Assembly: GCA_963749705.1 (NCBI GenBank)
Contig: CAVVNQ010000006.1
Coordinates: forward strand, 1-64,000
DNA length: 64,000 nucleotides
DNA from: an uncultured Chloroflexia bacterium
Lineage (GTDB): Bacteria; Chloroflexota; Limnocylindria; Limnocylindrales; CSP1-4
Direction of reading: 5' to 3'
Positions 1 to 64,000 of the stretch are shown one piece after another. Within the stretch, counting starts at the first letter, position 1. Each line of letters starts with the position of its first letter. Under the pieces are notes generated by a model. It saw nothing but the letters and a program-made list of their open reading frames with translations, did not search any database and was not told the DNA's origin. Made by a program: the position numbers and the translations under genes.

Positions 1-1024
1 CGGGCACGTAGGCACCCGGCTCCTGGATGAACGCGGTCCGGCAGCCCATGCGACAGAACGCGTAGACGACGCCCTCGTGCTCGGCGAGGTGCCGGGCGTG
101 GGCGCGATCGACGGTCATCCCGCACACCGGGTCGACGAGGACGATGTCGTCGACGGCGGGCTGGAGCGCGATGGCGGCCGCCGCCTCGCCCGCCTCGCCG
201 GCCAGCGTGGCGGGACCGGGGACGGCCACGAACGACGCCCGGCCGCGACGGACCTGGACCAGCTCGGCGAGGATCGACAGCGCGATCTCCTCGGGCGTCT
301 CGGCGCCGATGTCGATCCCGGCCGGCGCGCGCAGCGCGGCCAGCCGCTCCTCCGGGACGTGTGCCTCGTCGCGCAGCCAGGCACGGACGACGCCGGCGCG
401 GGTGGGCGACGCGATCAGGCCCACGTACGAGACATCGCGCCGGAACGCGGACTCGAGCGCCTCCTCGTCCCAGATGCCCTGGGTCGCCACGACCACGTAC
501 GGCGACAGCTCCCGGTCGACCCGGGCGATCCCGGTCTCGGCCATGACGCGCTCGGCGCCCGGGAACGCGGACTCGTCCGCGACCGGGTCCCACACGGTGA
601 CGCGCCAGCCGGTCGCGCCGCCCAGCGAGGCGAGCGCGGCCACGATCGGGGTCGTCCCGGCCAGCCACAGCGACGGCGCGGGCAGATGCGGTTCCACGTA
701 GATCTCCAGGGTGCCGCCGGAATGGCAGGTCATGACGAGCTCGATCACGCCGTCGGCCCTGCGGCCTTCGGCGGGGGCCGACTTCGACAGCCGCAGCAGC
801 CGCGGCTGGCCGTCGACGAGCGAGCGCAGCGCCTCGCGCACGACGACGGGCTGGGCGCAGCTGCCGCCGACCCAGCCCTCGATCGTGCCGTCCGGATGGA
901 CGATGCCGCGGGCGCCCGGCCGGGCAGAGGTCGGCCGCTGGACCGCCACCACCGTGGCGACCGCGAACGTGCCTCCGCCCGCCTCGAGCTCCGAGATGCG
1001 GCGGAACAGGCTTCGGCCCGGCAT
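1..1024 (-). CDS. XdhC/CoxF-family Mo-cofactor insertion chaperone with C-terminal YHS/TRASH domain (3' end runs off window)
   Basis: Manual translation from ATG at 1024 gives MPGRSLFRRISELEAGGGTFAVATVV..GWVGGSCAQP..CHSGGTLEIYVEP..APAGIDIGAETPEEIALSILAE..DPVCGMTVD..YAFCRMGCRTAF. It lies directly after coxL and is absent from the ORF track because there is no stop in the window. Confidence 0.85.
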   Translation of the reverse strand, partial: MPGRSLFRRISELEAGGGTFAVATVVAVQRPTSARPGARGIVHPDGTIEGWVGGSCAQPVVVREALRSLVDGQPRLLRLSKSAPAEGRRADGVIELVMTCHSGGTLEIYVEPHLPAPSLWLAGTTPIVAALASLGGATGWRVTVWDPVADESAFPGAERVMAETGIARVDRELSPYVVVATQGIWDEEALESAFRRDVSYVGLIASPTRAGVVRAWLRDEAHVPEERLAALRAPAGIDIGAETPEEIALSILAELVQVRRGRASFVAVPGPATLAGEAGEAAAAIALQPAVDDIVLVDPVCGMTVDRAHARHLAEHEGVVYAFCRMGCRTAFIQEPGAYVP

Positions 1025-1028
1025 CGGC

Positions 1029-3400
1029 TCAGGCCACGCCCTTCTCGTGGAGGATGCGCCACACCTTCTGGGGCGTGATCGGGATGTCGATGTTGGTCAC
1101 GCCCAGGTGGGCGAGCGCATCGACGACCGCGTTGGCGATGGCCGGCGGGGCACCGACGGTCGCGGACTCCCCCACTCCCTTGGCGCCCAGCGGATGGTGC
1201 GGCGAGGGCGTGATCGTCTTCCCGGTCTCCCAGGACGGCGTCTCCATCGAGGTCGGCAGCAGGTAGTCCATGAACGTCCCGGCGAGGTTGTTGCCCTGCT
1301 CGTCGTACGAGATCTCCTCGTACAGCGAGGGGGCGAGCCCCATCGTCAGGCCGCCGTGGATCTGCCCGTCCACGATCATCGGGTTGATGATGTTGCCGCA
1401 GTCGTCGATCGCGACGAAGCGGCGGACCTTGACCTGCCCGGTTCCCTTGTCGATGTCCACGACGCAGATGTAGCTGCCGAACGGGAACGTCAGGTTGGGC
1501 GGGTCGTAGTAGTCGACCGCCTCGAGGCCCGCCTCCATCCCCTCGGGGAGGTTGGTGTAGGCCGCGAACGCGAGCTCCGCGATGGTCTTGAAGCGGTCCG
1601 GCGAGCCCGATGACGCTCCACTTGCCGTTGGACCACTCGAGGTCGTTGGGCGAGCACTCGAGCAGGTGCGCGGCGAGGTGTCGCGTCTTCTCGCGGATCT
1701 TGCGCGAGGCGATGGCGGTGGCCGCGCCGGCGACCGGCGTGGACCGCGACGCGTACGTGCCCAGGCCGTACGGCGCCGTGTCGGTGTCGCCCTCCTCGAC
1801 CTTGACCTTGGACGCCGGGATGCCCAGCTCCTCGGCCACGATCTGCGCGTAGGTCGTCTCGTGGCCCTGGCCCTGGCTCTGGACGCCGAGGCGGAGGATC
1901 GCGGAGCCGGTGGGGTGCACCCGGAGCTCCGCCGAGTCGAACATCTTGATGCCGATGATGTCGAACGTCGTGCGACGGCCCGGCGCCCACGATCTCGGTG
2001 AACGACGAGATGCCGATCCCCATCAGCTCGCCCCGGGCGCGCTTCTCGGCCTGCTCCTTGCGCAGGTCGTCGTAGCCGATCGTGTCCAGCGCCTTCTGGA
2101 GCGCCGTGTGGTAGTCGCCGGAGTCGTACTCCCAGCCCGTCGGCGTGTGGTACGGGAACTGGTCCTTGCGGATGAAGTTCTTCATCCGGAACGCGGCCGG
2201 GTCCATCCCGATCTGGCGCGCGGCCTCATCGACCAGCCGCTCGACGGTGTGGACGGCCTCGGTGACCCGGAACGAGCACCGGTAGGCGACCCCGCCGGGC
2301 GGCTTGTTGGTGTACGCGGCATCGACCTCGACGAACGCCGTGGGCATGTCGTACGAGCCGGTGATCACGTTGAACAGCCCGGCCGGGAACTTGGACGGGT
2401 CCGCGGCCGCATCGCTGTAGCCGTGGTCCGCGAGCGTCTTGACCCGAAGGCCCTTGATCGTGCCGTCGTTGTCGAGGCCCATCTCGGCATGGACGTGGTA
2501 GTCGCGGGCGAACGAGTCCGCCTGGAGGTTCTCGGACCGGTCCTCGATCCACTTGACCGGTCGGCCCAGCGTCAGCGACGCGACGATCGCGCACACGTAG
2601 CCCGGGTACACCGGCACCTTGCCGCCGAAGCCGCCGCCGATGTCGTGGGTCTTGACCCGGATCGTTGACTCCGGGACGCCCGACACCAGGCTGATGACCG
2701 TCCGATACACGTGCGGCGCCTGGCTGGTGACGTGGAAGTCGAGGTGTGCATTGACCGGGTCGTAGTCCGCGATGCAGCCGCAGGTCTCGATCGAGGCCAC
2801 GTGGATGCGCGGGATGTACACGTCGATCGGGACGATCCGGTCGGCCGCGGCGAGCGCCTCGTCGGTGGCGGCCCTGTCGCCGGACTCCCAGTGCCAGATG
2901 TGGTTGTTCTGCTTGTCCTCGCCGCGATCCGGCCGGAGCACGGGTGCGTCGGGCTCGAGCGCCTTGAACGGGTCGACGACGACGGGCAGCGGCTCGTAGT
3001 CCACGAGCACCGCCTGGATCGCGTCGGCCGCCTGGTAGCGGGTCTCGGCGATGACCGCCGCGACCTCCTGGCTCTGGTACATCACGGTGTCGACCGGCAG
3101 CACCATCTGCTTGTCGCCGGCGAGGGTCGGCATCCAGTGGAGGCCGGCCTTCTCGAGGTCCTTGCCCGTGATCACGGCCAGCACGCCGGGCATGGCGAGC
3201 GCCTCGCTCGCGTCGATGGACTTGATCGTCGCGTGCGCGTACGGGCTGCGGACGATGTCCATCCACACCATGTTGGGCAGGACGACATCCTCGATGTACT
3301 CGCCCTGGCCCCGGATGAAGCGCGGATCCTCCTTGCGCTTCATGGAATGGCCCATCCCCGAGACCTCGGGGGTTGTCGTGGTTGCCTGCGCCTCGGTCAT
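1029..3400 (-). CDS. coxL: Form I aerobic CO dehydrogenase large subunit (two apparent single-base frameshifts, ~1966 and ~1607)
   Basis: Three ORF pieces (1490..3400, 745..1944, 1029..1538) join into one CoxL. The active-site loop reads KPPGGVAYRCSFRVTEA and the C-terminus GAKGVGESATVG. Order is coxM-S-L. Confidence 0.93.
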
Positions 3401-3418
3401 CGTCGTCTCCTTCCGGGC

Positions 3419-3928
3419 TCAGGCCGGCGCCGCGCCGGCGGCTTCGGGCTCGGGCACCGCCCGGAGCTCCGCCGCCGCCTGCTGGACCGCCTTGACGATG
3501 TTCACGTAGCCGGTGCAGCGGCACAGGTTGCCGGCGATCCCCTCGCGGATCTCCTGCTCCGACGGATCCGGGTTCTCACCCAGGAGCCAGGCCGACTCCA
3601 TGATCATGCCCGGCGTGCAGAACCCGCACTGGAGGCCGTGCTGGTCCCAGAACGCCTGCTGGAGCGCGTGCAGCTTGCCGCCCTGCTCCATGCCCTCGAT
3701 GGTGGTCACCGATGCGCCGTCGGCCTGGACCGCGAGCATCGTGCACGACTTGGCGCTCCGCCCGTTCACATGGACCGTGCACGCGCCGCAGTTGCTGGTG
3801 TCGCAGCCGGTGTGCGTGCCGGTCAGACCGAACACGTCGCGCAGGAGGTGGACGAGCAGGAGGCGAGGCTCGACGTCGGCCTCGCGGACCGTCCCGTTGA
3901 CGGTCACCGAGATGTGCTGGGTGGTCAT
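3419..3928 (-). CDS. coxS: CO dehydrogenase small subunit (2x[2Fe-2S])
   Basis: Motifs [19 protein letters not shown] and NLCRCTGY are present. Confidence 0.93.
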
Positions 3929-3941
3929 CGCTCGACTCCTC

Positions 3942-4814
3942 TCACGCGCCCTGCGCCCGGGACGCGGCCAGGCCCAGGGCCCGGACCGTGATCTCGCGGA
4001 CCATCGCCAGCTTGTAGTCGGCCGGGCCGTGGCTGTCGCTCACGGGCTTCGCCTGCGCGGCGGCCGCCGAGCCCGCGGCGCGGAACGCCTCGTCGCCCGG
4101 CTGCGCCCCGACCAGCGCCTGTTCGGCATCGGTCGCCGCGAAGGGGGCGTCGCTGACCGCCGTCAGCGCGACCCCGGCGGCCGTGATCCGGCCATCGGTC
4201 CCCAGCGTCAGGACCGCCGCGGCACCGACCGTCGCGAAGTCGCCGGCCCGTCGCTCGAGCTTGACGTACGCGGATCCGGTCCGGGCCGGCGCATCCGGGA
4301 TCCGAACCTCGGTCAGCACCTCGGTCGGCTCGATGCCGGTCTGGAACGTGTCGAGGAAGAAGCCGCGTGCCGGGAGCACCCGCTCGCCGGTCGCGCTGCG
4401 GCATACGAAGGAGGCGCCCAGCGCCTGGAGCACGGCGGGCCAGTCCGAGCCCGGGTCCGCGTGCGCGCACGACCCGCCGATCGTGCCCCAGTTGCGGACC
4501 TGGGGGTCGCCGATGCCACCCGCGGCGTCGCGCATGATCGGGTGCGCCGCCGTCAGGGCGGCGTCCTCGAGGATGCTGCGGTGCGTCACGCGCCCGCCGA
4601 TCCGCCACTCGCCGCCGGTGTGGCTGATGCCGTCGAGCCCGCCGACCGCCTGGATGTCCACCAGCAGCGCCGGCTGCGCGAGCCGGAGCTTGATCAGGGG
4701 CAGCAGGCTGTAGCCGCCGGACAGGATCTTGGCCTCCCCCTCGCGATCCGTCAGGATCCGCAATGCCTCGTCCAGGTTGCCCGGACGGACGTACTCGAAC
4801 TGGCCGGGGATCAT
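3942..4814 (-). CDS. coxM: CO dehydrogenase medium (FAD) subunit
   Basis: [45 protein letters not shown]. The start was moved to ATG 4814, downstream of a GAAGGAGG RBS. Confidence 0.92.
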
Positions 4815-4967
4815 GCGCTGCCAACCCTCCTTCCCGCACGCAGGGTGCGGAACCGATGTCGGGCCCGCCCGCTCGAGTGGACGGACTCGGCGTTGCCTCT
4901 GGACGATCGGGTTGCGGCGGGGCCGGTGGCCGGGCCGCACTGGGGACATGGGTGATGGCGAAACCGA

Positions 4968-4997
4968 AGTATCTCCGCGGCTCCGGAGCACCGTCAA
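4968..4997 (-). promoter_or_regulatory. Candidate sigma70 promoter of coxMSL
   Basis: Minus strand reads TTGACG-18 nt-GATACT, bracketed by an inverted repeat CGAAACC..GGTTTCG (4959-5018). Confidence 0.3.
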
Positions 4998-5119
4998 CCG
5001 GGATACGTCAAGGTTTCGGTTGGCGGATCTTCACCTCGCCTCCGCGCGTCGGCGGGCCGGCCGCCGAGGTGCGCGTTCGGGCGCCGCGCGGAGCGGCGCG
5101 TTCGGGTCCCGCGCGCGCT

Positions 5120-5260
5120 GATCGCTGGGAGCGAACGCTTTCGGGGCCAAGGTCGCCATCCGGGTCTCCACGGCGCCGAACCATCGCTCGCGGCGATCAT
5201 CGCGCTCGCTACGGCCGGGATCGCCGATCCCCGACTCGAAGGTGATCGCTCGGAGCGATG
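5120..5260. repeat. Family-3 palindromic element: three SATCGCT-N3-RGCGAWS boxes at exact 62-bp period
   Basis: Boxes are gatcgctgggagcgaac (5120), catcgctcgcggcgatc (5182) and gatcgctcggagcgatg (5244). Confidence 0.7.
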
Positions 5261-5359
5261 AACCGCGCGCGATCTCAGGCCGATCGATGAGGTCCGGGCC
5301 GCGATCGCCGGGAGCCCGGCGGGCTCCCGCAGGTTCGGTCGACGCGGGTCGTCCCCCTG

Positions 5360-5526
5360 CCTGCCATCTGTCCACTATGTGAGCACTAGCCAGCGGGTCC
5401 GCAGCCCGAAGGACTTCGGAGGCCTTCGAAGTGCCGATAACGCCCGGCATATGGACAATTGACCGGCACGGCCCCGGGAACGCGGGTTCGGCTATGGCTA
5501 GTGCTCGCTGGGCGGGCATTTGGCAG
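5360..5526. repeat. Family-2 palindromic element, solo copy
   Basis: Three 7-N3-7 boxes at 5369, 5441 and 5502. The left end cctgccatctgtccactatgtgagcactagccagcgggtccgc aligns with 62718 cctgacatccgcccgcagcatggacactagccagcgtgtccgc, and the ends are inverted repeats. Confidence 0.75.
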
Positions 5527-5530
5527 CCGG

Positions 5531-5597
5531 GCGATGGTCGCGGGGCGGACGATGGTCGCGGGGCGGGGCGATGCGCGGGGCGTGGCGATGGTCGCGG
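5531..5597. repeat. Short tandem repeat (~18-bp cgatggtcgcggggcgg, 3-4 degenerate units)
   Basis: Read directly from the sequence. It abuts the family-2 element. Confidence 0.7.
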
Positions 5598-5599
5598 CG

Positions 5600-6460
5600 T
5601 CAGCCCCCGCGGGGGTGCCAGGTGACGATGCCGACCGAACCCGCCGGCCGATCGGCCAGCGTCCAGCCGCCGTCGCGGAGCACGATCCGGTCCGGGATCG
5701 AGGCTCGGAACGCACGGTCGCGCTCGCCGTCCTCGGCGATGAACAGCTGGCGGCGGAGGAACGCGGTCAGCGCGTCGACGGACTCGAACGTCCGGGCGGC
5801 GCGCGCCACCATGACCACGTCGGTCTTGCGGCCGCGCGCATGGAGCGTATCGAGCAGCTCCGGGAGCGCCGGCAGCGGCACGCGCGACTCCCCGTGGACG
5901 ACCGGCCAGAACGGGTCGGCGACGGATGCCGGGCTGCGATCCGTGAGCACCGCGACGCAACGGTCGCGGGTCGCGGTCTCCATCGCATCGAGGAACGGGC
6001 CGATCTCCTCGATGTCATAGCCAACGTGCGCGATCAGCGAGACGTCGGCCACGGGCGGGCGGCCGATCAGGTCGAGCGCTGCCGGCCACGCGCCGGCGAT
6101 GACGCGGATGCTGGCGATCCCGTGCTCGGCGATGCCGGTCCGCAGCGCCCGGCGCATGCCGGGCGACGGCTCGACCGCGATCAGGCGCTTGACGATGAGC
6201 GCAAGCGGGAGCGCGTAGCGGCCCGCGCCGGCCCCGATGTCCAGCCACGTCTCGTCGCTCCCGGCCATCGAGCGAAGCACCTCGAGGGTCGGCTCGCCCG
6301 TGCGGCGCGGATCGGCGACGAACAGGGCCGATACCGGGGCGTAGAAGTCGCCCGACGGGACCTCGCGGACGCGCTCGGCCTGCTCGCGGTTCGCGCGCAC
6401 GCGGGCCGCCCAGGCATCCTCGAGCGCCCGCGCGGCGGCGGGGCTGTCGCCGATGGTCAT
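5600..6460 (-). CDS. Class I SAM-dependent methyltransferase
   Basis: Motif I WLDIGAGAGRYA is followed by AVEPSPGM. Start ATG 6460. Confidence 0.8.
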   Translation of the reverse strand: MTIGDSPAAARALEDAWAARVRANREQAERVREVPSGDFYAPVSALFVADPRRTGEPTLEVLRSMAGSDETWLDIGAGAGRYALPLALIVKRLIAVEPSPGMRRALRTGIAEHGIASIRVIAGAWPAALDLIGRPPVADVSLIAHVGYDIEEIGPFLDAMETATRDRCVAVLTDRSPASVADPFWPVVHGESRVPLPALPELLDTLHARGRKTDVVMVARAARTFESVDALTAFLRRQLFIAEDGERDRAFRASIPDRIVLRDGGWTLADRPAGSVGIVTWHPRGG

Positions 6461-6479
6461 GGCCGGGTCCCCCGGCACA

Positions 6480-7079
6480 TCACGACAGCCCCTGGCGAAG
6501 CGTCGCCCGCGCGAGGTCGGCCGGGGTGTCGATGTCCGGGTTGCGGCCATCCACCGCCACCTGCCCCACCAGCTCCGGCCGTTGCGCGAGCAGCGGCCCC
6601 ACGCCGCGGTCCCCGTCGAGGCCCGCGGCGAGCGCCCATGCGGACCGACGGATGAGCACCGGGTTCGGGGCGTCGTCGTCCGCGTAGCGGGCCCGGATGA
6701 TCGGTTGGGGGGCGTCTGCCGCGGCGGCGATGACGGCACGGATCACAGCCGGACGCACGGACGGCTGGTCGCCCAGGACCACGATCACCGCCTCGGCCAG
6801 GGGATCCTCTGCGGCGGCATCGAGCCCCACCCGGAGCGAGCTCGACAGCCCGTCCTGCGGCCGCGGGTTGACGGCCCGACGCTCGCCCTGCCAGGCGATC
6901 CCCGCCTCGATCGCAGCGACGCCATCGCCCAGCACCACCACGACATCATCGACCGGCGATGCCGCCACCGCATCGAGCACGTGCTGGAGGACGGGCCGGC
7001 CAGCGAGCGGGGCGAGCAGCTTGGGCGATCCGAAGCGGCGACTCGCACCGGCGGCAAGGACGATGGCGACGACCCTCAC
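6480..7079 (-). CDS. mocA: Molybdenum cofactor cytidylyltransferase (MocA-like NTP transferase)
   Basis: VLAAGASRRFGSPKLLA..LGDQP..DIDTPADL. The GTG start overlaps the xdhC stop (GTGA). Confidence 0.85.
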   Translation of the reverse strand: MRVVAIVLAAGASRRFGSPKLLAPLAGRPVLQHVLDAVAASPVDDVVVVLGDGVAAIEAGIAWQGERRAVNPRPQDGLSSSLRVGLDAAAEDPLAEAVIVVLGDQPSVRPAVIRAVIAAAADAPQPIIRARYADDDAPNPVLIRRSAWALAAGLDGDRGVGPLLAQRPELVGQVAVDGRNPDIDTPADLARATLRQGLS

Positions 7080-8199
7080 GCGCCGGCCGCCTCGCGCGCG
7101 CGGGCGAGCTCCCGCATCGGGCGTCCAGTGCCGGCCCTTCGTTCCGAGACCACCTCGGCCAGGATCGCGAGCGCCGTCTCGCGCCGGCAGCCGACCGCCG
7201 AGGTCGAGCCCGATCGGCCCGCGAAGCCGATCCAGCGCCTCCGGCGCGACCCCCGCCTCGAGCAGCCGCGCCCGTCGATCGGCCTGCGTCTTGCGCGACC
7301 CGACCGCCCCGACGTACCGGCAGCCGCGGGCAAGCGCGGCGATGATCGCCGGCTCATCGAACTTCACATCGTGCGTGAGCACCGCCACCGCATCGGCCGG
7401 CCCCAGCCCGATCTCGTCCGCCACCTCGTCCGGCCAGCCCACGATCAGCCGGTCCACGTCCGGGAATCGGGCCTCGGTCGCGAACGCCGCGCGACCGTCG
7501 ATCACCACCGTCTCGTAGCCCAGCTCCTTCGCCAGCCGGACCAGCGTTCGGGAGACCTCGACCGCGCCGACGACGACGAGCCGGGGCCGGACCGGGTACG
7601 CCTCGATGAACAGCTGGCGGCCGCCGATCTCCACCGTTCGCGACACGCCCTGGGTCAGCGCCGACGTCCCCGCCTCGACCAGCGCCGCGTCGAGCGCGGG
7701 ATCCCCCAGCGAACCCTCGAGCCGCCCGTCATCGTGGACCACCAGCGGTGCAGCGGGCTCGCTCCCCTGCCCCGGCTGGTGGGCGCCAAAGGTCGCGGGC
7801 GGCGCGTCCGCGGGCAGGACTCGTCACGATCGCGCGCCCGTCGCCCTGGCCGTCGCGCGTCTCGCGGGCGGCCGCCGCGGCTGCATCGGGCACCTGCGGC
7901 GAGATCAGCACGTCGATCGTGCCGCCGCACGCGAGGCCCACGTCCCACGCCTGCTCGTCGCTGATCCCGTAGCGGATGACGCGCTCGCGACCGGCCTTGC
8001 GCGCGGCCAGGATCTCCTCGGCAGCCGCACCCTCGACGCAGCCTCCGGACACCGACCCGGCCAGCCGACCGTCATCGGTCACCAGGAGCACGGCACCCTC
8101 GGGTCGCGGCGCGCTGCCGAACGTCCGGACCACGACCGCGCGGCCCACGCCGGCGCCCTCGGCCCGCCAGCCGTCCAGCGCGTCCATGAGCTCCTGCAT
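7076..8199 (-). CDS. XdhC/CoxI family protein (apparent frameshifts ~7820 and ~7185)
   Basis: GSAPRPEGA..GSVSGGCVEG..VGLACGGTIDV; RLVVVGAVEVS..THDVKFD..YVGAVGSRK..GPIGLDLG; ETALAILAEVV. The pieces lie in three frames. Confidence 0.85.
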
Positions 8200-8270
8200 G
8201 TCGGGTCCTCCCGTGCGTGTCTTCGTGGTCGGCCGCGCGCGACCGGGTTGCCCGCGCGCTGCCTCCGTTC

Positions 8271-9668
8271 CTATCTGAGGGGCCGCGCCGCACCCGCGTT
8301 TGCGTCCCCATCGTCGAGCTCACGAGGCGGCGCCGCGTCGGGCGCGAACAGCCCCATCGACGGCGCGACCGTTGCTGCATGGGTTACGGCGGCACCGCGC
8401 CTGGCGGTTCCCTGCGATGCCCCGCCGAGCACCTCGCCCAGCCGCTCGAGCGACCCGAGCGTGCCGGCCGCGAGGAAGTCGTCGATGTACGGAAACGCGG
8501 CCTTCATTCCGGCGGCCAGCGGCTGGTAGCCCGGCGCCGAGGCGAGCGGGTTGAGCCACACCAGCCGATGGCAGTTGCGGCGCAGCCGGGCGGTCTCGGC
8601 GGCGACGAGCGCCGGATCGCCGCGATCCCAGCCGTCGGACACGACGATGACGACGCCCGATGTCCGCAGCGTCCGGCGTGCCCAGCGATGGTTGAACTCG
8701 CGGAACGACTCCCCGATCCGCGTCCCGCCGGCCCAGTCGTTGACCGAGTCCGCGACCCGCTCCAGCGCGCGATCACGGTTGCGGTCCTTGAGCAGCCGGG
8801 TGACGCGGGTCAGCCGTGTCCCGAACACGAACGACTCCGTGCGGACCTCGTTCGTCCTTGCGAGCGCCTGGATGAACCGCAGCAGCAGGCGGGAATGGCG
8901 CTCCATCGAGCCCGAGATGTCGCACAGCACGACGAGCTGGCGCGGCTCGCGGACCTGGCGGCGCCACACCCACTCGGTCAGCTCGCCCGTCGCCAGGTTG
9001 CGCCGGAACATCGCCCGCGCCGCGAGACGGCGACCGTGCGGGTGAAGCTCGTGGCGCCGGGTCTTGCGACGCTCCAGCTTCGGACGAAGGAGATCGACGA
9101 ACCGCTCGGCGTCGCGCAGCTCCGCGGCGGTCATGCGGTCGAAGTCGCGGTGACGGAGCACCTCACCGCGGGAATAGGCGTCGGGCGAGATCGTCACCCC
9201 TTCGAGCTCAGCGCCCTCGTCCGCGTCAGCCGCGATCTGGACGCCGACCTGGGCGAGCTCGGTCATCGTGGCCTGGCGACCGTCGGCCAGCTCGTCGGCG
9301 GCACCGGGCTCGCCCTCTTCTCGATCCGCATCGGGGGCGGCATTGGGATCGATCCGCGACATCGCCAGCTGCCGGCCGCGGCGCCGCCAGAACAGGTCGA
9401 ACACGCGGTCGTAGACGACGCGATCGTCGCGGCGGCGGACGAACAGCGCGGCACCGGTGTCCTTGACCGTCCCGCGCTCGCCCAGCTCGACCATGCCCAG
9501 CGCCCGAGCGAAGTCGATCGCGGCGCCCATGTCGACCGCGAGCCCGGCGGAGCGCAGCGCCCGCCCGAAGCCGACCGCCTCCGCGAGCAGCCGGCGCCCG
9601 TCGATGGCCTCGCCGGTGGGGGCGATCAGGATCGGGGCGCGGTCGATGGGGGCGTGGTCGGGGACCAT
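8271..9668 (-). CDS. coxE: CoxE-like VWA-domain protein
   Basis: MIDAS motif LCDISGSMERHS, plus WAGGTRIGES, VVSDGWDRG and LVWLNPL. Confidence 0.88.
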   Translation of the reverse strand: MVPDHAPIDRAPILIAPTGEAIDGRRLLAEAVGFGRALRSAGLAVDMGAAIDFARALGMVELGERGTVKDTGAALFVRRRDDRVVYDRVFDLFWRRRGRQLAMSRIDPNAAPDADREEGEPGAADELADGRQATMTELAQVGVQIAADADEGAELEGVTISPDAYSRGEVLRHRDFDRMTAAELRDAERFVDLLRPKLERRKTRRHELHPHGRRLAARAMFRRNLATGELTEWVWRRQVREPRQLVVLCDISGSMERHSRLLLRFIQALARTNEVRTESFVFGTRLTRVTRLLKDRNRDRALERVADSVNDWAGGTRIGESFREFNHRWARRTLRTSGVVIVVSDGWDRGDPALVAAETARLRRNCHRLVWLNPLASAPGYQPLAAGMKAAFPYIDDFLAAGTLGSLERLGEVLGGASQGTARRGAAVTHAATVAPSMGLFAPDAAPPRELDDGDANAGAARPLR

Positions 9669-9762
9669 GGCGCAAGGGTAGTCCAGCCGGGCGCAAGGGT
9701 CCCCCTCCGGTCGATTGCCGCCTCGGGCCGCCTCCCGTCGCCCCCGTCGCCCCGTCGCCCGG

Positions 9763-9875
9763 TGACTCACGTGGCGCGTCATCCTTGGGCGTATCGGCCA
9801 GCCAGGCGCCGATTTGGGTCCCAGGTGGGGCGCTGGCCCCAGCCGGGGTGCCGATCTGATGCACCGGGTGAGTCG
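9763..9875 (+). repeat. Family-1 palindromic element, solo copy A
   Basis: TGACTCACgtgGCGCGTCA ... GCCCCAGCCG-N6-CGATC TGATGCACcggGTGAGTCG. Box starts are 94 bp apart, and it is gap-free colinear with the copy at 20341. Confidence 0.8.
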
Positions 9876-9919
9876 GGGCGCAGGGCGGCGGGGCGTGGGT
9901 GCCGCGGCGGGCGCGCTGC

Positions 9920-10300
9920 CTAGCGGGACACGCGTTGACTGCGGCCGGCAGCCAGCACGACCGCGAGCGCGATCAGCGCACCAGCGGCGTCGATCCCGAC
10001 GTCCACCGGCGACGGATGCCGCCCGGCCACGAACCCCTGGTGGAGCTCGTCGGTGATCGCGTAGAGGACCGTCGCGGCGAGCGCCCACACCCACCGCCGT
10101 GGCAACCGCGTCCGGCCAAGCGCGAACCACACGAGCACCGCCAGGATCCCGAACACGCCCATGTGTCCGATCTTGCGGACCACGAGGTCGAGGTCGTCAT
10201 CGGCGACGAAGCGCAGGTTTGGCTCCGAGGACAGCGCGAAGATGACCGCGCCCCAGACGGCTGCCGGGATCCAGCTCGCGACCGCGAATCGCCGTGACAT
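9920..10300 (-). CDS. VanZ-family membrane protein
   Basis: RKIGHMGVFGIL..YAITDELHQGFVAGRHPSPVDVGID. Confidence 0.85.
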   Translation of the reverse strand: MSRRFAVASWIPAAVWGAVIFALSSEPNLRFVADDDLDLVVRKIGHMGVFGILAVLVWFALGRTRLPRRWVWALAATVLYAITDELHQGFVAGRHPSPVDVGIDAAGALIALAVVLAAGRSQRVSR

Positions 10301-10337
10301 GCGTCCACGATACGGGCTTGCGGCGAGCCGCCCCCGG

Positions 10338-11303
10338 TCAGGCCTGGGAGGTCGCTTCGGCGAGGTACTGGCGGGTCGCGGCACCGCGGACCTGGCGGAT
10401 GTCCTCTTCGTACTTGAGGACCACGCCGAGCGTCTCGTCGACCATGTCCGGCTCGAGCTCCGTCGCCCCCAGCGACAGCAGCGCCGATGCCCAGTCCAGC
10501 GTCTCGGCCACGCCCGGCACCTTGGTCAGGTCGGCGGCGCGCAGCCGGTGGACGAACGCGACGACCTCGCGCGCGAGCCGGGCGGGGGCGTCGGGGACGC
10601 GCGCGGCCACGATCTCGAACTCCTTCGACGCCGTCGGGTAGTCGATCCAGTGGTACAGGCAGCGGCGCTTGAGCGCGTCATGGACCTCGCGCGTGCGGTT
10701 GGAGGTGAGCACGACCCGCGGCGCCTGGGCCGCACGGATGGTGCCGATCTCGGGGACGGTGACCTGGAAGTCGGACAGGATCTCGAGCAGGTACGCCTCG
10801 AACTCCTCGTCGGCGCGATCGATCTCGTCGATCAGGAGCACCGGCGCGTTGCCGTCGGCCGCCTCGAGCGCCTGGAGCAGCGGGCGCTTGAGCAGGAACT
10901 CGGGGCCGAAGATGTCGTGGGCCGATGCCTTGTCGATCTCGCCGCGCGCCTCGAGCAACCGGATCTCGAGCATCTGGCGCGGATAGTTCCACTCGTAGAC
11001 CGCGGTGTTGACGTCGAGGCCCTCGTAGCACTGGAGCCGGATCAGCCGCGTGTCGAGGCTGGCCGCCAGCACCTTCGCCAGCTCGGTCTTGCCAACGCCG
11101 GCCTCGCCTTCGAGCAGCAGCGGCCGGCCGAGCTCCAGGGCCAGGTATGCGGTCGTGGCCAGCGAGCGCTCGGCGATGTAGCCGTGGCCGCGGAACGCCT
11201 CCTGGAGGCCCTCGATGGTGCGGGTTGCCTCGGGGCGCAGCGCGCGGTTCTCGGTGCGGTCGGCGGCGGTGGCCGGTGCGATGTGTGGCTGGTCAGGTCC
11301 CAT
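10338..11303 (-). CDS. coxD: CoxD-like MoxR AAA+ ATPase
   Basis: Walker A GEAGVGKT, LQCYEGLD, Walker B LLIDEIDRAD and SNRTREVHDALKRRC. Confidence 0.9.
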   Translation of the reverse strand: MGPDQPHIAPATAADRTENRALRPEATRTIEGLQEAFRGHGYIAERSLATTAYLALELGRPLLLEGEAGVGKTELAKVLAASLDTRLIRLQCYEGLDVNTAVYEWNYPRQMLEIRLLEARGEIDKASAHDIFGPEFLLKRPLLQALEAADGNAPVLLIDEIDRADEEFEAYLLEILSDFQVTVPEIGTIRAAQAPRVVLTSNRTREVHDALKRRCLYHWIDYPTASKEFEIVAARVPDAPARLAREVVAFVHRLRAADLTKVPGVAETLDWASALLSLGATELEPDMVDETLGVVLKYEEDIRQVRGAATRQYLAEATSQA

Positions 11304-11418
11304 GGCTCGCGATGCTACACCGGAGGGCCGCTGAGCCGGCGTCGGGGCGCGGCGGGCGCTGGTACCGGGCTCGCCCGCGCGTGCACGGCGCCGCGGCGCG
11401 CCCGCCCGCCCGCCCGCG

Positions 11419-11531
11419 TGACTCACGGGGCGCGTCAAGAGCGGGGCCAAAGCTGCGTGTCGGCGTTCCGAACGAGCTTCGCGGCGGCGAGGCGCCAGCC
11501 GGGTGGTCGAATTGACTCGCGGCGTGAGTCA
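11419..11531 (+). repeat. Family-1 palindromic element, solo copy B
   Basis: TGACTCACgggGCGCGTCA (11419) and TGACTCGCggcGTGAGTCA (11513) are 94 bp apart. A 25-bp tandem duplication follows (11532-11586). Confidence 0.8.
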
Positions 11532-11603
11532 GCGGCAGGTGGCGGGCAAGAAGCCGGCGGCAGGTGGCGGGCAAGAAGCCGGCGGCCGGGCCGGCGGCCG
11601 CGC

Positions 11604-12664
11604 TCAGCCGTCGGGTGCGTCGAGGTCCTGCGCATACGCGGGGAACCGGAACCGCTGGCTCCGGGTGAGGATCCCGCCGTGCCCCAGCCGGGCCACGGTC
11701 GCGGCCGTCGCGGGCTCACCGGCCACGAGGCGTGGGAGGAGCAGGTCCGCCGCCGTCGCCTTGGAGAACGCACCACAGCTGGGCAGCCCGACGATGGCCA
11801 CGCGCCCGACGCGCCCCAGCCAGACCATCGAGCCCGGGTGCGCTGGCACCCCATGACGGACGATCCGCCCGCCGAGCCCGATGCACCGCGAGATAGAACG
11901 GGATCGGCCGGGTCGGTGCTCGCGCCGCCCGCGGTCAGCACGATCCGCGCCCCGTGGCCGCCCTGCCGGGCGCCCCGGATGGCCGCCGCAAGCGCGTCGG
12001 TGACCGCGTCGACATCGTCGGGGAGGTACGTGATCGGGGTCAGCGTCGCGCCCAGGCCCGCAGCCTTGGCACGCACGGAGGCCTCGAACCGCTCCCGCGC
12101 CGCGCCGCTGACGTGCTCCTTGACCAGGACCGCGATCCGGACCGGGCGAAACGGCCGCACCCGGACGAGCGGTCCGCCGCGCCGCGCGATCGCCTCCCCC
12201 GCCGCGAGGACCGCCTCCGAAACCAGGTGCGGGCCGACCTTGACGCTCGCGACCAGCGCGCCGGGCGCGACGACCTGCCCGTCGAACACCGTGAACACCT
12301 CGAGCGGATCGAGCCGGTTCATGCGTTCCAGCGCGGCGATGCGCACGGCAACGACCCCCGCGGCAGCGGCGACCAGGTCCACCCGCGACTGGGCAGGACC
12401 TCGCAGCGTCACCCCCGGATCGCCGCCCGCGACGGCCGCGGCCAGCCGGAGCCCCGCATCGTCCTCGTGGACATCGCCCGGATCCGGGCACAGCACGGTC
12501 ACCGCCGGCCCGGCCGGCGCGCCGGCGACCGCGACGAGATCGGCCTCGCTCAGCCGCCGGCCCTTCGACCAGCGGACGCCCCCGATCGCGAGGTCGCGCG
12601 TGAGCACGGCGCCCGCGAGGCCGGCGGGCGGGCGGCGGCCAGGGACGATCCGCTCGAGCCGCAC
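11604..12664 (-). CDS. Molybdopterin-binding (MoeA/MogA-like domain) protein, frameshifted ~11880-11900
   Basis: DVHEDDAGLRLA..GASTDPAD, then in another frame RHGVPAHPGSMVWLG..VGLPSCGAFSKATAADLLLPRL..LGHGGIL. Confidence 0.7.
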
Positions 12665-12688
12665 CCGCTGTGTCCGGAGCCCGGTCGC

Positions 12689-13549
12689 TCAGCCCAGCCG
12701 CGCGAGCGCGGCCTCGATCGCCCGCCGCGTGTACACGACCGCCATCGCCGCCCGGTACTCGGCGTTGGCGTGGATGTCGGAGCTCACGGTCCGTCCGCCG
12801 ACGACCTTCGCCGCGGCAGCGGCCACCGCATCGGCCGAGCCATCGGTCCCGACCAGCGCGTCCTCGACCTCGGTCGCCCGGTAGGGGTGATCGGACACGC
12901 CGGTCACGCCGATCCCGGCATGCTCGATGACGTTGCCCGCGCCCATGATCACGACCGCGCCGACGCCGACCATCGCGTAGCCCGACGCCCGCTGCTCGAG
13001 CGATGCATAGGCCGAGCCGGCATTGTCCAGCGGCCGGGGCAGGCGAACCTGCGTGAGCAGCTCGTCGTGGCGCAGGCTGGTCATGAACGCGCCCTCGCAG
13101 AAGTCGGCCGCCTTGACCTCCCGGGTGCCGGTGCTCGACTGGAGCACGAGCTCCGCATCGAGCGCGATCAGCACGGCCGGCAGGTCGCTGGCCGGATCTG
13201 CGTGGGCGAGCGCACCGCCGACGGTCCCCCGGTTGCGCACCTGGACGTCGCCGATGGTCGGCAGGGCGTCGCGGAGCACCCCGTAGTGGATCGCCGGTGA
13301 GTCCATCAGCTCTGCGTACGTGGTCAGCGCGCCGACGGCCAGCCGGCCGTCATCGAGCCGCTCCACGCCCCGCAGCTCGTGGAGCTGTCCGATGTCCACG
13401 AGCGTGTCCGGTGCGGCGAGTCGCAGCTTCATCAGCGGCAGCAGGCTCTGGCCACCGGCGATGACCTTGGCACCCGCATTGGAGCCGAGGGTCCGGAGCG
13501 CCTCGTCGACGCTGCCGGCGCGGGTGTACCCGAACACCGCCGGGATCAT
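12689..13549 (-). CDS. Mo-hydroxylase FAD subunit (CoxM/CutB-like), complete copy
   Basis: AGGQSLLPLMKLRLAAP..QVRNRGTVGGALAHADPASD. Confidence 0.9.
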   Translation of the reverse strand: MIPAVFGYTRAGSVDEALRTLGSNAGAKVIAGGQSLLPLMKLRLAAPDTLVDIGQLHELRGVERLDDGRLAVGALTTYAELMDSPAIHYGVLRDALPTIGDVQVRNRGTVGGALAHADPASDLPAVLIALDAELVLQSSTGTREVKAADFCEGAFMTSLRHDELLTQVRLPRPLDNAGSAYASLEQRASGYAMVGVGAVVIMGAGNVIEHAGIGVTGVSDHPYRATEVEDALVGTDGSADAVAAAAAKVVGGRTVSSDIHANAEYRAAMAVVYTRRAIEAALARLG

Positions 13550-15577
13550 GCCTGGCCTCCCTTCGTGGAGCTGCCACTGGACGCCGCCTGGATCGCGCCC
13601 CAGACCTTCTGTGCGGTGTAGGGCATGTCGAGGTGGCGGATGCCCAGCGGGCTGAGCGCGTCGATCACCGCATTCGATACGGCGGCGGTGGATGCGATCG
13701 TGCCGGCCTCGCCGACGCCCTTGACCCCCAGCGGGTTGACCGGCGATGGGGTCACCGTCTCATCGAGCTCGAAGGCCGGCAGCCACGACGCGCGGGGCAG
13801 CGCGTAGTCGAGCATCGAGCCCGTGAGCAGCTGGCCTTCATCGCTGTAGACCGCGCCTTCCCACAGCGCCTGGCCCACGCCCTGGGCGATGCCGCCGTGG
13901 AGCTGGCCATCGACGATCATGGGGTTGATCTTCTTGCCCACATCGTCCACGGCGACGTAGCGGACCAGGTCCACCACCCCCGTCTCCTCATCGATCTCGA
14001 CGAAGCGCGACATGGGTCCCGAACGGGAACGTGCAGTTCGGCGTGTCGTGGTAGGCCGTCTCGTCGAGATACGGCTCCATGTCGGCCGGCGCATCGAACG
14101 CGAGGTCGAGCGCGAACGCGATCTCCTGGATGGTCTTGACCTTGTCCGGCGAGCCCTTGACGCGGTAGCTGGCGCCGTCGATCTCGATGTCCTCGGGGTT
14201 CGCCTCCAGCATGTGGGCGGCGTACCGGCGGGCCTTCTCGCGGATCTTGGCGGCCGCCTTGATCGCGGCGCCGGTGCCTACGTTGGACGTGCGGCTGCCG
14301 TACGAGCCGTAGCCGAACGGGGTGCCCTGGGTGTCCGAGTGCTGGACGACGATGTCCTCCATCGGGATGCCCAGCTCGTGGCTGATGATCTGGGCGTAGG
14401 TCGTCTCATGACCCTGGCCCTGCGGCTGGGTGCCGACGGTGACGACGGTCTTGCCCGTCAGGTGGATGCGGATGTTGGCCGACTCCCACATCGCGGCGCC
14501 CCAGCCCTCGCCCACGGCACCGATCCACTTGCTGGGCGCGACGCCGCACACCTCGATGTAGGTGCTGAGGCCGACGCCCAGGAGCTTGCCGCGCTGCTTC
14601 GCCTCGGCCTTCTTCGCCGCCATGTCGGCATAGCCGGCCATCGCGAGCGCCTTGTCCATCGCCGGCTCGTAGTTGCCCGAGTCGATGAACAGCTTGCTGC
14701 CGTTGACCGCGGTCAGCAGCCCCGACGGGTTGTCGTACGGGAAGCTGTCGGGTGCGCAGGAAGTTGCGGCGGCGGAGCTCGGCGGGGTCCATGCCCAGCT
14801 CGTCGGCGAGCAGGTCCATCGAGCGCTCGACGACGTAGGTCGCCTCGGGCCGGCCGGCACCGCGGTAGGCGTCGACGAACGTGGTGTTGGTGTAGACGCC
14901 GGTGACCTCGCAGTGGACGTTGGGGATCTTGTACGGCCCGGAAAGGATCCGGCCGTAGAGGGTGGTGGGGATGCCCGGCCCGATGGTCGACAGGCGGCCG
15001 CCGAGGTTGGCGAACGTCTTGACCCGCAGGCCCTTGACCTCGCCCGCCTTGGTCGCCGCGATCTCGACATAGGTGATGTGATCGCGACCGTGGATCGTGC
15101 TGTGGTAGCTCTCGCGGCGCGTCTCGACCCATTTGACCGGCCGCCCGCCGATCAGCTTGCTCGCGAACATGACCAGCGCCATGTCCGCGTAGCAGAAGAT
15201 CTTGGTGCCGAAGGCGCCGCCGACGTCCGGGCTGATGCACCGGATCTTGTGCTCCGGGATGCCGGTCACGAACGCGGCCAGCAGCAGCCGCTGGATGTGC
15301 GGCGTCTGGCTGGACATCCAGACCGTGTACTCGTCGGTGCCCGCGTTGTACCAGCCGATGTCGCCCCGGACCTCCATCGGGTTGGGGATGAGCCGCTGGT
15401 TGACGAGCCGTTGGCGGACGGTGACCTCGGCATCGGCGAAGGCGGCATCCGTACCCGCCTTGTCGCCCACGTTCCACTCGAACACGACGTTGTTGGGCGC
15501 GTTCTCGTGGAGCTGCGGCGCGCCGGGCTGGGTCGCCTTCTCGGCATCGACCACGGCCGGCAGCGGCTCCCAGTCGA
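13546..15577 (-). pseudogene. 5'-truncated duplicate of the form II-type large subunit (extra frameshifts ~14756, ~14005)
   Basis: It starts at DWEPLPAVVD, lacks ~130 N-terminal residues and otherwise nearly matches 16145..18565. Confidence 0.8.
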
Positions 15578-16148
15578 GCCCGACGCGGGCTGCTCGAGCG
15601 AGGCGTACGCGGAGCCGGCGTTGTCGAGCGGCCGGGGCAGGCGGACCTGCGTCAGCAGCTCGTCGTGGCGGAGGCTGGTCACGAACGCACCCTCGCAGAA
15701 GTCGGCCGCCCGGACCTCCCGGGTGCCGCTGCTCGACTGGAGCACGAGCTCCGCATCGAGCGCGATCAGTGCCGCCGGCAGGTCGCTGGCGGGATCGGCG
15801 TGGGCGAGCGCAGCCGCCGACGGTCCCCCGGTTGCGCACCTGGACATCGCCGATGGTCGGCAGCGCGTCGCGGAGCACGCCGTAGTGGATCGCCGGTGAG
15901 TCCATCAGCTCCGCGTACGTGGTCAGCGCCCCGACGGCCAGCCGGCCGTCCTCGAGCTTCTCCACGCCCCGCAGCTCCCCGAGCTGCCCGATGTCCACGA
16001 GCGTATCCGGCGCGGCGAGCCGCAGCTTCATCAGCGGGAGCAGGCTCTGGCCACCGGCGATGACCTTGGCACCCGCGTTCGAGCCGAGGGTCCGGAGCGC
16101 CTCGTCGACGCTGCCGGCGCGGGTGTACCCGAACACCGCCGGGATCAT
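15578..16148 (-). pseudogene. 3'-truncated duplicate of the FAD subunit
   Basis: Same N-terminus as 12689..13549. It ends at the duplication junction after SLEQPASG and has a frameshift at ~15815. Confidence 0.8.
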
Positions 16149-18565
16149 GCCTGGCCTCCCTTCGTGGAGCTGCCACTGGACGCCGCCTGGATCGCGCCCC
16201 AGACCTTCTGTGCGGTGTAGGGCATGTCGAGGTGGCGGATGCCCAGCGGGCTGAGCGCGTCGATCACCGCATTCGATACGGCGGCGGTGGATGCGATCGT
16301 GCCGGCCTCGCCGACGCCCTTGACCCCCAGCGGGTTGACCGGCGATGGGGTCACCGTCTCATCGAGCTCGAAGGCCGGCAGCCACGACGCGCGGGGCAGC
16401 GCGTAGTCGAGCATCGAGCCCGTGAGCAGCTGGCCTTCATCGCTGTAGACCGCGCCTTCCCACAGCGCCTGGCCCACGCCCTGGGCGATGCCGCCGTGGA
16501 GCTGGCCATCGACGATCATGGGGTTGATCTTCTTGCCCACATCGTCCACGGCAACGTAGCGGACCAGGTCCACCACCCCCGTCTCCTCGTCGATCTCGAC
16601 GAGCGCGATATGGGTCCCGAACGGGAACGTGCAGTTGGGCGTGTCGTGGTAGGCCGTCTCGTCGAGATACGGCTCCATGTCGGCCGGCGCATCGAACGCG
16701 AGGTCGAGCGCGAACGCGATCTCCTGGATGGTCTTGACCTTGTCCGGCGAGCCCTTGACGCGGTAGCTGGCGCCGTCGATCTCGATGTCCTCGGGGTTCG
16801 CCTCCAGCATGTGGGCGGCATACCGGCGGGCCTTCTCGCGGATCTTGGCGGCCGCCTTGATCGCGGCGCCCGTGCCTACGTTGGACGTGCGGCTGCCGTA
16901 CGAGCCGTAGCCGAACGGGGTGCCCTGGGTGTCCGAGTGCTGGACGACGATGTCCTCCATCGGGATGCCCAGCTCGTGGCTGATGATCTGCGCGTAGGTC
17001 GTCTCATGACCCTGGCCCTGCGGCTGGGTGCCGACGGTGACGACCGTCTTGCCCGTCAGGTGCATGCGGATGTTGGCCGACTCCCACATCGCGGCGCCCC
17101 AGCCCTCGCCCACGGCACCGATCCACTTGCTGGGCGCGACGCCGCACACCTCGATGTAGGTGCTGAGGCCGACGCCCAGAAGCTTGCCGCGCTGCTTCGC
17201 CTCGGCCTTCTTCGCCGCCATGTCCGCATAGCCGGCCATCGCGAGCGCCTTGTCCATCGCCGGCTCGTAGTTGCCCGAGTCGATGAACAGCTTGCTGCCG
17301 TTGACCGCGGTCAGCAGCCCCGACGGGTTGTCGTACGGGAAGCTGTCGGGTGCGAGGAAGTTGCGGCGGCGGAGCTCGGCGGGGTCCATGCCCAGCTCGT
17401 CCGCGAGCAGGTCCATCGAGCGCTCGACGACATAGGTCGCCTCGGGCCGGCCGGCACCGCGGTAGGCGTCGACGAACGTGGTGTTGGTGTAGACGCCGGT
17501 GACCTCGCAGTGGACGTTGGGGATCTTGTACGGCCCGGAAAGGATCCGGCCGTAGAGGGTGGTGGGGATGCCCGGCCCGATGGTCGACAGGCGGCCGCCG
17601 AGGTTGGCGAACGTCTTGACCCGCAGGCCCTTGACCTCGCCCGCCTTCGTCGCCGCGATCTCGACGTAGGTGATGTGATCGCGACCGTGGATCGTGCTGT
17701 GGTAGCTCTCGCGCCGCGTCTCGACCCATTTGACCGGCCGCCCGCCGATCAGCTTGCTCGCGAACATGACCAGCGCCATGTCCGCGTAGCAGAAGATCTT
17801 GGTGCCGAAGGCGCCGCCGACGTCCGGGCTGATGCACCGGATCTTGTGCTCCGGGATCCCGGTCACGAACGCGGCCAGCAGCAGCCGCTGGATGTGCGGC
17901 GTCTGGCTGGACATCCAGACCGTGTACTCGTCGGTGCCCGGGTTGTACCAGCCGATGTCGCCCCGGACCTCCATCGGGTTGGGGATGAGCCGCTGGTTGA
18001 CGAGCCGTTGGCGGACGGTGACCTCGGCATCGACGAATGCCGCATCCGTACCCGCCTTGTCGCCCACGTTCCACTCGAACACGACGTTGTTGGGCGCGTT
18101 CTCGTGGAGCTGCGGCGCGCCGGGCTGGGTCGCCTTCTCGGCATCGACCACGGCCGGCAGCGGCTCCCAGTCGACGTTGATCAGCTCCAGCGCGTCGACC
18201 GCCTGGGCCGATGTCTCGGCGACGACGGCGGCCACGCCCTCGCCGGTCCACTTGACATCGTCGGTGGCCAGGGCGCGTGGCGTGCTCACGTTGTTGGTGA
18301 TCCCGCTGGCGCCGCCGGCCGGCCAGGCCATGGGCAGCGGGTTGTACGGGATGTCCGCGCCCACGATGACCGCGACCACGCCGGGTGCGGCCTTGGCCGC
18401 CGTCGTGTCGATCGAGCGGATGTTCGCGTTGGCGTAGGGGCTGCGAAGGATGGCCATGTGGACCATGCCCGGCAGCTTGATGTCGTCGAGGTAGCGGCCC
18501 TTGCCGGTGATGAACTTCGGGTCCTCGACCCGCTTGACCCGGGTGCCCAGGACGTCGGTGGTCAC
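16145..18565 (-). CDS. Xanthine-oxidase-family Mo subunit, form II CoxL-like (AYRGAGR)
   Basis: 806 aa with DVGGAFGTK, DAYRGAGRPEA, QGQGHETT and GVKGVGEAG. Confidence 0.9.
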   Translation of the reverse strand: MTTDVLGTRVKRVEDPKFITGKGRYLDDIKLPGMVHMAILRSPYANANIRSIDTTAAKAAPGVVAVIVGADIPYNPLPMAWPAGGASGITNNVSTPRALATDDVKWTGEGVAAVVAETSAQAVDALELINVDWEPLPAVVDAEKATQPGAPQLHENAPNNVVFEWNVGDKAGTDAAFVDAEVTVRQRLVNQRLIPNPMEVRGDIGWYNPGTDEYTVWMSSQTPHIQRLLLAAFVTGIPEHKIRCISPDVGGAFGTKIFCYADMALVMFASKLIGGRPVKWVETRRESYHSTIHGRDHITYVEIAATKAGEVKGLRVKTFANLGGRLSTIGPGIPTTLYGRILSGPYKIPNVHCEVTGVYTNTTFVDAYRGAGRPEATYVVERSMDLLADELGMDPAELRRRNFLAPDSFPYDNPSGLLTAVNGSKLFIDSGNYEPAMDKALAMAGYADMAAKKAEAKQRGKLLGVGLSTYIEVCGVAPSKWIGAVGEGWGAAMWESANIRMHLTGKTVVTVGTQPQGQGHETTYAQIISHELGIPMEDIVVQHSDTQGTPFGYGSYGSRTSNVGTGAAIKAAAKIREKARRYAAHMLEANPEDIEIDGASYRVKGSPDKVKTIQEIAFALDLAFDAPADMEPYLDETAYHDTPNCTFPFGTHIALVEIDEETGVVDLVRYVAVDDVGKKINPMIVDGQLHGGIAQGVGQALWEGAVYSDEGQLLTGSMLDYALPRASWLPAFELDETVTPSPVNPLGVKGVGEAGTIASTAAVSNAVIDALSPLGIRHLDMPYTAQKVWGAIQAASSGSSTKGGQA

Positions 18566-18575
18566 GTCGTCCTCC

Positions 18576-19067
18576 TCAGGCCGTCACGGCCGCGCCGTCA
18601 CGCATCACGCGCGCGGCCTCGCGGATGGCGACCACGATGTTGTGGTAGCCGGTGCAGCGGCAGATGTTGCCGGCGATGGCGCTGCGGATCTCGTCATCGG
18701 TGGGATCCGTGTCCCTGGCGATCAGGTCCGCCGCGGCCATGATCATGCCCGGCGTGCAGAAGCCGCACTGGAGCCCGTGCTTCTCCCAGAACGCGTTCTG
18801 GATCGGGTGCAGGGTGGCGCCGTCGGCGAGGCCCTCGATGGTGGTGACGCTCGCGCCGTCGGCCTGGACCGCGAGCATCGTGCAGCTCTTCACGGCGTGG
18901 CCGTCCACGTGCACCGTGCACGCCCCGCACTGGCTGGTGTCGCAGCCGACATGGGTGCCGGTGAGGTTGAAGTCCTCCCTCAGCAGCTCGACCAGGAGCC
19001 GTCTTGGCTCGACGTCGACCTCCCTGTGCTCGCCGTTGACATCGAGGGCAACGTGCAGATCGGTCAC
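18576..19067 (-). CDS. (2Fe-2S) subunit of the form II-type enzyme (CoxS-like)
   Basis: [19 protein letters not shown] and [11 protein letters not shown] start follows a GAAGGAGG RBS. Confidence 0.9.
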
Positions 19068-19259
19068 CGGGACGACCTCCTTCCCCGTTCGAGGGGGTGG
19101 CGACGCTGGGAGTGGCACGGGTCGGCTTGTGGCCGGTTGACCCGGCGCGGCGCGAGCCCCGATGGTGGCACCGTCGTCGCGTGGACGCAACCGGGTATCG
19201 CGCGGGGTGCGGCTGGTGCTCTCCGCACGGTGGAGGCTGACCCGGCGGCTGTCAGCGCT

Positions 19260-19373
19260 TGACTCACCGGGCGCGTCAACGACGCCCACCAACCGGTGCG
19301 ACGAGGCGACTTTGGCCCCTGTGTGGCGTCGGCGCCGCAGCCGGAGGCTCGATCTGACTCGCCCGCTGAGTCG
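19260..19373 (+). repeat. Family-1 palindromic element, copy C (upstream of HTH-nuclease gene 1)
   Basis: TGACTCACcggGCGCGTCA (19260) .. GCCGCAGCCG-N6-CGATC TGACTCGCccgCTGAGTCG (19355). Spacing is 95 bp. Confidence 0.8.
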
Positions 19374-19459
19374 CGGACCGCGTGGAGTAGACGACCGCCC
19401 GTGCAAGTACCCGGCTGCTCGGCAAGTCCGGGGTGAGTGACCTCAGGTAGAACAGGTGC

Positions 19460-20462
19460 ATGGCTCCCGAGGCGCGCATCAGAATCGAAGCCGCCGGCAT
19501 GTCCACCGCGGTCGCGACGCTGGTCCGGGACGCTCGTTCAACGATCGGCTGGTCTCAGCGCGAGCTGGCCCACCGCGTCGGTACGTCCCAGACGAAGATC
19601 TGGCGGATCGAGCGCGCGGATCCGGGCGCGCTGGACGTCGCGACCCTCGACCGCGTGCTGTCGGCGTTGGGCCTGCGGTCGATGCTCGAGGTCGAGGGCC
19701 ACCACCTGGCGGATCGTCGCGAACAGCGCGATCGAGTGCACGCGCGCCTGATGGCGGGCAATGGCAGGCCGGCTGGAGCGCTGCGGGTGGGTCGCGGCCA
19801 CCGAGGTCCCGATCGGCAGTCGCGAACCACGCGGCTGGATCGACCTCGTGGCGTTCCGCGTCCGGGATGCGGCCATGGCGACATTCGAGCTCAAGTCGGA
19901 CCTGCCGGACATCGGCGGCCTCCTGCGCCAGGTTGACTGGTATGAACGAGCGGCACCGTGGGTCGCCCGACGATTGGGCTGGCGAGCCGAGCACTTCGCG
20001 ATCGCCGTCATCTGCTTGGACACGCAGGCCGTGGCGAGCCGGCTGGACGAGCACCGATGGCTGCTTCGGCCTGCCTTCCCGGGCAGGGCAGGCGTGCTCG
20101 CCACGTGGTTGGGGGATTCGACATCGCCCGTTCCCGAGGGCAGGGTGATGGCCGTCACAGATCTGGCGGCGCGGCGTGGTCTCGCGCTGCGGTCATCGCG
20201 TCTCGAGGGGCAGCGCGCGCGGCCGGCATACCTGGACTATGCGGATGCAGCCAGGTTCGTCGCGCATCATATGCAGCGGGCCAGGGCAACCGGGATGGCT
20301 CGATCAGTCCACCCCGGTACGGACCCCGTCGCTGATGTCGTGACTCGCGGCGCGCGTCATCCGAGCCTCCCGGCACGCGACTGGCGCCGATTTCGGTCCT
20401 TCGGGGCGTCGGCGCCCCAGCCGACATCTCGATCTGACTCGCTGCGTGAGTCGGGCGGCTGA
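19460..20462 (+). CDS. XRE-type HTH + PD-(D/E)xK-like nuclease-domain protein (frameshift ~19757; start 19460 or 19499)
   Basis: HTH segment VRDARSTIGWSQRELAHRVGTSQTKIWRIE, then TEVPI..GWIDLVAF..FELKS. It is a paralog of 62068..62838. Confidence 0.7.
20341..20453 (+). repeat. Family-1 palindromic element, copy D (overlaps 3' tail of HTH-nuclease gene 1)
   Basis: TGACTCGCggcGCGCGTCA (20341) and TGACTCGCtgcGTGAGTCG (20435) are 94 bp apart. Confidence 0.8.
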
Positions 20463-20469
20463 GGGCGAG

Positions 20470-21528
20470 CTACTCGGTGGGTCGGATGGCGCGGCGGCGA
20501 ACGGCGCGGGCCGGCTGGGTCGAGGACGGGTTGCCGAACGTGCGGGGATCGAGGCCTGCGGCGATCGCGTCCTCGGGGGTCATCGCCGCCAGCGACGCGG
20601 CTCGGCCCAGCGCGCGGATTGCCGCGAAGGCCTCGTCGCGGGCCAGGTCGCGCAGCGGCGTCGCGTTGGCCAGCCCGACCCGGCGAAGCCCGCGGAGACC
20701 CGTCGATGCCGCGTAGTTGGCCGCCCACACGAGCACCGGCGCCTGGTCATCCGTCGCGGACGGGCCGGCTCGCAGCGCCCCGCACACGATCCCCCGCTCC
20801 GGTGGCGCGGCGCGTACGAGCACCCAGTCGTCGGGGCCTGCGATCAGGTCGAACAGGTGCGAGTGGTAGGGCGCCGCAAAGATCGTCTCGGCGCCCGCGT
20901 CTGCGGCGGATCCGCCCCAGATGGCGAGCATCGCGTGGAGGTCGGGCACGGGCTCGAGCAGCCGTCGCTCGGCCTCCGCGAACAGTCGTCGCTCGCCCGT
21001 GTTCGTCCCGATCCGCACCGCGTCGGGCTCCTCGACGACGACGACGGGGCAGCCCGCGTCAGCCAGGGAGCGCAGCGCGTCGCCCAGCGTGTCGGCGAGC
21101 GCCAGGGTCCGCTTCCGGCGCTCCGCGGCGGATCCGCCGCCCGCGCGTCGACCGAGCATGTACGGGCCCGGTATGGACTGTGCGACCGGATGATCCGTGA
21201 GCGCCGCGGTCGATCGCCACGCGGAGGTCAGCAGCGAGGCCGGGGACCCGTCCGGCGAGGCCGGCGGCGCGCCGGGCGAGTCCTCGTGGACCGCCGAGAT
21301 CGCCGCGACCACCGCGCCGCCGAGGTCATGCCACCTGACCTGGCCGTCGGTCACGAGCTCGAGCCCCGCCTCCACCTGCGCGCCGACGAGCTCCGCGACC
21401 AGCCGGTCCGTCGCCGCGTCGAAGGCCTCGCGGGTGGCCGTCCCCGCGGCGACCTCGGCCTCGAGCGCATCGAGGTCGATCCCGTCAGCGGTGATCCGCG
21501 GCAGCGCGCCGCTCAGCATCCCGAACAT
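20470..21528 (-). CDS. MetE/URO-D-fold protein (single-barrel methionine-synthase-like, Zn ligands apparently absent)
   Basis: QVEAGLELVTDGQVRW, SIPGPYML and GCPVVVVEEP resemble the MetE C-terminal barrel. Confidence 0.6.
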   Translation of the reverse strand: MFGMLSGALPRITADGIDLDALEAEVAAGTATREAFDAATDRLVAELVGAQVEAGLELVTDGQVRWHDLGGAVVAAISAVHEDSPGAPPASPDGSPASLLTSAWRSTAALTDHPVAQSIPGPYMLGRRAGGGSAAERRKRTLALADTLGDALRSLADAGCPVVVVEEPDAVRIGTNTGERRLFAEAERRLLEPVPDLHAMLAIWGGSAADAGAETIFAAPYHSHLFDLIAGPDDWVLVRAAPPERGIVCGALRAGPSATDDQAPVLVWAANYAASTGLRGLRRVGLANATPLRDLARDEAFAAIRALGRAASLAAMTPEDAIAAGLDPRTFGNPSSTQPARAVRRRAIRPTE

Positions 21529-21534
21529 CGATCG

Positions 21535-22758
21535 TCAGGACCAGGCGCTGATGCCGATGGCCCACAGCACGGCGAACAGGCCCAGCAGCGCGACGATCCC
21601 CGCCACGCGGAGCAGCTGCGTGCCGCCCGCTCCGAAGGCCGGCTCCATCGTGCCGCTCAGCCGGCCGGGTCGCATCCACAGCGAGCTCAGGGTCGGGAGG
21701 TGGGTCGGCGGCAACAGCAGCCCGAGCCACGCGCCGGCGATCAGCCCGCCGATGTGGGCCATGTTGTCGATGCCCTGGACCACGAATCCGAAGACGAGAT
21801 TGAGTGCCACCAGCGCACCCAGCTGCCCAAGGAAGGCGCGGCTGCGGCTGTCGAGCACCGGACGATGGACCCGCTGGGCGACGAACAGGAGCCCGAACAG
21901 GCCGAAGATCGCGCCCGACGCGCCGACCCCGTAGCGGCTGCCGGGACCCGTCGACAGGGCGAACGTCAGCAGCGAGCCGCCCGCGGCGAACACCAGGTAG
22001 AAGACGAGGAAGCGCCATCGGCCGTACAGCCGTTCGACGAACGGCCCGGCGATCCACAGCGCATACATGTTGAACAGCAGGTGAAACGGCATCACCGTGA
22101 GCGGCGCGTGGACCAGGGTCACCGTCCACAGCCGCCAGATCTCGCCCTGCGCGAGAGCCACCTTGTCCATCGCCAGCAGGTTGCCCAGCGCGTCGCCGTC
22201 GGGACCCGCGAAGTCGACGATGAGCGACACGATCGTGGTGAACGCGATCAGCGCGACCGTGACCGAGATCCCGGTATCGCCGCGGGATCGCGCGAAGTAG
22301 CGGCCGGCCGCACCCTTGTCGCCCAGCTCCTTGGACAGCCAGCCGAGCCGAGACGCGATCTCGGGCTTGTCCGCCGACGGTGCCCGCCGGTCCGCCTCGC
22401 GGTAGGCGGCGAGCGCGCCGCGCAGGTCGTCGGCCCGCACCCTGGCCGCGGCGATGTTGCGCCACGCCAGGTACGTCGACGGCGTCTCCGGGAGCCGGGT
22501 GACCTCCTCCCACGTCGCCATGGCCTTGCCCTCGTCGTCGAGCCGGTTCCACGCCTCGCCCAGGCCCAGCAGCGCGGCCGCGGTGACCGCGGGGTCGTTG
22601 AACCCGATCACGCGCTGGTACAGCCTGGCGGCATCGACGAAGTCCGAGCTCTGGAGCAGCTCCGCGGCACGGTCGAGGGCGGCCAGCGCCGCCTCGCGTG
22701 GCAGCGGGCCGTCGTGGGCGAGGGTGGCGTTGAGGTCGATGTCCTGGCGTTCGGTCAC
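21535..22758 (-). CDS. Rhomboid intramembrane serine protease with N-terminal TPR-like region
   Basis: GEIWRLWT..HLLFNMYAL..GASGAIFG..AHIGGLIAG, preceded by a helical TPR-like N-terminus. Confidence 0.85.
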   Translation of the reverse strand: MTERQDIDLNATLAHDGPLPREAALAALDRAAELLQSSDFVDAARLYQRVIGFNDPAVTAAALLGLGEAWNRLDDEGKAMATWEEVTRLPETPSTYLAWRNIAAARVRADDLRGALAAYREADRRAPSADKPEIASRLGWLSKELGDKGAAGRYFARSRGDTGISVTVALIAFTTIVSLIVDFAGPDGDALGNLLAMDKVALAQGEIWRLWTVTLVHAPLTVMPFHLLFNMYALWIAGPFVERLYGRWRFLVFYLVFAAGGSLLTFALSTGPGSRYGVGASGAIFGLFGLLFVAQRVHRPVLDSRSRAFLGQLGALVALNLVFGFVVQGIDNMAHIGGLIAGAWLGLLLPPTHLPTLSSLWMRPGRLSGTMEPAFGAGGTQLLRVAGIVALLGLFAVLWAIGISAWS

Positions 22759-22873
22759 GGCGGGAGCGTACATGAGGCGGCATGCCCGGCGTGGCGCGGG
22801 AGGACCGCCGCGTGGCGCAGAGCGCCGCGTGCCGCGGGAGGACCGGGACCGCGTCCCGTAGACTGCCGCCACC

Positions 22874-23587
22874 ATGTGCGGACGGTTCACGCAGCAGCGG
22901 CCCACCTCGGAGATCGCCCGGATCTTCGATGCCGAGGACCTGGCCGGGGATCCCGGCGAGCACTTCAATGTCGCGCCCACGACCGAGGCGTCGGTGGTGG
23001 TCCAGCGCGATGACCGCCGCGCGGTACGGCGCTACGGCTGGGGCCTGATCCCCAACTGGGCCGACGACCCGCGGATCGCCGCCCGCACGTTCAACGCCCG
23101 GGCCGAGACCCTCGCCACCAGCCCGCTGTTCCGCGACGCCTTCCGGCGACGCCGCTGCCTGGTGCCCGTCGACGGGTTCTACGAGTGGCTCCGACGGGGA
23201 TCGAAGCGCCAGCCGATGCTGATCCATGACCCGGCGAACCTGCCGCTGGCGCTGGCCGGGCTGTGGACCGGGCGCCAGGATCCCGAGAGCGGCGAATGGC
23301 ATCGGACGTTCACGATCGTCACGTCGCGGCCAAACGGGTTCATGGCCGCCATCCATAACCGGATGCCGGTCGTCATCCCGCCCGACGCCTGGGCGATCTG
23401 GCTCGACCCGGAGCTTCGCGACCCCGGCGAGCTGCGCGCCCTGCTCGAGCCCGATGACGACATCGCGCTCGACGCATACCCAGTTCCACTGCTGGTCAAC
23501 AACGTGCGCAACGACGGCGCGGCGCTCGTCCAACGGGTCGAGCTCGAGGCGGCCGACCCGGCGTCCGAGGGGCTCGGGCTCGGATAG
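22874..23587 (+). CDS. SOS response-associated peptidase (SRAP/YedK/HMCES family)
   Basis: MCGRF N-terminus, FNARAET, RCLVPVDGFYEW and IHNRMPV. Confidence 0.92.
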   Translation: MCGRFTQQRPTSEIARIFDAEDLAGDPGEHFNVAPTTEASVVVQRDDRRAVRRYGWGLIPNWADDPRIAARTFNARAETLATSPLFRDAFRRRRCLVPVDGFYEWLRRGSKRQPMLIHDPANLPLALAGLWTGRQDPESGEWHRTFTIVTSRPNGFMAAIHNRMPVVIPPDAWAIWLDPELRDPGELRALLEPDDDIALDAYPVPLLVNNVRNDGAALVQRVELEAADPASEGLGLG

Positions 23588-23590
23588 CCC

Positions 23591-23629
23591 CGGCCGTGAT
23601 TGGCGGCCGTGATTGGCGGCGTGATTGGC
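23591..23629. repeat. Short tandem repeat (cggc(c)gtgattgg x3) between convergent genes
   Basis: Read directly from the sequence. Confidence 0.7.
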
Positions 23630-23645
23630 TGGCGCGATCCGCGGA

Positions 23646-24336
23646 TCAGCGCTCGGCGCGAAGCGCCTCCCAGCCCGCGTCCTGCGCGGCGCCGGAGAAC
23701 GCGTCCCGCGGCATCGCTCCCGTGTCGAGCGCCGCGGCGTAGGCGCCCACCAGCGTGGCGAACGCCTGATCGTTCGCCGACGGCGGGGCGGCGAGCACCG
23801 TGGTGGCCTCCGGGATGCCGTCCGGCTCCGCACCATCGGCGGCGATCAGCAGCACCAGGTGCGCCCCCGCGTAGTCGGCGGCCTCGGCGGCGACCGGGAC
23901 GATCGACTCGGGGACGCCGTCCACGACGACGAGCACGCTGAAGGCCGTGAGATAGCCGAGCCCGAGCGAGACGTCGGCCGCGTCGAGGGTCGGTCCGTCG
24001 CCGGGCCCCGGCGCGACCGTGGCGAGCACCCTCCGCGCCCGTGTCGTCCGTGTCGTCCGCGGCCGGGGATGGGTCGCCCTCGTCCCCACGGTCGTCCGCC
24101 GCCGGGACCGCGATCGGGGTTGCGCGCGCCGGGTCCCGGAGCATCGCCACGTGCCCGACGCCGGCGCGGGTGAGCGCGAGCAGCAGTGCGTCACCCGCCG
24201 GATCGTCGCCCGCTCGGCCGACCAGCTCCACGGTCGACCCGCGCCGGGCCGCCTCGATCGCGATGTCGCAGGCGCGACCGGCCGGTGCGCTGGGGTCCGC
24301 GACCCGCCAGACAGGATTTCCCACGACGACGATCAC
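23646..24336 (-). CDS. Degenerate PfkB/ribokinase-like protein (frameshift ~24035)
   Basis: MIVVVGNP..IAIEAARRGSTVELVGRAGDDPAGDALLLALTRAGV resembles PfkB signature 1. The C-terminal half lies in ORF 23646..24194. Confidence 0.55.
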
Positions 24337-24422
24337 GGAGCCAGCGTACCCCGGGCGGGGCCACGCGGCCGGCCGCGGACCGCGGGCTCACCGGTTGACC
24401 GGAACCCACACGCGGTTCGCGC

Positions 24423-25199
24423 TCAGCCGTCGCCGGGCGTCTCGGATGGATGCGGCGTTTCTGACGGCCGGGGCGTCTGGCTGGGCTTCGGCGTCGACGG
24501 GGACTCGGAGTGGTCCTCGTGGTCCGAGCTGGTCGGCGTCGGGGTCGCCGTCGGCTTCGGCGTGGCGGTCTTGCCGGCACCGCCGTTGCCGTCCGCGGTC
24601 TCGTGCGGCTCGGTCGAGGCGTCCGGCTCGGCGGACTCATCGCCCGCGCTCTCCGACGGCTCCGGTGACTCCGAGGCGTCGGGGCTCGTCGAGGCGTCCT
24701 CGCTGGGCTCGGCGGTATCGGACGCGTCCGTGGTCGGCTCGGCGGTTTCGGCCGGCTGCTCGATCGAGGGGCTGGGGCTCGAATGGTCGCCGTCCAGCAG
24801 GCCGAGGGCGCCTGCCGTGACCATGCCGGAACCCGCCGCCAGGGCGGCGACCACCAGCACCAGCGCCATCGCCTGGGCGCGCGCCGCGACCGGGAACCCG
24901 GCATGGGTGGTCACCCGCCATGCATCGCGGAGCGACGCCAGGAATGCGCCGAGCGAGCGGCGTCGGACGGCGAGGCCGGCCAGGCGAACCGGCGATGGGG
25001 CGGGTTCGGCGGCCACGGCCTCCATGACCCGGTCCGCGAACCCCGGGGTCGGTGCGGCGGTCGTGCCCGCGGCGAGTCGCTCGAGGTCGCGGGCGATCGG
25101 GGTATCGCCGGCGATCTCGTCGGGGTGCAGGCCGGACGCTCCATCGAGCTCCGCCGGCGTGAACGGGCGCGGCTGGCCGCCGGGGCGCATCTCGGTCAT
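24423..25199 (-). CDS. Putative membrane anti-sigma factor with S/E/P/T-rich extracytoplasmic tail
   Basis: It overlaps the ECF sigma stop (ATGA), contains PTPGFADRVMEAV, has one TM helix and a low-complexity C-terminus. Confidence 0.6.
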   Translation of the reverse strand: MTEMRPGGQPRPFTPAELDGASGLHPDEIAGDTPIARDLERLAAGTTAAPTPGFADRVMEAVAAEPAPSPVRLAGLAVRRRSLGAFLASLRDAWRVTTHAGFPVAARAQAMALVLVVAALAAGSGMVTAGALGLLDGDHSSPSPSIEQPAETAEPTTDASDTAEPSEDASTSPDASESPEPSESAGDESAEPDASTEPHETADGNGGAGKTATPKPTATPTPTSSDHEDHSESPSTPKPSQTPRPSETPHPSETPGDG

Positions 25200-25930
25200 C
25201 GGTCGTCCGCCTCGACGGATCCGCGAAGGCGGGCAAGCCCGCGGTGGAGATGCGTCTTGACGGTCCCCAGGGGCCGGCCGGTGGCCTCGGCGATCTCGAT
25301 CAGCGAGCGCTCGGCGAAGAAGCGCAGGGCCACGACCTCCCGGTACGGCTCGTCGAGCGAGGCAACGGCCATCCGCAGGCGTGCGTCGCGCTCGGATCGC
25401 AGCACCGTGTGCGCCGGGTCCGCCGCGTGCTGCGGGTTGGTTGTCCGGAAGCGCTCGTGGCCGGGCTGGTCGGCATCCGCCGCAAGCGGATCGAGCCAGG
25501 CGACCTGCTTGCGCTGCGCAGCACGACGGACGGCCAGGCGGACCGCGATCCGCGACAGCCAGGCGCCGAACGCGCCTTCGGCGCGCCAGGAACCGAGCGA
25601 GCGGTACGCGATCACGAATGCCTCCTGGGCGATGTCCTCGGCCTCGCTGCGGTCGCCGAGCACGCGCGTGCAGGCCGCCACGACCGATGGGCCTTCGCGC
25701 TCGACGAGCTTGCGAAAGGCGTCACGGTCGCCGGCCAGCACGGCGTCGACGATGCTGCGGTCATTGGTCGTCCCGTCGAATGGCTCGGCGGTCCAGGTCC
25801 GGTCCGTCGCGGTGGTCTCCAATGCGTGTTCCGGGTCCGGCGCCCGGTTGGGCGACCCGGCGGGAGCCGGCTCGGCGTCCGGCGACATCATCGCCTGCCG
25901 GCCCGGCTCCCATCGTGCGAAGGAGGTCAC
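25196..25930 (-). CDS. ECF RNA polymerase sigma factor (start uncertain)
   Basis: GDRDAFRKLV..AEDIAQEAF..FGAWLSRIA..REVVALRF..EIAEATGRPLGTVKTHLHRG. Confidence 0.9.
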   Translation of the reverse strand: MTSFARWEPGRQAMMSPDAEPAPAGSPNRAPDPEHALETTATDRTWTAEPFDGTTNDRSIVDAVLAGDRDAFRKLVEREGPSVVAACTRVLGDRSEAEDIAQEAFVIAYRSLGSWRAEGAFGAWLSRIAVRLAVRRAAQRKQVAWLDPLAADADQPGHERFRTTNPQHAADPAHTVLRSERDARLRMAVASLDEPYREVVALRFFAERSLIEIAEATGRPLGTVKTHLHRGLARLRGSVEADDR

Positions 25931-25956
25931 GTGCCCCGCTGGGACCGTCGACTGGA

Positions 25957-26436
25957 TCAGCCGTCCGAGCCGTGTCCGCCACCGTCCTCGCCGCCCGAGC
26001 CGTCGTGGTCCTCGGGGCTGGAGCTTGCGCCCGGACCGTCATGATCGTCGCCGACCTCGGGGGTCTCGCTGGCCTCGGGGGTCTCGGTGGCGTCGTCGCC
26101 ATGATGGTCGGTCGCGCCGGCCTGCTGGCTGTCGGCGCCGCCGTGGTCGTCGCTGGCCTCGGGGGTCTCGCTGGCCTCGGGGGTCTCGCTGGCCTCGGGG
26201 GTCTCGCTGGCCTCGGGGGTCTCGCTGGCCTCGGGGGTCTCGCTCGGCTCCGCGGACTCGGCATCGATCGCGGCCGACGCATCATCGCCGGCCGACGCAT
26301 CGAGCGCCGCGGGAGCGGTGTCCGCATTGCGGCTGCCATCGACGAAGGTGCTGGTGGCAAACGCGGCGCCCGCGACGAGGAACACCGCCACGACTGAGGT
26401 GCCGATCGGGCGGATCATCCTGGAGTTGAGCTTCAT
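25957..26436 (-). CDS. Secreted acidic protein with (SETPEA)n repeats
   Basis: Signal-peptide-like N-terminus and an 18-bp tandem repeat at 26150-26244. It is the first gene of the ECF operon. Confidence 0.7.
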   Translation of the reverse strand: MKLNSRMIRPIGTSVVAVFLVAGAAFATSTFVDGSRNADTAPAALDASAGDDASAAIDAESAEPSETPEASETPEASETPEASETPEASETPEASDDHGGADSQQAGATDHHGDDATETPEASETPEVGDDHDGPGASSSPEDHDGSGGEDGGGHGSDG

Positions 26437-26493
26437 GTGGTGGTCGCTCCGGTGATGGTGCGGCCCCCTCGCTGGGCCCGCTTCACCCCTCCC

Positions 26494-26520
26494 GAGGCCG
26501 TTGACCGCGCAAAGGTTTCA
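26494..26520 (-). promoter_or_regulatory. Possible ECF-type promoter (-35 TGAAAC)
   Basis: Minus strand TGAAACCTTTGCGCGGTCAACGGCCTC lies upstream of the ECF operon. The -10 element is not canonical. Confidence 0.25.
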
Positions 26521-26629
26521 GCGACCGGTCCGCGCGGGCGGGCTTGGCGGGGGGGCTTGGCGGGCGACCTCGAGCCCGACCTTGCCGGCGGCCGACGCGG
26601 AGCGACCGTGGACGCGCCGGAGACGTGCC

Positions 26630-28042
26630 CTACGAACCGGCGGCGGCTGCCTCGTCCGCCGTGCCCGGGGGCGGGTCACGAACCACGTCGATCGGGCCGA
26701 ACCCGGCCGCCTCGAGGTCGACCCCGAACTGGTCGATATCGCCGACCAGGACGATCGCGGCCACCTCCGGCCGGATGTGCTCACGAGCGACGCGCAGCAC
26801 GTCGGCGCCCGTGACGGCCTCGATCGAGCCACGGTACCGGGCGAGCTCGTCGTCCGGCAGCTCGTGCACGAACAGGCCGGCGAGCGACCCGACGACGGGA
26901 CCCGGGGTCTCGAACCGGAGCGGGAACACGCCGACCAGGAACTCGCGGGCGGCGTTGAGCTCGGTGTCGGAGACCAGGCCCTCGCGGATGCGGTCGAGCT
27001 CGAGCAGGAACTCCCGAACGGAAGGCACGGTCGCCTCGGTGTTCACGGCGGCGCGGGCCGTGAACGGGCCACGACCCCGACGCAGGTCGAAGCCGGCGCC
27101 GGCGCCGTAGGTGTAGCCCTTGTCCTCGCGCAGGTTCATGTTGAGGCGCGAGTTGAACAGCCCGCCCAGGATCGCGCTCATCACGGTGACCGCGTGGTAG
27201 TCGGGGTGCCGGCGTGGCAGTCCCGGATGCCCGATCCGGATCTCGGTCTGCACCGAGCCCGGGCGGTGGACCACGCGCGCGACCCGGCCGGTTCCGGCGG
27301 CGGCGTCCTCGATCGGCCGTCGCTCCGTCGCGGGTCCCGGAGTCCAGTCGCCGAGCTGCGCCTCGGCGATGCGGTGGACCATGGCGGGGTCGATGTCGCC
27401 GGCGACGACGAGCGCGGCCCGATCCGGCGAGAACGAGGCCCGGTGGATGTCGCGAAGCTCGTCGGCCGTCAGCGTGGCCACCGTGTCGGCCGTCCCGCCG
27501 GCGGGCCGGTGATACGGGCTCGACGCCGCGTAGATCGTCTCGATGTACGCCACGTCGGCGCGTCGGCGTGGGTCCGCCTTCGCCTGGAGCAGGTCGGTCA
27601 TGCGCTCGTCGCGCAGCCGCCCGACCTCCGACTCGGGAAAAGCCGGCCGGCGGACGACCTCGACCAGCAGCTCGAGCGCCGCCTCGAGCCGGGTCGCCGG
27701 GACGTCCAGCCCGACGGTCGTGGCATCCCAGCCGGCCTCGGCATGGAGCGACGCCCCGAGGCGCTCGGCGGCCTCGGTGAGCTCGATCGCATCGCGGACG
27801 TCGGTGCCTTCGGTCACGGCGCGCGCCTGGAGCACGGTCGCGCCTCCGAGGGCGTCCGGCTCGTCCGATGCACCGGCCCGCAGCGCGAGCGACGCCGACA
27901 CGAGGGCCCGGCCGGGCATCGGCGTGACGATCAGGCGGAGCCCGTTGGGCAGCATCATGCGATGCGTGTCGGGGAACTCGTACGGCCTGGGTGCTCCCGG
28001 GACCGGTCGGGTGGTCACCATCTGCGGCATCGATCCGCTCAT
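26630..28042 (-). CDS. M16 peptidase family, non-catalytic partner subunit
   Basis: LPNGLRLIV..ILGGLFNSRLNMNLREDKGYTYG, with no HxxEH motif. Confidence 0.85.
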   Translation of the reverse strand: MSGSMPQMVTTRPVPGAPRPYEFPDTHRMMLPNGLRLIVTPMPGRALVSASLALRAGASDEPDALGGATVLQARAVTEGTDVRDAIELTEAAERLGASLHAEAGWDATTVGLDVPATRLEAALELLVEVVRRPAFPESEVGRLRDERMTDLLQAKADPRRRADVAYIETIYAASSPYHRPAGGTADTVATLTADELRDIHRASFSPDRAALVVAGDIDPAMVHRIAEAQLGDWTPGPATERRPIEDAAAGTGRVARVVHRPGSVQTEIRIGHPGLPRRHPDYHAVTVMSAILGGLFNSRLNMNLREDKGYTYGAGAGFDLRRGRGPFTARAAVNTEATVPSVREFLLELDRIREGLVSDTELNAAREFLVGVFPLRFETPGPVVGSLAGLFVHELPDDELARYRGSIEAVTGADVLRVAREHIRPEVAAIVLVGDIDQFGVDLEAAGFGPIDVVRDPPPGTADEAAAAGS

Positions 28043-29343
28043 GCCGCCGCCTCGCCGTCCTGCGCGACCGTCGCCGCCGGCAGGTACGTGAGCACGACCC
28101 GGTTGTCGGACCTGAACACGTCGCGAGCCGCGTCCCGGATCTGCTCCGGGGTCACGCTCAGGTAGCGCGGCAGCAGGGTGTTGATGACGCCCGGATCGTC
28201 GAACAGGGTCGCGTACATCGAGAGCCGGTCTGCCCGCTCCTCCACCCGCGCGAGCGCACCCAGCTCGTCGGCCTCGGTCAGGGCCTTGGCACGCGCGAGC
28301 TCGTCCTCGCTGGGGGCCTCCGTCGCCAGCCGCTCGAGCTCCTCGAGGTAGGCGGCCTCGACGACGGCCACGTCCACCCCGGGACGCGCGGTCGCCCAGC
28401 CGACCGAGACCGAGCCGCCGCCGACGAACGGCAGCGTGAACGCGGCCACGTCCTGGGCGATGCGGTCCTCGCGCACGAGCCGCCGGTGGAGGCGGCTCCC
28501 CTTCCCCCCGGCCAGCAGCTGCGACGCGAGGTCGAGCGCATCGAGCCGCCGGTCGCCGAACACCGGCGCCCGGAAGCCGATGTACACGCGCGGGAGCGGA
28601 ACGTTGTCCTCGACGATCTCGCGATGCTCGCTGCCGATGACGGCGGGCAGTGACATGTCGGGCAGCGGTGGGATCGAGGGGTTGGCCGGGATCGGGCCGA
28701 AGTAGCGCTCCGCCCACGTCCTGACCTGGCCGCGCTCGCAGTCACCGACCACCGACAGGACGGCGTTGTTGGGCGCGTAGTAGGTGCGGAAGAACGCGGT
28801 CACGTCCTCGAGCGATGCGGCGTCGAGATCCGTCATGGACCCGATCGTCGAGTGGTGGTACGGGTGCTCCGGCGGGAACAGGTGGCCCTGGAGCTTCTCG
28901 TTCCAGCTGCCATACGGGCGGTTGTCGTAGCTCCAGCGCTTCTCGTTCTTGACGACCTCGCGCTGGTTGTCCAGGTTCTCCTGGCTCAGCGCGACCGGGA
29001 GCGTCCCCATCCGGTCCGCCTCGAGCCACAGGGCGAGCTCGAGCTCGTTCGAGGGCATCGTCTCGAAGTAGTTGGTCCGGTCCAGCCATGTGCTGCCGTT
29101 GAGCGTGCCGCCGGCCGCCTGGACCAGCGCCATGTGCTCCGCCTTTGCCACGTTGGCCGAGCCCTGGAACATCACGTGCTCGAACAGGTGGGCGAAGCCG
29201 GTTTTGCCCTCCACCTCGTGCTTGGAGCCGACGTTGTACCAGAGGTTGACCGCGACGACGGGCGCGAGATGGTCCTCGGCGACGACGAGGCGCAGCCCGT
29301 TGGAGAGGCGCTCATCGGTGAACTCGACGACAGGAACGGGCAT
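28039..29343 (-). CDS. M16 (pitrilysin-family) zinc peptidase, catalytic subunit
   Basis: GFAHLFEHVMFQGS (HxxEH), REVVKNEKR and HPYHHSTIG. Confidence 0.92.
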   Translation of the reverse strand: MPVPVVEFTDERLSNGLRLVVAEDHLAPVVAVNLWYNVGSKHEVEGKTGFAHLFEHVMFQGSANVAKAEHMALVQAAGGTLNGSTWLDRTNYFETMPSNELELALWLEADRMGTLPVALSQENLDNQREVVKNEKRWSYDNRPYGSWNEKLQGHLFPPEHPYHHSTIGSMTDLDAASLEDVTAFFRTYYAPNNAVLSVVGDCERGQVRTWAERYFGPIPANPSIPPLPDMSLPAVIGSEHREIVEDNVPLPRVYIGFRAPVFGDRRLDALDLASQLLAGGKGSRLHRRLVREDRIAQDVAAFTLPFVGGGSVSVGWATARPGVDVAVVEAAYLEELERLATEAPSEDELARAKALTEADELGALARVEERADRLSMYATLFDDPGVINTLLPRYLSVTPEQIRDAARDVFRSDNRVVLTYLPAATVAQDGEAAA

Positions 29344-29435
29344 GCGGAACGAGTCCTCGGACGGTGAGTAGGGTTGGATGGATTGTAGGGCGGCGAGCGC
29401 GATCGGGACCGCGCGGGGCCTGCGCGACGGGCCCG

Positions 29436-29861
29436 CTACACCGGCAGCAGCGCCGCGATCACCGTGATCACCAGCGCCAGCAGGAACGAATCGCGGGTCA
29501 TGCGCCACGTCGCGAGCACGTCGGCGCGATGCGCGGTCGGGTCGTCAACGGTGCGCCTTGACCCCGTCCCGTCCCCGAAGTTGGAGATGCCGGCGATCGC
29601 GAACGCGCCGCAGAACCTGCGCCGGGCCTGGAGCCAGGAGAAGGCGCCGCCCCACAGGGGCAGGATGAGGATCAGCCGAGCCGGCGCCGGTGCGTGGCTG
29701 GCCACGAGCGCCGCCATCAGCAGCCCGGCAATCGCGAGGGCGATGACGGCAAAGGACCGGCGGCGCCGGATCTCCCACGGCCCGATGTTGCAGGTACCCG
29801 GCACGTAGCGGTCGGCCGTGGGTGCCGTGGCGGCGGGGGTGGGACGGGGGACGCCTGACAT
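29436..29861 (-). CDS. Small membrane protein of unknown function
   Basis: YVPGTCNIGPWEIRRRR followed by three hydrophobic segments and an RRRFC motif. It is divergent from copC. Confidence 0.65.
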   Translation of the reverse strand: MSGVPRPTPAATAPTADRYVPGTCNIGPWEIRRRRSFAVIALAIAGLLMAALVASHAPAPARLILILPLWGGAFSWLQARRRFCGAFAIAGISNFGDGTGSRRTVDDPTAHRADVLATWRMTRDSFLLALVITVIAALLPV

Positions 29862-29919
29862 CGGACATCCCAGTCTATCGAGCAGCACGTTTGGCCGCCC
29901 CCAAGTAGACTGCCGAACC

Positions 29920-30552
29920 GTGAATACCATCCCTGAGGGGCGTCGGCGCCCGGCCGCCGGCACGGGAGGTCGGACGCTTGTCGCGACAGCATGCTCCCTG
30001 CTGATCCTGCTCGTCGCGACCGGCTCGGTCCTCGCCCATTCCGAGCTGGTCTCGTCGGATCCCGCCGACAAGGCCGTCCTGGCCACGCCGCCCACCACCG
30101 TCACGCTGACCTTCTCCGAGGATCTTGATCCCGGCAAGAGCTCGTTCAAGCTCGTCGGTCCCGCCGGCACGGTCGGAACCGGCAGCGTGTCGGCGGACCC
30201 GGTCGTCATGACCCTCGACGGCCTCGCACTGGACCCCGGCGACTACGAGATCCAGTGGACCTCCGCGGCGCTCGACGGGGACATCCTCCGGGGCACCCTC
30301 ACGTTCACGGTATCGCAACCGGCGCAGGCATCCGAGGCGCCCAGCGTCGCGCCAACCGCAACCGTCACCGCGTCGGCCGCCGCGTCGGCCGCCGCGTCGG
30401 CCGAGCCGTCATCCGACGCCACATCGACGCCCGCACCGACACCGGCGGAGCCGACCGCCGGCTCGAGCGACGTCGTGCTCCCGATCGTGATCGCGCTGAT
30501 CCTCGTCGCAGGCGTTGGTGCGTACGTCCTCCGTCGCAGCCGCCGCGCCTGA
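29920..30552 (+). CDS. copC: CopC-family copper-binding protein with C-terminal membrane anchor
   Basis: Signal peptide then AHSELVSSDPA..YEIQWTSAALDGDILRGTLTFTV, a P/S/A/T linker and a TM helix plus RRSRR. Confidence 0.8.
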   Translation: MNTIPEGRRRPAAGTGGRTLVATACSLLILLVATGSVLAHSELVSSDPADKAVLATPPTTVTLTFSEDLDPGKSSFKLVGPAGTVGTGSVSADPVVMTLDGLALDPGDYEIQWTSAALDGDILRGTLTFTVSQPAQASEAPSVAPTATVTASAAASAAASAEPSSDATSTPAPTPAEPTAGSSDVVLPIVIALILVAGVGAYVLRRSRRA

Positions 30553-30556
30553 CACC

Positions 30557-32069
30557 GTGAGGACCACGGCGGCGTCCCGTTTGACCCGCGCGATCGGGGC
30601 GTTGGCCGGGTTCCTGCTGGTCGCGGGCACACCGGCGATCGTGGCGGCCCACGGCCTGTCGCCCGTCTACGAAAGCCCGCTGCCGCTTGCCGTCTACCTG
30701 GCGGGCGCCGCAACCACGGTCGCGCTCTCGTTCGTGTTCGTCCTCGCGCGCGACATGCGCGCAGGCCCTGCCGCCCGAGACCCGGATCGTCGGTGTCCCG
30801 GTCATCGTCAGGATCGTGCTGCGCGGCATCGGCCTGATCGCCTGGGTGTGGATCATGGTCCAGGGCATCGCGGGCGGTTCGTCTGACGCCGCGGTCGCGA
30901 CCCTGTTCCTGTGGGTCTACGGCTGGGTCGGCGTCGCCGCCCTGTCGGCCTTCGTCGGGCCTGTCTGGGAATGGCTTGATCCGTTCACGACGATCCACGA
31001 CATCCTGGCCTGGATCCTCCGGCGAGGCGGCGTGCACGGCTGGGTGCCGGGCGAGCTCCCGACCTGGGTCGGCGTGTGGCCGGCGGTCGCCGGGCTGACC
31101 TTCTTCGTCTGGCTCGAGCTGGTGGCGATCGCGGGCAACGCGACGCTGACCGTGGTCGTGGCCGGATACACGCTGGTCACGCTCGCGATGATGGCCCAGT
31201 TCGGCCGCGACCAGTGGCGTGCGCGGGGTGAGACGTTCTCGGTCTGGTTCCGCACGCTCAACCGCCTCGCGCCGGCCGGGATCGTCCTGGCCACGGAGAC
31301 CGCCGTCGACGAAGCGGACGACGAGATCGATCCCGATGCCGTGGATGACGGCGTGGTCGTCCGGCGCCCGTTCGCGAGCGCGCTGCTGACTGCGCCATGG
31401 TCCGCGTCACGGATCACGCTGGTCGCCGTCGCAACCGGGTCGATCCTGTTCGACGGGCTGTCGCAGACGGTCGCGTTCGCGTCGGTGTTCGGAGCTCCGG
31501 CGACGGTCCCCAAGACGCTGATCCTGCTCGCGTTCCTGGGGATCATCGTGATCGCGGCGCTCACCGTGTCCCGGACGGTGAGCCCTGGGGCGATCGGCGC
31601 CGGGCTCCTGCCGATCGCCGTCGGCTACCTCGTCGCCCACTACCTGACGTACCTGTTCATCGATGGGCAGCGGATCGTGATCGCGATCTCGGACCCGCTG
31701 CAGCGTGGCGACGACCTGTTCGGGACCGCGTTCTACCAGGTCAACACGACCGTGCTCCCGGCCGGCCTCGTCTGGACGGTGCAGCTGGCCGCGGTGGTCG
31801 GTGGACACATGCTGGGTGCGTGGTCCGGGCACGTGACGGCGGCCCGCGACGTCGAGGCCCAGGCGAACGCCCGCGAGCCGCGTGACATGCGCCACCGGAA
31901 GGTGCCCGGGCTCCGCTCGCTGCGCGACAGGAACATGCGCCTGCGCGAGATCCCGCTGGCGCTCGTCATGGTGGCGTTGACGACGCTCACGCTGTGGTCC
32001 CTCGGGCAGGCGATCGTCCAGGAGCAGGCGCCGTCGAGCGCGGTGCCGGCCACCACGCGTCCGCTGTAG
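30557..32069 (+). CDS. Polytopic membrane protein (frameshift ~30765)
   Basis: AHGLSPVYESPLPLAVYLAGA, then many TM segments with LLPIAVGYLVAHYLT and VVGGHMLG. It is co-oriented with copC. Confidence 0.7.
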
Positions 32070-32120
32070 GTCGCACGCCAGGTCACTCGCCAGGTCGCTC
32101 GCCGTTCGCGGCGCGTGCCG

Positions 32121-35100
32121 CTAGTCCGCCCGGTCGATCCCCGGCTTCGGTGGCACCCAATCCGTGATCGGCCGCACCATCGAGATCCCCGACGCCAGCG
32201 CGGGGTCGAGCGCCTCGGCGGCCGCGATCCCCGTCTCGATCGCGGTCAGACACAGGATGCCCTCGGCAATCGCGGTGTGCCGGATCTCCGCGGCGTCGCG
32301 GACGGCGCCGGACCGCGGCGTGGGGGTGTTGACGACGAGGCGGATCCGGGCGCCCGAGATCAGGTCGAGGATCCCGGCCTCGTCGCCCAGCGGGGTCACT
32401 CCGAGCTTGGCCACGGGCTCAGCGGCCAGTCCGGCCGCCTCGAGCGCGGCTCGGGTGCCTGCGGTTGCGGCCAGCCGGTAGCCCGCTCGGGTGAGCGCCG
32501 TCGCCAGGTCGAGGAGCCCCCACTTGTCGCGATCTGCGATCGACAGCAGGGCCAGCGGCGGCTCGCCGTCCCCCGGGCGAGGCGGGATGAGCGATGCCCC
32601 GGTCAGCGCCTTGGCCATCGCCACGCGCGGGTCCTCGGCGATGCCGATCACCTCGCCCGTCGACTGCATGAACGGTCCGACGGAGGGGTCCACGCCCTTG
32701 AGCTTCGCGGTCGAGAATGCCGGTGCCTTGACCGCGACGAACGCGGGCTCCGGGAGCAGCCCGTCCGGCCAGCCGAGGTCGATCAGCGTGGCACCCAGCG
32801 AGATCCGCACCGCGAGCTCGACCATCGGGACGCCGGTGACCTTGGACAGGAACGGCACCGTGCGGCTCGCGCGCGGATTGACCTCGATCAGGTAGACGCC
32901 ATCGTCCCGCACGATGAACTGGGCGTTGACCAGGCCGCGAGCCCCGAGGGCGAGGCAGATGCGTTCCATCGTGGCCACGATCAGCGCCTGGTCGCCCTCG
33001 GAGACGTGCTGCGGCGGGAACACCGCGATCGAGTCGCCCGAGTGGATCCCGGCGCGCTCCACGTGCTCCAGGAGGCCCGGGATCAGGACCCGCTCGCCAT
33101 CGCTCACCGCATCGATGTCGACCTCGATCCCCTCGAGGAAGCGGTCGATCCGCACCGGGCGATCCGGGTCGACGATCGCAGCCGCCGCAAGGTGGCGGAC
33201 CAGGTCCTCGGGCGAGTACGCGAAGTCGATGGCGAGGCCGCCGATGACGAAGCTCGGCCGCACGATCACCGGGTAGCCGATCCGCTCGGCGAGCGTCAGG
33301 GACTCCTCGACCAATTCGGCCATCCCTCCCTCCGGCTGCGGGATGCCCAGGCGGTCCAGCAGGGCGGCGAAGCGCGTGCGCTCCTCGGCCTGGTTGATCG
33401 CCTCCAGGTCCGAGCCGAGCAACGGGACGCCGGCGGCCACGAGCGGACCCGCGAGGTTGAGCGGCGTCTGGCCGCCGAAGGCGACGACCGCGGGGAGCGG
33501 GCGGCCGATGCCGGCAGCCTCACGGGGGCTCAGCCTGGCGACCGCCCGCCCCTGACCGGCACGGGTGCGGCCACCCCTGTCCGCGATGACCGTCGCCGCA
33601 TCGGCGGGATGCACGTCGGCACGGGTGCGGCCACCCCTGTCCGCGATGACCGTCGCCGCATCGGGTGGCGTTCCCGCGGTCCCGCCCGCGCCCCGGGCGA
33701 TGCGCGGACGCTCATCGCCAACGGGGGTGGTTGTGGCCGTGGCCGGACTGGCGGACGCCGCCGCGCTGGCAGACGCCGCCGCGCTGGCAGACGCCGCCGC
33801 GCTGGCAGACGCCGCCGCGCTGGCAGACGCCGCTCCGCCGGCCGTGGCCACGCCGGCCGCATCGGCGCCGGCTGCACTCCCCATCGCCACGGGCAGGCCA
33901 CCTTCGAACTCGAGGATGTCCTCGACGCTCTCGGCATCGAGCGGCTCGAAGTACAGCCGGGTGGAGGCGTCGAAGTCGGTGGACACGGTCTCGGGGTTGG
34001 AGTTGACCATGACGGCGCTCCAACCCTCGCGCCGGAGCACGTCAGCAGCCTGGACCGCGCAGTAGTCGAACTCGATCCCCTGCCCGATCCGCACGGGACC
34101 GCTGCCGATGACGAGTGCACCGGGCCGCGGCACCGGCGCTGCCTCCGGCGGCGATCCCGCCGCGGCATAGGTCGAGTAGAAGTACGGGGTCTCGGCGGCG
34201 AACTCGGCGGCACAGGTATCGACCATCGCGTAGCCGGGCGCGAGCCCGAGCGTTCGCCGGGCGGCGCGGACATCCGCTTCGCGGACCCCCGCGAGCCGTG
34301 CCAGGTCATGGTCCGCGAACGCCGCGCGCTTGGCGGTCGCCAGCAACGTCGCCGCCTCGGGGTCGGCGGCATCGGCGAACCGCGGGCCGATCGCCTCCAC
34401 ATCGTGCTCGAGCACGATGTTGCGTCCCATCTCGGCGAGAAACCAGGGCGAGATCCCGGTCGCCGCGCGGACCACCTCCTGCGGGACGCCCCGGCGCAGC
34501 AGCCCGAGCACCCGCCACAGTCGCGAGTCGGATGGCTCGAGGAACTGGCGGAGCACGATCGGCGCCGCGGACCGCTGCGCGAACCGGGTGCTCTCGCACG
34601 CCTCGCCACGCTCGTCGGTCCAGCGGATGACGGCATCTTCCTCGAGGCCGAGTGGATCGATGGTCACGGCGACGCTGGAGGCGCCCATGCCCGGGTCGCC
34701 ACCGGCGTAGACCGCGGACAGGTAGTCGAGGCTCGGCTGCCACGACGCATCCTCGCCGAGCGGCCCGGCACCCGCCTGCTCCAGGCCCCGAAGCGCCTTG
34801 TTGAGCGCGGCGCCGAACGTCCGGTCGATCGCCATGACCTCACCGGTCGCCTTCATCTGCGACCCGAGCCGCCGGTCGGCCGCCGGGAACTTGTCGAACG
34901 GGAAGCGCGGCAGCTTGACCACCACGTAGTCGAGCGCCGGCTCGAACGCCGCCACGGTCGTGCCGGTCACCACGTTGGGAATGTCGGCGAGCGTGCGCCC
35001 GGCCGCGATCTGCGCCGCGACCCGAGCGATCGGATAGCCCGTCGCCTTGGATGCGAGCGCGCTCGAGCGCGAGACCCGGGGGTTCACCTCGATCACCGCA

Positions 35101-36044
35101 TACTCGGTCGAATCGGGCGACAGCGCGAACTGGACGTTGCAGCCGCCCTCGACGCCCAGCGCCCGGATGATCGCGAGCGCCGCGCTGCGCAGCCGCTGGT
35201 GGACGGAGTCGGTCAGCGTCTGGATCGGGGCGACGACGATGGAGTCGCCGGTGTGGACGCCCAGCGGGTCGACGTTCTCCATCGAGCACACGGCGATGCA
35301 CGTGTCGTCGGCGTCGCGCATCACCTCGTACTCGACCTCCTGCCACCCGACCAGGCACTGCTCGACCATGACCTGGTGGATGGGGCTGGCCCTGAGCCCG
35401 GACCGCACCCGTTCGCGATAGGCAGCTTCGGTCCCGACGATCCCGCCGCCCGTGCCGCCCAGCGTGAACGCAGGGCGGATGATCGCCGGCAGCCCGATCT
35501 CGGCCAATGCCGCATCCGCCGACACGAGGCGGGCTGCCTCATCGGCTCCTTCCACGATCGCCGACGGCGCATACGGCTGGCCGATCCGGTCGAGCAGGTC
35601 ACGGAACGCCTCGCGGTCCTCGGCCATCCGGATCGCCTCGAGCGGCGTCCCCAGGAGGCGGACGCCGTGGCGCTCGAGCACGCCCGCCTCGGACAGCGCC
35701 ATCGCGAGGTTGAGGGCGGTCTGCCCCCCGAGGCCGGCCAGCAAGCCTTCCGGCCGCTCGCGGGCGATGACGGCCTCGATCGCGTCGACCGTCAGCGGCT
35801 CCAGGTAGACGACATCGGCGACCGTGGGGTCGGTCATGATCGTCGCCGGGTTGGAGTTGACGAGGATCGTGCGAACGCCCTCGGCGCGCAGCGCACGGCA
35901 CGCCTGCGTCCCGGCATAGTCGAACTCGGCCGCCTGGCCGATGACGACCGGTCCCGATCCCAGGATGAGGACGGATGCGGGCTTCAGCCGGCGCGCCGCC
36001 CGGGGGGCGCCGAACGGACGGGACGCGGGCTGCGGCGGGTTCAC
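32121..36044 (-). CDS. carB: Carbamoyl-phosphate synthase large subunit with in-frame insertions
   Basis: GSGPVVIGQAAEFDYAGTQA, ENVDPLGVHTGDS, IEVNPRVSRSS, GSGPVRIGQGIEFDYC, IEVNPRASRT and an MGS domain. The GTG start overlaps the carA stop. Confidence 0.95.
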   Translation of the reverse strand: MNPPQPASRPFGAPRAARRLKPASVLILGSGPVVIGQAAEFDYAGTQACRALRAEGVRTILVNSNPATIMTDPTVADVVYLEPLTVDAIEAVIARERPEGLLAGLGGQTALNLAMALSEAGVLERHGVRLLGTPLEAIRMAEDREAFRDLLDRIGQPYAPSAIVEGADEAARLVSADAALAEIGLPAIIRPAFTLGGTGGGIVGTEAAYRERVRSGLRASPIHQVMVEQCLVGWQEVEYEVMRDADDTCIAVCSMENVDPLGVHTGDSIVVAPIQTLTDSVHQRLRSAALAIIRALGVEGGCNVQFALSPDSTEYAVIEVNPRVSRSSALASKATGYPIARVAAQIAAGRTLADIPNVVTGTTVAAFEPALDYVVVKLPRFPFDKFPAADRRLGSQMKATGEVMAIDRTFGAALNKALRGLEQAGAGPLGEDASWQPSLDYLSAVYAGGDPGMGASSVAVTIDPLGLEEDAVIRWTDERGEACESTRFAQRSAAPIVLRQFLEPSDSRLWRVLGLLRRGVPQEVVRAATGISPWFLAEMGRNIVLEHDVEAIGPRFADAADPEAATLLATAKRAAFADHDLARLAGVREADVRAARRTLGLAPGYAMVDTCAAEFAAETPYFYSTYAAAGSPPEAAPVPRPGALVIGSGPVRIGQGIEFDYCAVQAADVLRREGWSAVMVNSNPETVSTDFDASTRLYFEPLDAESVEDILEFEGGLPVAMGSAAGADAAGVATAGGAASASAAASASAAASASAAASASAAASASPATATTTPVGDERPRIARGAGGTAGTPPDAATVIADRGGRTRADVHPADAATVIADRGGRTRAGQGRAVARLSPREAAGIGRPLPAVVAFGGQTPLNLAGPLVAAGVPLLGSDLEAINQAEERTRFAALLDRLGIPQPEGGMAELVEESLTLAERIGYPVIVRPSFVIGGLAIDFAYSPEDLVRHLAAAAIVDPDRPVRIDRFLEGIEVDIDAVSDGERVLIPGLLEHVERAGIHSGDSIAVFPPQHVSEGDQALIVATMERICLALGARGLVNAQFIVRDDGVYLIEVNPRASRTVPFLSKVTGVPMVELAVRISLGATLIDLGWPDGLLPEPAFVAVKAPAFSTAKLKGVDPSVGPFMQSTGEVIGIAEDPRVAMAKALTGASLIPPRPGDGEPPLALLSIADRDKWGLLDLATALTRAGYRLAATAGTRAALEAAGLAAEPVAKLGVTPLGDEAGILDLISGARIRLVVNTPTPRSGAVRDAAEIRHTAIAEGILCLTAIETGIAAAEALDPALASGISMVRPITDWVPPKPGIDRAD
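33558..33832. repeat. Repeat cluster inside carB: 2 direct copies (60-bp period) plus 1 inverted copy of a ~34-bp unit, then an 18-bp tandem x4
   Basis: ccacccctgtccgcgatgaccgtcgccgcatcgg at 33571 and 33631, an inverted degenerate copy at 33697-33730, and gctggcagacgccgccgc repeats at ~33750-33832. Confidence 0.85.
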
Positions 36045-37204
36045 GCGCCGCGCCCGCACGCCTCGACGAACCGGTCGAACACGGCCAGCGCGTCGAGCGG
36101 GCCGGGGGCGCCCTCGGGGTGGTACTGGACCGTCTCGATCGGCTTCTCGGCGTGGCGCAACCCCTCGACCGAACGGTCGTTGAGGTTGATCTGCGAAACG
36201 CGGAACCCCGAGCCCGCGGGCAGGGTGTCCCCGACCACCTGGACCTCGTGGTTCTGCGCGGTCACCTGCACGTACCCGGTGTCGAGGTCCTGCACCGGGT
36301 GGTTGGCGCCGTGGTGCCCGAATCGGAGCCGCCGGGTGTCCGCGCCGGCCGCCCTGCCCACGATCTGGTGCCCGAGGCAGATCCCCAGCAGCGGCCGCCC
36401 ATCGTCGATGATCGCCCGGGCGAGCGCGACGGGACCGGACAGACGCGCAGGATCACCCGGACCCGGCGACAGGACGATGCCAGCGATGTCGGGCGCGAGG
36501 ACGGTCGCGGGGTCGGCGGTGTGGGGCAGCACCCGGACCCGGACACCCCGCCGCCGCAGCGAGCGCACGATGTTCGCCTTGAGCCCGTAGTCGATGATCG
36601 CGACGAGCGGCGATGACGGATCGTCGCCCACCTCGCGCACGTCCGCCGGCGAGACCTGGGCGACGAAGTCCTGGTCCTCCCAGCGCGGCACCGCCCGGGC
36701 GAGCGCGACCGCCGCGGCCCGGTCGGAGACACCCGGCTCGGTGATGATCCCGCGCAGGCAGCCGTTGGCGCGCAGGTGACGCGCGAGGGCGCGGGTGTCC
36801 ACGCCCGCGATCGCCGGGATCGACGCCTCGCGGAGCAGCGTCGCCAGCTGGCGTGCGTCGTCGAGGACCGCGGCCGTGGCATGCGCGACCACGAGCCCCC
36901 GCAGCCACGGGCGCGCGGACTGGTCCTCGTCAAGCAGGCGCCCGTAGTTGCCGATCAGCGGATACGTCATCGCGACCACCTGGCCCGCGTAGGACGGGTC
37001 GGTGGCGATCTCCTGGTATCCGGTCTGCGACGTGTTCACGACGAGATCGCCACCCGAGGCAACCGGCGCGCCGAACGCGATGCCGGGGAACACGGCGCCG
37101 TCCTCGAGCGCGAGCAGCGCGGGCCCGGAGCTGCCGACCCGCGGGTCGGCGAGCGCGTCGGCACGCGGCAGCGGCGGATGGCCGACGGACGGTGGGGCGA
37201 TCAC
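36041..37204 (-). CDS. carA: Carbamoyl-phosphate synthase small subunit
   Basis: TGYQEIATDPSYAGQ, LSPGPGDP, GICLGHQ, FGHHGANHPV and QYHPEGAPGP. Confidence 0.95.
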   Translation of the reverse strand: MIAPPSVGHPPLPRADALADPRVGSSGPALLALEDGAVFPGIAFGAPVASGGDLVVNTSQTGYQEIATDPSYAGQVVAMTYPLIGNYGRLLDEDQSARPWLRGLVVAHATAAVLDDARQLATLLREASIPAIAGVDTRALARHLRANGCLRGIITEPGVSDRAAAVALARAVPRWEDQDFVAQVSPADVREVGDDPSSPLVAIIDYGLKANIVRSLRRRGVRVRVLPHTADPATVLAPDIAGIVLSPGPGDPARLSGPVALARAIIDDGRPLLGICLGHQIVGRAAGADTRRLRFGHHGANHPVQDLDTGYVQVTAQNHEVQVVGDTLPAGSGFRVSQINLNDRSVEGLRHAEKPIETVQYHPEGAPGPLDALAVFDRFVEACGRGA

Positions 37205-37254
37205 GGGATCCCGGCGGGCCGCGGCGAGCGAGCGCCGCAGGCGGGCATGCGCAC
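37201..37254 (-). CDS. Putative 17-aa leader uORF (MRMPACGARSPRPAGIP) coupled to carA
   Basis: A GAGGAGG SD lies ~10 nt before GTG 37254, and its TGA overlaps the carA GTG (GTGA). Confidence 0.4.
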   Translation of the reverse strand: MRMPACGARSPRPAGIP

Positions 37255-37271
37255 GAGTATCTGGCCTCCTC

Positions 37272-37313
37272 GCCGGCCTCTCTGGACCGGTACGCCGGCC
37301 TCACAGGACCGGC
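37272..37313 (-). promoter_or_regulatory. Tandem PyrR-binding RNA stem-loops in the carAB leader
   Basis: Minus strand GCCGGUCCUGUGAGGCCGGC and CCGGUCCAGAGAGGCCGG match the PyrR loop consensus RUCCNGNGAGGY. Confidence 0.8.
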
Positions 37314-37514
37314 CCTCAGGATGGCCCTGACGATAGCACGCTGGCGGGATCGTCATCGCGGGCCGGGGGCCGCGGACCGGGGGCCGCGAGCCGGGCCGCG
37401 AGCCGGGCCGCGTGGCTGCGGCTCCTGACACCGCGTGAGCGCCTCCCGCCGGGCATGCACGGATCCGCCAACGCGTATCGTGGGCTCGAGCACCGGGGAG
37501 AGCTGGGGCCGAAC

Positions 37515-40292
37515 TTGATCGAGGTACGCGTTCTCGGGCCGCTGGAGATCGTCGGACGGGAAGGGCCCATTGCGCTCGGCGCGCGCAAGCAGCGCCAGCT
37601 GCTGGCGGCGCTCCTGGTTCGACGCGGCGATGCCGTGTCGACCGACTGGCTGATCGATGCACTTTGGGGCGAGGAGCCTCCGGATTCGGCGAGCAAGCTG
37701 GTCCAGGTCTACGTCTCGGCGCTCCGCAAGCGATTGCCTGACTCGATCTCGATCCGGACGCAGCCCGCGGGCTACGCTCTCGAGTGCCCGCCGTCGAAGG
37801 TTGACGCGGACCGGTTCGAGCACCTCGTCGACGAAGCAGGGGCCGGCGCGGCGACCTCACACCCGGCCCGAATCGCCCTGCTGCTCTGGCGCGCACTCGA
37901 GCTGTGGCGCGGACCCGCCTACGGCGAGTTCGCTGACGAGCCGTTCGCGGTGGCCGAGGTCGCACGCCTGGACTCGGTCCGGCTGGCTGCGATCGAGACG
38001 CGAAACGAGATCGAGCTCGGGCTGGGTCGGCACATGGCCATGCTGCCCGAGCTCCAGGTGGTCGCGGACGAGAACCCGTTGCGCGAGCGGCTGCAGGCCC
38101 AGCTGATGCTCGCGCTGTATCGCGCCGGCCGTCAGGCGGATGCCCTCGAGCGTTACCTCGAAACCCGACGCCACCTTCGGGACGAGCTGGGCATTGACCC
38201 GGGCGAGGAGCTCGAGGTTCTGCAGCATCGGATCCTGCGTCATGATCCGGAGCTCAGCGTGGCGACGAGCCGGGACGAGGTGCCGGATGCCTTGCCCGTC
38301 CCCCCGACTCCCCTGATCGGACGGCGGCGGGAGCTGGCCGACCTCCACGAGCTGCTCCTCGACGACGGGATGCGGTTCGTCGTCCTTGCCGGTGCCGGCG
38401 GCTCGGGCAAGACACGGCTGGCGCTCGAGGTCGCACACGATGTGGCGCGCTCGTTCGCGAATGGGGCCGTGTTCGTGGACCTGGCGCCGGTCCACGATCC
38501 GGCACTGCTCGCGGAGACGCTGGCTCGGGCGCTGGGCGCGACCACGGCGACCGGCGACCCCCTGGAAGCGGCCGTGGAGTACCTCGCGCCACGTGAGATG
38601 CTGGTGCTGCTCGACAACGCAGAACAGCTGCGTGCCGCCGGACCGCTGCTCGCGCAGCTCCTGGCGCGGGCGCCACATCTCAAGATCCTGGTGACCAGCC
38701 GGGTGGTGCTCCACGTGCGCGGCGAGCACGTCTATCCGGTCGGGCCGTTGCCCGGGGACGACGCAGCGGCCCTGTTCCAGCAGCGCATGCGGGAGATCGA
38801 GCCACGCCTGGAGCTGACGGCCGAGGACCAGAACGCGATCCGGCACATCTGCCGGCGCCTGGACGGGCTGCCGCTCGCGATCGAGCTCGCGGCAAGCCGC
38901 GTGCGGGCGCTGTCACCGTCGGAGCTGGTCCGGCGGCTCGAGCCGCGGCTGCCGCTCCTGGTGGGCGGACCGCGTGATCTGCCCGCTCGCCAGCAGACCC
39001 TGCGCGCGACCATCGAATGGAGCCACGACCTGCTCGACCCGATGGCCCGGCAGGCACTGGCGCGACTGTCCGTGTTCGTCGGCGGCTTCACGCTTCAGGC
39101 CGCTGAGTCCATCGCCGGTGTCGAGCTCGACGCGCTCCAATCGCTGGTGGAGCACAGCCTGTTGCGACGCGCGGACCAGGTCGTCGGTCCGGGCCTCGAT
39201 CGGCAATTCATGACCCTCGAGACCATCCGGGAGTTCAGCGCCGAGCGGCTCGACGAGTCCGGGGAGCGCGAGTCGATCAGCCGACGGCACGCGGAGTTCT
39301 TCCTGGGCGTGGCGGAGTCAGCGGGGCTGCTTTGGGAGTCCGACCGACCCCAGCAGTACGACCTGGTCGCTGCCGAAATCGACAACCTGCGCGCGGCGAT
39401 CGACTGGGCGGCCGGCCGGGACGTCGAGCTGGCGCTGTCGATCGCGACTGCGCTGGAGGCATTCTGGGCGACCGTCAGCCCGTTCGAGGGCGCGCGCCTG
39501 CTCGAGTCCCTGATCAGCGGCGCCTCGGGCCTGCCCGGCGACCTGCGAGCCCGAGCGCTGCGAGTGTGGGGCGCAGGGCTGACACGCAGCGGCCACATCG
39601 AGGCTGGCACGGAGCGCTACGAGCAGAGCCTGCGCGAGTTCCGCGGGTTGGGAGATCAGCGGGGTGCAGGCGGCGTGCTCACGCGTCTGGCGGGCGCCGC
39701 GCTCGCGACGGGCAACCGGTCGGAGGCCCGCCGCCTCGCCCAGGAGGGCCTCGAGCTGCTGCATCGCTCGGGCTTTCCGAAGGGCGAGTCGGTCGGGCTC
39801 ACCATGCTTGGCGAGATCGAGTTCCTGGAGGGCGATCACGATGCCGGGCTGGCGACGATCCAGGCGAGCGTGGCCATGGCCGGCACAGCCGGCTTCGCCT
39901 GGTGGCAGGCACAGGCGCTGTTCCTGCTCGCCGAGTTGACGCACTCCGTCGGACGCCGTGCCGAGGCCATGGGTTGGTGCCGCGAGACGCTTCGGATCAG
40001 CCACCGGATCGGCGATTGGATCCTGAGCGTGTCCTGCATCGCGCTGATCACCTCGATCCAGGACGAGACGGGTGACGGGCTCCTGGCCGCCCGGCTGCGG
40101 GGTTTCGTCGAGCACGAGCTGGCGAGGCGACCGCCGATCACCGGGTGGTTGCCCGAGCGGCACGCGTTCGAGCCTGCGGTGAGCCGAGGCGATCCGCCGG
40201 CGATCCGCGCCGCGCGCGAGGAGGGTGCGCAGCTTTCCCTGTCCGCGGCGGTCGCGCTGATCCTCGGCGACGAGGCGGCGACAACGCCCTGA
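37515..40292 (+). CDS. AfsR/SARP-like regulator: wHTH-BTAD-NB-ARC-type ATPase-TPR
   Basis: VRVLGPLEI, LWRGPAYGEF, PLRERLQAQLMLALYRAGRQADAL, GAGGSGKTRLA and LDGLPLAIELAA. Confidence 0.9.
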   Translation: MIEVRVLGPLEIVGREGPIALGARKQRQLLAALLVRRGDAVSTDWLIDALWGEEPPDSASKLVQVYVSALRKRLPDSISIRTQPAGYALECPPSKVDADRFEHLVDEAGAGAATSHPARIALLLWRALELWRGPAYGEFADEPFAVAEVARLDSVRLAAIETRNEIELGLGRHMAMLPELQVVADENPLRERLQAQLMLALYRAGRQADALERYLETRRHLRDELGIDPGEELEVLQHRILRHDPELSVATSRDEVPDALPVPPTPLIGRRRELADLHELLLDDGMRFVVLAGAGGSGKTRLALEVAHDVARSFANGAVFVDLAPVHDPALLAETLARALGATTATGDPLEAAVEYLAPREMLVLLDNAEQLRAAGPLLAQLLARAPHLKILVTSRVVLHVRGEHVYPVGPLPGDDAAALFQQRMREIEPRLELTAEDQNAIRHICRRLDGLPLAIELAASRVRALSPSELVRRLEPRLPLLVGGPRDLPARQQTLRATIEWSHDLLDPMARQALARLSVFVGGFTLQAAESIAGVELDALQSLVEHSLLRRADQVVGPGLDRQFMTLETIREFSAERLDESGERESISRRHAEFFLGVAESAGLLWESDRPQQYDLVAAEIDNLRAAIDWAAGRDVELALSIATALEAFWATVSPFEGARLLESLISGASGLPGDLRARALRVWGAGLTRSGHIEAGTERYEQSLREFRGLGDQRGAGGVLTRLAGAALATGNRSEARRLAQEGLELLHRSGFPKGESVGLTMLGEIEFLEGDHDAGLATIQASVAMAGTAGFAWWQAQALFLLAELTHSVGRRAEAMGWCRETLRISHRIGDWILSVSCIALITSIQDETGDGLLAARLRGFVEHELARRPPITGWLPERHAFEPAVSRGDPPAIRAAREEGAQLSLSAAVALILGDEAATTP

Positions 40293-40569
40293 GATCACCA
40301 ATGACGACGTGACGTGCGACGACGTCCCTGAACACCGGCGCGGGTGTCAGGAACGACCCGGCAGCGGCGGCCAGCGGCTGCCATTGCCGGTTGCGATAGG
40401 CCTCCCAATCGTGCTCGCTCTCCCACACCTCGACGATCCGGTATCCCTCGTCGGTGGGACCGGCGACGTGCAGGAGCAGCCCCGGGGGGCGCATGGCGAT
40501 CCGTGCAGCCGCCGTCAGCTCGTAGTGCTCCCAGGTTGCACCGATGTCGTGGACGAACGCGTACACCAT
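40138..40569 (-). CDS. Small hypothetical protein (dimeric alpha-beta barrel-like)
   Basis: PPGLLLHVAGPTDEGYRIVEVWESE with a GGGAG RBS. Its 3' tail overlaps the BTAD gene. Confidence 0.55.
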   Translation of the reverse strand: MVYAFVHDIGATWEHYELTAAARIAMRPPGLLLHVAGPTDEGYRIVEVWESEHDWEAYRNRQWQPLAAAAGSFLTPAPVFRDVVARHVVIGDLRALSPPRRRGSARPPRTGKAAHPPRARRGSPADRLGSPQARTRAARATTR

Positions 40570-40759
40570 GCCCATCTCCCGTTGTCTCGGCCAGCACCGC
40601 CGAGCGGAGCGTCCGGGTTGCGGGTAAAGGGGAGGTATAGCGACGCGGGCAGGCGGAGCTGGTGGCACGAGCCGGCTATACCGACGCTAAACCCGCCTCC
40701 CGCAAGGTTCCGGCAGTGGTTCGTCCTGGTCGGACCGCAAGTCACACGGAGGCAGACGC

Positions 40760-41248
40760 ATGAAGCGGATCCTGGTCGTCCTCACGCTCGCAGCCATCGG
40801 CCTGAGCGTGGTTCCCACGGCAATGGCCACGACGCCGAGCAGCGTCAGGTTTGAGGTGTCGGTCGCGCTCAACGGCAACCTCACGGCATCGACCACCTCG
40901 GGCACGTTCGTGGCGTCGGGTGCGATCGCATCGAGCGGAACGGAGCAGGGCCATGGCTGGTTTGCCGGCCTGGGCCACCTCAAGACGGGTGATCCCAACT
41001 CGTTGCACGCGGCGATGACGCTGACCGATGGCAGCGGGTCGATCTCGCTCGATCTGGTCGGCCTGTTCGGTCAGCTGCCCGCCCCGATCGCGACCGGCGA
41101 GGGACGCTGGTTGATCACCGGCGGCACCGGGGCGTACGCGGGGATCCAGGGCGAAGGCTCGTGGTCCGGCACGGCCGACTTCCGGGCTGCCATCGCCGGC
41201 AACGGCCCGCCGATCGTCACGTTCGTCGAGCTGGGGCAGGTCCACTAG
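40760..41248 (+). CDS. Secreted beta-rich hypothetical protein
   Basis: GGAGG RBS, signal peptide MKRILVVL..AMA, and a WLITGGTGAYAGIQGEG motif. Confidence 0.75.
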   Translation: MKRILVVLTLAAIGLSVVPTAMATTPSSVRFEVSVALNGNLTASTTSGTFVASGAIASSGTEQGHGWFAGLGHLKTGDPNSLHAAMTLTDGSGSISLDLVGLFGQLPAPIATGEGRWLITGGTGAYAGIQGEGSWSGTADFRAAIAGNGPPIVTFVELGQVH

Positions 41249-41356
41249 CGGGGCGATCCACGTCGCCGCTGGCACCGGCCGAGCGCGCGCCATCGAAGCG
41301 GGTCAGGCGGGTTCCCGGACCATGAGGCGCCCGCCTGCATGCTGATCCTGCACACG

Positions 41357-41390
41357 ACGCCTTCCGACCTCGCACGAGTCGGGAGGCGTC
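41357..41390. terminator. Long hairpin between convergent genes
   Basis: gacgccttccgacctcg-ca-cgagtcgggaggcgtc, with no U-tract. Confidence 0.35.
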
Positions 41391-41438
41391 ACGCCGTTCC
41401 GGATGACCCGACCCGGCCCGAACGTGGCGAACGACGTG

Positions 41439-42863
41439 TCATCGGGTCGTGGTCGCAGCGGTGCCCTCGCTGGCTGCCGGGCCTGGCCTGGCCGGCAGCT
41501 CGACCCGGAAGGCCGCGCCCCCCTCGGGACGGTTGGCAACGCCGATCCGGCCCTGGTGCCGGACAACGATCCAGTGGGCGATCGCGAGGCCGAGGCCCGT
41601 CCCGCCCGACGGCGCGCCGGGTGCCCGCCAGAACCTGTCGAACACGTGGGGCATGTCCTCGGGGCGGACGCCCGGCCCCTGGTCGGCCACCTCGACCGAC
41701 ACGATCGGGCCGGCGGCGCGCACCGTCACCCCCACCTCGCCACCGCGCGGGCTGTGGCGGACCGCGTTGTCGACCAGGATCATGACCAGCTGGCGGAGGC
41801 GCTCCGGATCGCCATCGACCATCGCCGGCTCCGGGTCCACGGTCACCTTGACGCCGCGAGCGTCGGCAGCGCGGCCGAGCGTCGACGCGGCATCGAACGC
41901 GATGTCGCCGAGGTCGAGCGGCTCCGACGCGAGCGCGACCGCGCCCGAATCCGACCGGGCGAGCAGCAGCAGGTCGTCGACGAGCGAGGCCATCCGGCTC
42001 ACCTCGGCATCGATGTCGTCGAGGGCCTCGCTGGACTCGCCGATCGGGCGATCCCGGTGCCGTGAGAGATGCTCCACCGACGAGCGGATCACGGTCAGCG
42101 GGGTCCGCAGCTCGTGGCTTGCGTCGGCCGCGAACTCGCGCTGGCGGCGCAGCGCGTCGCGCTGCGCGACCAGCGAGTCACGGATCGGGACCAGCGCGCG
42201 CCGCGCGTACACCGTCCCGAAGCCGAACGCGACCACCACCACCAGCACGCCGCCCACGAGCAGCACCGTGAGCAGCGCATTGAGGGTCTGCACCTCGGTG
42301 GTCCGGTCCTGGAGCACCTGGAGGAAGTAGGTGTTGCCGTCCTGCTGGGCGACGACCTTCCAGGTGAGGATCCGGATCGGCACCGTGGTCGACTCCCCGA
42401 CCGCCGTGCCGAGGGACAGGTTTGCGGTGCGCACGTCGCGGCCGTCGGCCGCGGTACGTGCGGCCGCCATGCCATCGTCCTCGGGCAGGCCGGTGGGCAC
42501 GACCACAGGCCCGCGGCCGACCTGGACGGGCGTGCCCGAATCGTCGAACGCGAACAGCAGGGTGTTGCCGCCACCGAACACGAACCCGAGCGTCGGCCGG
42601 TCCTGGTCGCCCGCGGACGGACCCTCGAGCGCGTCGACGAGCGGGCGTGCTCGATCCGAGAGCTGCTGGACCGAGGCGCCCGCCAGCGTGTTGGCAACGG
42701 CGGCGTAGAGCACGGCACCCAGCACGACGAGCACGACCAGCGTCGAGGCCCCGCTCCACGCCACGAGGCGCCAGCGGACGCGCCGGATGAGCCGCGCCTC
42801 CCCCGCCAGGGCGGCCTGCTCGGCACCGTCCTCGACGGGATCGATGCGGGTGCCGTCAGCCAC
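41439..42863 (-). CDS. Sensor histidine kinase (MprB-like)
   Basis: Two TM helices, H-box FAADASHELRTPL, N-box LVDNAVRH, DQGPG and GGTGLGLAI. Confidence 0.92.
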   Translation of the reverse strand: MADGTRIDPVEDGAEQAALAGEARLIRRVRWRLVAWSGASTLVVLVVLGAVLYAAVANTLAGASVQQLSDRARPLVDALEGPSAGDQDRPTLGFVFGGGNTLLFAFDDSGTPVQVGRGPVVVPTGLPEDDGMAAARTAADGRDVRTANLSLGTAVGESTTVPIRILTWKVVAQQDGNTYFLQVLQDRTTEVQTLNALLTVLLVGGVLVVVVAFGFGTVYARRALVPIRDSLVAQRDALRRQREFAADASHELRTPLTVIRSSVEHLSRHRDRPIGESSEALDDIDAEVSRMASLVDDLLLLARSDSGAVALASEPLDLGDIAFDAASTLGRAADARGVKVTVDPEPAMVDGDPERLRQLVMILVDNAVRHSPRGGEVGVTVRAAGPIVSVEVADQGPGVRPEDMPHVFDRFWRAPGAPSGGTGLGLAIAHWIVVRHQGRIGVANRPEGGAAFRVELPARPGPAASEGTAATTTR

Positions 42864-43533
42864 TGGACAGGCGATAGCCGATGCCGCGGACGGTCTCGAT
42901 CTGCGAGCCCGCGTCGCCCAGCTTCGTCCGGAGGTAATGCACGTACGCGTCGACCGCGTTGGGGGTCACGGCCACGCTGAACGGCCAGGCGTGATCGAGC
43001 AGCTGGTCGCGCGTGAGCGTCTGGCCCGGGTGACGGAGGAGCGCCTCGAGCAGCGAGAACTCGCGCGGGCTGAGGTCGACGTTGCGGCCGTCGACGGTCA
43101 CCCGGCGCGCGGTCTCGTCGAGGGCGATGGCACCGCTCTCGAGGCGTGGTGCGGGGCGACGGGGACCGGGCTCGGCACGCCGGGCCAGGGCCCGCAATCG
43201 CGCGGCGACCTCCTGGTACGCGAACGGCTTGACCACGTAGTCGTCCGCGCCGGCGTCGAGGCCTGTCACCCGATCGTTGACCGTGTCACGCGCGGTGAGC
43301 ATCAGGATGTTGACGTCCATCTTGTCCCGCCGCAGCCGGCGTGCGACGTCGAGACCCGACATGTCGGGCAGGCCGATATCGAGGATCACGACGTCGAGCC
43401 CCTCGATGGCCGTCGCCAGCTCGAGCCCCGTCCGCCCGTCAGGAGCGTGCTCGACGACGTGCCGATCCTCCTCGAGCAGGCGGGTCAGGGAGCGAGCGAG
43501 GCGTTCGTCGTCCTCGACCAGAAGCAGGTGCAT
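42856..43533 (-). CDS. OmpR-family response regulator (MprA-like)
   Basis: LLVEDD, ILDIGLPD, GLDAGADDYVVKPF and ETVRGIGY. Confidence 0.92.
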   Translation of the reverse strand: MHLLLVEDDERLARSLTRLLEEDRHVVEHAPDGRTGLELATAIEGLDVVILDIGLPDMSGLDVARRLRRDKMDVNILMLTARDTVNDRVTGLDAGADDYVVKPFAYQEVAARLRALARRAEPGPRRPAPRLESGAIALDETARRVTVDGRNVDLSPREFSLLEALLRHPGQTLTRDQLLDHAWPFSVAVTPNAVDAYVHYLRTKLGDAGSQIETVRGIGYRLSSG

Positions 43534-43559
43534 GACGTTCCCCAGCGTCGATCGCGTTC

Positions 43560-43576
43560 CTGAGAGCGCGCTGAGA
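43560..43576 (-). promoter_or_regulatory. MprA-box-like direct repeat upstream of the response regulator
   Basis: Minus strand TCTCAG-cgcgc-TCTCAG. Confidence 0.65.
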
Positions 43577-43682
43577 GGCATTCTGCCGGAAATGGCGGCC
43601 GCCGCTCCCGGGGTGTTCGGGAGCGGCGGTCTGATCCGGGTGGCGTCTCACCCGGATGTCGACACTCGGGCGCCCAGCGCGA

Positions 43683-44714
43683 TCAGGCGCCCTGCCCGGC
43701 GGTGGCGATGGCGATGAGATCCGAGGCATCGTTGATGGGGATCGCGAAGCCGAGGCCCTGGGCGCTCGACGCGATCGCGGTGTTGATCCCGATCACGGCG
43801 CCGGTGCCGTCGAGCAGCGGTCCCCCGCTGTTGCCGGGGTTGATCGCAGCGTCGGTCTGGATCAGGCCACTCAGGGTCGTCGACTGGCGGGTGGCCTCGT
43901 CGGCGACCGTGATCTGGCGGCCCAGGCCGGACACGATCCCGCGGGTCACGGTCTCGGTATAGGTGCCCAGCGGGCTGCCGATGGCGAGCGCCGTCTGGCC
44001 GACCTGGATGCCACCGGAGTCGCCGACCTTCGCCGCAGTCAGGCCAGTCGCATCGATCTTGATCAGGGCCAGGTCGTTGTCGGACGCCTGCTTGACGATC
44101 GTGGCCGGGAAGGTCCGGCCGTCGGACAGCTCGACGCTCAGGCTGGTGCTGTTCGCGACCACGTGGCGGTTGGTCAGGATGTATCCGTTGGCGGTGAGGA
44201 TGATCCCGGACCCGATGCCGCTGGTGGGCTGGCCGAAGGGCGAGAACCGGCTGGTCGAGAGGCCGTCGGCCGTGATGGTCACCACCGATCGCTGCGCCGC
44301 GGCCACGATCGAGGTGAGGTCGGTGCTCTGGATGGTGGTCGTGCTGGTGGTGGTGGCGGTGCCGATGGTGGCGGCGGGCGCGCTCGCGACCTGAGGGATG
44401 AGCTGCTGCACGACCAGCGCCGTGCCGCCCGAGGCCAGCGTCGCGCTGAGCAGCGCCGCGGCGAGGATCGGGCCGAACCGCCGACCCGCTCCGCGGCGTC
44501 CGTGATCCGTCCGCGCCGGCGGTGCCGCGGAGCTCGAGAACTCAGCCGGCTGGCCCGTCGACGCGAACGGCTGCGCCGTTGGCGATGCGGGCCCCGCCGG
44601 GTACCCCGGCGACCCATCGGGGGCGATGCCTGCGGCGCGGGACGGCGGCGCAGGTGGAGCCGAGGGAATGAACGGGTCCGGCTCGGGGTCGGCGGGGGTG
44701 AACGGTGGGATCAT
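43683..44714 (-). CDS. HtrA/trypsin-like serine protease, membrane-anchored, no PDZ domain
   Basis: GSGIIL..LTNRHVV, DLALIK and QTDAAINPGNSGGPL. The protein ends shortly after GFAIP. Confidence 0.9.
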   Translation of the reverse strand: MIPPFTPADPEPDPFIPSAPPAPPSRAAGIAPDGSPGYPAGPASPTAQPFASTGQPAEFSSSAAPPARTDHGRRGAGRRFGPILAAALLSATLASGGTALVVQQLIPQVASAPAATIGTATTTSTTTIQSTDLTSIVAAAQRSVVTITADGLSTSRFSPFGQPTSGIGSGIILTANGYILTNRHVVANSTSLSVELSDGRTFPATIVKQASDNDLALIKIDATGLTAAKVGDSGGIQVGQTALAIGSPLGTYTETVTRGIVSGLGRQITVADEATRQSTTLSGLIQTDAAINPGNSGGPLLDGTGAVIGINTAIASSAQGLGFAIPINDASDLIAIATAGQGA

Positions 44715-44771
44715 CGGATGTGGCTCCTGGCGAGGAGGTCGTTGCCTTGATGTCCAGTCAACGCCCGGTGC

Positions 44772-44788
44772 CTGAGAGTGACGTGAGA
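44772..44788 (-). promoter_or_regulatory. MprA-box-like direct repeat upstream of htrA
   Basis: Minus strand TCTCAC-gtcac-TCTCAG. Confidence 0.55.
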
Positions 44789-44931
44789 GGCGGGCCACCA
44801 GCGCGCTCAAACACTGATCAGGCGCCGTTGTGGTCAGGCACGGCCGACGCCGTCCACATGATTCCGCGGCCCTCTGGGTGGGGAGGAGGCCACCCGGAGT
44901 GCCGCGGTTGCCCATATTCAAGCGCTCAACC

Positions 44932-44948
44932 CTGAGAGGTCGCTGAGA
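44932..44948 (-). promoter_or_regulatory. MprA-box-like direct repeat upstream of htrA (distal)
   Basis: Minus strand TCTCAG-cgacc-TCTCAG. Confidence 0.6.
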
Positions 44949-44952
44949 GCCG

Positions 44953-45723
44953 TCAGCCCCGGGTGAGCTGTAGCTGGAGCTCCATCGTGCCGTGGTCCTC
45001 GACCGACAGCACGGGCCCGGCCCGGGGTCGCTGGATCCCGAAATCGGAGAACAGGATCGGGAGCGAACCCGCAACCGTGATCACCCCATCCTGGACGCGC
45101 GCCTGGAGCGGGATGCCCACCGACCGGGTCTGTCCGTGGAGCGTGAGGTCGCCGGTCGCTGTGACCTCGACGATCTGCCCCTCGGCGGGCATGACGCCCA
45201 GCTCGATCGGTGAGGTCAGGATGAACGTGGCATTTGGGAACCGCGAGGTCTCGATCGCCTGACGTGCCAGCTGGCGATCACGGTTCGACTCGTCACTTCG
45301 CAACGTGGTCAGGTCGGCGGTGACCTCGGCCGCCGTGATCGTCGTGCCGTCGATCGTGATCGATCCCGTCACATCGGGCGTCCGACCCACGGCCTCGGCG
45401 GCCCCGATCGTCGCCAGCACCTCTCGCACCCGGTAACCCACGAACGACCCCGACCCGTCGGCCAACGAGCCGATCGAGGCGTCGACCCGCCACGTCCCGC
45501 CGATCCCGGCGGGTGTCGCCCCCGGCGTCGCCGCGCCGTCGGCACTCCCCGGCGAGCCCACGGCAGGCGAGCCGGTTGCGGGCAGGCTGGCGAGGGACAC
45601 CGGCGGCGGTCCGGCAGGTCGGAAGAACAGGTACCAGACGCCCGCGCCTGCGCCGATGGCCAGCACGAGGGCGAGGATCGCGACGATCCCGGCCCAGCGT
45701 CTCCGGAGCCAGGGTTGCGTCAT
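44953..45723 (-). CDS. YceI-family protein with N-terminal TM anchor
   Basis: GSFVGYRVRE..LRSDESNRD..GDLTLHGQTRSV..FSDFGI. Confidence 0.85.
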   Translation of the reverse strand: MTQPWLRRRWAGIVAILALVLAIGAGAGVWYLFFRPAGPPPVSLASLPATGSPAVGSPGSADGAATPGATPAGIGGTWRVDASIGSLADGSGSFVGYRVREVLATIGAAEAVGRTPDVTGSITIDGTTITAAEVTADLTTLRSDESNRDRQLARQAIETSRFPNATFILTSPIELGVMPAEGQIVEVTATGDLTLHGQTRSVGIPLQARVQDGVITVAGSLPILFSDFGIQRPRAGPVLSVEDHGTMELQLQLTRG

Positions 45724-45822
45724 CTGCAATTCCTCCTGCGAGGTGCTGGCTCCGCGGCGAGGCAGGAAGCACCTTGGTGCGCCGGGCAAGCGACGGATGT
45801 CCGACCGGCCGGTGGGCGTCGT

Positions 45823-46278
45823 TCAGCCGCCCGCCTTGTAGGGGTACGTCACCCACTCGTCGACGGTTGCCGCGTAGTGGTCCGGGCGGCCACCGACCCG
45901 CGACCGGCCGGGCTTGTAATGGATGACCGCCGAGGTCGCCACGCCGCCGGCGGCACGGACCCGGGACACCACCTCGGTCATCGTCTCGCCCGTCTCCCAC
46001 ACCTCGTCGACCACGAGGACCCGCTGGCCGGACAGCAGCTGCGACTCCGGAAAGTGCCCGATCCTCGGCGCCTCGTGGGTGCGACCGTCGGCGAGGTAGA
46101 ACTCGGCGCCGGCAACGAGGATCTCGCGCAGGCCCAGGCGATACGCGAGCATCCCCGCCGGCACGAGCCCGCCCCGGGTGATCGCGAGCACCAGGTCGTA
46201 GTCACCTCCCACACCCTCGGCAAGGCGCCCGACGAGCGCGTCGAGCGCCTCCCAGCTGACCACGAGCGTCTGCGGCAT
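45823..46278 (-). CDS. Purine phosphoribosyltransferase (type I PRT)
   Basis: AITRGGLVPA, PRPP loop VLVVDEVWETGET and WVTYPY. Confidence 0.85.
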   Translation of the reverse strand: MPQTLVVSWEALDALVGRLAEGVGGDYDLVLAITRGGLVPAGMLAYRLGLREILVAGAEFYLADGRTHEAPRIGHFPESQLLSGQRVLVVDEVWETGETMTEVVSRVRAAGGVATSAVIHYKPGRSRVGGRPDHYAATVDEWVTYPYKAGG

Positions 46279-46332
46279 GACCAGATCATCGCCTACCCGC
46301 CGTCGCCGCGTCGTCCGGGATGACCGGCGACC

Positions 46333-46392
46333 GCGCGGCCTCAGCCGGTCGCGGTGTCCAGCGCGCGGCCTCAGCCGGTCGCGGTGTCCAGC
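46333..46392. repeat. 29-bp tandem duplication at the modB 3' end
   Basis: gcgcggcctcagccggtcgcggtgtcca occurs twice. Confidence 0.75.
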
Positions 46393-47213
46393 GCTCGTCC
46401 CCAGTGGAGCGCCCGGACCGCGAGCAGGACGCCGGCCGCGGCGAGCACCAGCACCGCGGCCGCGGCGATCGAGGCATCCAGGTCGCCGCCCTGGAACTCG
46501 CCATACACGAGCAGCGGCAGGGTCTGGGTCCGCCCCTCGACGTTGCCCGCGAACATGATCGTGGCGCCGAACTCGCCCAGCGCCCTGGCCCAGGCCATGA
46601 CCAGCCCCGCGGCGAGCGCGGGCGCGGCGAGCGGGACCGAGATCCAGCGGATGATGTCCGCCTCGGTCGCCCCGTCCACGCGCGCGGCATCCTCGACATC
46701 GCGGTCGACAGCCGCCAGCCCCGCGCGAGCGGACCGGATGAAGAACGGCGAGGCGACGAACACCTGGGCGATCACCACCGCCAGCGTGGTGAACGGGATG
46801 CTCAGGCCGAGCAGGTCCAGCGGTGCACCCAGGAGGCCCCGCCGGCCGAGCACGAGCAGCAGCGCAAGCCCCGCGACCGCCGGCGGCAGGACGATCGGCA
46901 GGTCGACCACGGTCTCCAGCAGCGCGGACCCCCGGAACCGGCGCCTGGCGAGGACGAACGCCAGGGGCATCCCGATCGCGATCGTGACTGCCAGGCTGCA
47001 TGCCGTGGTCCCCAGGCTCAGCACGAGCGCGTCGACGACGGCGGCGGAGCCGAGCATCGCCGCGAACGACCCGCCCGCGATCGCCCGCCCGACGAGCACG
47101 ACCACGGGCAGCGCGAGCAGCAGCCCGAGGACCCAGGCCACGGCGAGGGAGGCGCGACCGGCGCGCCGCGAGCCGCGCGCGGGCGATCCCCCGAGCGCCG
47201 GGATGGCGGTCAC
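46371..47213 (-). CDS. modB: Molybdate ABC transporter permease
   Basis: DLPIVLPPAVAG and WARALGEFGATIMFAGN..TQTLPL. Confidence 0.92.
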   Translation of the reverse strand: MTAIPALGGSPARGSRRAGRASLAVAWVLGLLLALPVVVLVGRAIAGGSFAAMLGSAAVVDALVLSLGTTACSLAVTIAIGMPLAFVLARRRFRGSALLETVVDLPIVLPPAVAGLALLLVLGRRGLLGAPLDLLGLSIPFTTLAVVIAQVFVASPFFIRSARAGLAAVDRDVEDAARVDGATEADIIRWISVPLAAPALAAGLVMAWARALGEFGATIMFAGNVEGRTQTLPLLVYGEFQGGDLDASIAAAAVLVLAAAGVLLAVRALHWGRALDTATG

Positions 47214-48073
47214 GGTGCCAGGAACCCGAACGGACGCAGGACCGCCTGCCCGGCCTCCCCGGCGACCCAGTCGAGGAAGTCGGCTGCCGCATCGACGCGA
47301 CCACCTCGGATCACGACCCCCGCGTACCGGGCACGCACCTGGGCCCCCGCCGGGATCGCGATCGAGCCGACCTTCGTGCTGCTGGCGGCATCCGTGGCAT
47401 AGACGAACCCGGCATCGCCTTCACCCAGCTCGACCTTCGCCAGGACGGCTGCCACGTTGTCCTCGCGACTCACCGTGTTCGCCTCGAGCGCCGCGACATA
47501 GCCCGGCGGGTACCCGGTGATCGAGCCGAGGTTGGCGATCACGCGGTCGGCATAGGTCGTGATCGGGACCCGGGCGCCCGCGGCGACCAGGCGGATGCCG
47601 GGGCGGGCGAGGTCGGCGGGCGTGGCGATCTCGGCGGGGTTGCCGGCCGGCACGACGAGCGCGACCGAGTTGCTCGCGAACGGGATCGGATCCCCGGCCG
47701 TGAGGCTCTCGTCGGCGAGGGCCTGCGGGTTCGCCTCGTCGGCGGACAGGAACACGTCGAACGGAGCGCCCTGCTCGACCTGGGTGCGCAGCGCTGCCGA
47801 CGATCCGGTGGCAACGGTGACCGTGGTCCCGGGATGCGCGGCGCTGTACGCGTCGCCGAGGGCGACGATCGCGGTCCGGAGCGAGGCAGCCGCTGCGACC
47901 CGAAGCTCGATCGAGGCGCCCGGCGACTGGGCGTCGCCCGATGCCGACGCCGGCGCGCATCCCGCCGGCACCCCGGCGGCGAGGAGCGCAAGGATGACGA
48001 TCCGGCTCGCGATCGCGCCCCGGCCGGCCGCGGTCACCCGGGCGGCCGCGGTCGCCTTGACGGCCGCGGTCAC
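47210..48073 (-). CDS. modA: Molybdate ABC transporter substrate-binding lipoprotein
   Basis: AAAASL, GSSAALRTQVEQGAPFDVFLSAD and KVELGEGDAGFVY, with a lipobox-like PAGC. Confidence 0.9.
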   Translation of the reverse strand: MTAAVKATAAARVTAAGRGAIASRIVILALLAAGVPAGCAPASASGDAQSPGASIELRVAAAASLRTAIVALGDAYSAAHPGTTVTVATGSSAALRTQVEQGAPFDVFLSADEANPQALADESLTAGDPIPFASNSVALVVPAGNPAEIATPADLARPGIRLVAAGARVPITTYADRVIANLGSITGYPPGYVAALEANTVSREDNVAAVLAKVELGEGDAGFVYATDAASSTKVGSIAIPAGAQVRARYAGVVIRGGRVDAAADFLDWVAGEAGQAVLRPFGFLAP

Positions 48074-48501
48074 CCTCGGGTCTCGCGCCTCGACGCGACC
48101 TCCACCACGACATTGGTCGCCTTGACGACGCACACGGCATGGTCGCCGACCCGCAGCCCGAGCTCGTCGACCGCCTCCGCCGTCATCAGGCTGACCACCC
48201 GGTGCGGACCCGCCAGCACCTCGACCACGGCCGCCACCCGGTCCTTCTCCACCCGGGTGACGATGCCCTCGAACCGGTTGCGTGCCGATTGCGCGACGAC
48301 GGGCCGGTCCGCCGTCTCATTGCGTCGCTCGGCGAGCAGTCTCGTCACCTCGGCGACCGGTACCAGCCGCTGGCCGCCCGGTGATCGATCAACCTCCAGC
48401 CGGCCCTCCGCCTCCCAGCGCCGCAGCGTCTCGACGGTGACGCCGAGCATCTCCGCGGCGTGGCCGACCCGGAGCAGATGTGAGGACGACGATCCGGTCA
48501 T
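48070..48501 (-). CDS. MerR-like HTH + TOBE/Mop molybdate-sensing regulator
   Basis: LRVGHAAEMLGVTVETLRRW, then SARNRFEGIV..SLMTAEAVDELGL..VKATNV. Confidence 0.85.
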   Translation of the reverse strand: MTGSSSSHLLRVGHAAEMLGVTVETLRRWEAEGRLEVDRSPGGQRLVPVAEVTRLLAERRNETADRPVVAQSARNRFEGIVTRVEKDRVAAVVEVLAGPHRVVSLMTAEAVDELGLRVGDHAVCVVKATNVVVEVASRRETRG

Positions 48502-48557
48502 CCCCAGATACTAGATCCAGAATCGCCGATTGAACAGCGGTATGACAGCCCTGGTAC

Positions 48558-49283
48558 CTAGGTCCCGTCGCCGGACTGCGTCGCGCCAGGGGCGGGCAGC
48601 GTCGGCGTCGCTCCGGCCCGGTCCATGTCATGGCACAGGACGCAGGTGTCGTCGGCGCGCAGCGCGTGGTCGATCGGGAGGGCCCCGACGTTCGACGCCT
48701 GGTGACACGACCGGCAGGTCAGGTTCGGGTTGTTGGGGTGCGGCTCCTGGGGTGGCTTCTCGGCGGCCGGCTTGTGACACAGCCAGCAGTCATCCTGGTT
48801 GCGCCCGACCATGCTCGACGGCAGGTGCGCCACGCTCCCGTGGCAGTCCAGGCATGGCCGGTCGAGCTCCGAGTGCGCCTGCGTGATCGCCGGCCCCGGC
48901 TGCGCCACCGTGTGGCAGTTGAGGCACTCCGACTGGGCGATGCCTTCGTGACCCGGCGCCTTGCGACCCAGGTCCTCGTTGGTGTGGCACACCAGGCAGG
49001 CCTGCCAGCCGTCCAGCGGATGACCCAGGGCCGGGATCGGCTTGAGACCGCCTTCACCGCCCTTGTCGTGACACAGGAGGCAGTCGCTCGAGGTCGGGAT
49101 GTGGGCGAGCCCCATCTGCATCAGGTCGGCGGACGGCGCCGCGGACGCGCTCGGGCTCGGCTGGGCGTCGAAGTCAGGCAGGATCTGGAGCCATCCGGCA
49201 ACCATGATGCTCGCGAGCGCGGCCACGACGAGAAAGTTCGCCACGATCAGGGCACGCAGCCCCCGGTCGAGCCCGGTCCTCAT
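48558..49283 (-). CDS. Membrane-anchored heptaheme c-type cytochrome
   Basis: Seven CxxCH motifs (CLLCH, CLVCH, CLNCH, CLDCH, CWLCH, CRSCH, CVLCH), an N-terminal TM helix and an ATGA overlap with the protease gene. Confidence 0.85.
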   Translation of the reverse strand: MRTGLDRGLRALIVANFLVVAALASIMVAGWLQILPDFDAQPSPSASAAPSADLMQMGLAHIPTSSDCLLCHDKGGEGGLKPIPALGHPLDGWQACLVCHTNEDLGRKAPGHEGIAQSECLNCHTVAQPGPAITQAHSELDRPCLDCHGSVAHLPSSMVGRNQDDCWLCHKPAAEKPPQEPHPNNPNLTCRSCHQASNVGALPIDHALRADDTCVLCHDMDRAGATPTLPAPGATQSGDGT

Positions 49284-49849
49284 GACGCCGCTCCTGCCAG
49301 CTCCGCCGGCCGTGATGACAACCTCGATGCGAGGGCCACGGCGTGGGCCGTTCGACGGACGGCTTCGACCGCCGCCGGCAGCGCCGCGACGACCCCGCGC
49401 GACAGGCCGGGCCCGACATCGATCGCGCCCGCCTGGACACCCACCAGGACGACCTCCGGCGGCAGGATCGCGAGCAGCTTCGCGGTCGCGAGGAGCTCGC
49501 CGACCCCGCCCTGGCGGGACAGGGCCCGGAACCCGCCTGCGGCGGTCAGCCGCTCGCCGCGCACCACGGTGACGGTTCCCGGTGCATGGCCGAGGTCGAC
49601 GGCGTCGACCAGCACCAGCGCCCCTGCGTGCTCCACGTCGGGCAGCAGGTCGAGCCCGAGCGTGCCGCCGTCGAGCAGTCGGGTGCCGGGGGGCAGCGCG
49701 CCGGGATCGTGCTCGGCCGACCGGCCCAGCGCCTCGACCACGCGCACCCCGACACCATCGTCGCCCAGCAGCACGTTGCCCACGCCGATGACCACCACCG
49801 GGCGGTCGTCGATGCGGTCCGGCGTGCCCGGGCCGTCGTCGCGGGTCAT
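49280..49849 (-). CDS. hyaD: Hydrogenase maturation endopeptidase
   Basis: IGVGNVLLGDDGVGV, DGGTLG and VLVDAV. Confidence 0.88.
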   Translation of the reverse strand: MTRDDGPGTPDRIDDRPVVVIGVGNVLLGDDGVGVRVVEALGRSAEHDPGALPPGTRLLDGGTLGLDLLPDVEHAGALVLVDAVDLGHAPGTVTVVRGERLTAAGGFRALSRQGGVGELLATAKLLAILPPEVVLVGVQAGAIDVGPGLSRGVVAALPAAVEAVRRTAHAVALASRLSSRPAELAGAAS

Positions 49850-50682
49850 TCCACGCGCTCCAGGAGCTCTTCGCCGCCGTCACGCGACTCGACGACCTCT
49901 TCCCGGGTCGGGAACTTGTAGCCGCTGAAGATGCTCGACATCAGGCCGTTCTTCTCGATGTGATCGACCAGCACGCAGCTGTACACGTGGAACAGGGCGA
50001 TGGCGAGGATCGCCCACATCGCGAGGTGGTGGACCAGGCGCAGCAGCTGCGGACCCATCAGCTCGCGCAGCCAGCCGAACAGCGTCGCGCCGGGCTCCGA
50101 GCCCATCAGGCCATCGAGGGCAAACCCGGTCACGGTCTCGACCAGGAGGAGCGCGAACAACGCGACGTACGCGGTGGCAGCCAGCTGGTTGTGGCCGAGG
50201 ACCTTGGGGATCTCCTTGCGGATGAAGCCGTAGAACCCGGCCTGTCGGAACAGCTCCATCGCCTGGTAGCGCGAGGTCGGGATGAACGCCGACCAGCGCG
50301 CGAACCGGTTGCCCGCCAGCAGCCACCAGGTTCGGAGCAGGCCCGAGACGAGGAACGTGAACGCGGCAAGGATGTGGATCAAGCGGATCGTGGTCATCAC
50401 GCCCCCGCCCGGCGCGATCAGGAACGGATCTGCGATGTAGCCACCGGTCAGGCTGAGCACCACGATGCAGCCGGCGGTCAGCCAGTGCGTGAGCCGTACC
50501 GGCACCTGCCACACGTACAGCCGGACGCGCTCGTCCGGCCGGTCGATCGCATGGGCGAGGTCCCCGGCGGCCGACGGCGCCTCCGACTGGGCGGGCCGAG
50601 GCGCGGGAGACGGGACCGGCAGGACGGGCGGCGTCGGCCGAACCTCGACGCGACCCGGCAACGGCTTCTGGATGGTCGTCAT
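49846..50682 (-). CDS. hyaC: Ni/Fe-hydrogenase b-type cytochrome subunit
   Basis: VWQVPVRLTHW, RLIHI, GHNQLA and RLVHHLAMW..FHVY..SSIFSGYK. Confidence 0.9.
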   Translation of the reverse strand: MTTIQKPLPGRVEVRPTPPVLPVPSPAPRPAQSEAPSAAGDLAHAIDRPDERVRLYVWQVPVRLTHWLTAGCIVVLSLTGGYIADPFLIAPGGGVMTTIRLIHILAAFTFLVSGLLRTWWLLAGNRFARWSAFIPTSRYQAMELFRQAGFYGFIRKEIPKVLGHNQLAATAYVALFALLLVETVTGFALDGLMGSEPGATLFGWLRELMGPQLLRLVHHLAMWAILAIALFHVYSCVLVDHIEKNGLMSSIFSGYKFPTREEVVESRDGGEELLERVE

Positions 50683-52451
50683 CGGGCGGGCTCCGTACGG
50701 TTGACGCAGATCTCGATCGGGCCGCCGGCCCGCGGATCGAAGGCGTGGACCGCGCAGGCCACGCATGGATCGAACGAGTGGACCGTGCGCAGGATCTCGA
50801 GCGGCTGGCCCGGGTCGGCGACGCGGGTGCCCACCAGCGCCTGCTCGAGCGGGCCGCGGGTTCCGGTGTCATCGCGCGGGGAGGCGTTCCACGTGGTCGC
50901 GTCGACGATCTGGTAGTCGCCGATGACGCCGTCGTGGATCGAGACCCAGTGGCCCACGGCGCCCCGCGGCCCCTCGCCCAGCGACGAGCCCTCCGCCGAC
51001 GCCGGCCACGAGCCCGGATCCCACGATCCCCCATCGACCAGGGCGAGATCGCCGCTGGCGAAGTTGTCCTGCAGGTCGATCAGCCAGGCGCCGGCCTGTT
51101 TCGCCATGACCTTTGTCTCGACCGTCCTGGCGAGCATCCGACCGAGCGTGCTGAACAGCTCGGCCGGCTCCAACCCCAGCGTGGTCAGCGCCGTGTTCAT
51201 CGCGGCCCGGACGTCGATCTGGCCGTCGGCGTAGGCGACCGCCATCCGCGCCAGCGGGCCAACCTCCATCGGCTGCCCGTTGTAGCGCGGGGCCTTGAGC
51301 CAGCTGTACCTGGCCGCTCCCTCGAGCGAGGTCAGCGGAAGCGCAGGCCCGGAGTACGCAGGATCCGTTCGCCCGTTGACCGGTCGACGCGGTTCGCCAC
51401 TGTCGTCGTCCGCGTACCACGAGGCGGCCACGGATTCTGCAACCGAGCTCGCGTTCATCTCCGACAGCGACGCCAGGTTGCCCCCGAGGATCCGGCCCCT
51501 CGGCAGGTACAGCTTGCCGGTCTCGACGGCGGCACCCGGATAGTCGCCGAACGCCAGGTAGCTGCCCGACCCGACGCCGGTCTTGCCCCAGTCCGGATAC
51601 GCCTCCGCAAGCCGGAGCATGTCCGGCATCGCGACCCACGAGATGAACGTCTGGGCCTTGCTGATCAGATCGTTGATCAGGGTGAGTCCCGCGTCGCTCA
51701 GCGCCGACGGCGTGTTGCGGTCCGGCAGCTGGGGATGCTCGCCGGCGCGCCGGGCGGGCGGCCCGCCCCAGGGCGGCGTGAGCGAGACGCCGCCGACGAG
51801 ATACGACTGCGGATGCGGATCGCGACCGCCCAGCAGCGTGTGGATGCGCATGAAGTCGCGCTGCCAGTCGAGCGCCTCGATCGCATGTGCCAGCAGGACC
51901 AGGCTCAGCTCCGGCGACAGCCGGTAGCCCGGGTGACCCGCGAACGACGCCCCGAACGGGCCAGCCTGCCCGGACGAGGTCGACGCGGCAAGCCGGTCAC
52001 GGACACCGGCGAAGTACGACGGGCTGGACTTCGGCCAGTCGCTCATCGAGCGTGCAAGCGCCGAGGCTGCCTCGGGGTCCGCGCCCAGCGCGACCGTCGT
52101 GTCGGCCCAGTCCGGGAGCTGGGCGAGGTAGAACCGGACGATGTGGTCGCGAACCGCGAGCGTGGCCGCGAGGATGTTGCGCACCAGCCGGGCGTTGTCC
52201 GGGATCGTGATGCCCAGCGCGTCCTCCACCGCCCGCACCGATGCCAGGGCGTGGACACCCGTGCAGGTGCCGCACACGCGGTCGGCGATCATCCAGGCAT
52301 CCCTGGGATCCCGTCCCCGGAGGACCAGCTCAAGGCCCCGGAACATGGTCCCGGCGCTCCACGCATCGCGGACCTCGCCGCCGACGACGTCAGCCTCGAT
52401 CCGCAGGTGGCCGCCGACGCGGGTGACCGGGTCGATGGCGATGCGGGCCAT
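50679..52451 (-). CDS. hyaB: Group 1 [NiFe]-hydrogenase large subunit (divergent)
   Basis: L1 RVCGTC and L2 SFDPCVACAVH followed by a cleavable tail; also YSWLKAPRY and EGPRGAVGHW. Confidence 0.9.
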   Translation of the reverse strand: MARIAIDPVTRVGGHLRIEADVVGGEVRDAWSAGTMFRGLELVLRGRDPRDAWMIADRVCGTCTGVHALASVRAVEDALGITIPDNARLVRNILAATLAVRDHIVRFYLAQLPDWADTTVALGADPEAASALARSMSDWPKSSPSYFAGVRDRLAASTSSGQAGPFGASFAGHPGYRLSPELSLVLLAHAIEALDWQRDFMRIHTLLGGRDPHPQSYLVGGVSLTPPWGGPPARRAGEHPQLPDRNTPSALSDAGLTLINDLISKAQTFISWVAMPDMLRLAEAYPDWGKTGVGSGSYLAFGDYPGAAVETGKLYLPRGRILGGNLASLSEMNASSVAESVAASWYADDDSGEPRRPVNGRTDPAYSGPALPLTSLEGAARYSWLKAPRYNGQPMEVGPLARMAVAYADGQIDVRAAMNTALTTLGLEPAELFSTLGRMLARTVETKVMAKQAGAWLIDLQDNFASGDLALVDGGSWDPGSWPASAEGSSLGEGPRGAVGHWVSIHDGVIGDYQIVDATTWNASPRDDTGTRGPLEQALVGTRVADPGQPLEILRTVHSFDPCVACAVHAFDPRAGGPIEICVNRTEPAR

Positions 52452-52452
52452 G

Positions 52453-53742
52453 TCAGCGCACCCCCGGATCGTCGCCGGCAGGCGGGGCGGGTCGCTCGTC
52501 CATCGGGACATCGGTCGATGCGGCGTGCTCAGGTGCGCTCGCGGCGGACGCGCCGGGCCCCGCGGCCTCGGGCGGCGGCGTGATGGTCGTGCCGGTCGAT
52601 GGCGGGACGGCGACCGGCGTCGCCTCGGCGGCGGCAGCGGCGGCAGCCGCTTCCGCGGCTCGTCTCTCCGCTCGCGCGCCGAGACGCGTGCGCGCGTACA
52701 TCCCGACACCGTGGGCGGCCGCCACGGCGCCGATGCCGCCGACGAGCGCCGTGCCGACCCCGTCCGCGGTCACGTTGGGGAAGAACGGCACGGGCGACGG
52801 GAGGCGCCGGTAGAACGGGCTCATCGCGTCCCAGAAGTCCGGCATCGTGCACCCGATGCAGCCGTGGCCGGCGTGGATCGGCCAGCTCGTGCCCTGGGCG
52901 AACCGCTGGGTCGCGCAGTTGCCGAACGACTCGGGTCCCTTGCAGCCCATCTTGTACAGGCACCAGCCCTTCTGGGCACCCTCGTCGCCCCACGCCTGCA
53001 CGAACTCGCCGAACTCGAAGTGCGGCCGGCGCTCGCACTCGTTGTGGATCAATGGGCCGTAGGCGAACAGCGGTCGACCCCGTCCGTCGGTCGCCGGCCA
53101 CTCGCCGAGGGTCAGGTAGTGGACGATCGTCGCGGCCAGGTTGTCGACGTTGAGCGGACAGCCCGGGAGCGCGATGTAGGCGCCGCCGCCCGACGTGATC
53201 TCGCGCACGCCGCGGGCGTCCGTGATGCCGCCGCCCGCGCCCGGAGCCCCACCGTCGAACGCACAGGCGCCGACGGCGATCGTGGCCAGCGCCCCGTCGC
53301 ACACCTCGCGCACGATGTCGGCGAACGGACGCCCGCCCACCATGCAGTACGCGCCGCCGGCCCCGGTCGGGATCGATCCCTCGACCACGGCCAGGTAGCC
53401 GTTCGGGAAGCGGTCCATCGCGTTGGTGCGCGCCAGCTCGGCGGCGGCACCCGACGGAGCCATCAGCGTCTCGTGGTACTCGACGGACAACAGGTCGAGC
53501 AGGAGCGATGCTGCCGTCGGGTCGGCCGCGCGGAGGAACGCCTCCGTCTCGCCGCCACAGTCCTGGCCGCGCAGCCAGATCACGGGCAGGCGCGGCGCGT
53601 TGGCGACGGCCTCCGCGATCCGGGGCGCGTACGTGGCCGGCAGCGCGAGGGCAGCCGCCATCGCGGTCGAGAACTTGAGGAATGAGCGCCGGGTCATCCC
53701 ACGCCGGACCAGCGCGGCGTAGAGCCCGTCGTCAATCATCAC
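52453..53742 (-). CDS. hyaA: Group 1 [NiFe]-hydrogenase small subunit (Tat signal, C-terminal TM anchor)
   Basis: TRRSFLK, LPGCP, HNECERR, WCLYKMGCKGP and WPIHAGHGCIGC. Confidence 0.9.
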   Translation of the reverse strand: MMIDDGLYAALVRRGMTRRSFLKFSTAMAAALALPATYAPRIAEAVANAPRLPVIWLRGQDCGGETEAFLRAADPTAASLLLDLLSVEYHETLMAPSGAAAELARTNAMDRFPNGYLAVVEGSIPTGAGGAYCMVGGRPFADIVREVCDGALATIAVGACAFDGGAPGAGGGITDARGVREITSGGGAYIALPGCPLNVDNLAATIVHYLTLGEWPATDGRGRPLFAYGPLIHNECERRPHFEFGEFVQAWGDEGAQKGWCLYKMGCKGPESFGNCATQRFAQGTSWPIHAGHGCIGCTMPDFWDAMSPFYRRLPSPVPFFPNVTADGVGTALVGGIGAVAAAHGVGMYARTRLGARAERRAAEAAAAAAAAEATPVAVPPSTGTTITPPPEAAGPGASAASAPEHAASTDVPMDERPAPPAGDDPGVR

Positions 53743-54267
53743 GTCAAACTCGCTCGTTCGCCGTGGCGGGCGGGTGCCGGAGGCCCCACATCGGCCACAG
53801 CATGATCACGGGACGCCGGTACCGATGATGGAAGACACGGGGCCCGGATGGGCGTGCCACTGGTCGCCGTCCGGCCCTGCCAAGGGCATGGTTCGAAGGC
53901 CCGGATGGCCACGGGCGGCGGGTCGGACGGCAGGGTCCGGCCCGACGCCGGGGGTTCGCGACACGATCCCCGGGGGTTTCAAAAGCGTGACGATTTGCGG
54001 CTCCTGGTCGGCGGCCGGCCGGGCGAGCCAGCCGAGCGAGCCAGCCGCCTGCCGATCGGGGCGAGCAACCCGCAGGAGCGCCCGGGCTCGCCCGTCACCC
54101 GCGGCGGGCCGTGTTTCGCGCGGTCCGCAGGGGGACGGGTGCCGCGCCTGCCGCGTCCATGCAAGGTCGCCCCATCGCCATGGTCGTCGTCGCGGGGCTA
54201 GCATCCACGGACAACCGACCGCGTCCCCGCGGCCAGTCCACCATCGGCGAAATGGAGGAGGGCACTC

Positions 54268-57200
54268 ATGCCGAACGCGCGGCTTGCCCACAGGCGCGCG
54301 GCGATTCTCGCCGTCGCGGCAGCTCTGGTAGCGGGATCGGCAGGTGCGGCCCTGCCCACTCCGGCCGCTGCCGCATCACCCGACGTCGTCATCAGCCAGG
54401 TCTACGGCGGTGGCGGCAACAGCGGCGCCACGTACACCAACGACTTCGTGGAGCTGTTCAACCGCGGGACCTCGACGGTCTCCGTGGACGGCTGGTCCGT
54501 GCAGTACACGTCGGCGACGGGGACCGGCAACTTCGGTGCCAACACCGGCCAGATCACCCCGCTCGCCGGCTCGATCGCGCCCGGCCAGTACCTCCTCGTC
54601 CAGGAGGCCCAGGGGTCCGGTGGGACGACCTCGCTCCCGACACCCGACGTCACCGACGCGACGGCGATCAACATGTCCGGCAGCTCGGGCAAGGTCGCGC
54701 TTGTCAACACGGACGCGTCGCTCGGCTGCAACGGCGGCAGCAATCCCTGCGACGCGTCGCAGCTCGCCCAGATCGTCGACCTCGTCGGCTGGGGCAGCGC
54801 GAACTTCTTCGAGGGCTCGGCCGCCGCACCGGGAACCTCGAACACCACCGCCGTCCTGCGCGCGAGCGGCGGCTGCACCGACACCGATGACAACAGCGCC
54901 GACTTCACGGCGGACGCCCCGACGCCGCGCAGCTCGGCCTCGCCGCTTCACAGCTGCACGGGTCCGACGGACCCGAGCGGCGTCGGCACCGCGACGCCGA
55001 ACAGCCTGTTCGCCGGCAATTCGACGCTGCTGACGGTCGATGTGACGCCGGGCGCGAACCCGGCCAGCACCGGCCTGGCCGTCACCTGCGACCTGACCGC
55101 GATCGGCGGCTCCGCGACCCAGTCGCTGGTCGACGACGGCACCGGTGGTGACGCTGTGGCCGGCGATCTGACGTTCTCGTTCGAGGCTTCGCTCGCCAAT
55201 GACACGGCCGGCGGGGAGCTCAGCCTCCCGTGCACGGTCACCGACGCCCAGTCGCGCACCGGCAGCGCGACGATCGCGATCACGGTCCTGGAGATCCTTC
55301 CGATCGGGACCGTCAATGGTCCGGTCCTGAACGGCGACAGCGGGACCGCGCACGTGTCGCCATACGCCGGAAAGACCGTGACCGTCCAGGGCGTGATCTA
55401 CGAGAACACCCTGCAGGCGATCAGCAACTCCTCGAACACCTACAAGGGCTTCTTTCTCCAGAACACCGCCGCGACGGCCGACGGCGACGCGACGACGTCC
55501 GACGGGCTGTTCGCGTTCATGGGCACGTTCGGCGACATCTTCGACTCGAGCGGCGGCTTCTACGTTCCCCAGGTCGGTGACGAGGTCGTCGTGTCGGGCC
55601 GTGTCAGCGAGTACTACAACATGACCGAGCTTGGCAGCCTGCGGCTGATCAAGGTCGTGCGCCAGCGACGTTTCCATCGACGCCGAGATCCCGGCCGCGG
55701 TCGCGAACCCACCGGTCTCGCTCGCCGACGCCAACCGCTACTGGGAGCGCCTCCAGGGCAGCCGGGTGCAGGTCCCCGCGGGCAGCATCGTGCTCGGCGG
55801 CCGCAACGTGTTCAACCCGGCCGATGCCGAGATCTGGGTCGCACGATCCGACAGCACGATCGCGCAGCGCCCCAAGCTCTACTGGCGCCGCGCCTTCCGC
55901 GACGCCCATCCGCTCGATGACAACTACGACCCGACCAGCTGGGACGGCAACGGGTACCGGATCCTGATGGGCAGCCTGGGTATCAAGGCGGCCGAGGCCG
56001 ACGGCCAGGCGCTGATCGACCCGGCTCGGACGTTCGACACGCTCACCAGCGCGCCGTCCGGCGGGCTCAACTACACCTTCGGCAAGTACCGGGTCGAGAT
56101 CACCGAGCAGCCCGTGCTCAGTGAGGGCGTCGACCCATCGGCCGACAACCCGCCGCAGGCCTTCGATCGAAGCCTGCGCTACAGCATCGCCGACTACAAC
56201 CTCGAGAACCTGTACGACTACCGCGACGACCCGTTCTCCGGCTGCGACTTCACCGGTGACAGCGGGTGCCCCAAGGTCTACCCGTTCCTCGGACCGGTGA
56301 GCGCGCCGTTTGACTACGTGCCGGCCAGCGACGCCGCGTACCAGGCGCGGCTGGGCGACATCGCGCACCAGGTCATCACCGACCTCCACAGCCCGGACAT
56401 CCTGATGGTCCAGGAGGTGGAGAACCAGGACATCTGCACCGTGGCTGCGGGCGCGCTCGCCTGCGGCACGACCAACAACGCGGACGGCAAGCCCGACGTG
56501 CTCCAGGAGCTCGCGCTCCGGATCAGTGCCATGGGCGGCCCCGCCTACGATGCCGCGTTCGACCGCGACAGCTCGGACCTGCGGGGCATCGCGCCGGCGT
56601 TCCTCTACCGCACCGACCGGGTCGAGCTCCTGCCACCGGCGGGTGACCCGGTCCTGGGCGCCGACCCCGCGATCGGCGGCTTCACGTCGGTCCCGTACGA
56701 CGCAGACGTGTCCAACCCCAAGACCCTCAACGCCGAGCTGCCGGCCGGTGTCTCCGCGTGCGAGACCGCGTGGGTCTTCCCGCGCGCGCCCGGCGTCGCC
56801 CTGTTCCGGATCCACGGCACCGGGCTCGACGCCGATCTCCACCAGGACGTGTACGTGGTCAACAACCACTTCAAGAGCGGGCCGGACTCGTGCGTCGACC
56901 ACCGCACCGAGCAGGCCAGCTACAACGCGGCGCTGGTGGCCTTCCTCGAGCATGCCAACCCGAACGCCCGGGTCGTCGTCGGCGGCGACCTGAACGTCTA
57001 TCCGCGACCGGACGACCCGTTCGCGCCCATCGGACAGGCCGGCTCGAGCGACCAGCTCGGCGCCCTCTACGACCCGGGTCTCGGGCTGAAGAACCTGTGG
57101 GAGGTCCTGCTCGGCCAGGCCCCCGCGTCCGCCTACTCCTACGTCTACCAGGGGATGGCGCAGACCCTCGACCAGATGTTCGTGACCCCCGCGATGCTCG

Positions 57201-57655
57201 CGAACCTCGACCAGTTCCGCATCGCCCACATCAACAGCGACTTCCCCGCCGACTACACGGGCGACGTCGCGCGCGGAACCAGCGACCATGATCCGGGCGT
57301 CGCCACATTCGTGGTCCCGTTCCCGTTCAGCGGGTTCGGACCTCCGGTCGAGCCCGCGCCGGCGTTCAACGTCGCCAAGGCGGGCCGGACCGTGCCCGTG
57401 AAGTTCAGCCTCGGCGGCGACCGAGGGCCGGACATCTTCGCCAGCGGGCCGACGGCGACGCCGATCTCGTGCGCGGATGGAACGCCGACCGGCGCCGCCG
57501 TGGCCGCAATGGGCAGCCTCCGGTATGACCGGGTCGCCGACCAGTACGTCTACACGTGGAGGACCGACAGGTCATGGGCCGGCACCTGTGAACAGCTGAG
57601 CTTCACGCTCGTCGACGGGACGTCGCACGAGGCCTGGTTCGACTTCCGGAAATAG
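54268..57655 (+). CDS. Secreted ExeM/NucH-like nuclease: lamin-tail domain, OB-fold, EEP catalytic domain, C-terminal PxKF-type domain (frameshift ~55665)
   Basis: VVISQVYGGGGN..NDFVELFN; YNLENL, QEVEN, NNHFKS, GGDLN, LDQMF, SDHDP; GRTVPVKFSL. Confidence 0.85.
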
Positions 57656-57715
57656 CGCGTCGTCGCACGACGACCGTCCATCCTGGGCCCCGGCACCGCC
57701 GGGGCCCTTCGGCGT

Positions 57716-58003
57716 CTAGCCCCGCAGGGCGCCCGCGCCGTGGAACACGACGAGCGTCTCCCGGCGGCTCCCCGAGCCGACCTGTTGGTCGGCAACCACG
57801 GCGTGACCGGACAACGTTCGACCGCCGGCGGTTCGGCCGGTGAGCTCGCCGTCGGCCACGGCCGGGCATGCGCGCGTCAGCACGCGAGCGACCCATTGCG
57901 GCTGACCCTGGGGGTCGTTCCAGCAGTCCATGGTCGCGCTGGGCAGCGGGACCCCGGCGAAGGTCACGTCAAGGAGGGCAAAGCGCTCGTGTTTCAGGGC
58001 CAC
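57716..58003 (-). CDS. Hypothetical protein (95 aa)
   Basis: Non-shadow composition, with a TACTGT -10-like hexamer 6 nt upstream of the GTG. Confidence 0.5.
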   Translation of the reverse strand: MALKHERFALLDVTFAGVPLPSATMDCWNDPQGQPQWVARVLTRACPAVADGELTGRTAGGRTLSGHAVVADQQVGSGSRRETLVVFHGAGALRG

Positions 58004-58039
58004 GTGCCAACAGTACTCCCGGTTGCGCCCGAATCGAAG

Positions 58040-58061
58040 AACCCCTCCGCCCGGAGGGGTT
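58040..58061 (-). terminator. Hairpin terminator downstream of tRNA-Lys
   Basis: AACCCCTCCG-CC-CGGAGGGGTT is a perfect inverted repeat. Confidence 0.6.
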
Positions 58062-58083
58062 GGTTCGTGGATGCGACCGGGGT

Positions 58084-58158
58084 TGGTGAGCGCGCAGGGA
58101 TTCGAACCCTGAACCTAGTGATTAAGAGTCACTTGCTCTACCGTTGAGCTACGCGCCC
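58084..58158 (-). tRNA. tRNA-Lys (anticodon CTT)
   Basis: GGGCGCGTAGCTCAACGGTAGAGCAAGTGACTCTTAATCACTAGGTTCAGGGTTCGAATCCCTGCGCGCTCACCA folds as a cloverleaf with loop CUCUUAA and an encoded CCA. Confidence 0.95.
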
Positions 58159-58394
58159 GGACCGGCGGAAGGATAGCGCAAGTCCCCCGCCCAGCGCGAT
58201 GGCGGCGGTGCCGCACCAACCCGGGCCGCTGACGCCCACCACGCATCAATTCTCGACGACGCGCGTCGGTTCGATCCCTCCCGGGCATCGTCGCGACGAG
58301 TTGAGGGACCGAATCGGTCGACCTGATGTCCACCAGGCGCCGAGCGGACGTCACCCGGCCAATGTTGATGCCGCCGGGGCATCACCTCGGTCGC

Positions 58395-59903
58395 TCAGCC
58401 CGGCTGGTTGTCGATCTGCGCGCGCTGCAGCCGGCCGCTGAAGTCGACGTACACGGCCTTCCACTCCGTGAACGTGTCGAGCGCCACGTGGCCCGCCTCG
58501 CGGTGGCCGTTCCCGGTGTTCTTCCAGCCACCGAACGGCAGGTGGGTCTCGGCGCCCGTCGTGCCGGCATTGACGTACACGATCCCGGTCTCGAAGTCGC
58601 GCATCGCGCGGAAGGCGAGGTTCACGTCGCGGGTGTACACCGATGCCGACAGCCCGTACCGAACCTGGTTGGCGGCCGTCATCGCCTCGTCGTAGCCGTC
58701 GACCGGCACGACCGAGAGCACGGGGCCGAAGATCTCCTCCTGGGCGATGGTTGCCATCGGGGCGACGCCGTGGAAGATGGTCGGCTGGAAGAAGTGGCCA
58801 TGGTCCAGTTCGGCGCCGGTCGCACGCGCGCCACCGGTGACCAGCTCGCCCTCCCGGTTGCCGATGGCGACGTAGCGCTCGACCTTCTCGGAGGCTGCGG
58901 CGTTGACGAGGGGCCCGACATCGACCGTCTCATCGAGCCCGGAGCCCAGGCGGAGCGCCCTCGTCCTCGTCTCGAGGCGCGCCACCAGGTCGTCGGCGAC
59001 GGCCCGGTCCACGATCACCCGCGAGCACGCGGTGCACCGCTGGCCCGTCGTCCCGAACGCCGACCACAGGATCCCGTCGACCGCGAGGTCGAGGTCCGCA
59101 TCCCGCAGCACGACGACGGCGTTCTTGCCGCCCAGCTCGAGGCTGAGGCGCTTGAGCCGCCGGCCCGCTCGTTCCGCGATCGTCCGGCCCGTCGAGGAGG
59201 AGCCGGTGAACGAGATCACCTCGATGTCCGGATCGTCCACGATCGGGTCGCCGACGTCCGCGCCCGACCCGGTGACCAGGTTGACGACGCCCGGCGGGAA
59301 CCCGGCCTCATCCATCAGCTCGACCAGGAGCGTCGCGCAGTGGGGCGCATCGCTCGAGGGTTTGAACACGACGGCGTTGCCGGCGACGAGCGCGGGCATC
59401 ATCTTCCAGCACGGGATCGCGATCGGGAAGTTCCAGGGCGTGATGATCCCGGCGATCCCGATCGGCTGGCGGATGCTCATCGCCCACTTGTCGGGCAGCT
59501 CCGAGGGGACCGTGTCGCCGAACATCCGGCGACCCTCGCCCGCCATCAGGAACGCGATGTCGATCCCTTCCTGGACGTCTCCCCGAGCCTCGGCCAGGAC
59601 CTTGCCCATCTCGCGGGTCATCGCCCGGGCGAGCCGCTCCTTGTGCTCCGCCATGAGCGCGCCGAAGCGGTACAGCAGCTCCCCGCGCTTGGGGGCGGGC
59701 GTCGCCTTCCATGCCGGCAGCGCCATGTCGGCCGCGCGGACCGCCATCGCCACGTCGGCCGGCGTGCCCGCCTGAAAGCGCCCGACGACATCTCGCGTGT
59801 CGGCGGGGTTGACGCTCTCGAACGTCTCGCCGGACACGCCATCGACCCAGCGGCCGGCGATGAACAGGCGAAAGGTGTCGGTGGTTGCGGCTGCCTCGGG
59901 CAT
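58395..59903 (-). CDS. Aldehyde dehydrogenase family protein
   Basis: ITPWNFP, FTGSS, LELGGKN, GQRCTA and QEEIFGPV. Confidence 0.93.
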   Translation of the reverse strand: MPEAAATTDTFRLFIAGRWVDGVSGETFESVNPADTRDVVGRFQAGTPADVAMAVRAADMALPAWKATPAPKRGELLYRFGALMAEHKERLARAMTREMGKVLAEARGDVQEGIDIAFLMAGEGRRMFGDTVPSELPDKWAMSIRQPIGIAGIITPWNFPIAIPCWKMMPALVAGNAVVFKPSSDAPHCATLLVELMDEAGFPPGVVNLVTGSGADVGDPIVDDPDIEVISFTGSSSTGRTIAERAGRRLKRLSLELGGKNAVVVLRDADLDLAVDGILWSAFGTTGQRCTACSRVIVDRAVADDLVARLETRTRALRLGSGLDETVDVGPLVNAAASEKVERYVAIGNREGELVTGGARATGAELDHGHFFQPTIFHGVAPMATIAQEEIFGPVLSVVPVDGYDEAMTAANQVRYGLSASVYTRDVNLAFRAMRDFETGIVYVNAGTTGAETHLPFGGWKNTGNGHREAGHVALDTFTEWKAVYVDFSGRLQRAQIDNQPG

Positions 59904-60068
59904 CGGGGTCCTCGGGCTGGTGGTCGGCGGATGGGTTGATCGTCAGCGGTGCAGGCGCGCTTCGTCAATGACGGCGTTGCAGGGGGTGGGTCCACGCGGC
60001 CGGGGTCGGATCCCTGGTTCGACAGCGCTGCCCTCGTGATCGAGAATCGGCGTCAGGAGGACGTGCGC

Positions 60069-60299
60069 GTGGCCCTGGAAGTCGAGGCGATCAACCCCAT
60101 CCGGATCGGCGCGTTCCCCCCGAACCTGCTCTACGTGTTCGTGCGCTGGGAGGTGACCTGCGCGTTCTGCCGCACGCGCTTCCGTCGCTGGGCCCTGGAG
60201 CTGTTCTTCGGCTCGCGACTGAGCTGGGTCGGCTGTCCGGCGTGCGGGACGCACAACCTGCTGCCCCACCACCCGAAGCTGCGCGACCGGGGGTCGTGA
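60069..60299 (+). CDS. Small zinc-ribbon-like protein (2x CxxC)
   Basis: AGGAGG RBS before GTG 60069; CAFC...CPACGTHN. Confidence 0.5.
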   Translation: MALEVEAINPIRIGAFPPNLLYVFVRWEVTCAFCRTRFRRWALELFFGSRLSWVGCPACGTHNLLPHHPKLRDRGS

Positions 60300-60364
60300 C
60301 CTTCGTTCGGGCGGGGTCATTCCCTCGTGCCTCGCCGTCGCCGTCGCCGTCGCCGGCGCCCAGG

Positions 60365-61600
60365 TCAGACGCGTTCGAACGCCATCGCGACCGATCCCCC
60401 ACCGCCGAGGCACAGCGTCGCCATCCCGTAGCGGCCCTCCCGCCGGCGCAGCTCGTGCAGGAGCGTGGCCACGATCCGCGCGCCAGACGCCCCGATCGGA
60501 TGCCCCAGCGCGATCGCGCCGCCGTTGACGTTGACCCTGGACCAGTCGAAGCCGAGCTCGCGCCCGTCGGCCAGCGTCTGGGCAGCGAACGCCTCGTTGA
60601 TCTCGATCAGGTCGAAGTCGGCGGGTGAAAGCCCCGTCTTCGCCTCCAGTCCGCGCACCCCCTGGATCGGCGCGAGGAACAGCCACCTGGGCGTGACCTC
60701 GGCCTGCGCGTAGCCGACGATCCGGGCGAGGGGCTTGAGGCCGTGCTGCTCCACCGCGCGCTCGGACGCGACGACGGTGGCCGCACCGCCGTCCGTGATC
60801 CCGGGGGCGTTGCCGGCCGTGACGGTGCCGCTGGTCGCGTCGCCGCGATCCTCGCCGGTCGGGAGGTCGAACACCGGCTTGAGCCTGGCCAGCGCCTCGG
60901 CCGTGGTGTCGCGGCGCGGGCTCTCATCGACCGCCACGACGGTCTCGCGCCCCTTCGCGTCGCGGATCGTGACCGGCGCCATCTCGTCGTCGAAACGGCC
61001 CGCGTCGATCGCTGCGACGGCCCGCAGGTGGCTCTCGAGCGCGAGCGCATCCTGGTCCTCGCGGCTGACGCGGTTGGAGATCGCGACGCGCTCCGCGTGG
61101 GTGCCCATGTGGCAGTCCTCGACCGAGCACCACAGGCCGTCGAGGACGGTCGAATCCTCGAGCGTCCCGTTGCCCAGTCGGTAGCCGAAGCGCGCCTTGC
61201 GCAGCAGGAACGGCGCCTGGTTCATCGACTCCATGCCGCCCGCGACGTACACGTCGCCGTCGCCCGCGCGGATCCCGGCCGCCGCGAACATGATCGACTT
61301 GAGCCCGGAGCCGCACACGCGGTTGATCGTGGTCGCAGGGGTCGTGTCCGCAAGCCCGGCCCGAAGCAGCGCCTGGCGCGCCGGTGCCTGGCCCGCGCCC
61401 GCCTGCAGGACCTGGCCCATGATCACCTCGTCGATGGGCGAGCCCTCGGGGAGGCCCGATCGTTCGACCGAAGCGCGGATGGCGGTGGCACCCAGCTCGA
61501 CGGCGGGAACGCCGGCGAGCGCGCCGCCGAACTTGCCGATTGGGGTGCGCGCGGCGCTGACGAGATAGACGTGGCCATTGGGCCCGCTCGAGTGCTCCAT
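60365..61600 (-). CDS. Acetyl-CoA C-acetyltransferase (thiolase)
   Basis: INRVCGSGL, EINEAFA, GGAIALGHPIGASG and TLCLGGG. Confidence 0.94.
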   Translation of the reverse strand: MEHSSGPNGHVYLVSAARTPIGKFGGALAGVPAVELGATAIRASVERSGLPEGSPIDEVIMGQVLQAGAGQAPARQALLRAGLADTTPATTINRVCGSGLKSIMFAAAGIRAGDGDVYVAGGMESMNQAPFLLRKARFGYRLGNGTLEDSTVLDGLWCSVEDCHMGTHAERVAISNRVSREDQDALALESHLRAVAAIDAGRFDDEMAPVTIRDAKGRETVVAVDESPRRDTTAEALARLKPVFDLPTGEDRGDATSGTVTAGNAPGITDGGAATVVASERAVEQHGLKPLARIVGYAQAEVTPRWLFLAPIQGVRGLEAKTGLSPADFDLIEINEAFAAQTLADGRELGFDWSRVNVNGGAIALGHPIGASGARIVATLLHELRRREGRYGMATLCLGGGGSVAMAFERV

Positions 61601-61683
61601 GGCCGCAATCTACACCGCGGGAGCGCCGGGGGCCGGCCACTGGAGCGGCGGGTCGTTGCCTGGACCACGGGTCGTCACCTGTC

Positions 61684-61756
61684 CGCGGGTCCTCGCCTCG
61701 GCCGCGGGTCCTCGCCTGCCCGCGGGTCCTCGCCTGCCCGCGGGTCCTCGCCTGCC
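61684..61756. repeat. 18/19-bp tandem repeat x4 (cgcgggtcctcgcct..) abutting the family-2 element
   Basis: Read directly from the sequence. Confidence 0.8.
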
Positions 61757-61950
61757 GAATGTCCGCCAAGCGGACGCTAGCCGGCGTCGAGGCGCGGCCG
61801 GCAGCGATCCAGCCGACAGCGCCATGACGAATGCCCGCCAGGTGGACGCATTGCAGTCGGTTGGGGCGATTCGGCGCGGCCAAACCCGGAGACGCGGTCG
61901 GGACCCAGCCCGGACGCTGGCGAACGCTCGCGTGGCGGTCAAATGACATG
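61751..61950 (+). repeat. Family-2 palindromic element upstream of HTH-nuclease gene 2
   Basis: Boxes tgtccgc-caa-gcggacg (61760), tgcccgc-cag-gtggacg (61832, the same +72 spacing as the 5360 copy) and cgctcgc-gtg-gcggtca (61925). Confidence 0.72.
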
Positions 61951-62067
61951 CTGCCGGGGCGCATCGGGGTCAAGGCAACGCTGTGCTCGGCGGCGTGCTC
62001 ACATCGAAATTCGCCGCCCCGGATGCCCGGTGAGCCGCGGGTAAGCCTTCCTCGCGAGACTGCAGCG

Positions 62068-62838
62068 ATGGACGATGTCGCGGTCGGCCGAATGGTTCGA
62101 GCCGTACGCCATCGCCTCGGGAGGCGGCAGCAGGACATCGCCGATGCGACAGGCGTTTCGCGCCAGGTGGTGTCGCGGATCGAGCGTGGGCGGATCGACG
62201 AGGTATCGATCACGGCGCTGCGGGCGGTCGCTAACCGGCTCGAGATGCGGGTGGATTTCGCGGTCCGGTGGCGCGGGGGCGAGCTCGATCGGCTCGTCAA
62301 TCGTCGACACGCGGCGATGCACGAAGCCGCGCTGGCGATGTTCGCGGGCCGCGGTGGCTGGCAGGTCGTATCGGAGCTGTCGTTCAACGAATGGGGCGAG
62401 CGAGGCATCATCGATCTGGTGGGCTGGAATGCCGAACATCGCGCGCTGGCGATCATCGAGCTCAAGAGCGCCATCGTCGATCCGGGCGAGCTCGTCGGAA
62501 CGATGGACCGGCGGCGACGGCTCGGACAGCCGATCGCGCGGTCGCGAGGCTGGGATCCCGAGGCGGTCGGCAGCTGGGTGATCGTCGACGATACGCGCAC
62601 CAACCGTCGCCATCTCGCCGCGACCCGGCGGCTCCTTCGAGGCGCCTTCCCGGCCGACGGTCACGCATTGCGTCGATGGCTCAGCACCCCGTCGGCGCCG
62701 ATCGCGGGCCTCGCGTTCCTGACATCCGCCCGCAGCATGGACACTAGCCAGCGTGTCCGCCCTGGTCAGCCGGCCGCTGGCCGGAATCGCGGCGATGTCC
62801 AGGCATCCCGTCCGTCACGTGGGCGGATGACACGGTGA
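62068..62838 (+). CDS. XRE-type HTH + PD-(D/E)xK-like nuclease-domain protein (paralog of 19460..20462)
   Basis: VRAVRHRLGRRQQDIADATGVSRQVVSRIERG, then SELSF..GIIDLVGW..IIELKS..AFP..LRRWL. Confidence 0.75.
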   Translation: MDDVAVGRMVRAVRHRLGRRQQDIADATGVSRQVVSRIERGRIDEVSITALRAVANRLEMRVDFAVRWRGGELDRLVNRRHAAMHEAALAMFAGRGGWQVVSELSFNEWGERGIIDLVGWNAEHRALAIIELKSAIVDPGELVGTMDRRRRLGQPIARSRGWDPEAVGSWVIVDDTRTNRRHLAATRRLLRGAFPADGHALRRWLSTPSAPIAGLAFLTSARSMDTSQRVRPGQPAAGRNRGDVQASRPSRGRMTR

Positions 62839-62906
62839 CGGGGCTATCTCAGAGGCACACCGCCATGTGACGCCGGCGAACGCTCGCCCGATGGAAATCT
62901 GGCAGG
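62718..62906 (+). repeat. Family-2 palindromic element overlapping the 3' tail of HTH-nuclease gene 2
   Basis: Boxes at 62727, 62809 and 62881. gacgccggcgaacgctcgc matches the upstream gacgctggcgaacgctcgc, and the ends are CCTG(A/C)CA..TGGCAGG. Confidence 0.72.
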
Positions 62907-62999
62907 CAGGACGCCGGCCCGCGCAGGCAGGATGCGGACGCCGGCCGGCGCGGGCAGGCGCAGGCGGCCGGACGCGCGTGGGAGCGGACGGCCTCCGCC

Positions 63000-63860
63000 T
63001 CAGCGCGGGTACGTGTGGAACCCGCGGCCCGTCTTCTGGCCCAGATGCCCCGCGTCGACCAGCTCGATGAGAACCTTGGGCGGCGTGAACTGCGACCCCC
63101 CGATCCCCTCCTCGAGCACGCGCATCACGCCCAGGCACACGTCGAGCCCGATGAAGTCGGCGAGCTGGAGCGGGCCCATCGGGTGGTTGAGCCCGACGCG
63201 CGCACCGGTGTCGATGTCCTCGGCCGTGCCCAGGCCCTCCTCGTATGCGCGCATCGCCTCGGCGAGGAGCGGCATCAGGATGCGGTTGACGATGAACCCC
63301 GGCCGGTCCGCGGACACGATGACCTGCTTGCCGAGCTCCTCGGCCAGCTTGCGGATCGTCGCTTCCGCCGCGTCCGTCGTCGCCGAGCCGCGGATGAGCT
63401 CGATCAAGGGCATCACCGGCACCGGGCTGAAGAAGTGCATGCCGACGAAGCGCGCGCGGCGCGGCTCCCCGACCGCAGCGGCCAGGCGGTCGATGGAGAT
63501 CGACGACGTGTTCGAGGCGAACACGGCATCGGCGGGCGCGATCGCGTCGAGCGCCGCCCACAGCGTCGTCTTGACGTCGACGTCCTCGAACACGGCCTCG
63601 ATCACGAGTTCGGCATCGCTCGCGGCCGCGAGGTCGTCGGTGGTCGAGATCCGCCCGAGGATCGCGTCTCGCTCGTCGACGCCGATCTTGCTCTTGGCGA
63701 CGGCACGATCGAGGTTGCCCGCGATCCGCGCCAGGCCGGCATCGGCCCGGGTGAGATCGGGCTCGTACAGCGTGACCCGCTTGCCCACGGCGGCGTGAAC
63801 CTGGGTGATGCCGTGGCCCATCAGGCCGGCACCGGCGACGAATACGTGCTCGATGTTCAT
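63000..63860 (-). CDS. hbd: 3-hydroxybutyryl-CoA dehydrogenase
   Basis: GAGLMGHGI, ASNTSSISI, GMHFFSPVP, PGFIVNR and HPMGPL. Confidence 0.92.
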   Translation of the reverse strand: MNIEHVFVAGAGLMGHGITQVHAAVGKRVTLYEPDLTRADAGLARIAGNLDRAVAKSKIGVDERDAILGRISTTDDLAAASDAELVIEAVFEDVDVKTTLWAALDAIAPADAVFASNTSSISIDRLAAAVGEPRRARFVGMHFFSPVPVMPLIELIRGSATTDAAEATIRKLAEELGKQVIVSADRPGFIVNRILMPLLAEAMRAYEEGLGTAEDIDTGARVGLNHPMGPLQLADFIGLDVCLGVMRVLEEGIGGSQFTPPKVLIELVDAGHLGQKTGRGFHTYPR

Positions 63861-63900
63861 GGTTGGCAGCGTAGCGCGCGCAACCGCCTGTTGCCCGCCG

Positions 63901-64000
63901 TCAGCCCTGGGCGATGAGCAGCGGAACCTTGAGCTCGGCGCGGTCGAGCCCGCCGTGGAAGCCGACGAGGCGCAGCTCCCACGGAAAGCGGCGACGGTCG
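63901..64000 (-). CDS. C-terminal fragment of a probable alkaline-phosphatase/nucleotide-pyrophosphatase-family protein
   Basis: ..ELRLVGFHGGLDRAELKVPLLIAQG* resembles the GxHG..E..VPL tail of this superfamily. Confidence 0.45.
   Translation of the reverse strand, partial: DRRRFPWELRLVGFHGGLDRAELKVPLLIAQG

Follow-up and report, generated by a model that had tools for sequence, protein, structure and literature searches.

HTH and predicted PD-(D/E)xK nuclease genes accompanied by their own repeat families in Chloroflexota: a possible RAYT/REPIN-like partnership

To our knowledge, the RAYT-REPIN systems are the only well-described short repeats that come with one vertically inherited cognate gene, and their chemistry is of the HUH type; REPINs occur in hundreds of copies. 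No PD-(D/E)xK protein is known to carry out the transposition of a bacterial insertion sequence by itself. TnsA of Tn7 is a PD-(D/E)xK nuclease that cuts the transposon ends, with the DDE transposase TnsB as its partner and its DNA-binding domain at the C-terminus. Other nucleases with this core cut mismatches or flaps or serve as CRISPR ancillary nucleases (NucS/EndoMS, AF1548-type, Card1/Can2). As described for RAYTs and REPINs (10.1101/2021.07.10.451892), each family has one gene, flanked by its own repeats, which form inverted doublets; the gene is inherited vertically at one site, and genomes without it are also without the repeats.

We analysed a window of 64,000 nucleotides from an uncultured Chloroflexia bacterium (genome G000, 3.6 Mb). 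A sequence-only reading of this window had proposed an analogue of RAYTs and REPINs, in which two paralogous genes, each encoding an XRE HTH followed by a nuclease signature, lie between two copies of their own palindromic element. The features that we located are as follows.

5356..5531, + strand: solo family-2 element, two convergent ~40-nt end motifs (motif search)
9759..9881, + strand: solo family-1 copy between genes of a cox-like cluster (nhmmer, alignment)
11415..11537, + strand: solo family-1 copy two intergenic gaps further on (nhmmer, alignment)
19257..19378, + strand: family-1 element upstream of gene 1 (nhmmer, alignment; model R2, 90 bits)
19460..19756, + strand: gene 1, N-terminal XRE HTH part (ORFs; Pfam HTH_31 E 4e-8; ortholog alignment)
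19761..20462, + strand: gene 1, PD-(D/E)xK-like part, GWIDLV...FELKS plus a ~58-codon extension (ORF, sequence comparison)
20337..20459, + strand: family-1 element over the gene 1 3' tail, within the ORF (nhmmer, alignment, model R2)
61690..61756, + strand: four tandem 18-nt units adjoining the upstream family-2 element
61747..61951, + strand: family-2 element upstream of gene 2, ending 117 nt short of the start codon (motif search)
62068..62838, + strand: gene 2, XRE HTH at residues 1-68, PD-(D/E)xK fold at ~80-222
62714..62910, + strand: family-2 element at the gene 2 3' end, its left arm beginning at codons F217-L218-T219

Both genes lie on the + strand amid - strand neighbours, as originally described: a CoxS-like ORF and the ORF at 20470-21528 for gene 1, and a thiolase (60365-61600) and hbd (63000-63860) for gene 2. 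The description of two paralogous HTH and nuclease genes stood for gene 2, a single open frame of 256 aa in the ORF list, in which the HTH is followed by ...GIIDLVGW...IIELKS and the disordered tail (residues 223-256) is encoded by the downstream family-2 element. It had to be amended for gene 1, whose tail is encoded by the downstream family-1 element and which is split by a one-base frameshift into an HTH frame (19460-19936) and a nuclease frame (19761-20462). Alignment with the G009 and G066 orthologs attributed the break to an extra G near 19756. This base is missing from one environmental contig (run X1, depth 3.8), so the break may stem from misassembly or reflect strain variation. The G020 ortholog bears a TGA, and ~22 family-1 elements are retained in both G000 and G020.

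Pfam searches assigned the N-terminal part to HTH families, with gene 2 matching HTH_3 (E 2e-9, 37.8 bits) and HTH_31 (E 2.1e-9, 38.0 bits) and gene 1 scoring 26.5 and 33.9 bits; both genes exceed the curated cut-offs of 23 bits for HTH_3 and 27 bits for HTH_31. HTH families alone were matched in Pfam and NCBIfam, with no Pfam family outside HTH. Among the PADLOC anti-phage defence profiles, matches of gene 2 were confined to the HTH region and the gene 1 nuclease part had none. The C-terminal domain was compared by structure. The AF2 model of the protein has a pLDDT of 89, and Foldseek matches include SduA, an R2 endonuclease domain, EndoMS/NucS and BstEII (E 6e-5 to 8e-3). VIA-align against solved nucleases gave Z 8.2-10.2 across 104-134 residues, led by XisH (2okf; Z 10.2, rmsd 3.0, 112 residues) and including AF1548 and NucS (both Z 9.7). 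E111, D116, E131 and K133 are invariant among 60 homologs; an exception is paralog g6, with E-I-W in place of ExK. The model thus bears out the nuclease signature noted originally, and the domain is a predicted nuclease of the PD-(D/E)xK superfamily, with the core alpha-beta fold and an invariant D...ExK. The gene is not a RAYT, because the HUH fold is absent: RAYTs are HUH/Y1 transposases, and we found HTH families and a PD-(D/E)xK fold with no HUH/Y1 transposase domain. XisH, the fdxN element excision controlling factor, is likewise a small nuclease-fold protein, linked to excision by its entry title; it lacks the HTH found here, and we know of no repeat family for it. The NucS/EndoMS, archaeal AF1548-type and Card1/Can2 nuclease domains share the core (Z 8.2-9.7) and differ in having other N-terminal domains and no repeat link. 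Among the ORFs of the window, we saw no TnsB-like gene beside genes 1 and 2. The protein family has several hundred members, annotated merely as 'helix-turn-helix transcriptional regulator'.

All four family-1 copies of the sequence-only reading were recovered, the two solo copies in separate gaps between - strand genes. The element upstream of gene 1 is ~120 nt long, with inverted ends TGACTCAC... and ...GTGAGTC. Family 1 occupies 22 places in G000, its full-length copies are found by profile search at E 1e-15 to 1e-24, and its ends pair with one another. Plain alignment shows family 2 weakly, the up/down direct score lying at the 56th percentile of cross-locus controls. Resolved into ~40-nt end motifs, the family-2 copies around gene 2 and near 5360 do hold up as convergent pairs (61747/61951, 62714/62910 and 5356/5531), of which there are ~13 genome-wide in G000. 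The four motifs around gene 2 likewise flank its orthologs in close relatives. RNAalifold on 26 family-2 motifs returned no consensus pair. GC-rich, low-complexity sequence of inverted appearance lies at 62895-62990.

Across families, the elements are 120-200 nt long and consist of two conserved inverted ends (25-40 nt) around a variable interior, which makes them REPIN-like; convergent motif pairs are spaced 80-280 nt apart. Conservation is 0.83 at the ends vs 0.59 in the interior, and the spacing of the ends is preserved. A short internal palindrome is visible in single copies; interiors are without a clear palindrome, with DNA fold z-scores of -0.5 to -3.9 in 10 copies. Short terminal inverted repeats around a variable, non-coding interior are also seen in the miniature elements of IS200/IS605-type insertion sequences. 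Within a genome, family-1 copies have a median column identity of 0.52 (best pair 0.85), and the best family-4 pair reaches 0.69. We found no dispersed pair at >=0.9 identity in G050 or G009, where the sole identical pair reflects a duplication in the assembly. The young copies all occur as neighbouring pairs, 0.91-0.94 identical, one of them with unrelated flanks; in G050, such element-bounded copies lie side by side. G020 retains the elements at all three sites examined, at the same positions as G000, and three polymorphic sites displayed neither a clean junction nor a target-site duplication. The elements look like a non-autonomous inverted-repeat type, now old and mostly static. Nothing here supports the proposal that the nuclease drives their proliferation: the scattered copies are old, and we located no insertion junction.

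We observed six HTH and PD-(D/E)xK paralogs in G000, with pairwise identities of <=50%. A different dispersed repeat family lies at the 3' end of five of the six, in agreement with the proposed one family per paralog. Genes 1 and 2 also have an upstream copy; at genes 3-5, the copy is at the 3' end. Families 3, 4 and 5 occupy 8, 11 and 9 places in G000, with matches on both strands. With a range of 8-22 places per genome, the families are not so common that flanking would lose its meaning; an order-of-magnitude calculation put double flanking by chance at ~1e-6 to 1e-4 per gene (22 and ~13 places, 3.6 Mb, copies <=250 nt from both ends of a 1-kb gene). Genomes hold up to 14 paralog matches, some with in-frame stops and several near contig starts.

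We then compared 70 homologous loci from other Chloroflexota. In 33 of these, the 3' flank has its best inverted self-match beginning at nt 5-17, at the F217 codon, where the last conserved beta strand is encoded (binomial positional test, p ~5e-31). In 11/70, the best match was to the upstream flank of that locus itself, vs ~1 expected by chance. What is general among the gene loci is the 3' element. About half of the homologous loci have one and most lack an upstream copy; double flanking is not the rule. A copy of the cognate family is directly attached to each paralog, and its left arm tends to begin within the last conserved codons.

For families 1, 2 and 4, we examined co-occurrence of repeats and orthologs in 57 genomes of the genus. 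With a family-2 model (R1) trained on sequences from ortholog-bearing genomes, all seven genomes with the gene 2 ortholog had 12-29 matches, and 29 of the 30 known to be without it had 0-5. With a family-4 model (R3) built solely from G000, and orthologs defined by >=65% identity, a cut-off set after the data were seen, all eight ortholog genomes had 9-24 matches, the 3' end of the gene being overlapped by one element in each, and 47 of 49 other genomes had 0-4; related genomes in these counts are not independent. The family-1 model (R2) gave 26-57 matches in G000, G009, G020, G050 and G066, and the gene 1 orthologs of G009 and G066 are double-flanked by family 1, which is restricted to a single clade bearing gene 1. 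The ortholog was not found in G002 (15 family-2 matches), G012 (15 family-4 matches) or G050 (57 family-1 matches, genome 60% complete). Family patterns diverge: G009 has families 1 and 4 and not 2, and G043 has family 4 and not 2. Repeats and cognate ortholog therefore occur together in all three families tested, which is the co-segregation of protein clades with repeat families that had been put forward as a check.

The hbd-thiolase site holds gene 2 in 7 of 30 genomes and is an empty gap of 7-87 nt in 15, which supplies the empty sites suggested as a further check; in one genome, a 233-nt gap contains a lone motif. Other genes occupy this variable gap in 7/30. At the closest gene 2 orthologous loci, end motifs lie on both sides, and the flanking motifs recur at orthologous loci in seven genomes. 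Orthologs of genes 1, 2 and 4 keep the same site across species, so that the gene is fixed at a single chromosomal site, like a vertically inherited gene. The repeats are absent from sister genomes merely 0.1-0.16 substitutions per site away in hbd.

Together, these data suggest that genes and repeats in these soil Chloroflexota form a partnership of the RAYT/REPIN type that relies on another enzyme, a reading to which we assign a probability of roughly 0.45. The analogy drawn from the sequence is supported by the fold, the one family per paralog, the co-segregation and the empty sites; double flanking is not the rule, and nuclease-driven spread found no support. As in the RAYT-REPIN description cited above, there is one gene per family, its own repeats lie beside it as inverted motif pairs with a spacer, the gene stays vertically at one site, and genomes lacking the gene lack the repeats. 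The differences are an HTH and PD-(D/E)xK enzyme in place of an HUH/Y1 transposase, 8-22 places per family instead of hundreds, copies 50-85% alike with no abundant master sequence, contact usually through a 3' element that merges with the end of the ORF, and several paralog-family pairs per genome in a Chloroflexota host. In such a partnership, the HTH would recognise the conserved end motif of the cognate repeats, and the nuclease domain might cut at or near the element ends, an activity that could copy or maintain the elements at a very low rate; once the gene was gone, the elements would be lost. Counting against it, copy numbers are low for a replicator, and conserved ends with preserved spacing are compatible also with maintained binding sites. 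The repeat-bearing genomes G002, G012 and G050, in which no ortholog was found, also weigh against it, as do the ~22 family-1 elements retained in G000 and G020 despite a disrupted gene 1.

A stronger version seems less likely than not: a second, independent origin of gene-plus-repeat symbiosis, in which an HTH/PD-(D/E)xK 'repeat-associated nuclease' copies elements by cutting their ends, with many pairs per genome across Chloroflexota. Double-stranded or extruded DNA would then be cut at the conserved ends of terminal-inverted-repeat elements, a transposition chemistry that no bacterial element is known to use. We did not find an earlier description of a nuclease-repeat partnership in the literature. 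If the partnership reading is correct, an unrelated enzyme class has converged on the RAYT-REPIN arrangement, which would be a general solution and no mere curiosity. It would also assign a role to a family annotated only as regulators, offer numerous natural combinations of a DNA-binding domain with its target motif for reading specificity, and could account for some assembly breaks in metagenome-derived Chloroflexota genomes.

The main rival to the partnership is a regulator or architectural protein, which we consider unlikely. The repeats would be its maintained binding sites, paired, inverted and at fixed spacing (e.g. for looping) and selected per locus, with the nuclease-fold domain used for oligomerisation, sensing or a site-specific nick unrelated to copying. 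The XRE HTH, the sites upstream of genes 1 and 2 themselves, the 8-22 places per family, the old copies with conserved ends and kept length, and the matching G000 and G020 positions at three inspected sites all fit this, and sites that decayed once the factor was gone would equally yield the co-occurrence of families 2 and 4. The reading is less at ease with the catalytic D...ExK invariant in 60 homologs, a terminal-inverted-repeat build as in transposable elements, the young element-bounded copies adjacent in G050, the copy fused to the last gene codons in 33/70 loci, the number of paralog matches, as many as 14 in a genome and in-frame stops in some of them, and the lack of repeats in sister genomes so close in hbd. 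Were it right, the paralogs would still be regulators whose site sets are specific to each family and unusual in structure.

We regard a new insertion-sequence family as rather improbable. The gene would encode, now or until recently, the transposase of an autonomous element whose limits are the outermost end motifs, and the short elements would derive from it by internal deletion. Genes 1 and 2 do lie between outer motifs of the flanking elements that point towards one another, the ORF reads into the end motif, like many transposase genes at a right end and as in IS200/IS605-type elements, and paralogs are numerous, several near contig starts. Against this, and unlike IS200/IS605-type elements, gene copies in G000 are never >50% identical, orthologs of genes 1, 2 and 4 are syntenic across species, and the three polymorphic sites had no target-site duplication or clean junction; moreover, the upstream copy is absent at most loci, and each side has a whole element rather than a single end.

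Very improbable is a selfish site-specific insert, homing-endonuclease-like or akin to REP-targeting insertion sequences, that landed beside a pre-existing repeat copy. Some insertion sequences are documented to target REPs (PMC1525189), and the hbd-thiolase gap is variable, with other genes in 7/30 genomes. However, each family has a single gene per genome and not one at many copies, the gene-adjacent elements are whole and unsplit, and where the gene is missing the repeats are missing.

Chance likeness in GC-rich, low-complexity intergenic DNA, which the 71% GC of the genome and the plain up/down alignment of the gene 2 flanks within controls might suggest, is refuted by the profile E-values of the full-length family-1 copies (1e-15 to 1e-24), the same motifs at orthologous loci of seven genomes and the positional test (p ~5e-31).

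We located six paralogs of gene 2 in all by tblastn in the source genome, a 3.6 Mb assembly (22 contigs, 71% GC) whose proteins have their nearest public relatives in Chloroflexota / Candidatus Limnocylindrales metagenome genomes. The other paralogs are 28-50% identical to gene 2, and the window is C6:1-64000, the first part of contig C6.

g1 (gene 1), C6:19499-20462
g2 (gene 2), C6:62068-62838
g3, C8:206110-206841
g4, C15:11101-11874
g5, C18:52620-53279, minus strand
g6, C3:435599-436279

Genes 1 and 2 both lie on the plus strand with minus-strand neighbours on either side, and gene 2 sits between thiolase and hbd.

19460-19936, plus strand, ORF, HTH frame of gene 1
19761-20462, plus strand, ORF, remaining part of gene 1 in a second frame
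60365-61600, minus strand, thiolase, neighbour of gene 2
62068-62838, plus strand, gene 2, one ORF of 256 aa
63000-63860, minus strand, hbd, neighbour of gene 2

Compared with the gene 1 orthologs of G009 and G066, two genomes of the same genus, the window has an extra G near 19756. The resulting frame break may reflect either strain variation or a mistake in assembly, since one public soil-run contig (depth 3.8) lacks the extra base.

A search of 5.8 billion proteins returned 554 relatives (E up to 1e-3), and those that carry a name are helix-turn-helix regulators. Residues 6-63 of the gene 2 protein are an XRE HTH (Pfam HTH_3, E 2e-9; HTH_31, 2.1e-9), and matches in a PDB sequence search, NCBIfam and PADLOC were confined to this domain. 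For the nuclease part, no Pfam, NCBIfam or PADLOC model matched and the ESM Atlas returned nothing but unnamed Chloroflexota clusters. An AlphaFold2 model has a mean pLDDT of 89.2, with 53-63 for residues 223-256. Foldseek against the PDB matched residues 1-68 to HTH proteins, and the region beyond residue 68 to SduA, the R2 retrotransposon endonuclease domain, EndoMS/NucS, BstEII, R.BspD6I and Can2 (E 6e-5 to 8e-3). VIA-align, which compared 48,161 chains, matched residues about 80-222, with XisH (2okf; Z 10.2, rmsd 3.0, 112 aligned) at the top, followed by AF1548 (Z 9.7), NucS (2vld, Z 9.7), VC1899 (Z 9.0), Card1 (Z 8.9), R2 (Z 8.6) and Can2 (Z 8.2). Sixty aligned relatives are invariant at Q21, H81, W98, E103, E111, R112, G113, D116, E131, K133, D138, D147, R151, L152, W204 and R229. 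On the strength of the structural matches and the invariant D116 and E131-x-K133, the modelled C-terminal domain is a PD-(D/E)xK nuclease fold that retains the catalytic residues. A homodimer prediction scored 0.34 (mark 0.42). In g6, the most divergent paralog, E-x-K is replaced by E-I-W and the lysine is lost.

Five of the six paralogs carry their own dispersed repeat family at the 3' end (families 1-5 at g1-g5), and each family has exactly one member in contact with a paralog. An upstream copy as well is present only at g1 and g2, the two genes that the sequence-only reading had described as bracketed by palindromes. Family 1 occupies 22 places in the source genome, each of 119-123 nt, and its ends, TGACTCAC...TCAA and TTGA...GTGAGTC, base-pair together. 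Family 2 consists of a ~40-nt end motif that forms convergent pairs, with 80-280 nt between partners, at ~13 places. Families 3, 4 and 5, to which the regions 3' of g3, g4 and g5 belong, occur at 8, 11 and 9 places, every one of which matches on both strands. The left arm starts at the codons of the last conserved strand in g2-g5 (F-L-T, F-W-P, F-V-S) and ~58 codons further on in g1. The 3' flank of g6 was rejected as a repeat family, as its matches are tRNA-like sequence; such a sequence lies at C3:436360-436460, 220 nt 3' of the gene.

In family 1, the majority-base share is 0.83 at the ends versus 0.59 in the interior. DNA folding of 10 family-1 copies gave z-scores of -0.5 to -3.9; the terminal stem is present in most centroid structures, and only 4 of the 10 were beaten by no more than 6 of 200 shuffles. 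Because the ends are conserved and folding is only partly above shuffles, the most fitting description of the elements is a pair of inverted end motifs with kept spacing, not a long perfect palindrome. They share this build with REPINs and miniature inverted-repeat elements. Simpler searches recovered little of it: local alignment of upstream and downstream flanks over 27 genus loci, an underpowered method that placed gene 2 only at the 56th percentile, was superseded by profile and rank tests; blastn-short of the flanks gave nothing beyond 12-28-nt exact matches; and self-blastn of the genome returned mainly paralogous coding regions, with family 4 the sole repeat family recovered.

Next, we scanned 57 genomes of the genus, related and hence not independent, with profile models for families 2, 1 and 4. 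The family-2 profile was trained on ortholog-bearing genomes and registers each end motif separately, so that a complete element gives two matches. Presence or absence of the g2 ortholog is established in 37 of the 57 genomes (25 by whole-genome search, 12 from the hbd locus only). The seven ortholog-bearing genomes gave 29, 21, 28, 17, 21, 25 and 12 matches, the 30 known to lack it 0-5, with the exception of G002 (15), and the remaining 20 genomes 0-4. Sister contrasts, taken from a tree of one gene, hbd, all point in the same direction.

Family-2 matches in sister genomes with and without the g2 ortholog
G041, 25 (ortholog); G043, 0 (none)
G000 (the source genome), G020 and G050, 21-29 (ortholog); G009, 0 (none)
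G056, 12 (ortholog); G017, 3, and G007, 4 (none)
G003, 21 (ortholog); G012, 5 (none)

The profiles for families 1 and 4 count both strands, so that elements number about half of the matches. With the family-4 profile, built solely from source-genome copies, and a g4 ortholog cut-off of at least 65% identity set post hoc, the ortholog-bearing genomes had 22 (G000), 18 (G020), 23 (G050), 16 (G066), 14 (G009), 24 (G053), 9 (G041) and 9 (G043) matches. Each of the eight has one element that overlaps the 3' end of the gene by ~10 nt. Among the other 49 genomes, G012 had 15, G063 had 8 and all others 0-4. Family 1 gave 45 matches in G000, 54 in G009, 46 in G020, 57 in G050 and 26 in G066; elsewhere, G004 had 18 and all others 0-7. 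Orthologs of g1 (69-74% identity) are present in G066, G009 and G020, with family-1 elements on both sides in G009 and G066; none was found in G050, a genome 60% complete. G009 thus has families 1 and 4 and no family 2, and G043 has family 4 and no family 2. Since the distribution patterns of the three families differ between genomes, the gene-repeat link is family-specific and not a general trait of repeat-rich genomes. That each paralog is specifically tied to its own repeat family is, in our view, well supported and highly probable.

To follow one site across the genus, we compared the hbd locus in 30 genomes.

Content of the hbd-thiolase gap
g2 ortholog, 62-93% identity: 7 genomes (G000, G020, G050, G005, G003, G041, G056)
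empty, 7-87 nt: 15 genomes
233 nt with a lone family-2 motif: 1 genome (G007)
other content: 7 genomes

Over 60 loci, family-2 profile matches were restricted to the seven g2 sites and the G007 gap. The number of motifs that the profile detected declines as divergence grows: G000, G020, G050 and G041 gave four apiece, G056 gave three, and G005 and G003 gave two. In flank alignments examined by eye, motifs stand on both sides of g2 in 7 of 7 genomes. The presence of g2 requires at least 5 changes on the single-gene hbd tree. The gap (window 61600-63000) is a variable spot (loci L036, L039, L043, L051, L054-L056): six genomes have a 380-480 aa ORF there, by eye a histidine kinase-receiver fusion, and one has different ORFs.

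To look beyond the genus, we scanned a single genome from each species, which gave 470 relatives, and the best 80 of the 470 loci are nearly all from Chloroflexota metagenome genomes. Flanks were tested in the 70 loci where they are complete. In 11 of 70 loci (~1 expected), nhmmer matched the 3' flank best to the upstream flank of that same locus, with strong direct repeats at L132 (81 bits), L157, L138, L142, L125 and L134. An upstream element copy is present in about one fifth of loci. In 33 of 70 loci, the strongest inverted match of the 3' flank to itself starts at flank nt 5-17, the F217 codon, and stops 140-270 nt downstream in the same flank (binomial p about 5e-31 for this start position against a uniform one). 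As a general rule, an inverted-repeat element has its left arm in the last conserved codons of the gene. In the protein-family table, ~15 of the ~128 matches listed begin no more than 1 kb from the start of a contig and several of those listed have in-frame stops, which suggests that these loci or their surroundings may cause assembly breaks and that some gene copies may be decaying.

To judge from their sequences, the dispersed copies are old. Family 1 in the source genome has a median column identity of 0.52; its most similar pair reaches 0.85 and none reaches 0.9. The most similar pair in family 4 is at 0.69. Pairwise alignment of family-1 copies from G050 and G009 gave a median of 0.69, and the only pairs at or above 0.9 are one duplicate due to assembly and three pairs of neighbouring elements (0.91-0.94). 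The adjacent pairs in G050 (L198, L203 and L211; 150-193 nt start to start, 91-94% identity) are the sole sign of recent copying seen. At L203, flanks on either side are unrelated, and the copy is therefore bounded by the element itself. G020 retains elements at the sites that correspond to 5.4, 9.8 and 11.4 kb in the window; the gap between these two genomes at 5.0-5.6 kb is unalignable, with family-2-like motifs seen by eye in G020. Three family-1 sites in G020 without a profile-detectable source-genome copy fall in diverged gaps or a 600-nt indel, where no insertion junction or target-site duplication was readable. At the indel (L181, G020:C7:125700-127900, against window ~44830), G020 has ~600 nt extra, containing a family-1 element together with the 3' portion of an ORF, between flanks 82-86% identical. 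Contigs of four public runs over 18300-21700 gave thin coverage (depth 0-4) with no joint at the elements; joints at 18.5-18.9 kb were rejected as element junctions, since they fall in a conserved cox gene and derive from other organisms.

For the mechanism of the tie, we infer, tentatively and at a rough probability of 0.45, a partnership like that of RAYT and REPIN, in which the HTH domain would recognise the end motif of its own family and the nuclease domain would work at the element ends. We favour this reading because the catalytic residues do not vary, the elements are built like transposable elements, one element copy is fused to the gene and young element-bounded copies exist. It is also favoured because repeats disappear between sister genomes more quickly than point mutation could remove them, hbd distances being just ~0.1-0.16. 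The proteins are not RAYTs themselves, since the defining HUH/Y1 domain is absent. A literature search, mostly at abstract level, found no PD-(D/E)xK or XRE protein tied to REP-like repeats. The main rival, in which paired sites are maintained for a DNA-binding protein, would account for low copy numbers, old copies and conserved ends, and we regard it as rather unlikely beside the RAYT/REPIN-like partnership. A genuine insertion sequence that has given rise to miniature derivatives is a poorer fit to synteny and to the rule of one gene per family, and is improbable. Repeats that serve as insertion targets also fit the same two observations less well and are very improbable.

Other features of the window and its genome were also noted. 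Contig C14 (9.2 kb) mirrors the elements of window ~4-12 kb at equal spacing (C14:1577/1752, 5978 and 7635 correspond to C6:5356/5531, 9759 and 11415) and is probably an assembly duplicate or strain variant of that region. Cox-like genes at 12979-18172 form a ~2.6 kb tandem duplication (copies 12979-15577 and 15577-18172, 91-99% identity), the second copy of which is absent in G020, and a third, more diverged copy lies at ~1.4-4.8 kb. The sole Rfam match in the whole window at the gathering threshold is one tRNA (58087-58158, minus strand). Tandem arrays of 9/18-nt units at 26036-26269 and 33724-33849 are probably coding repeats.
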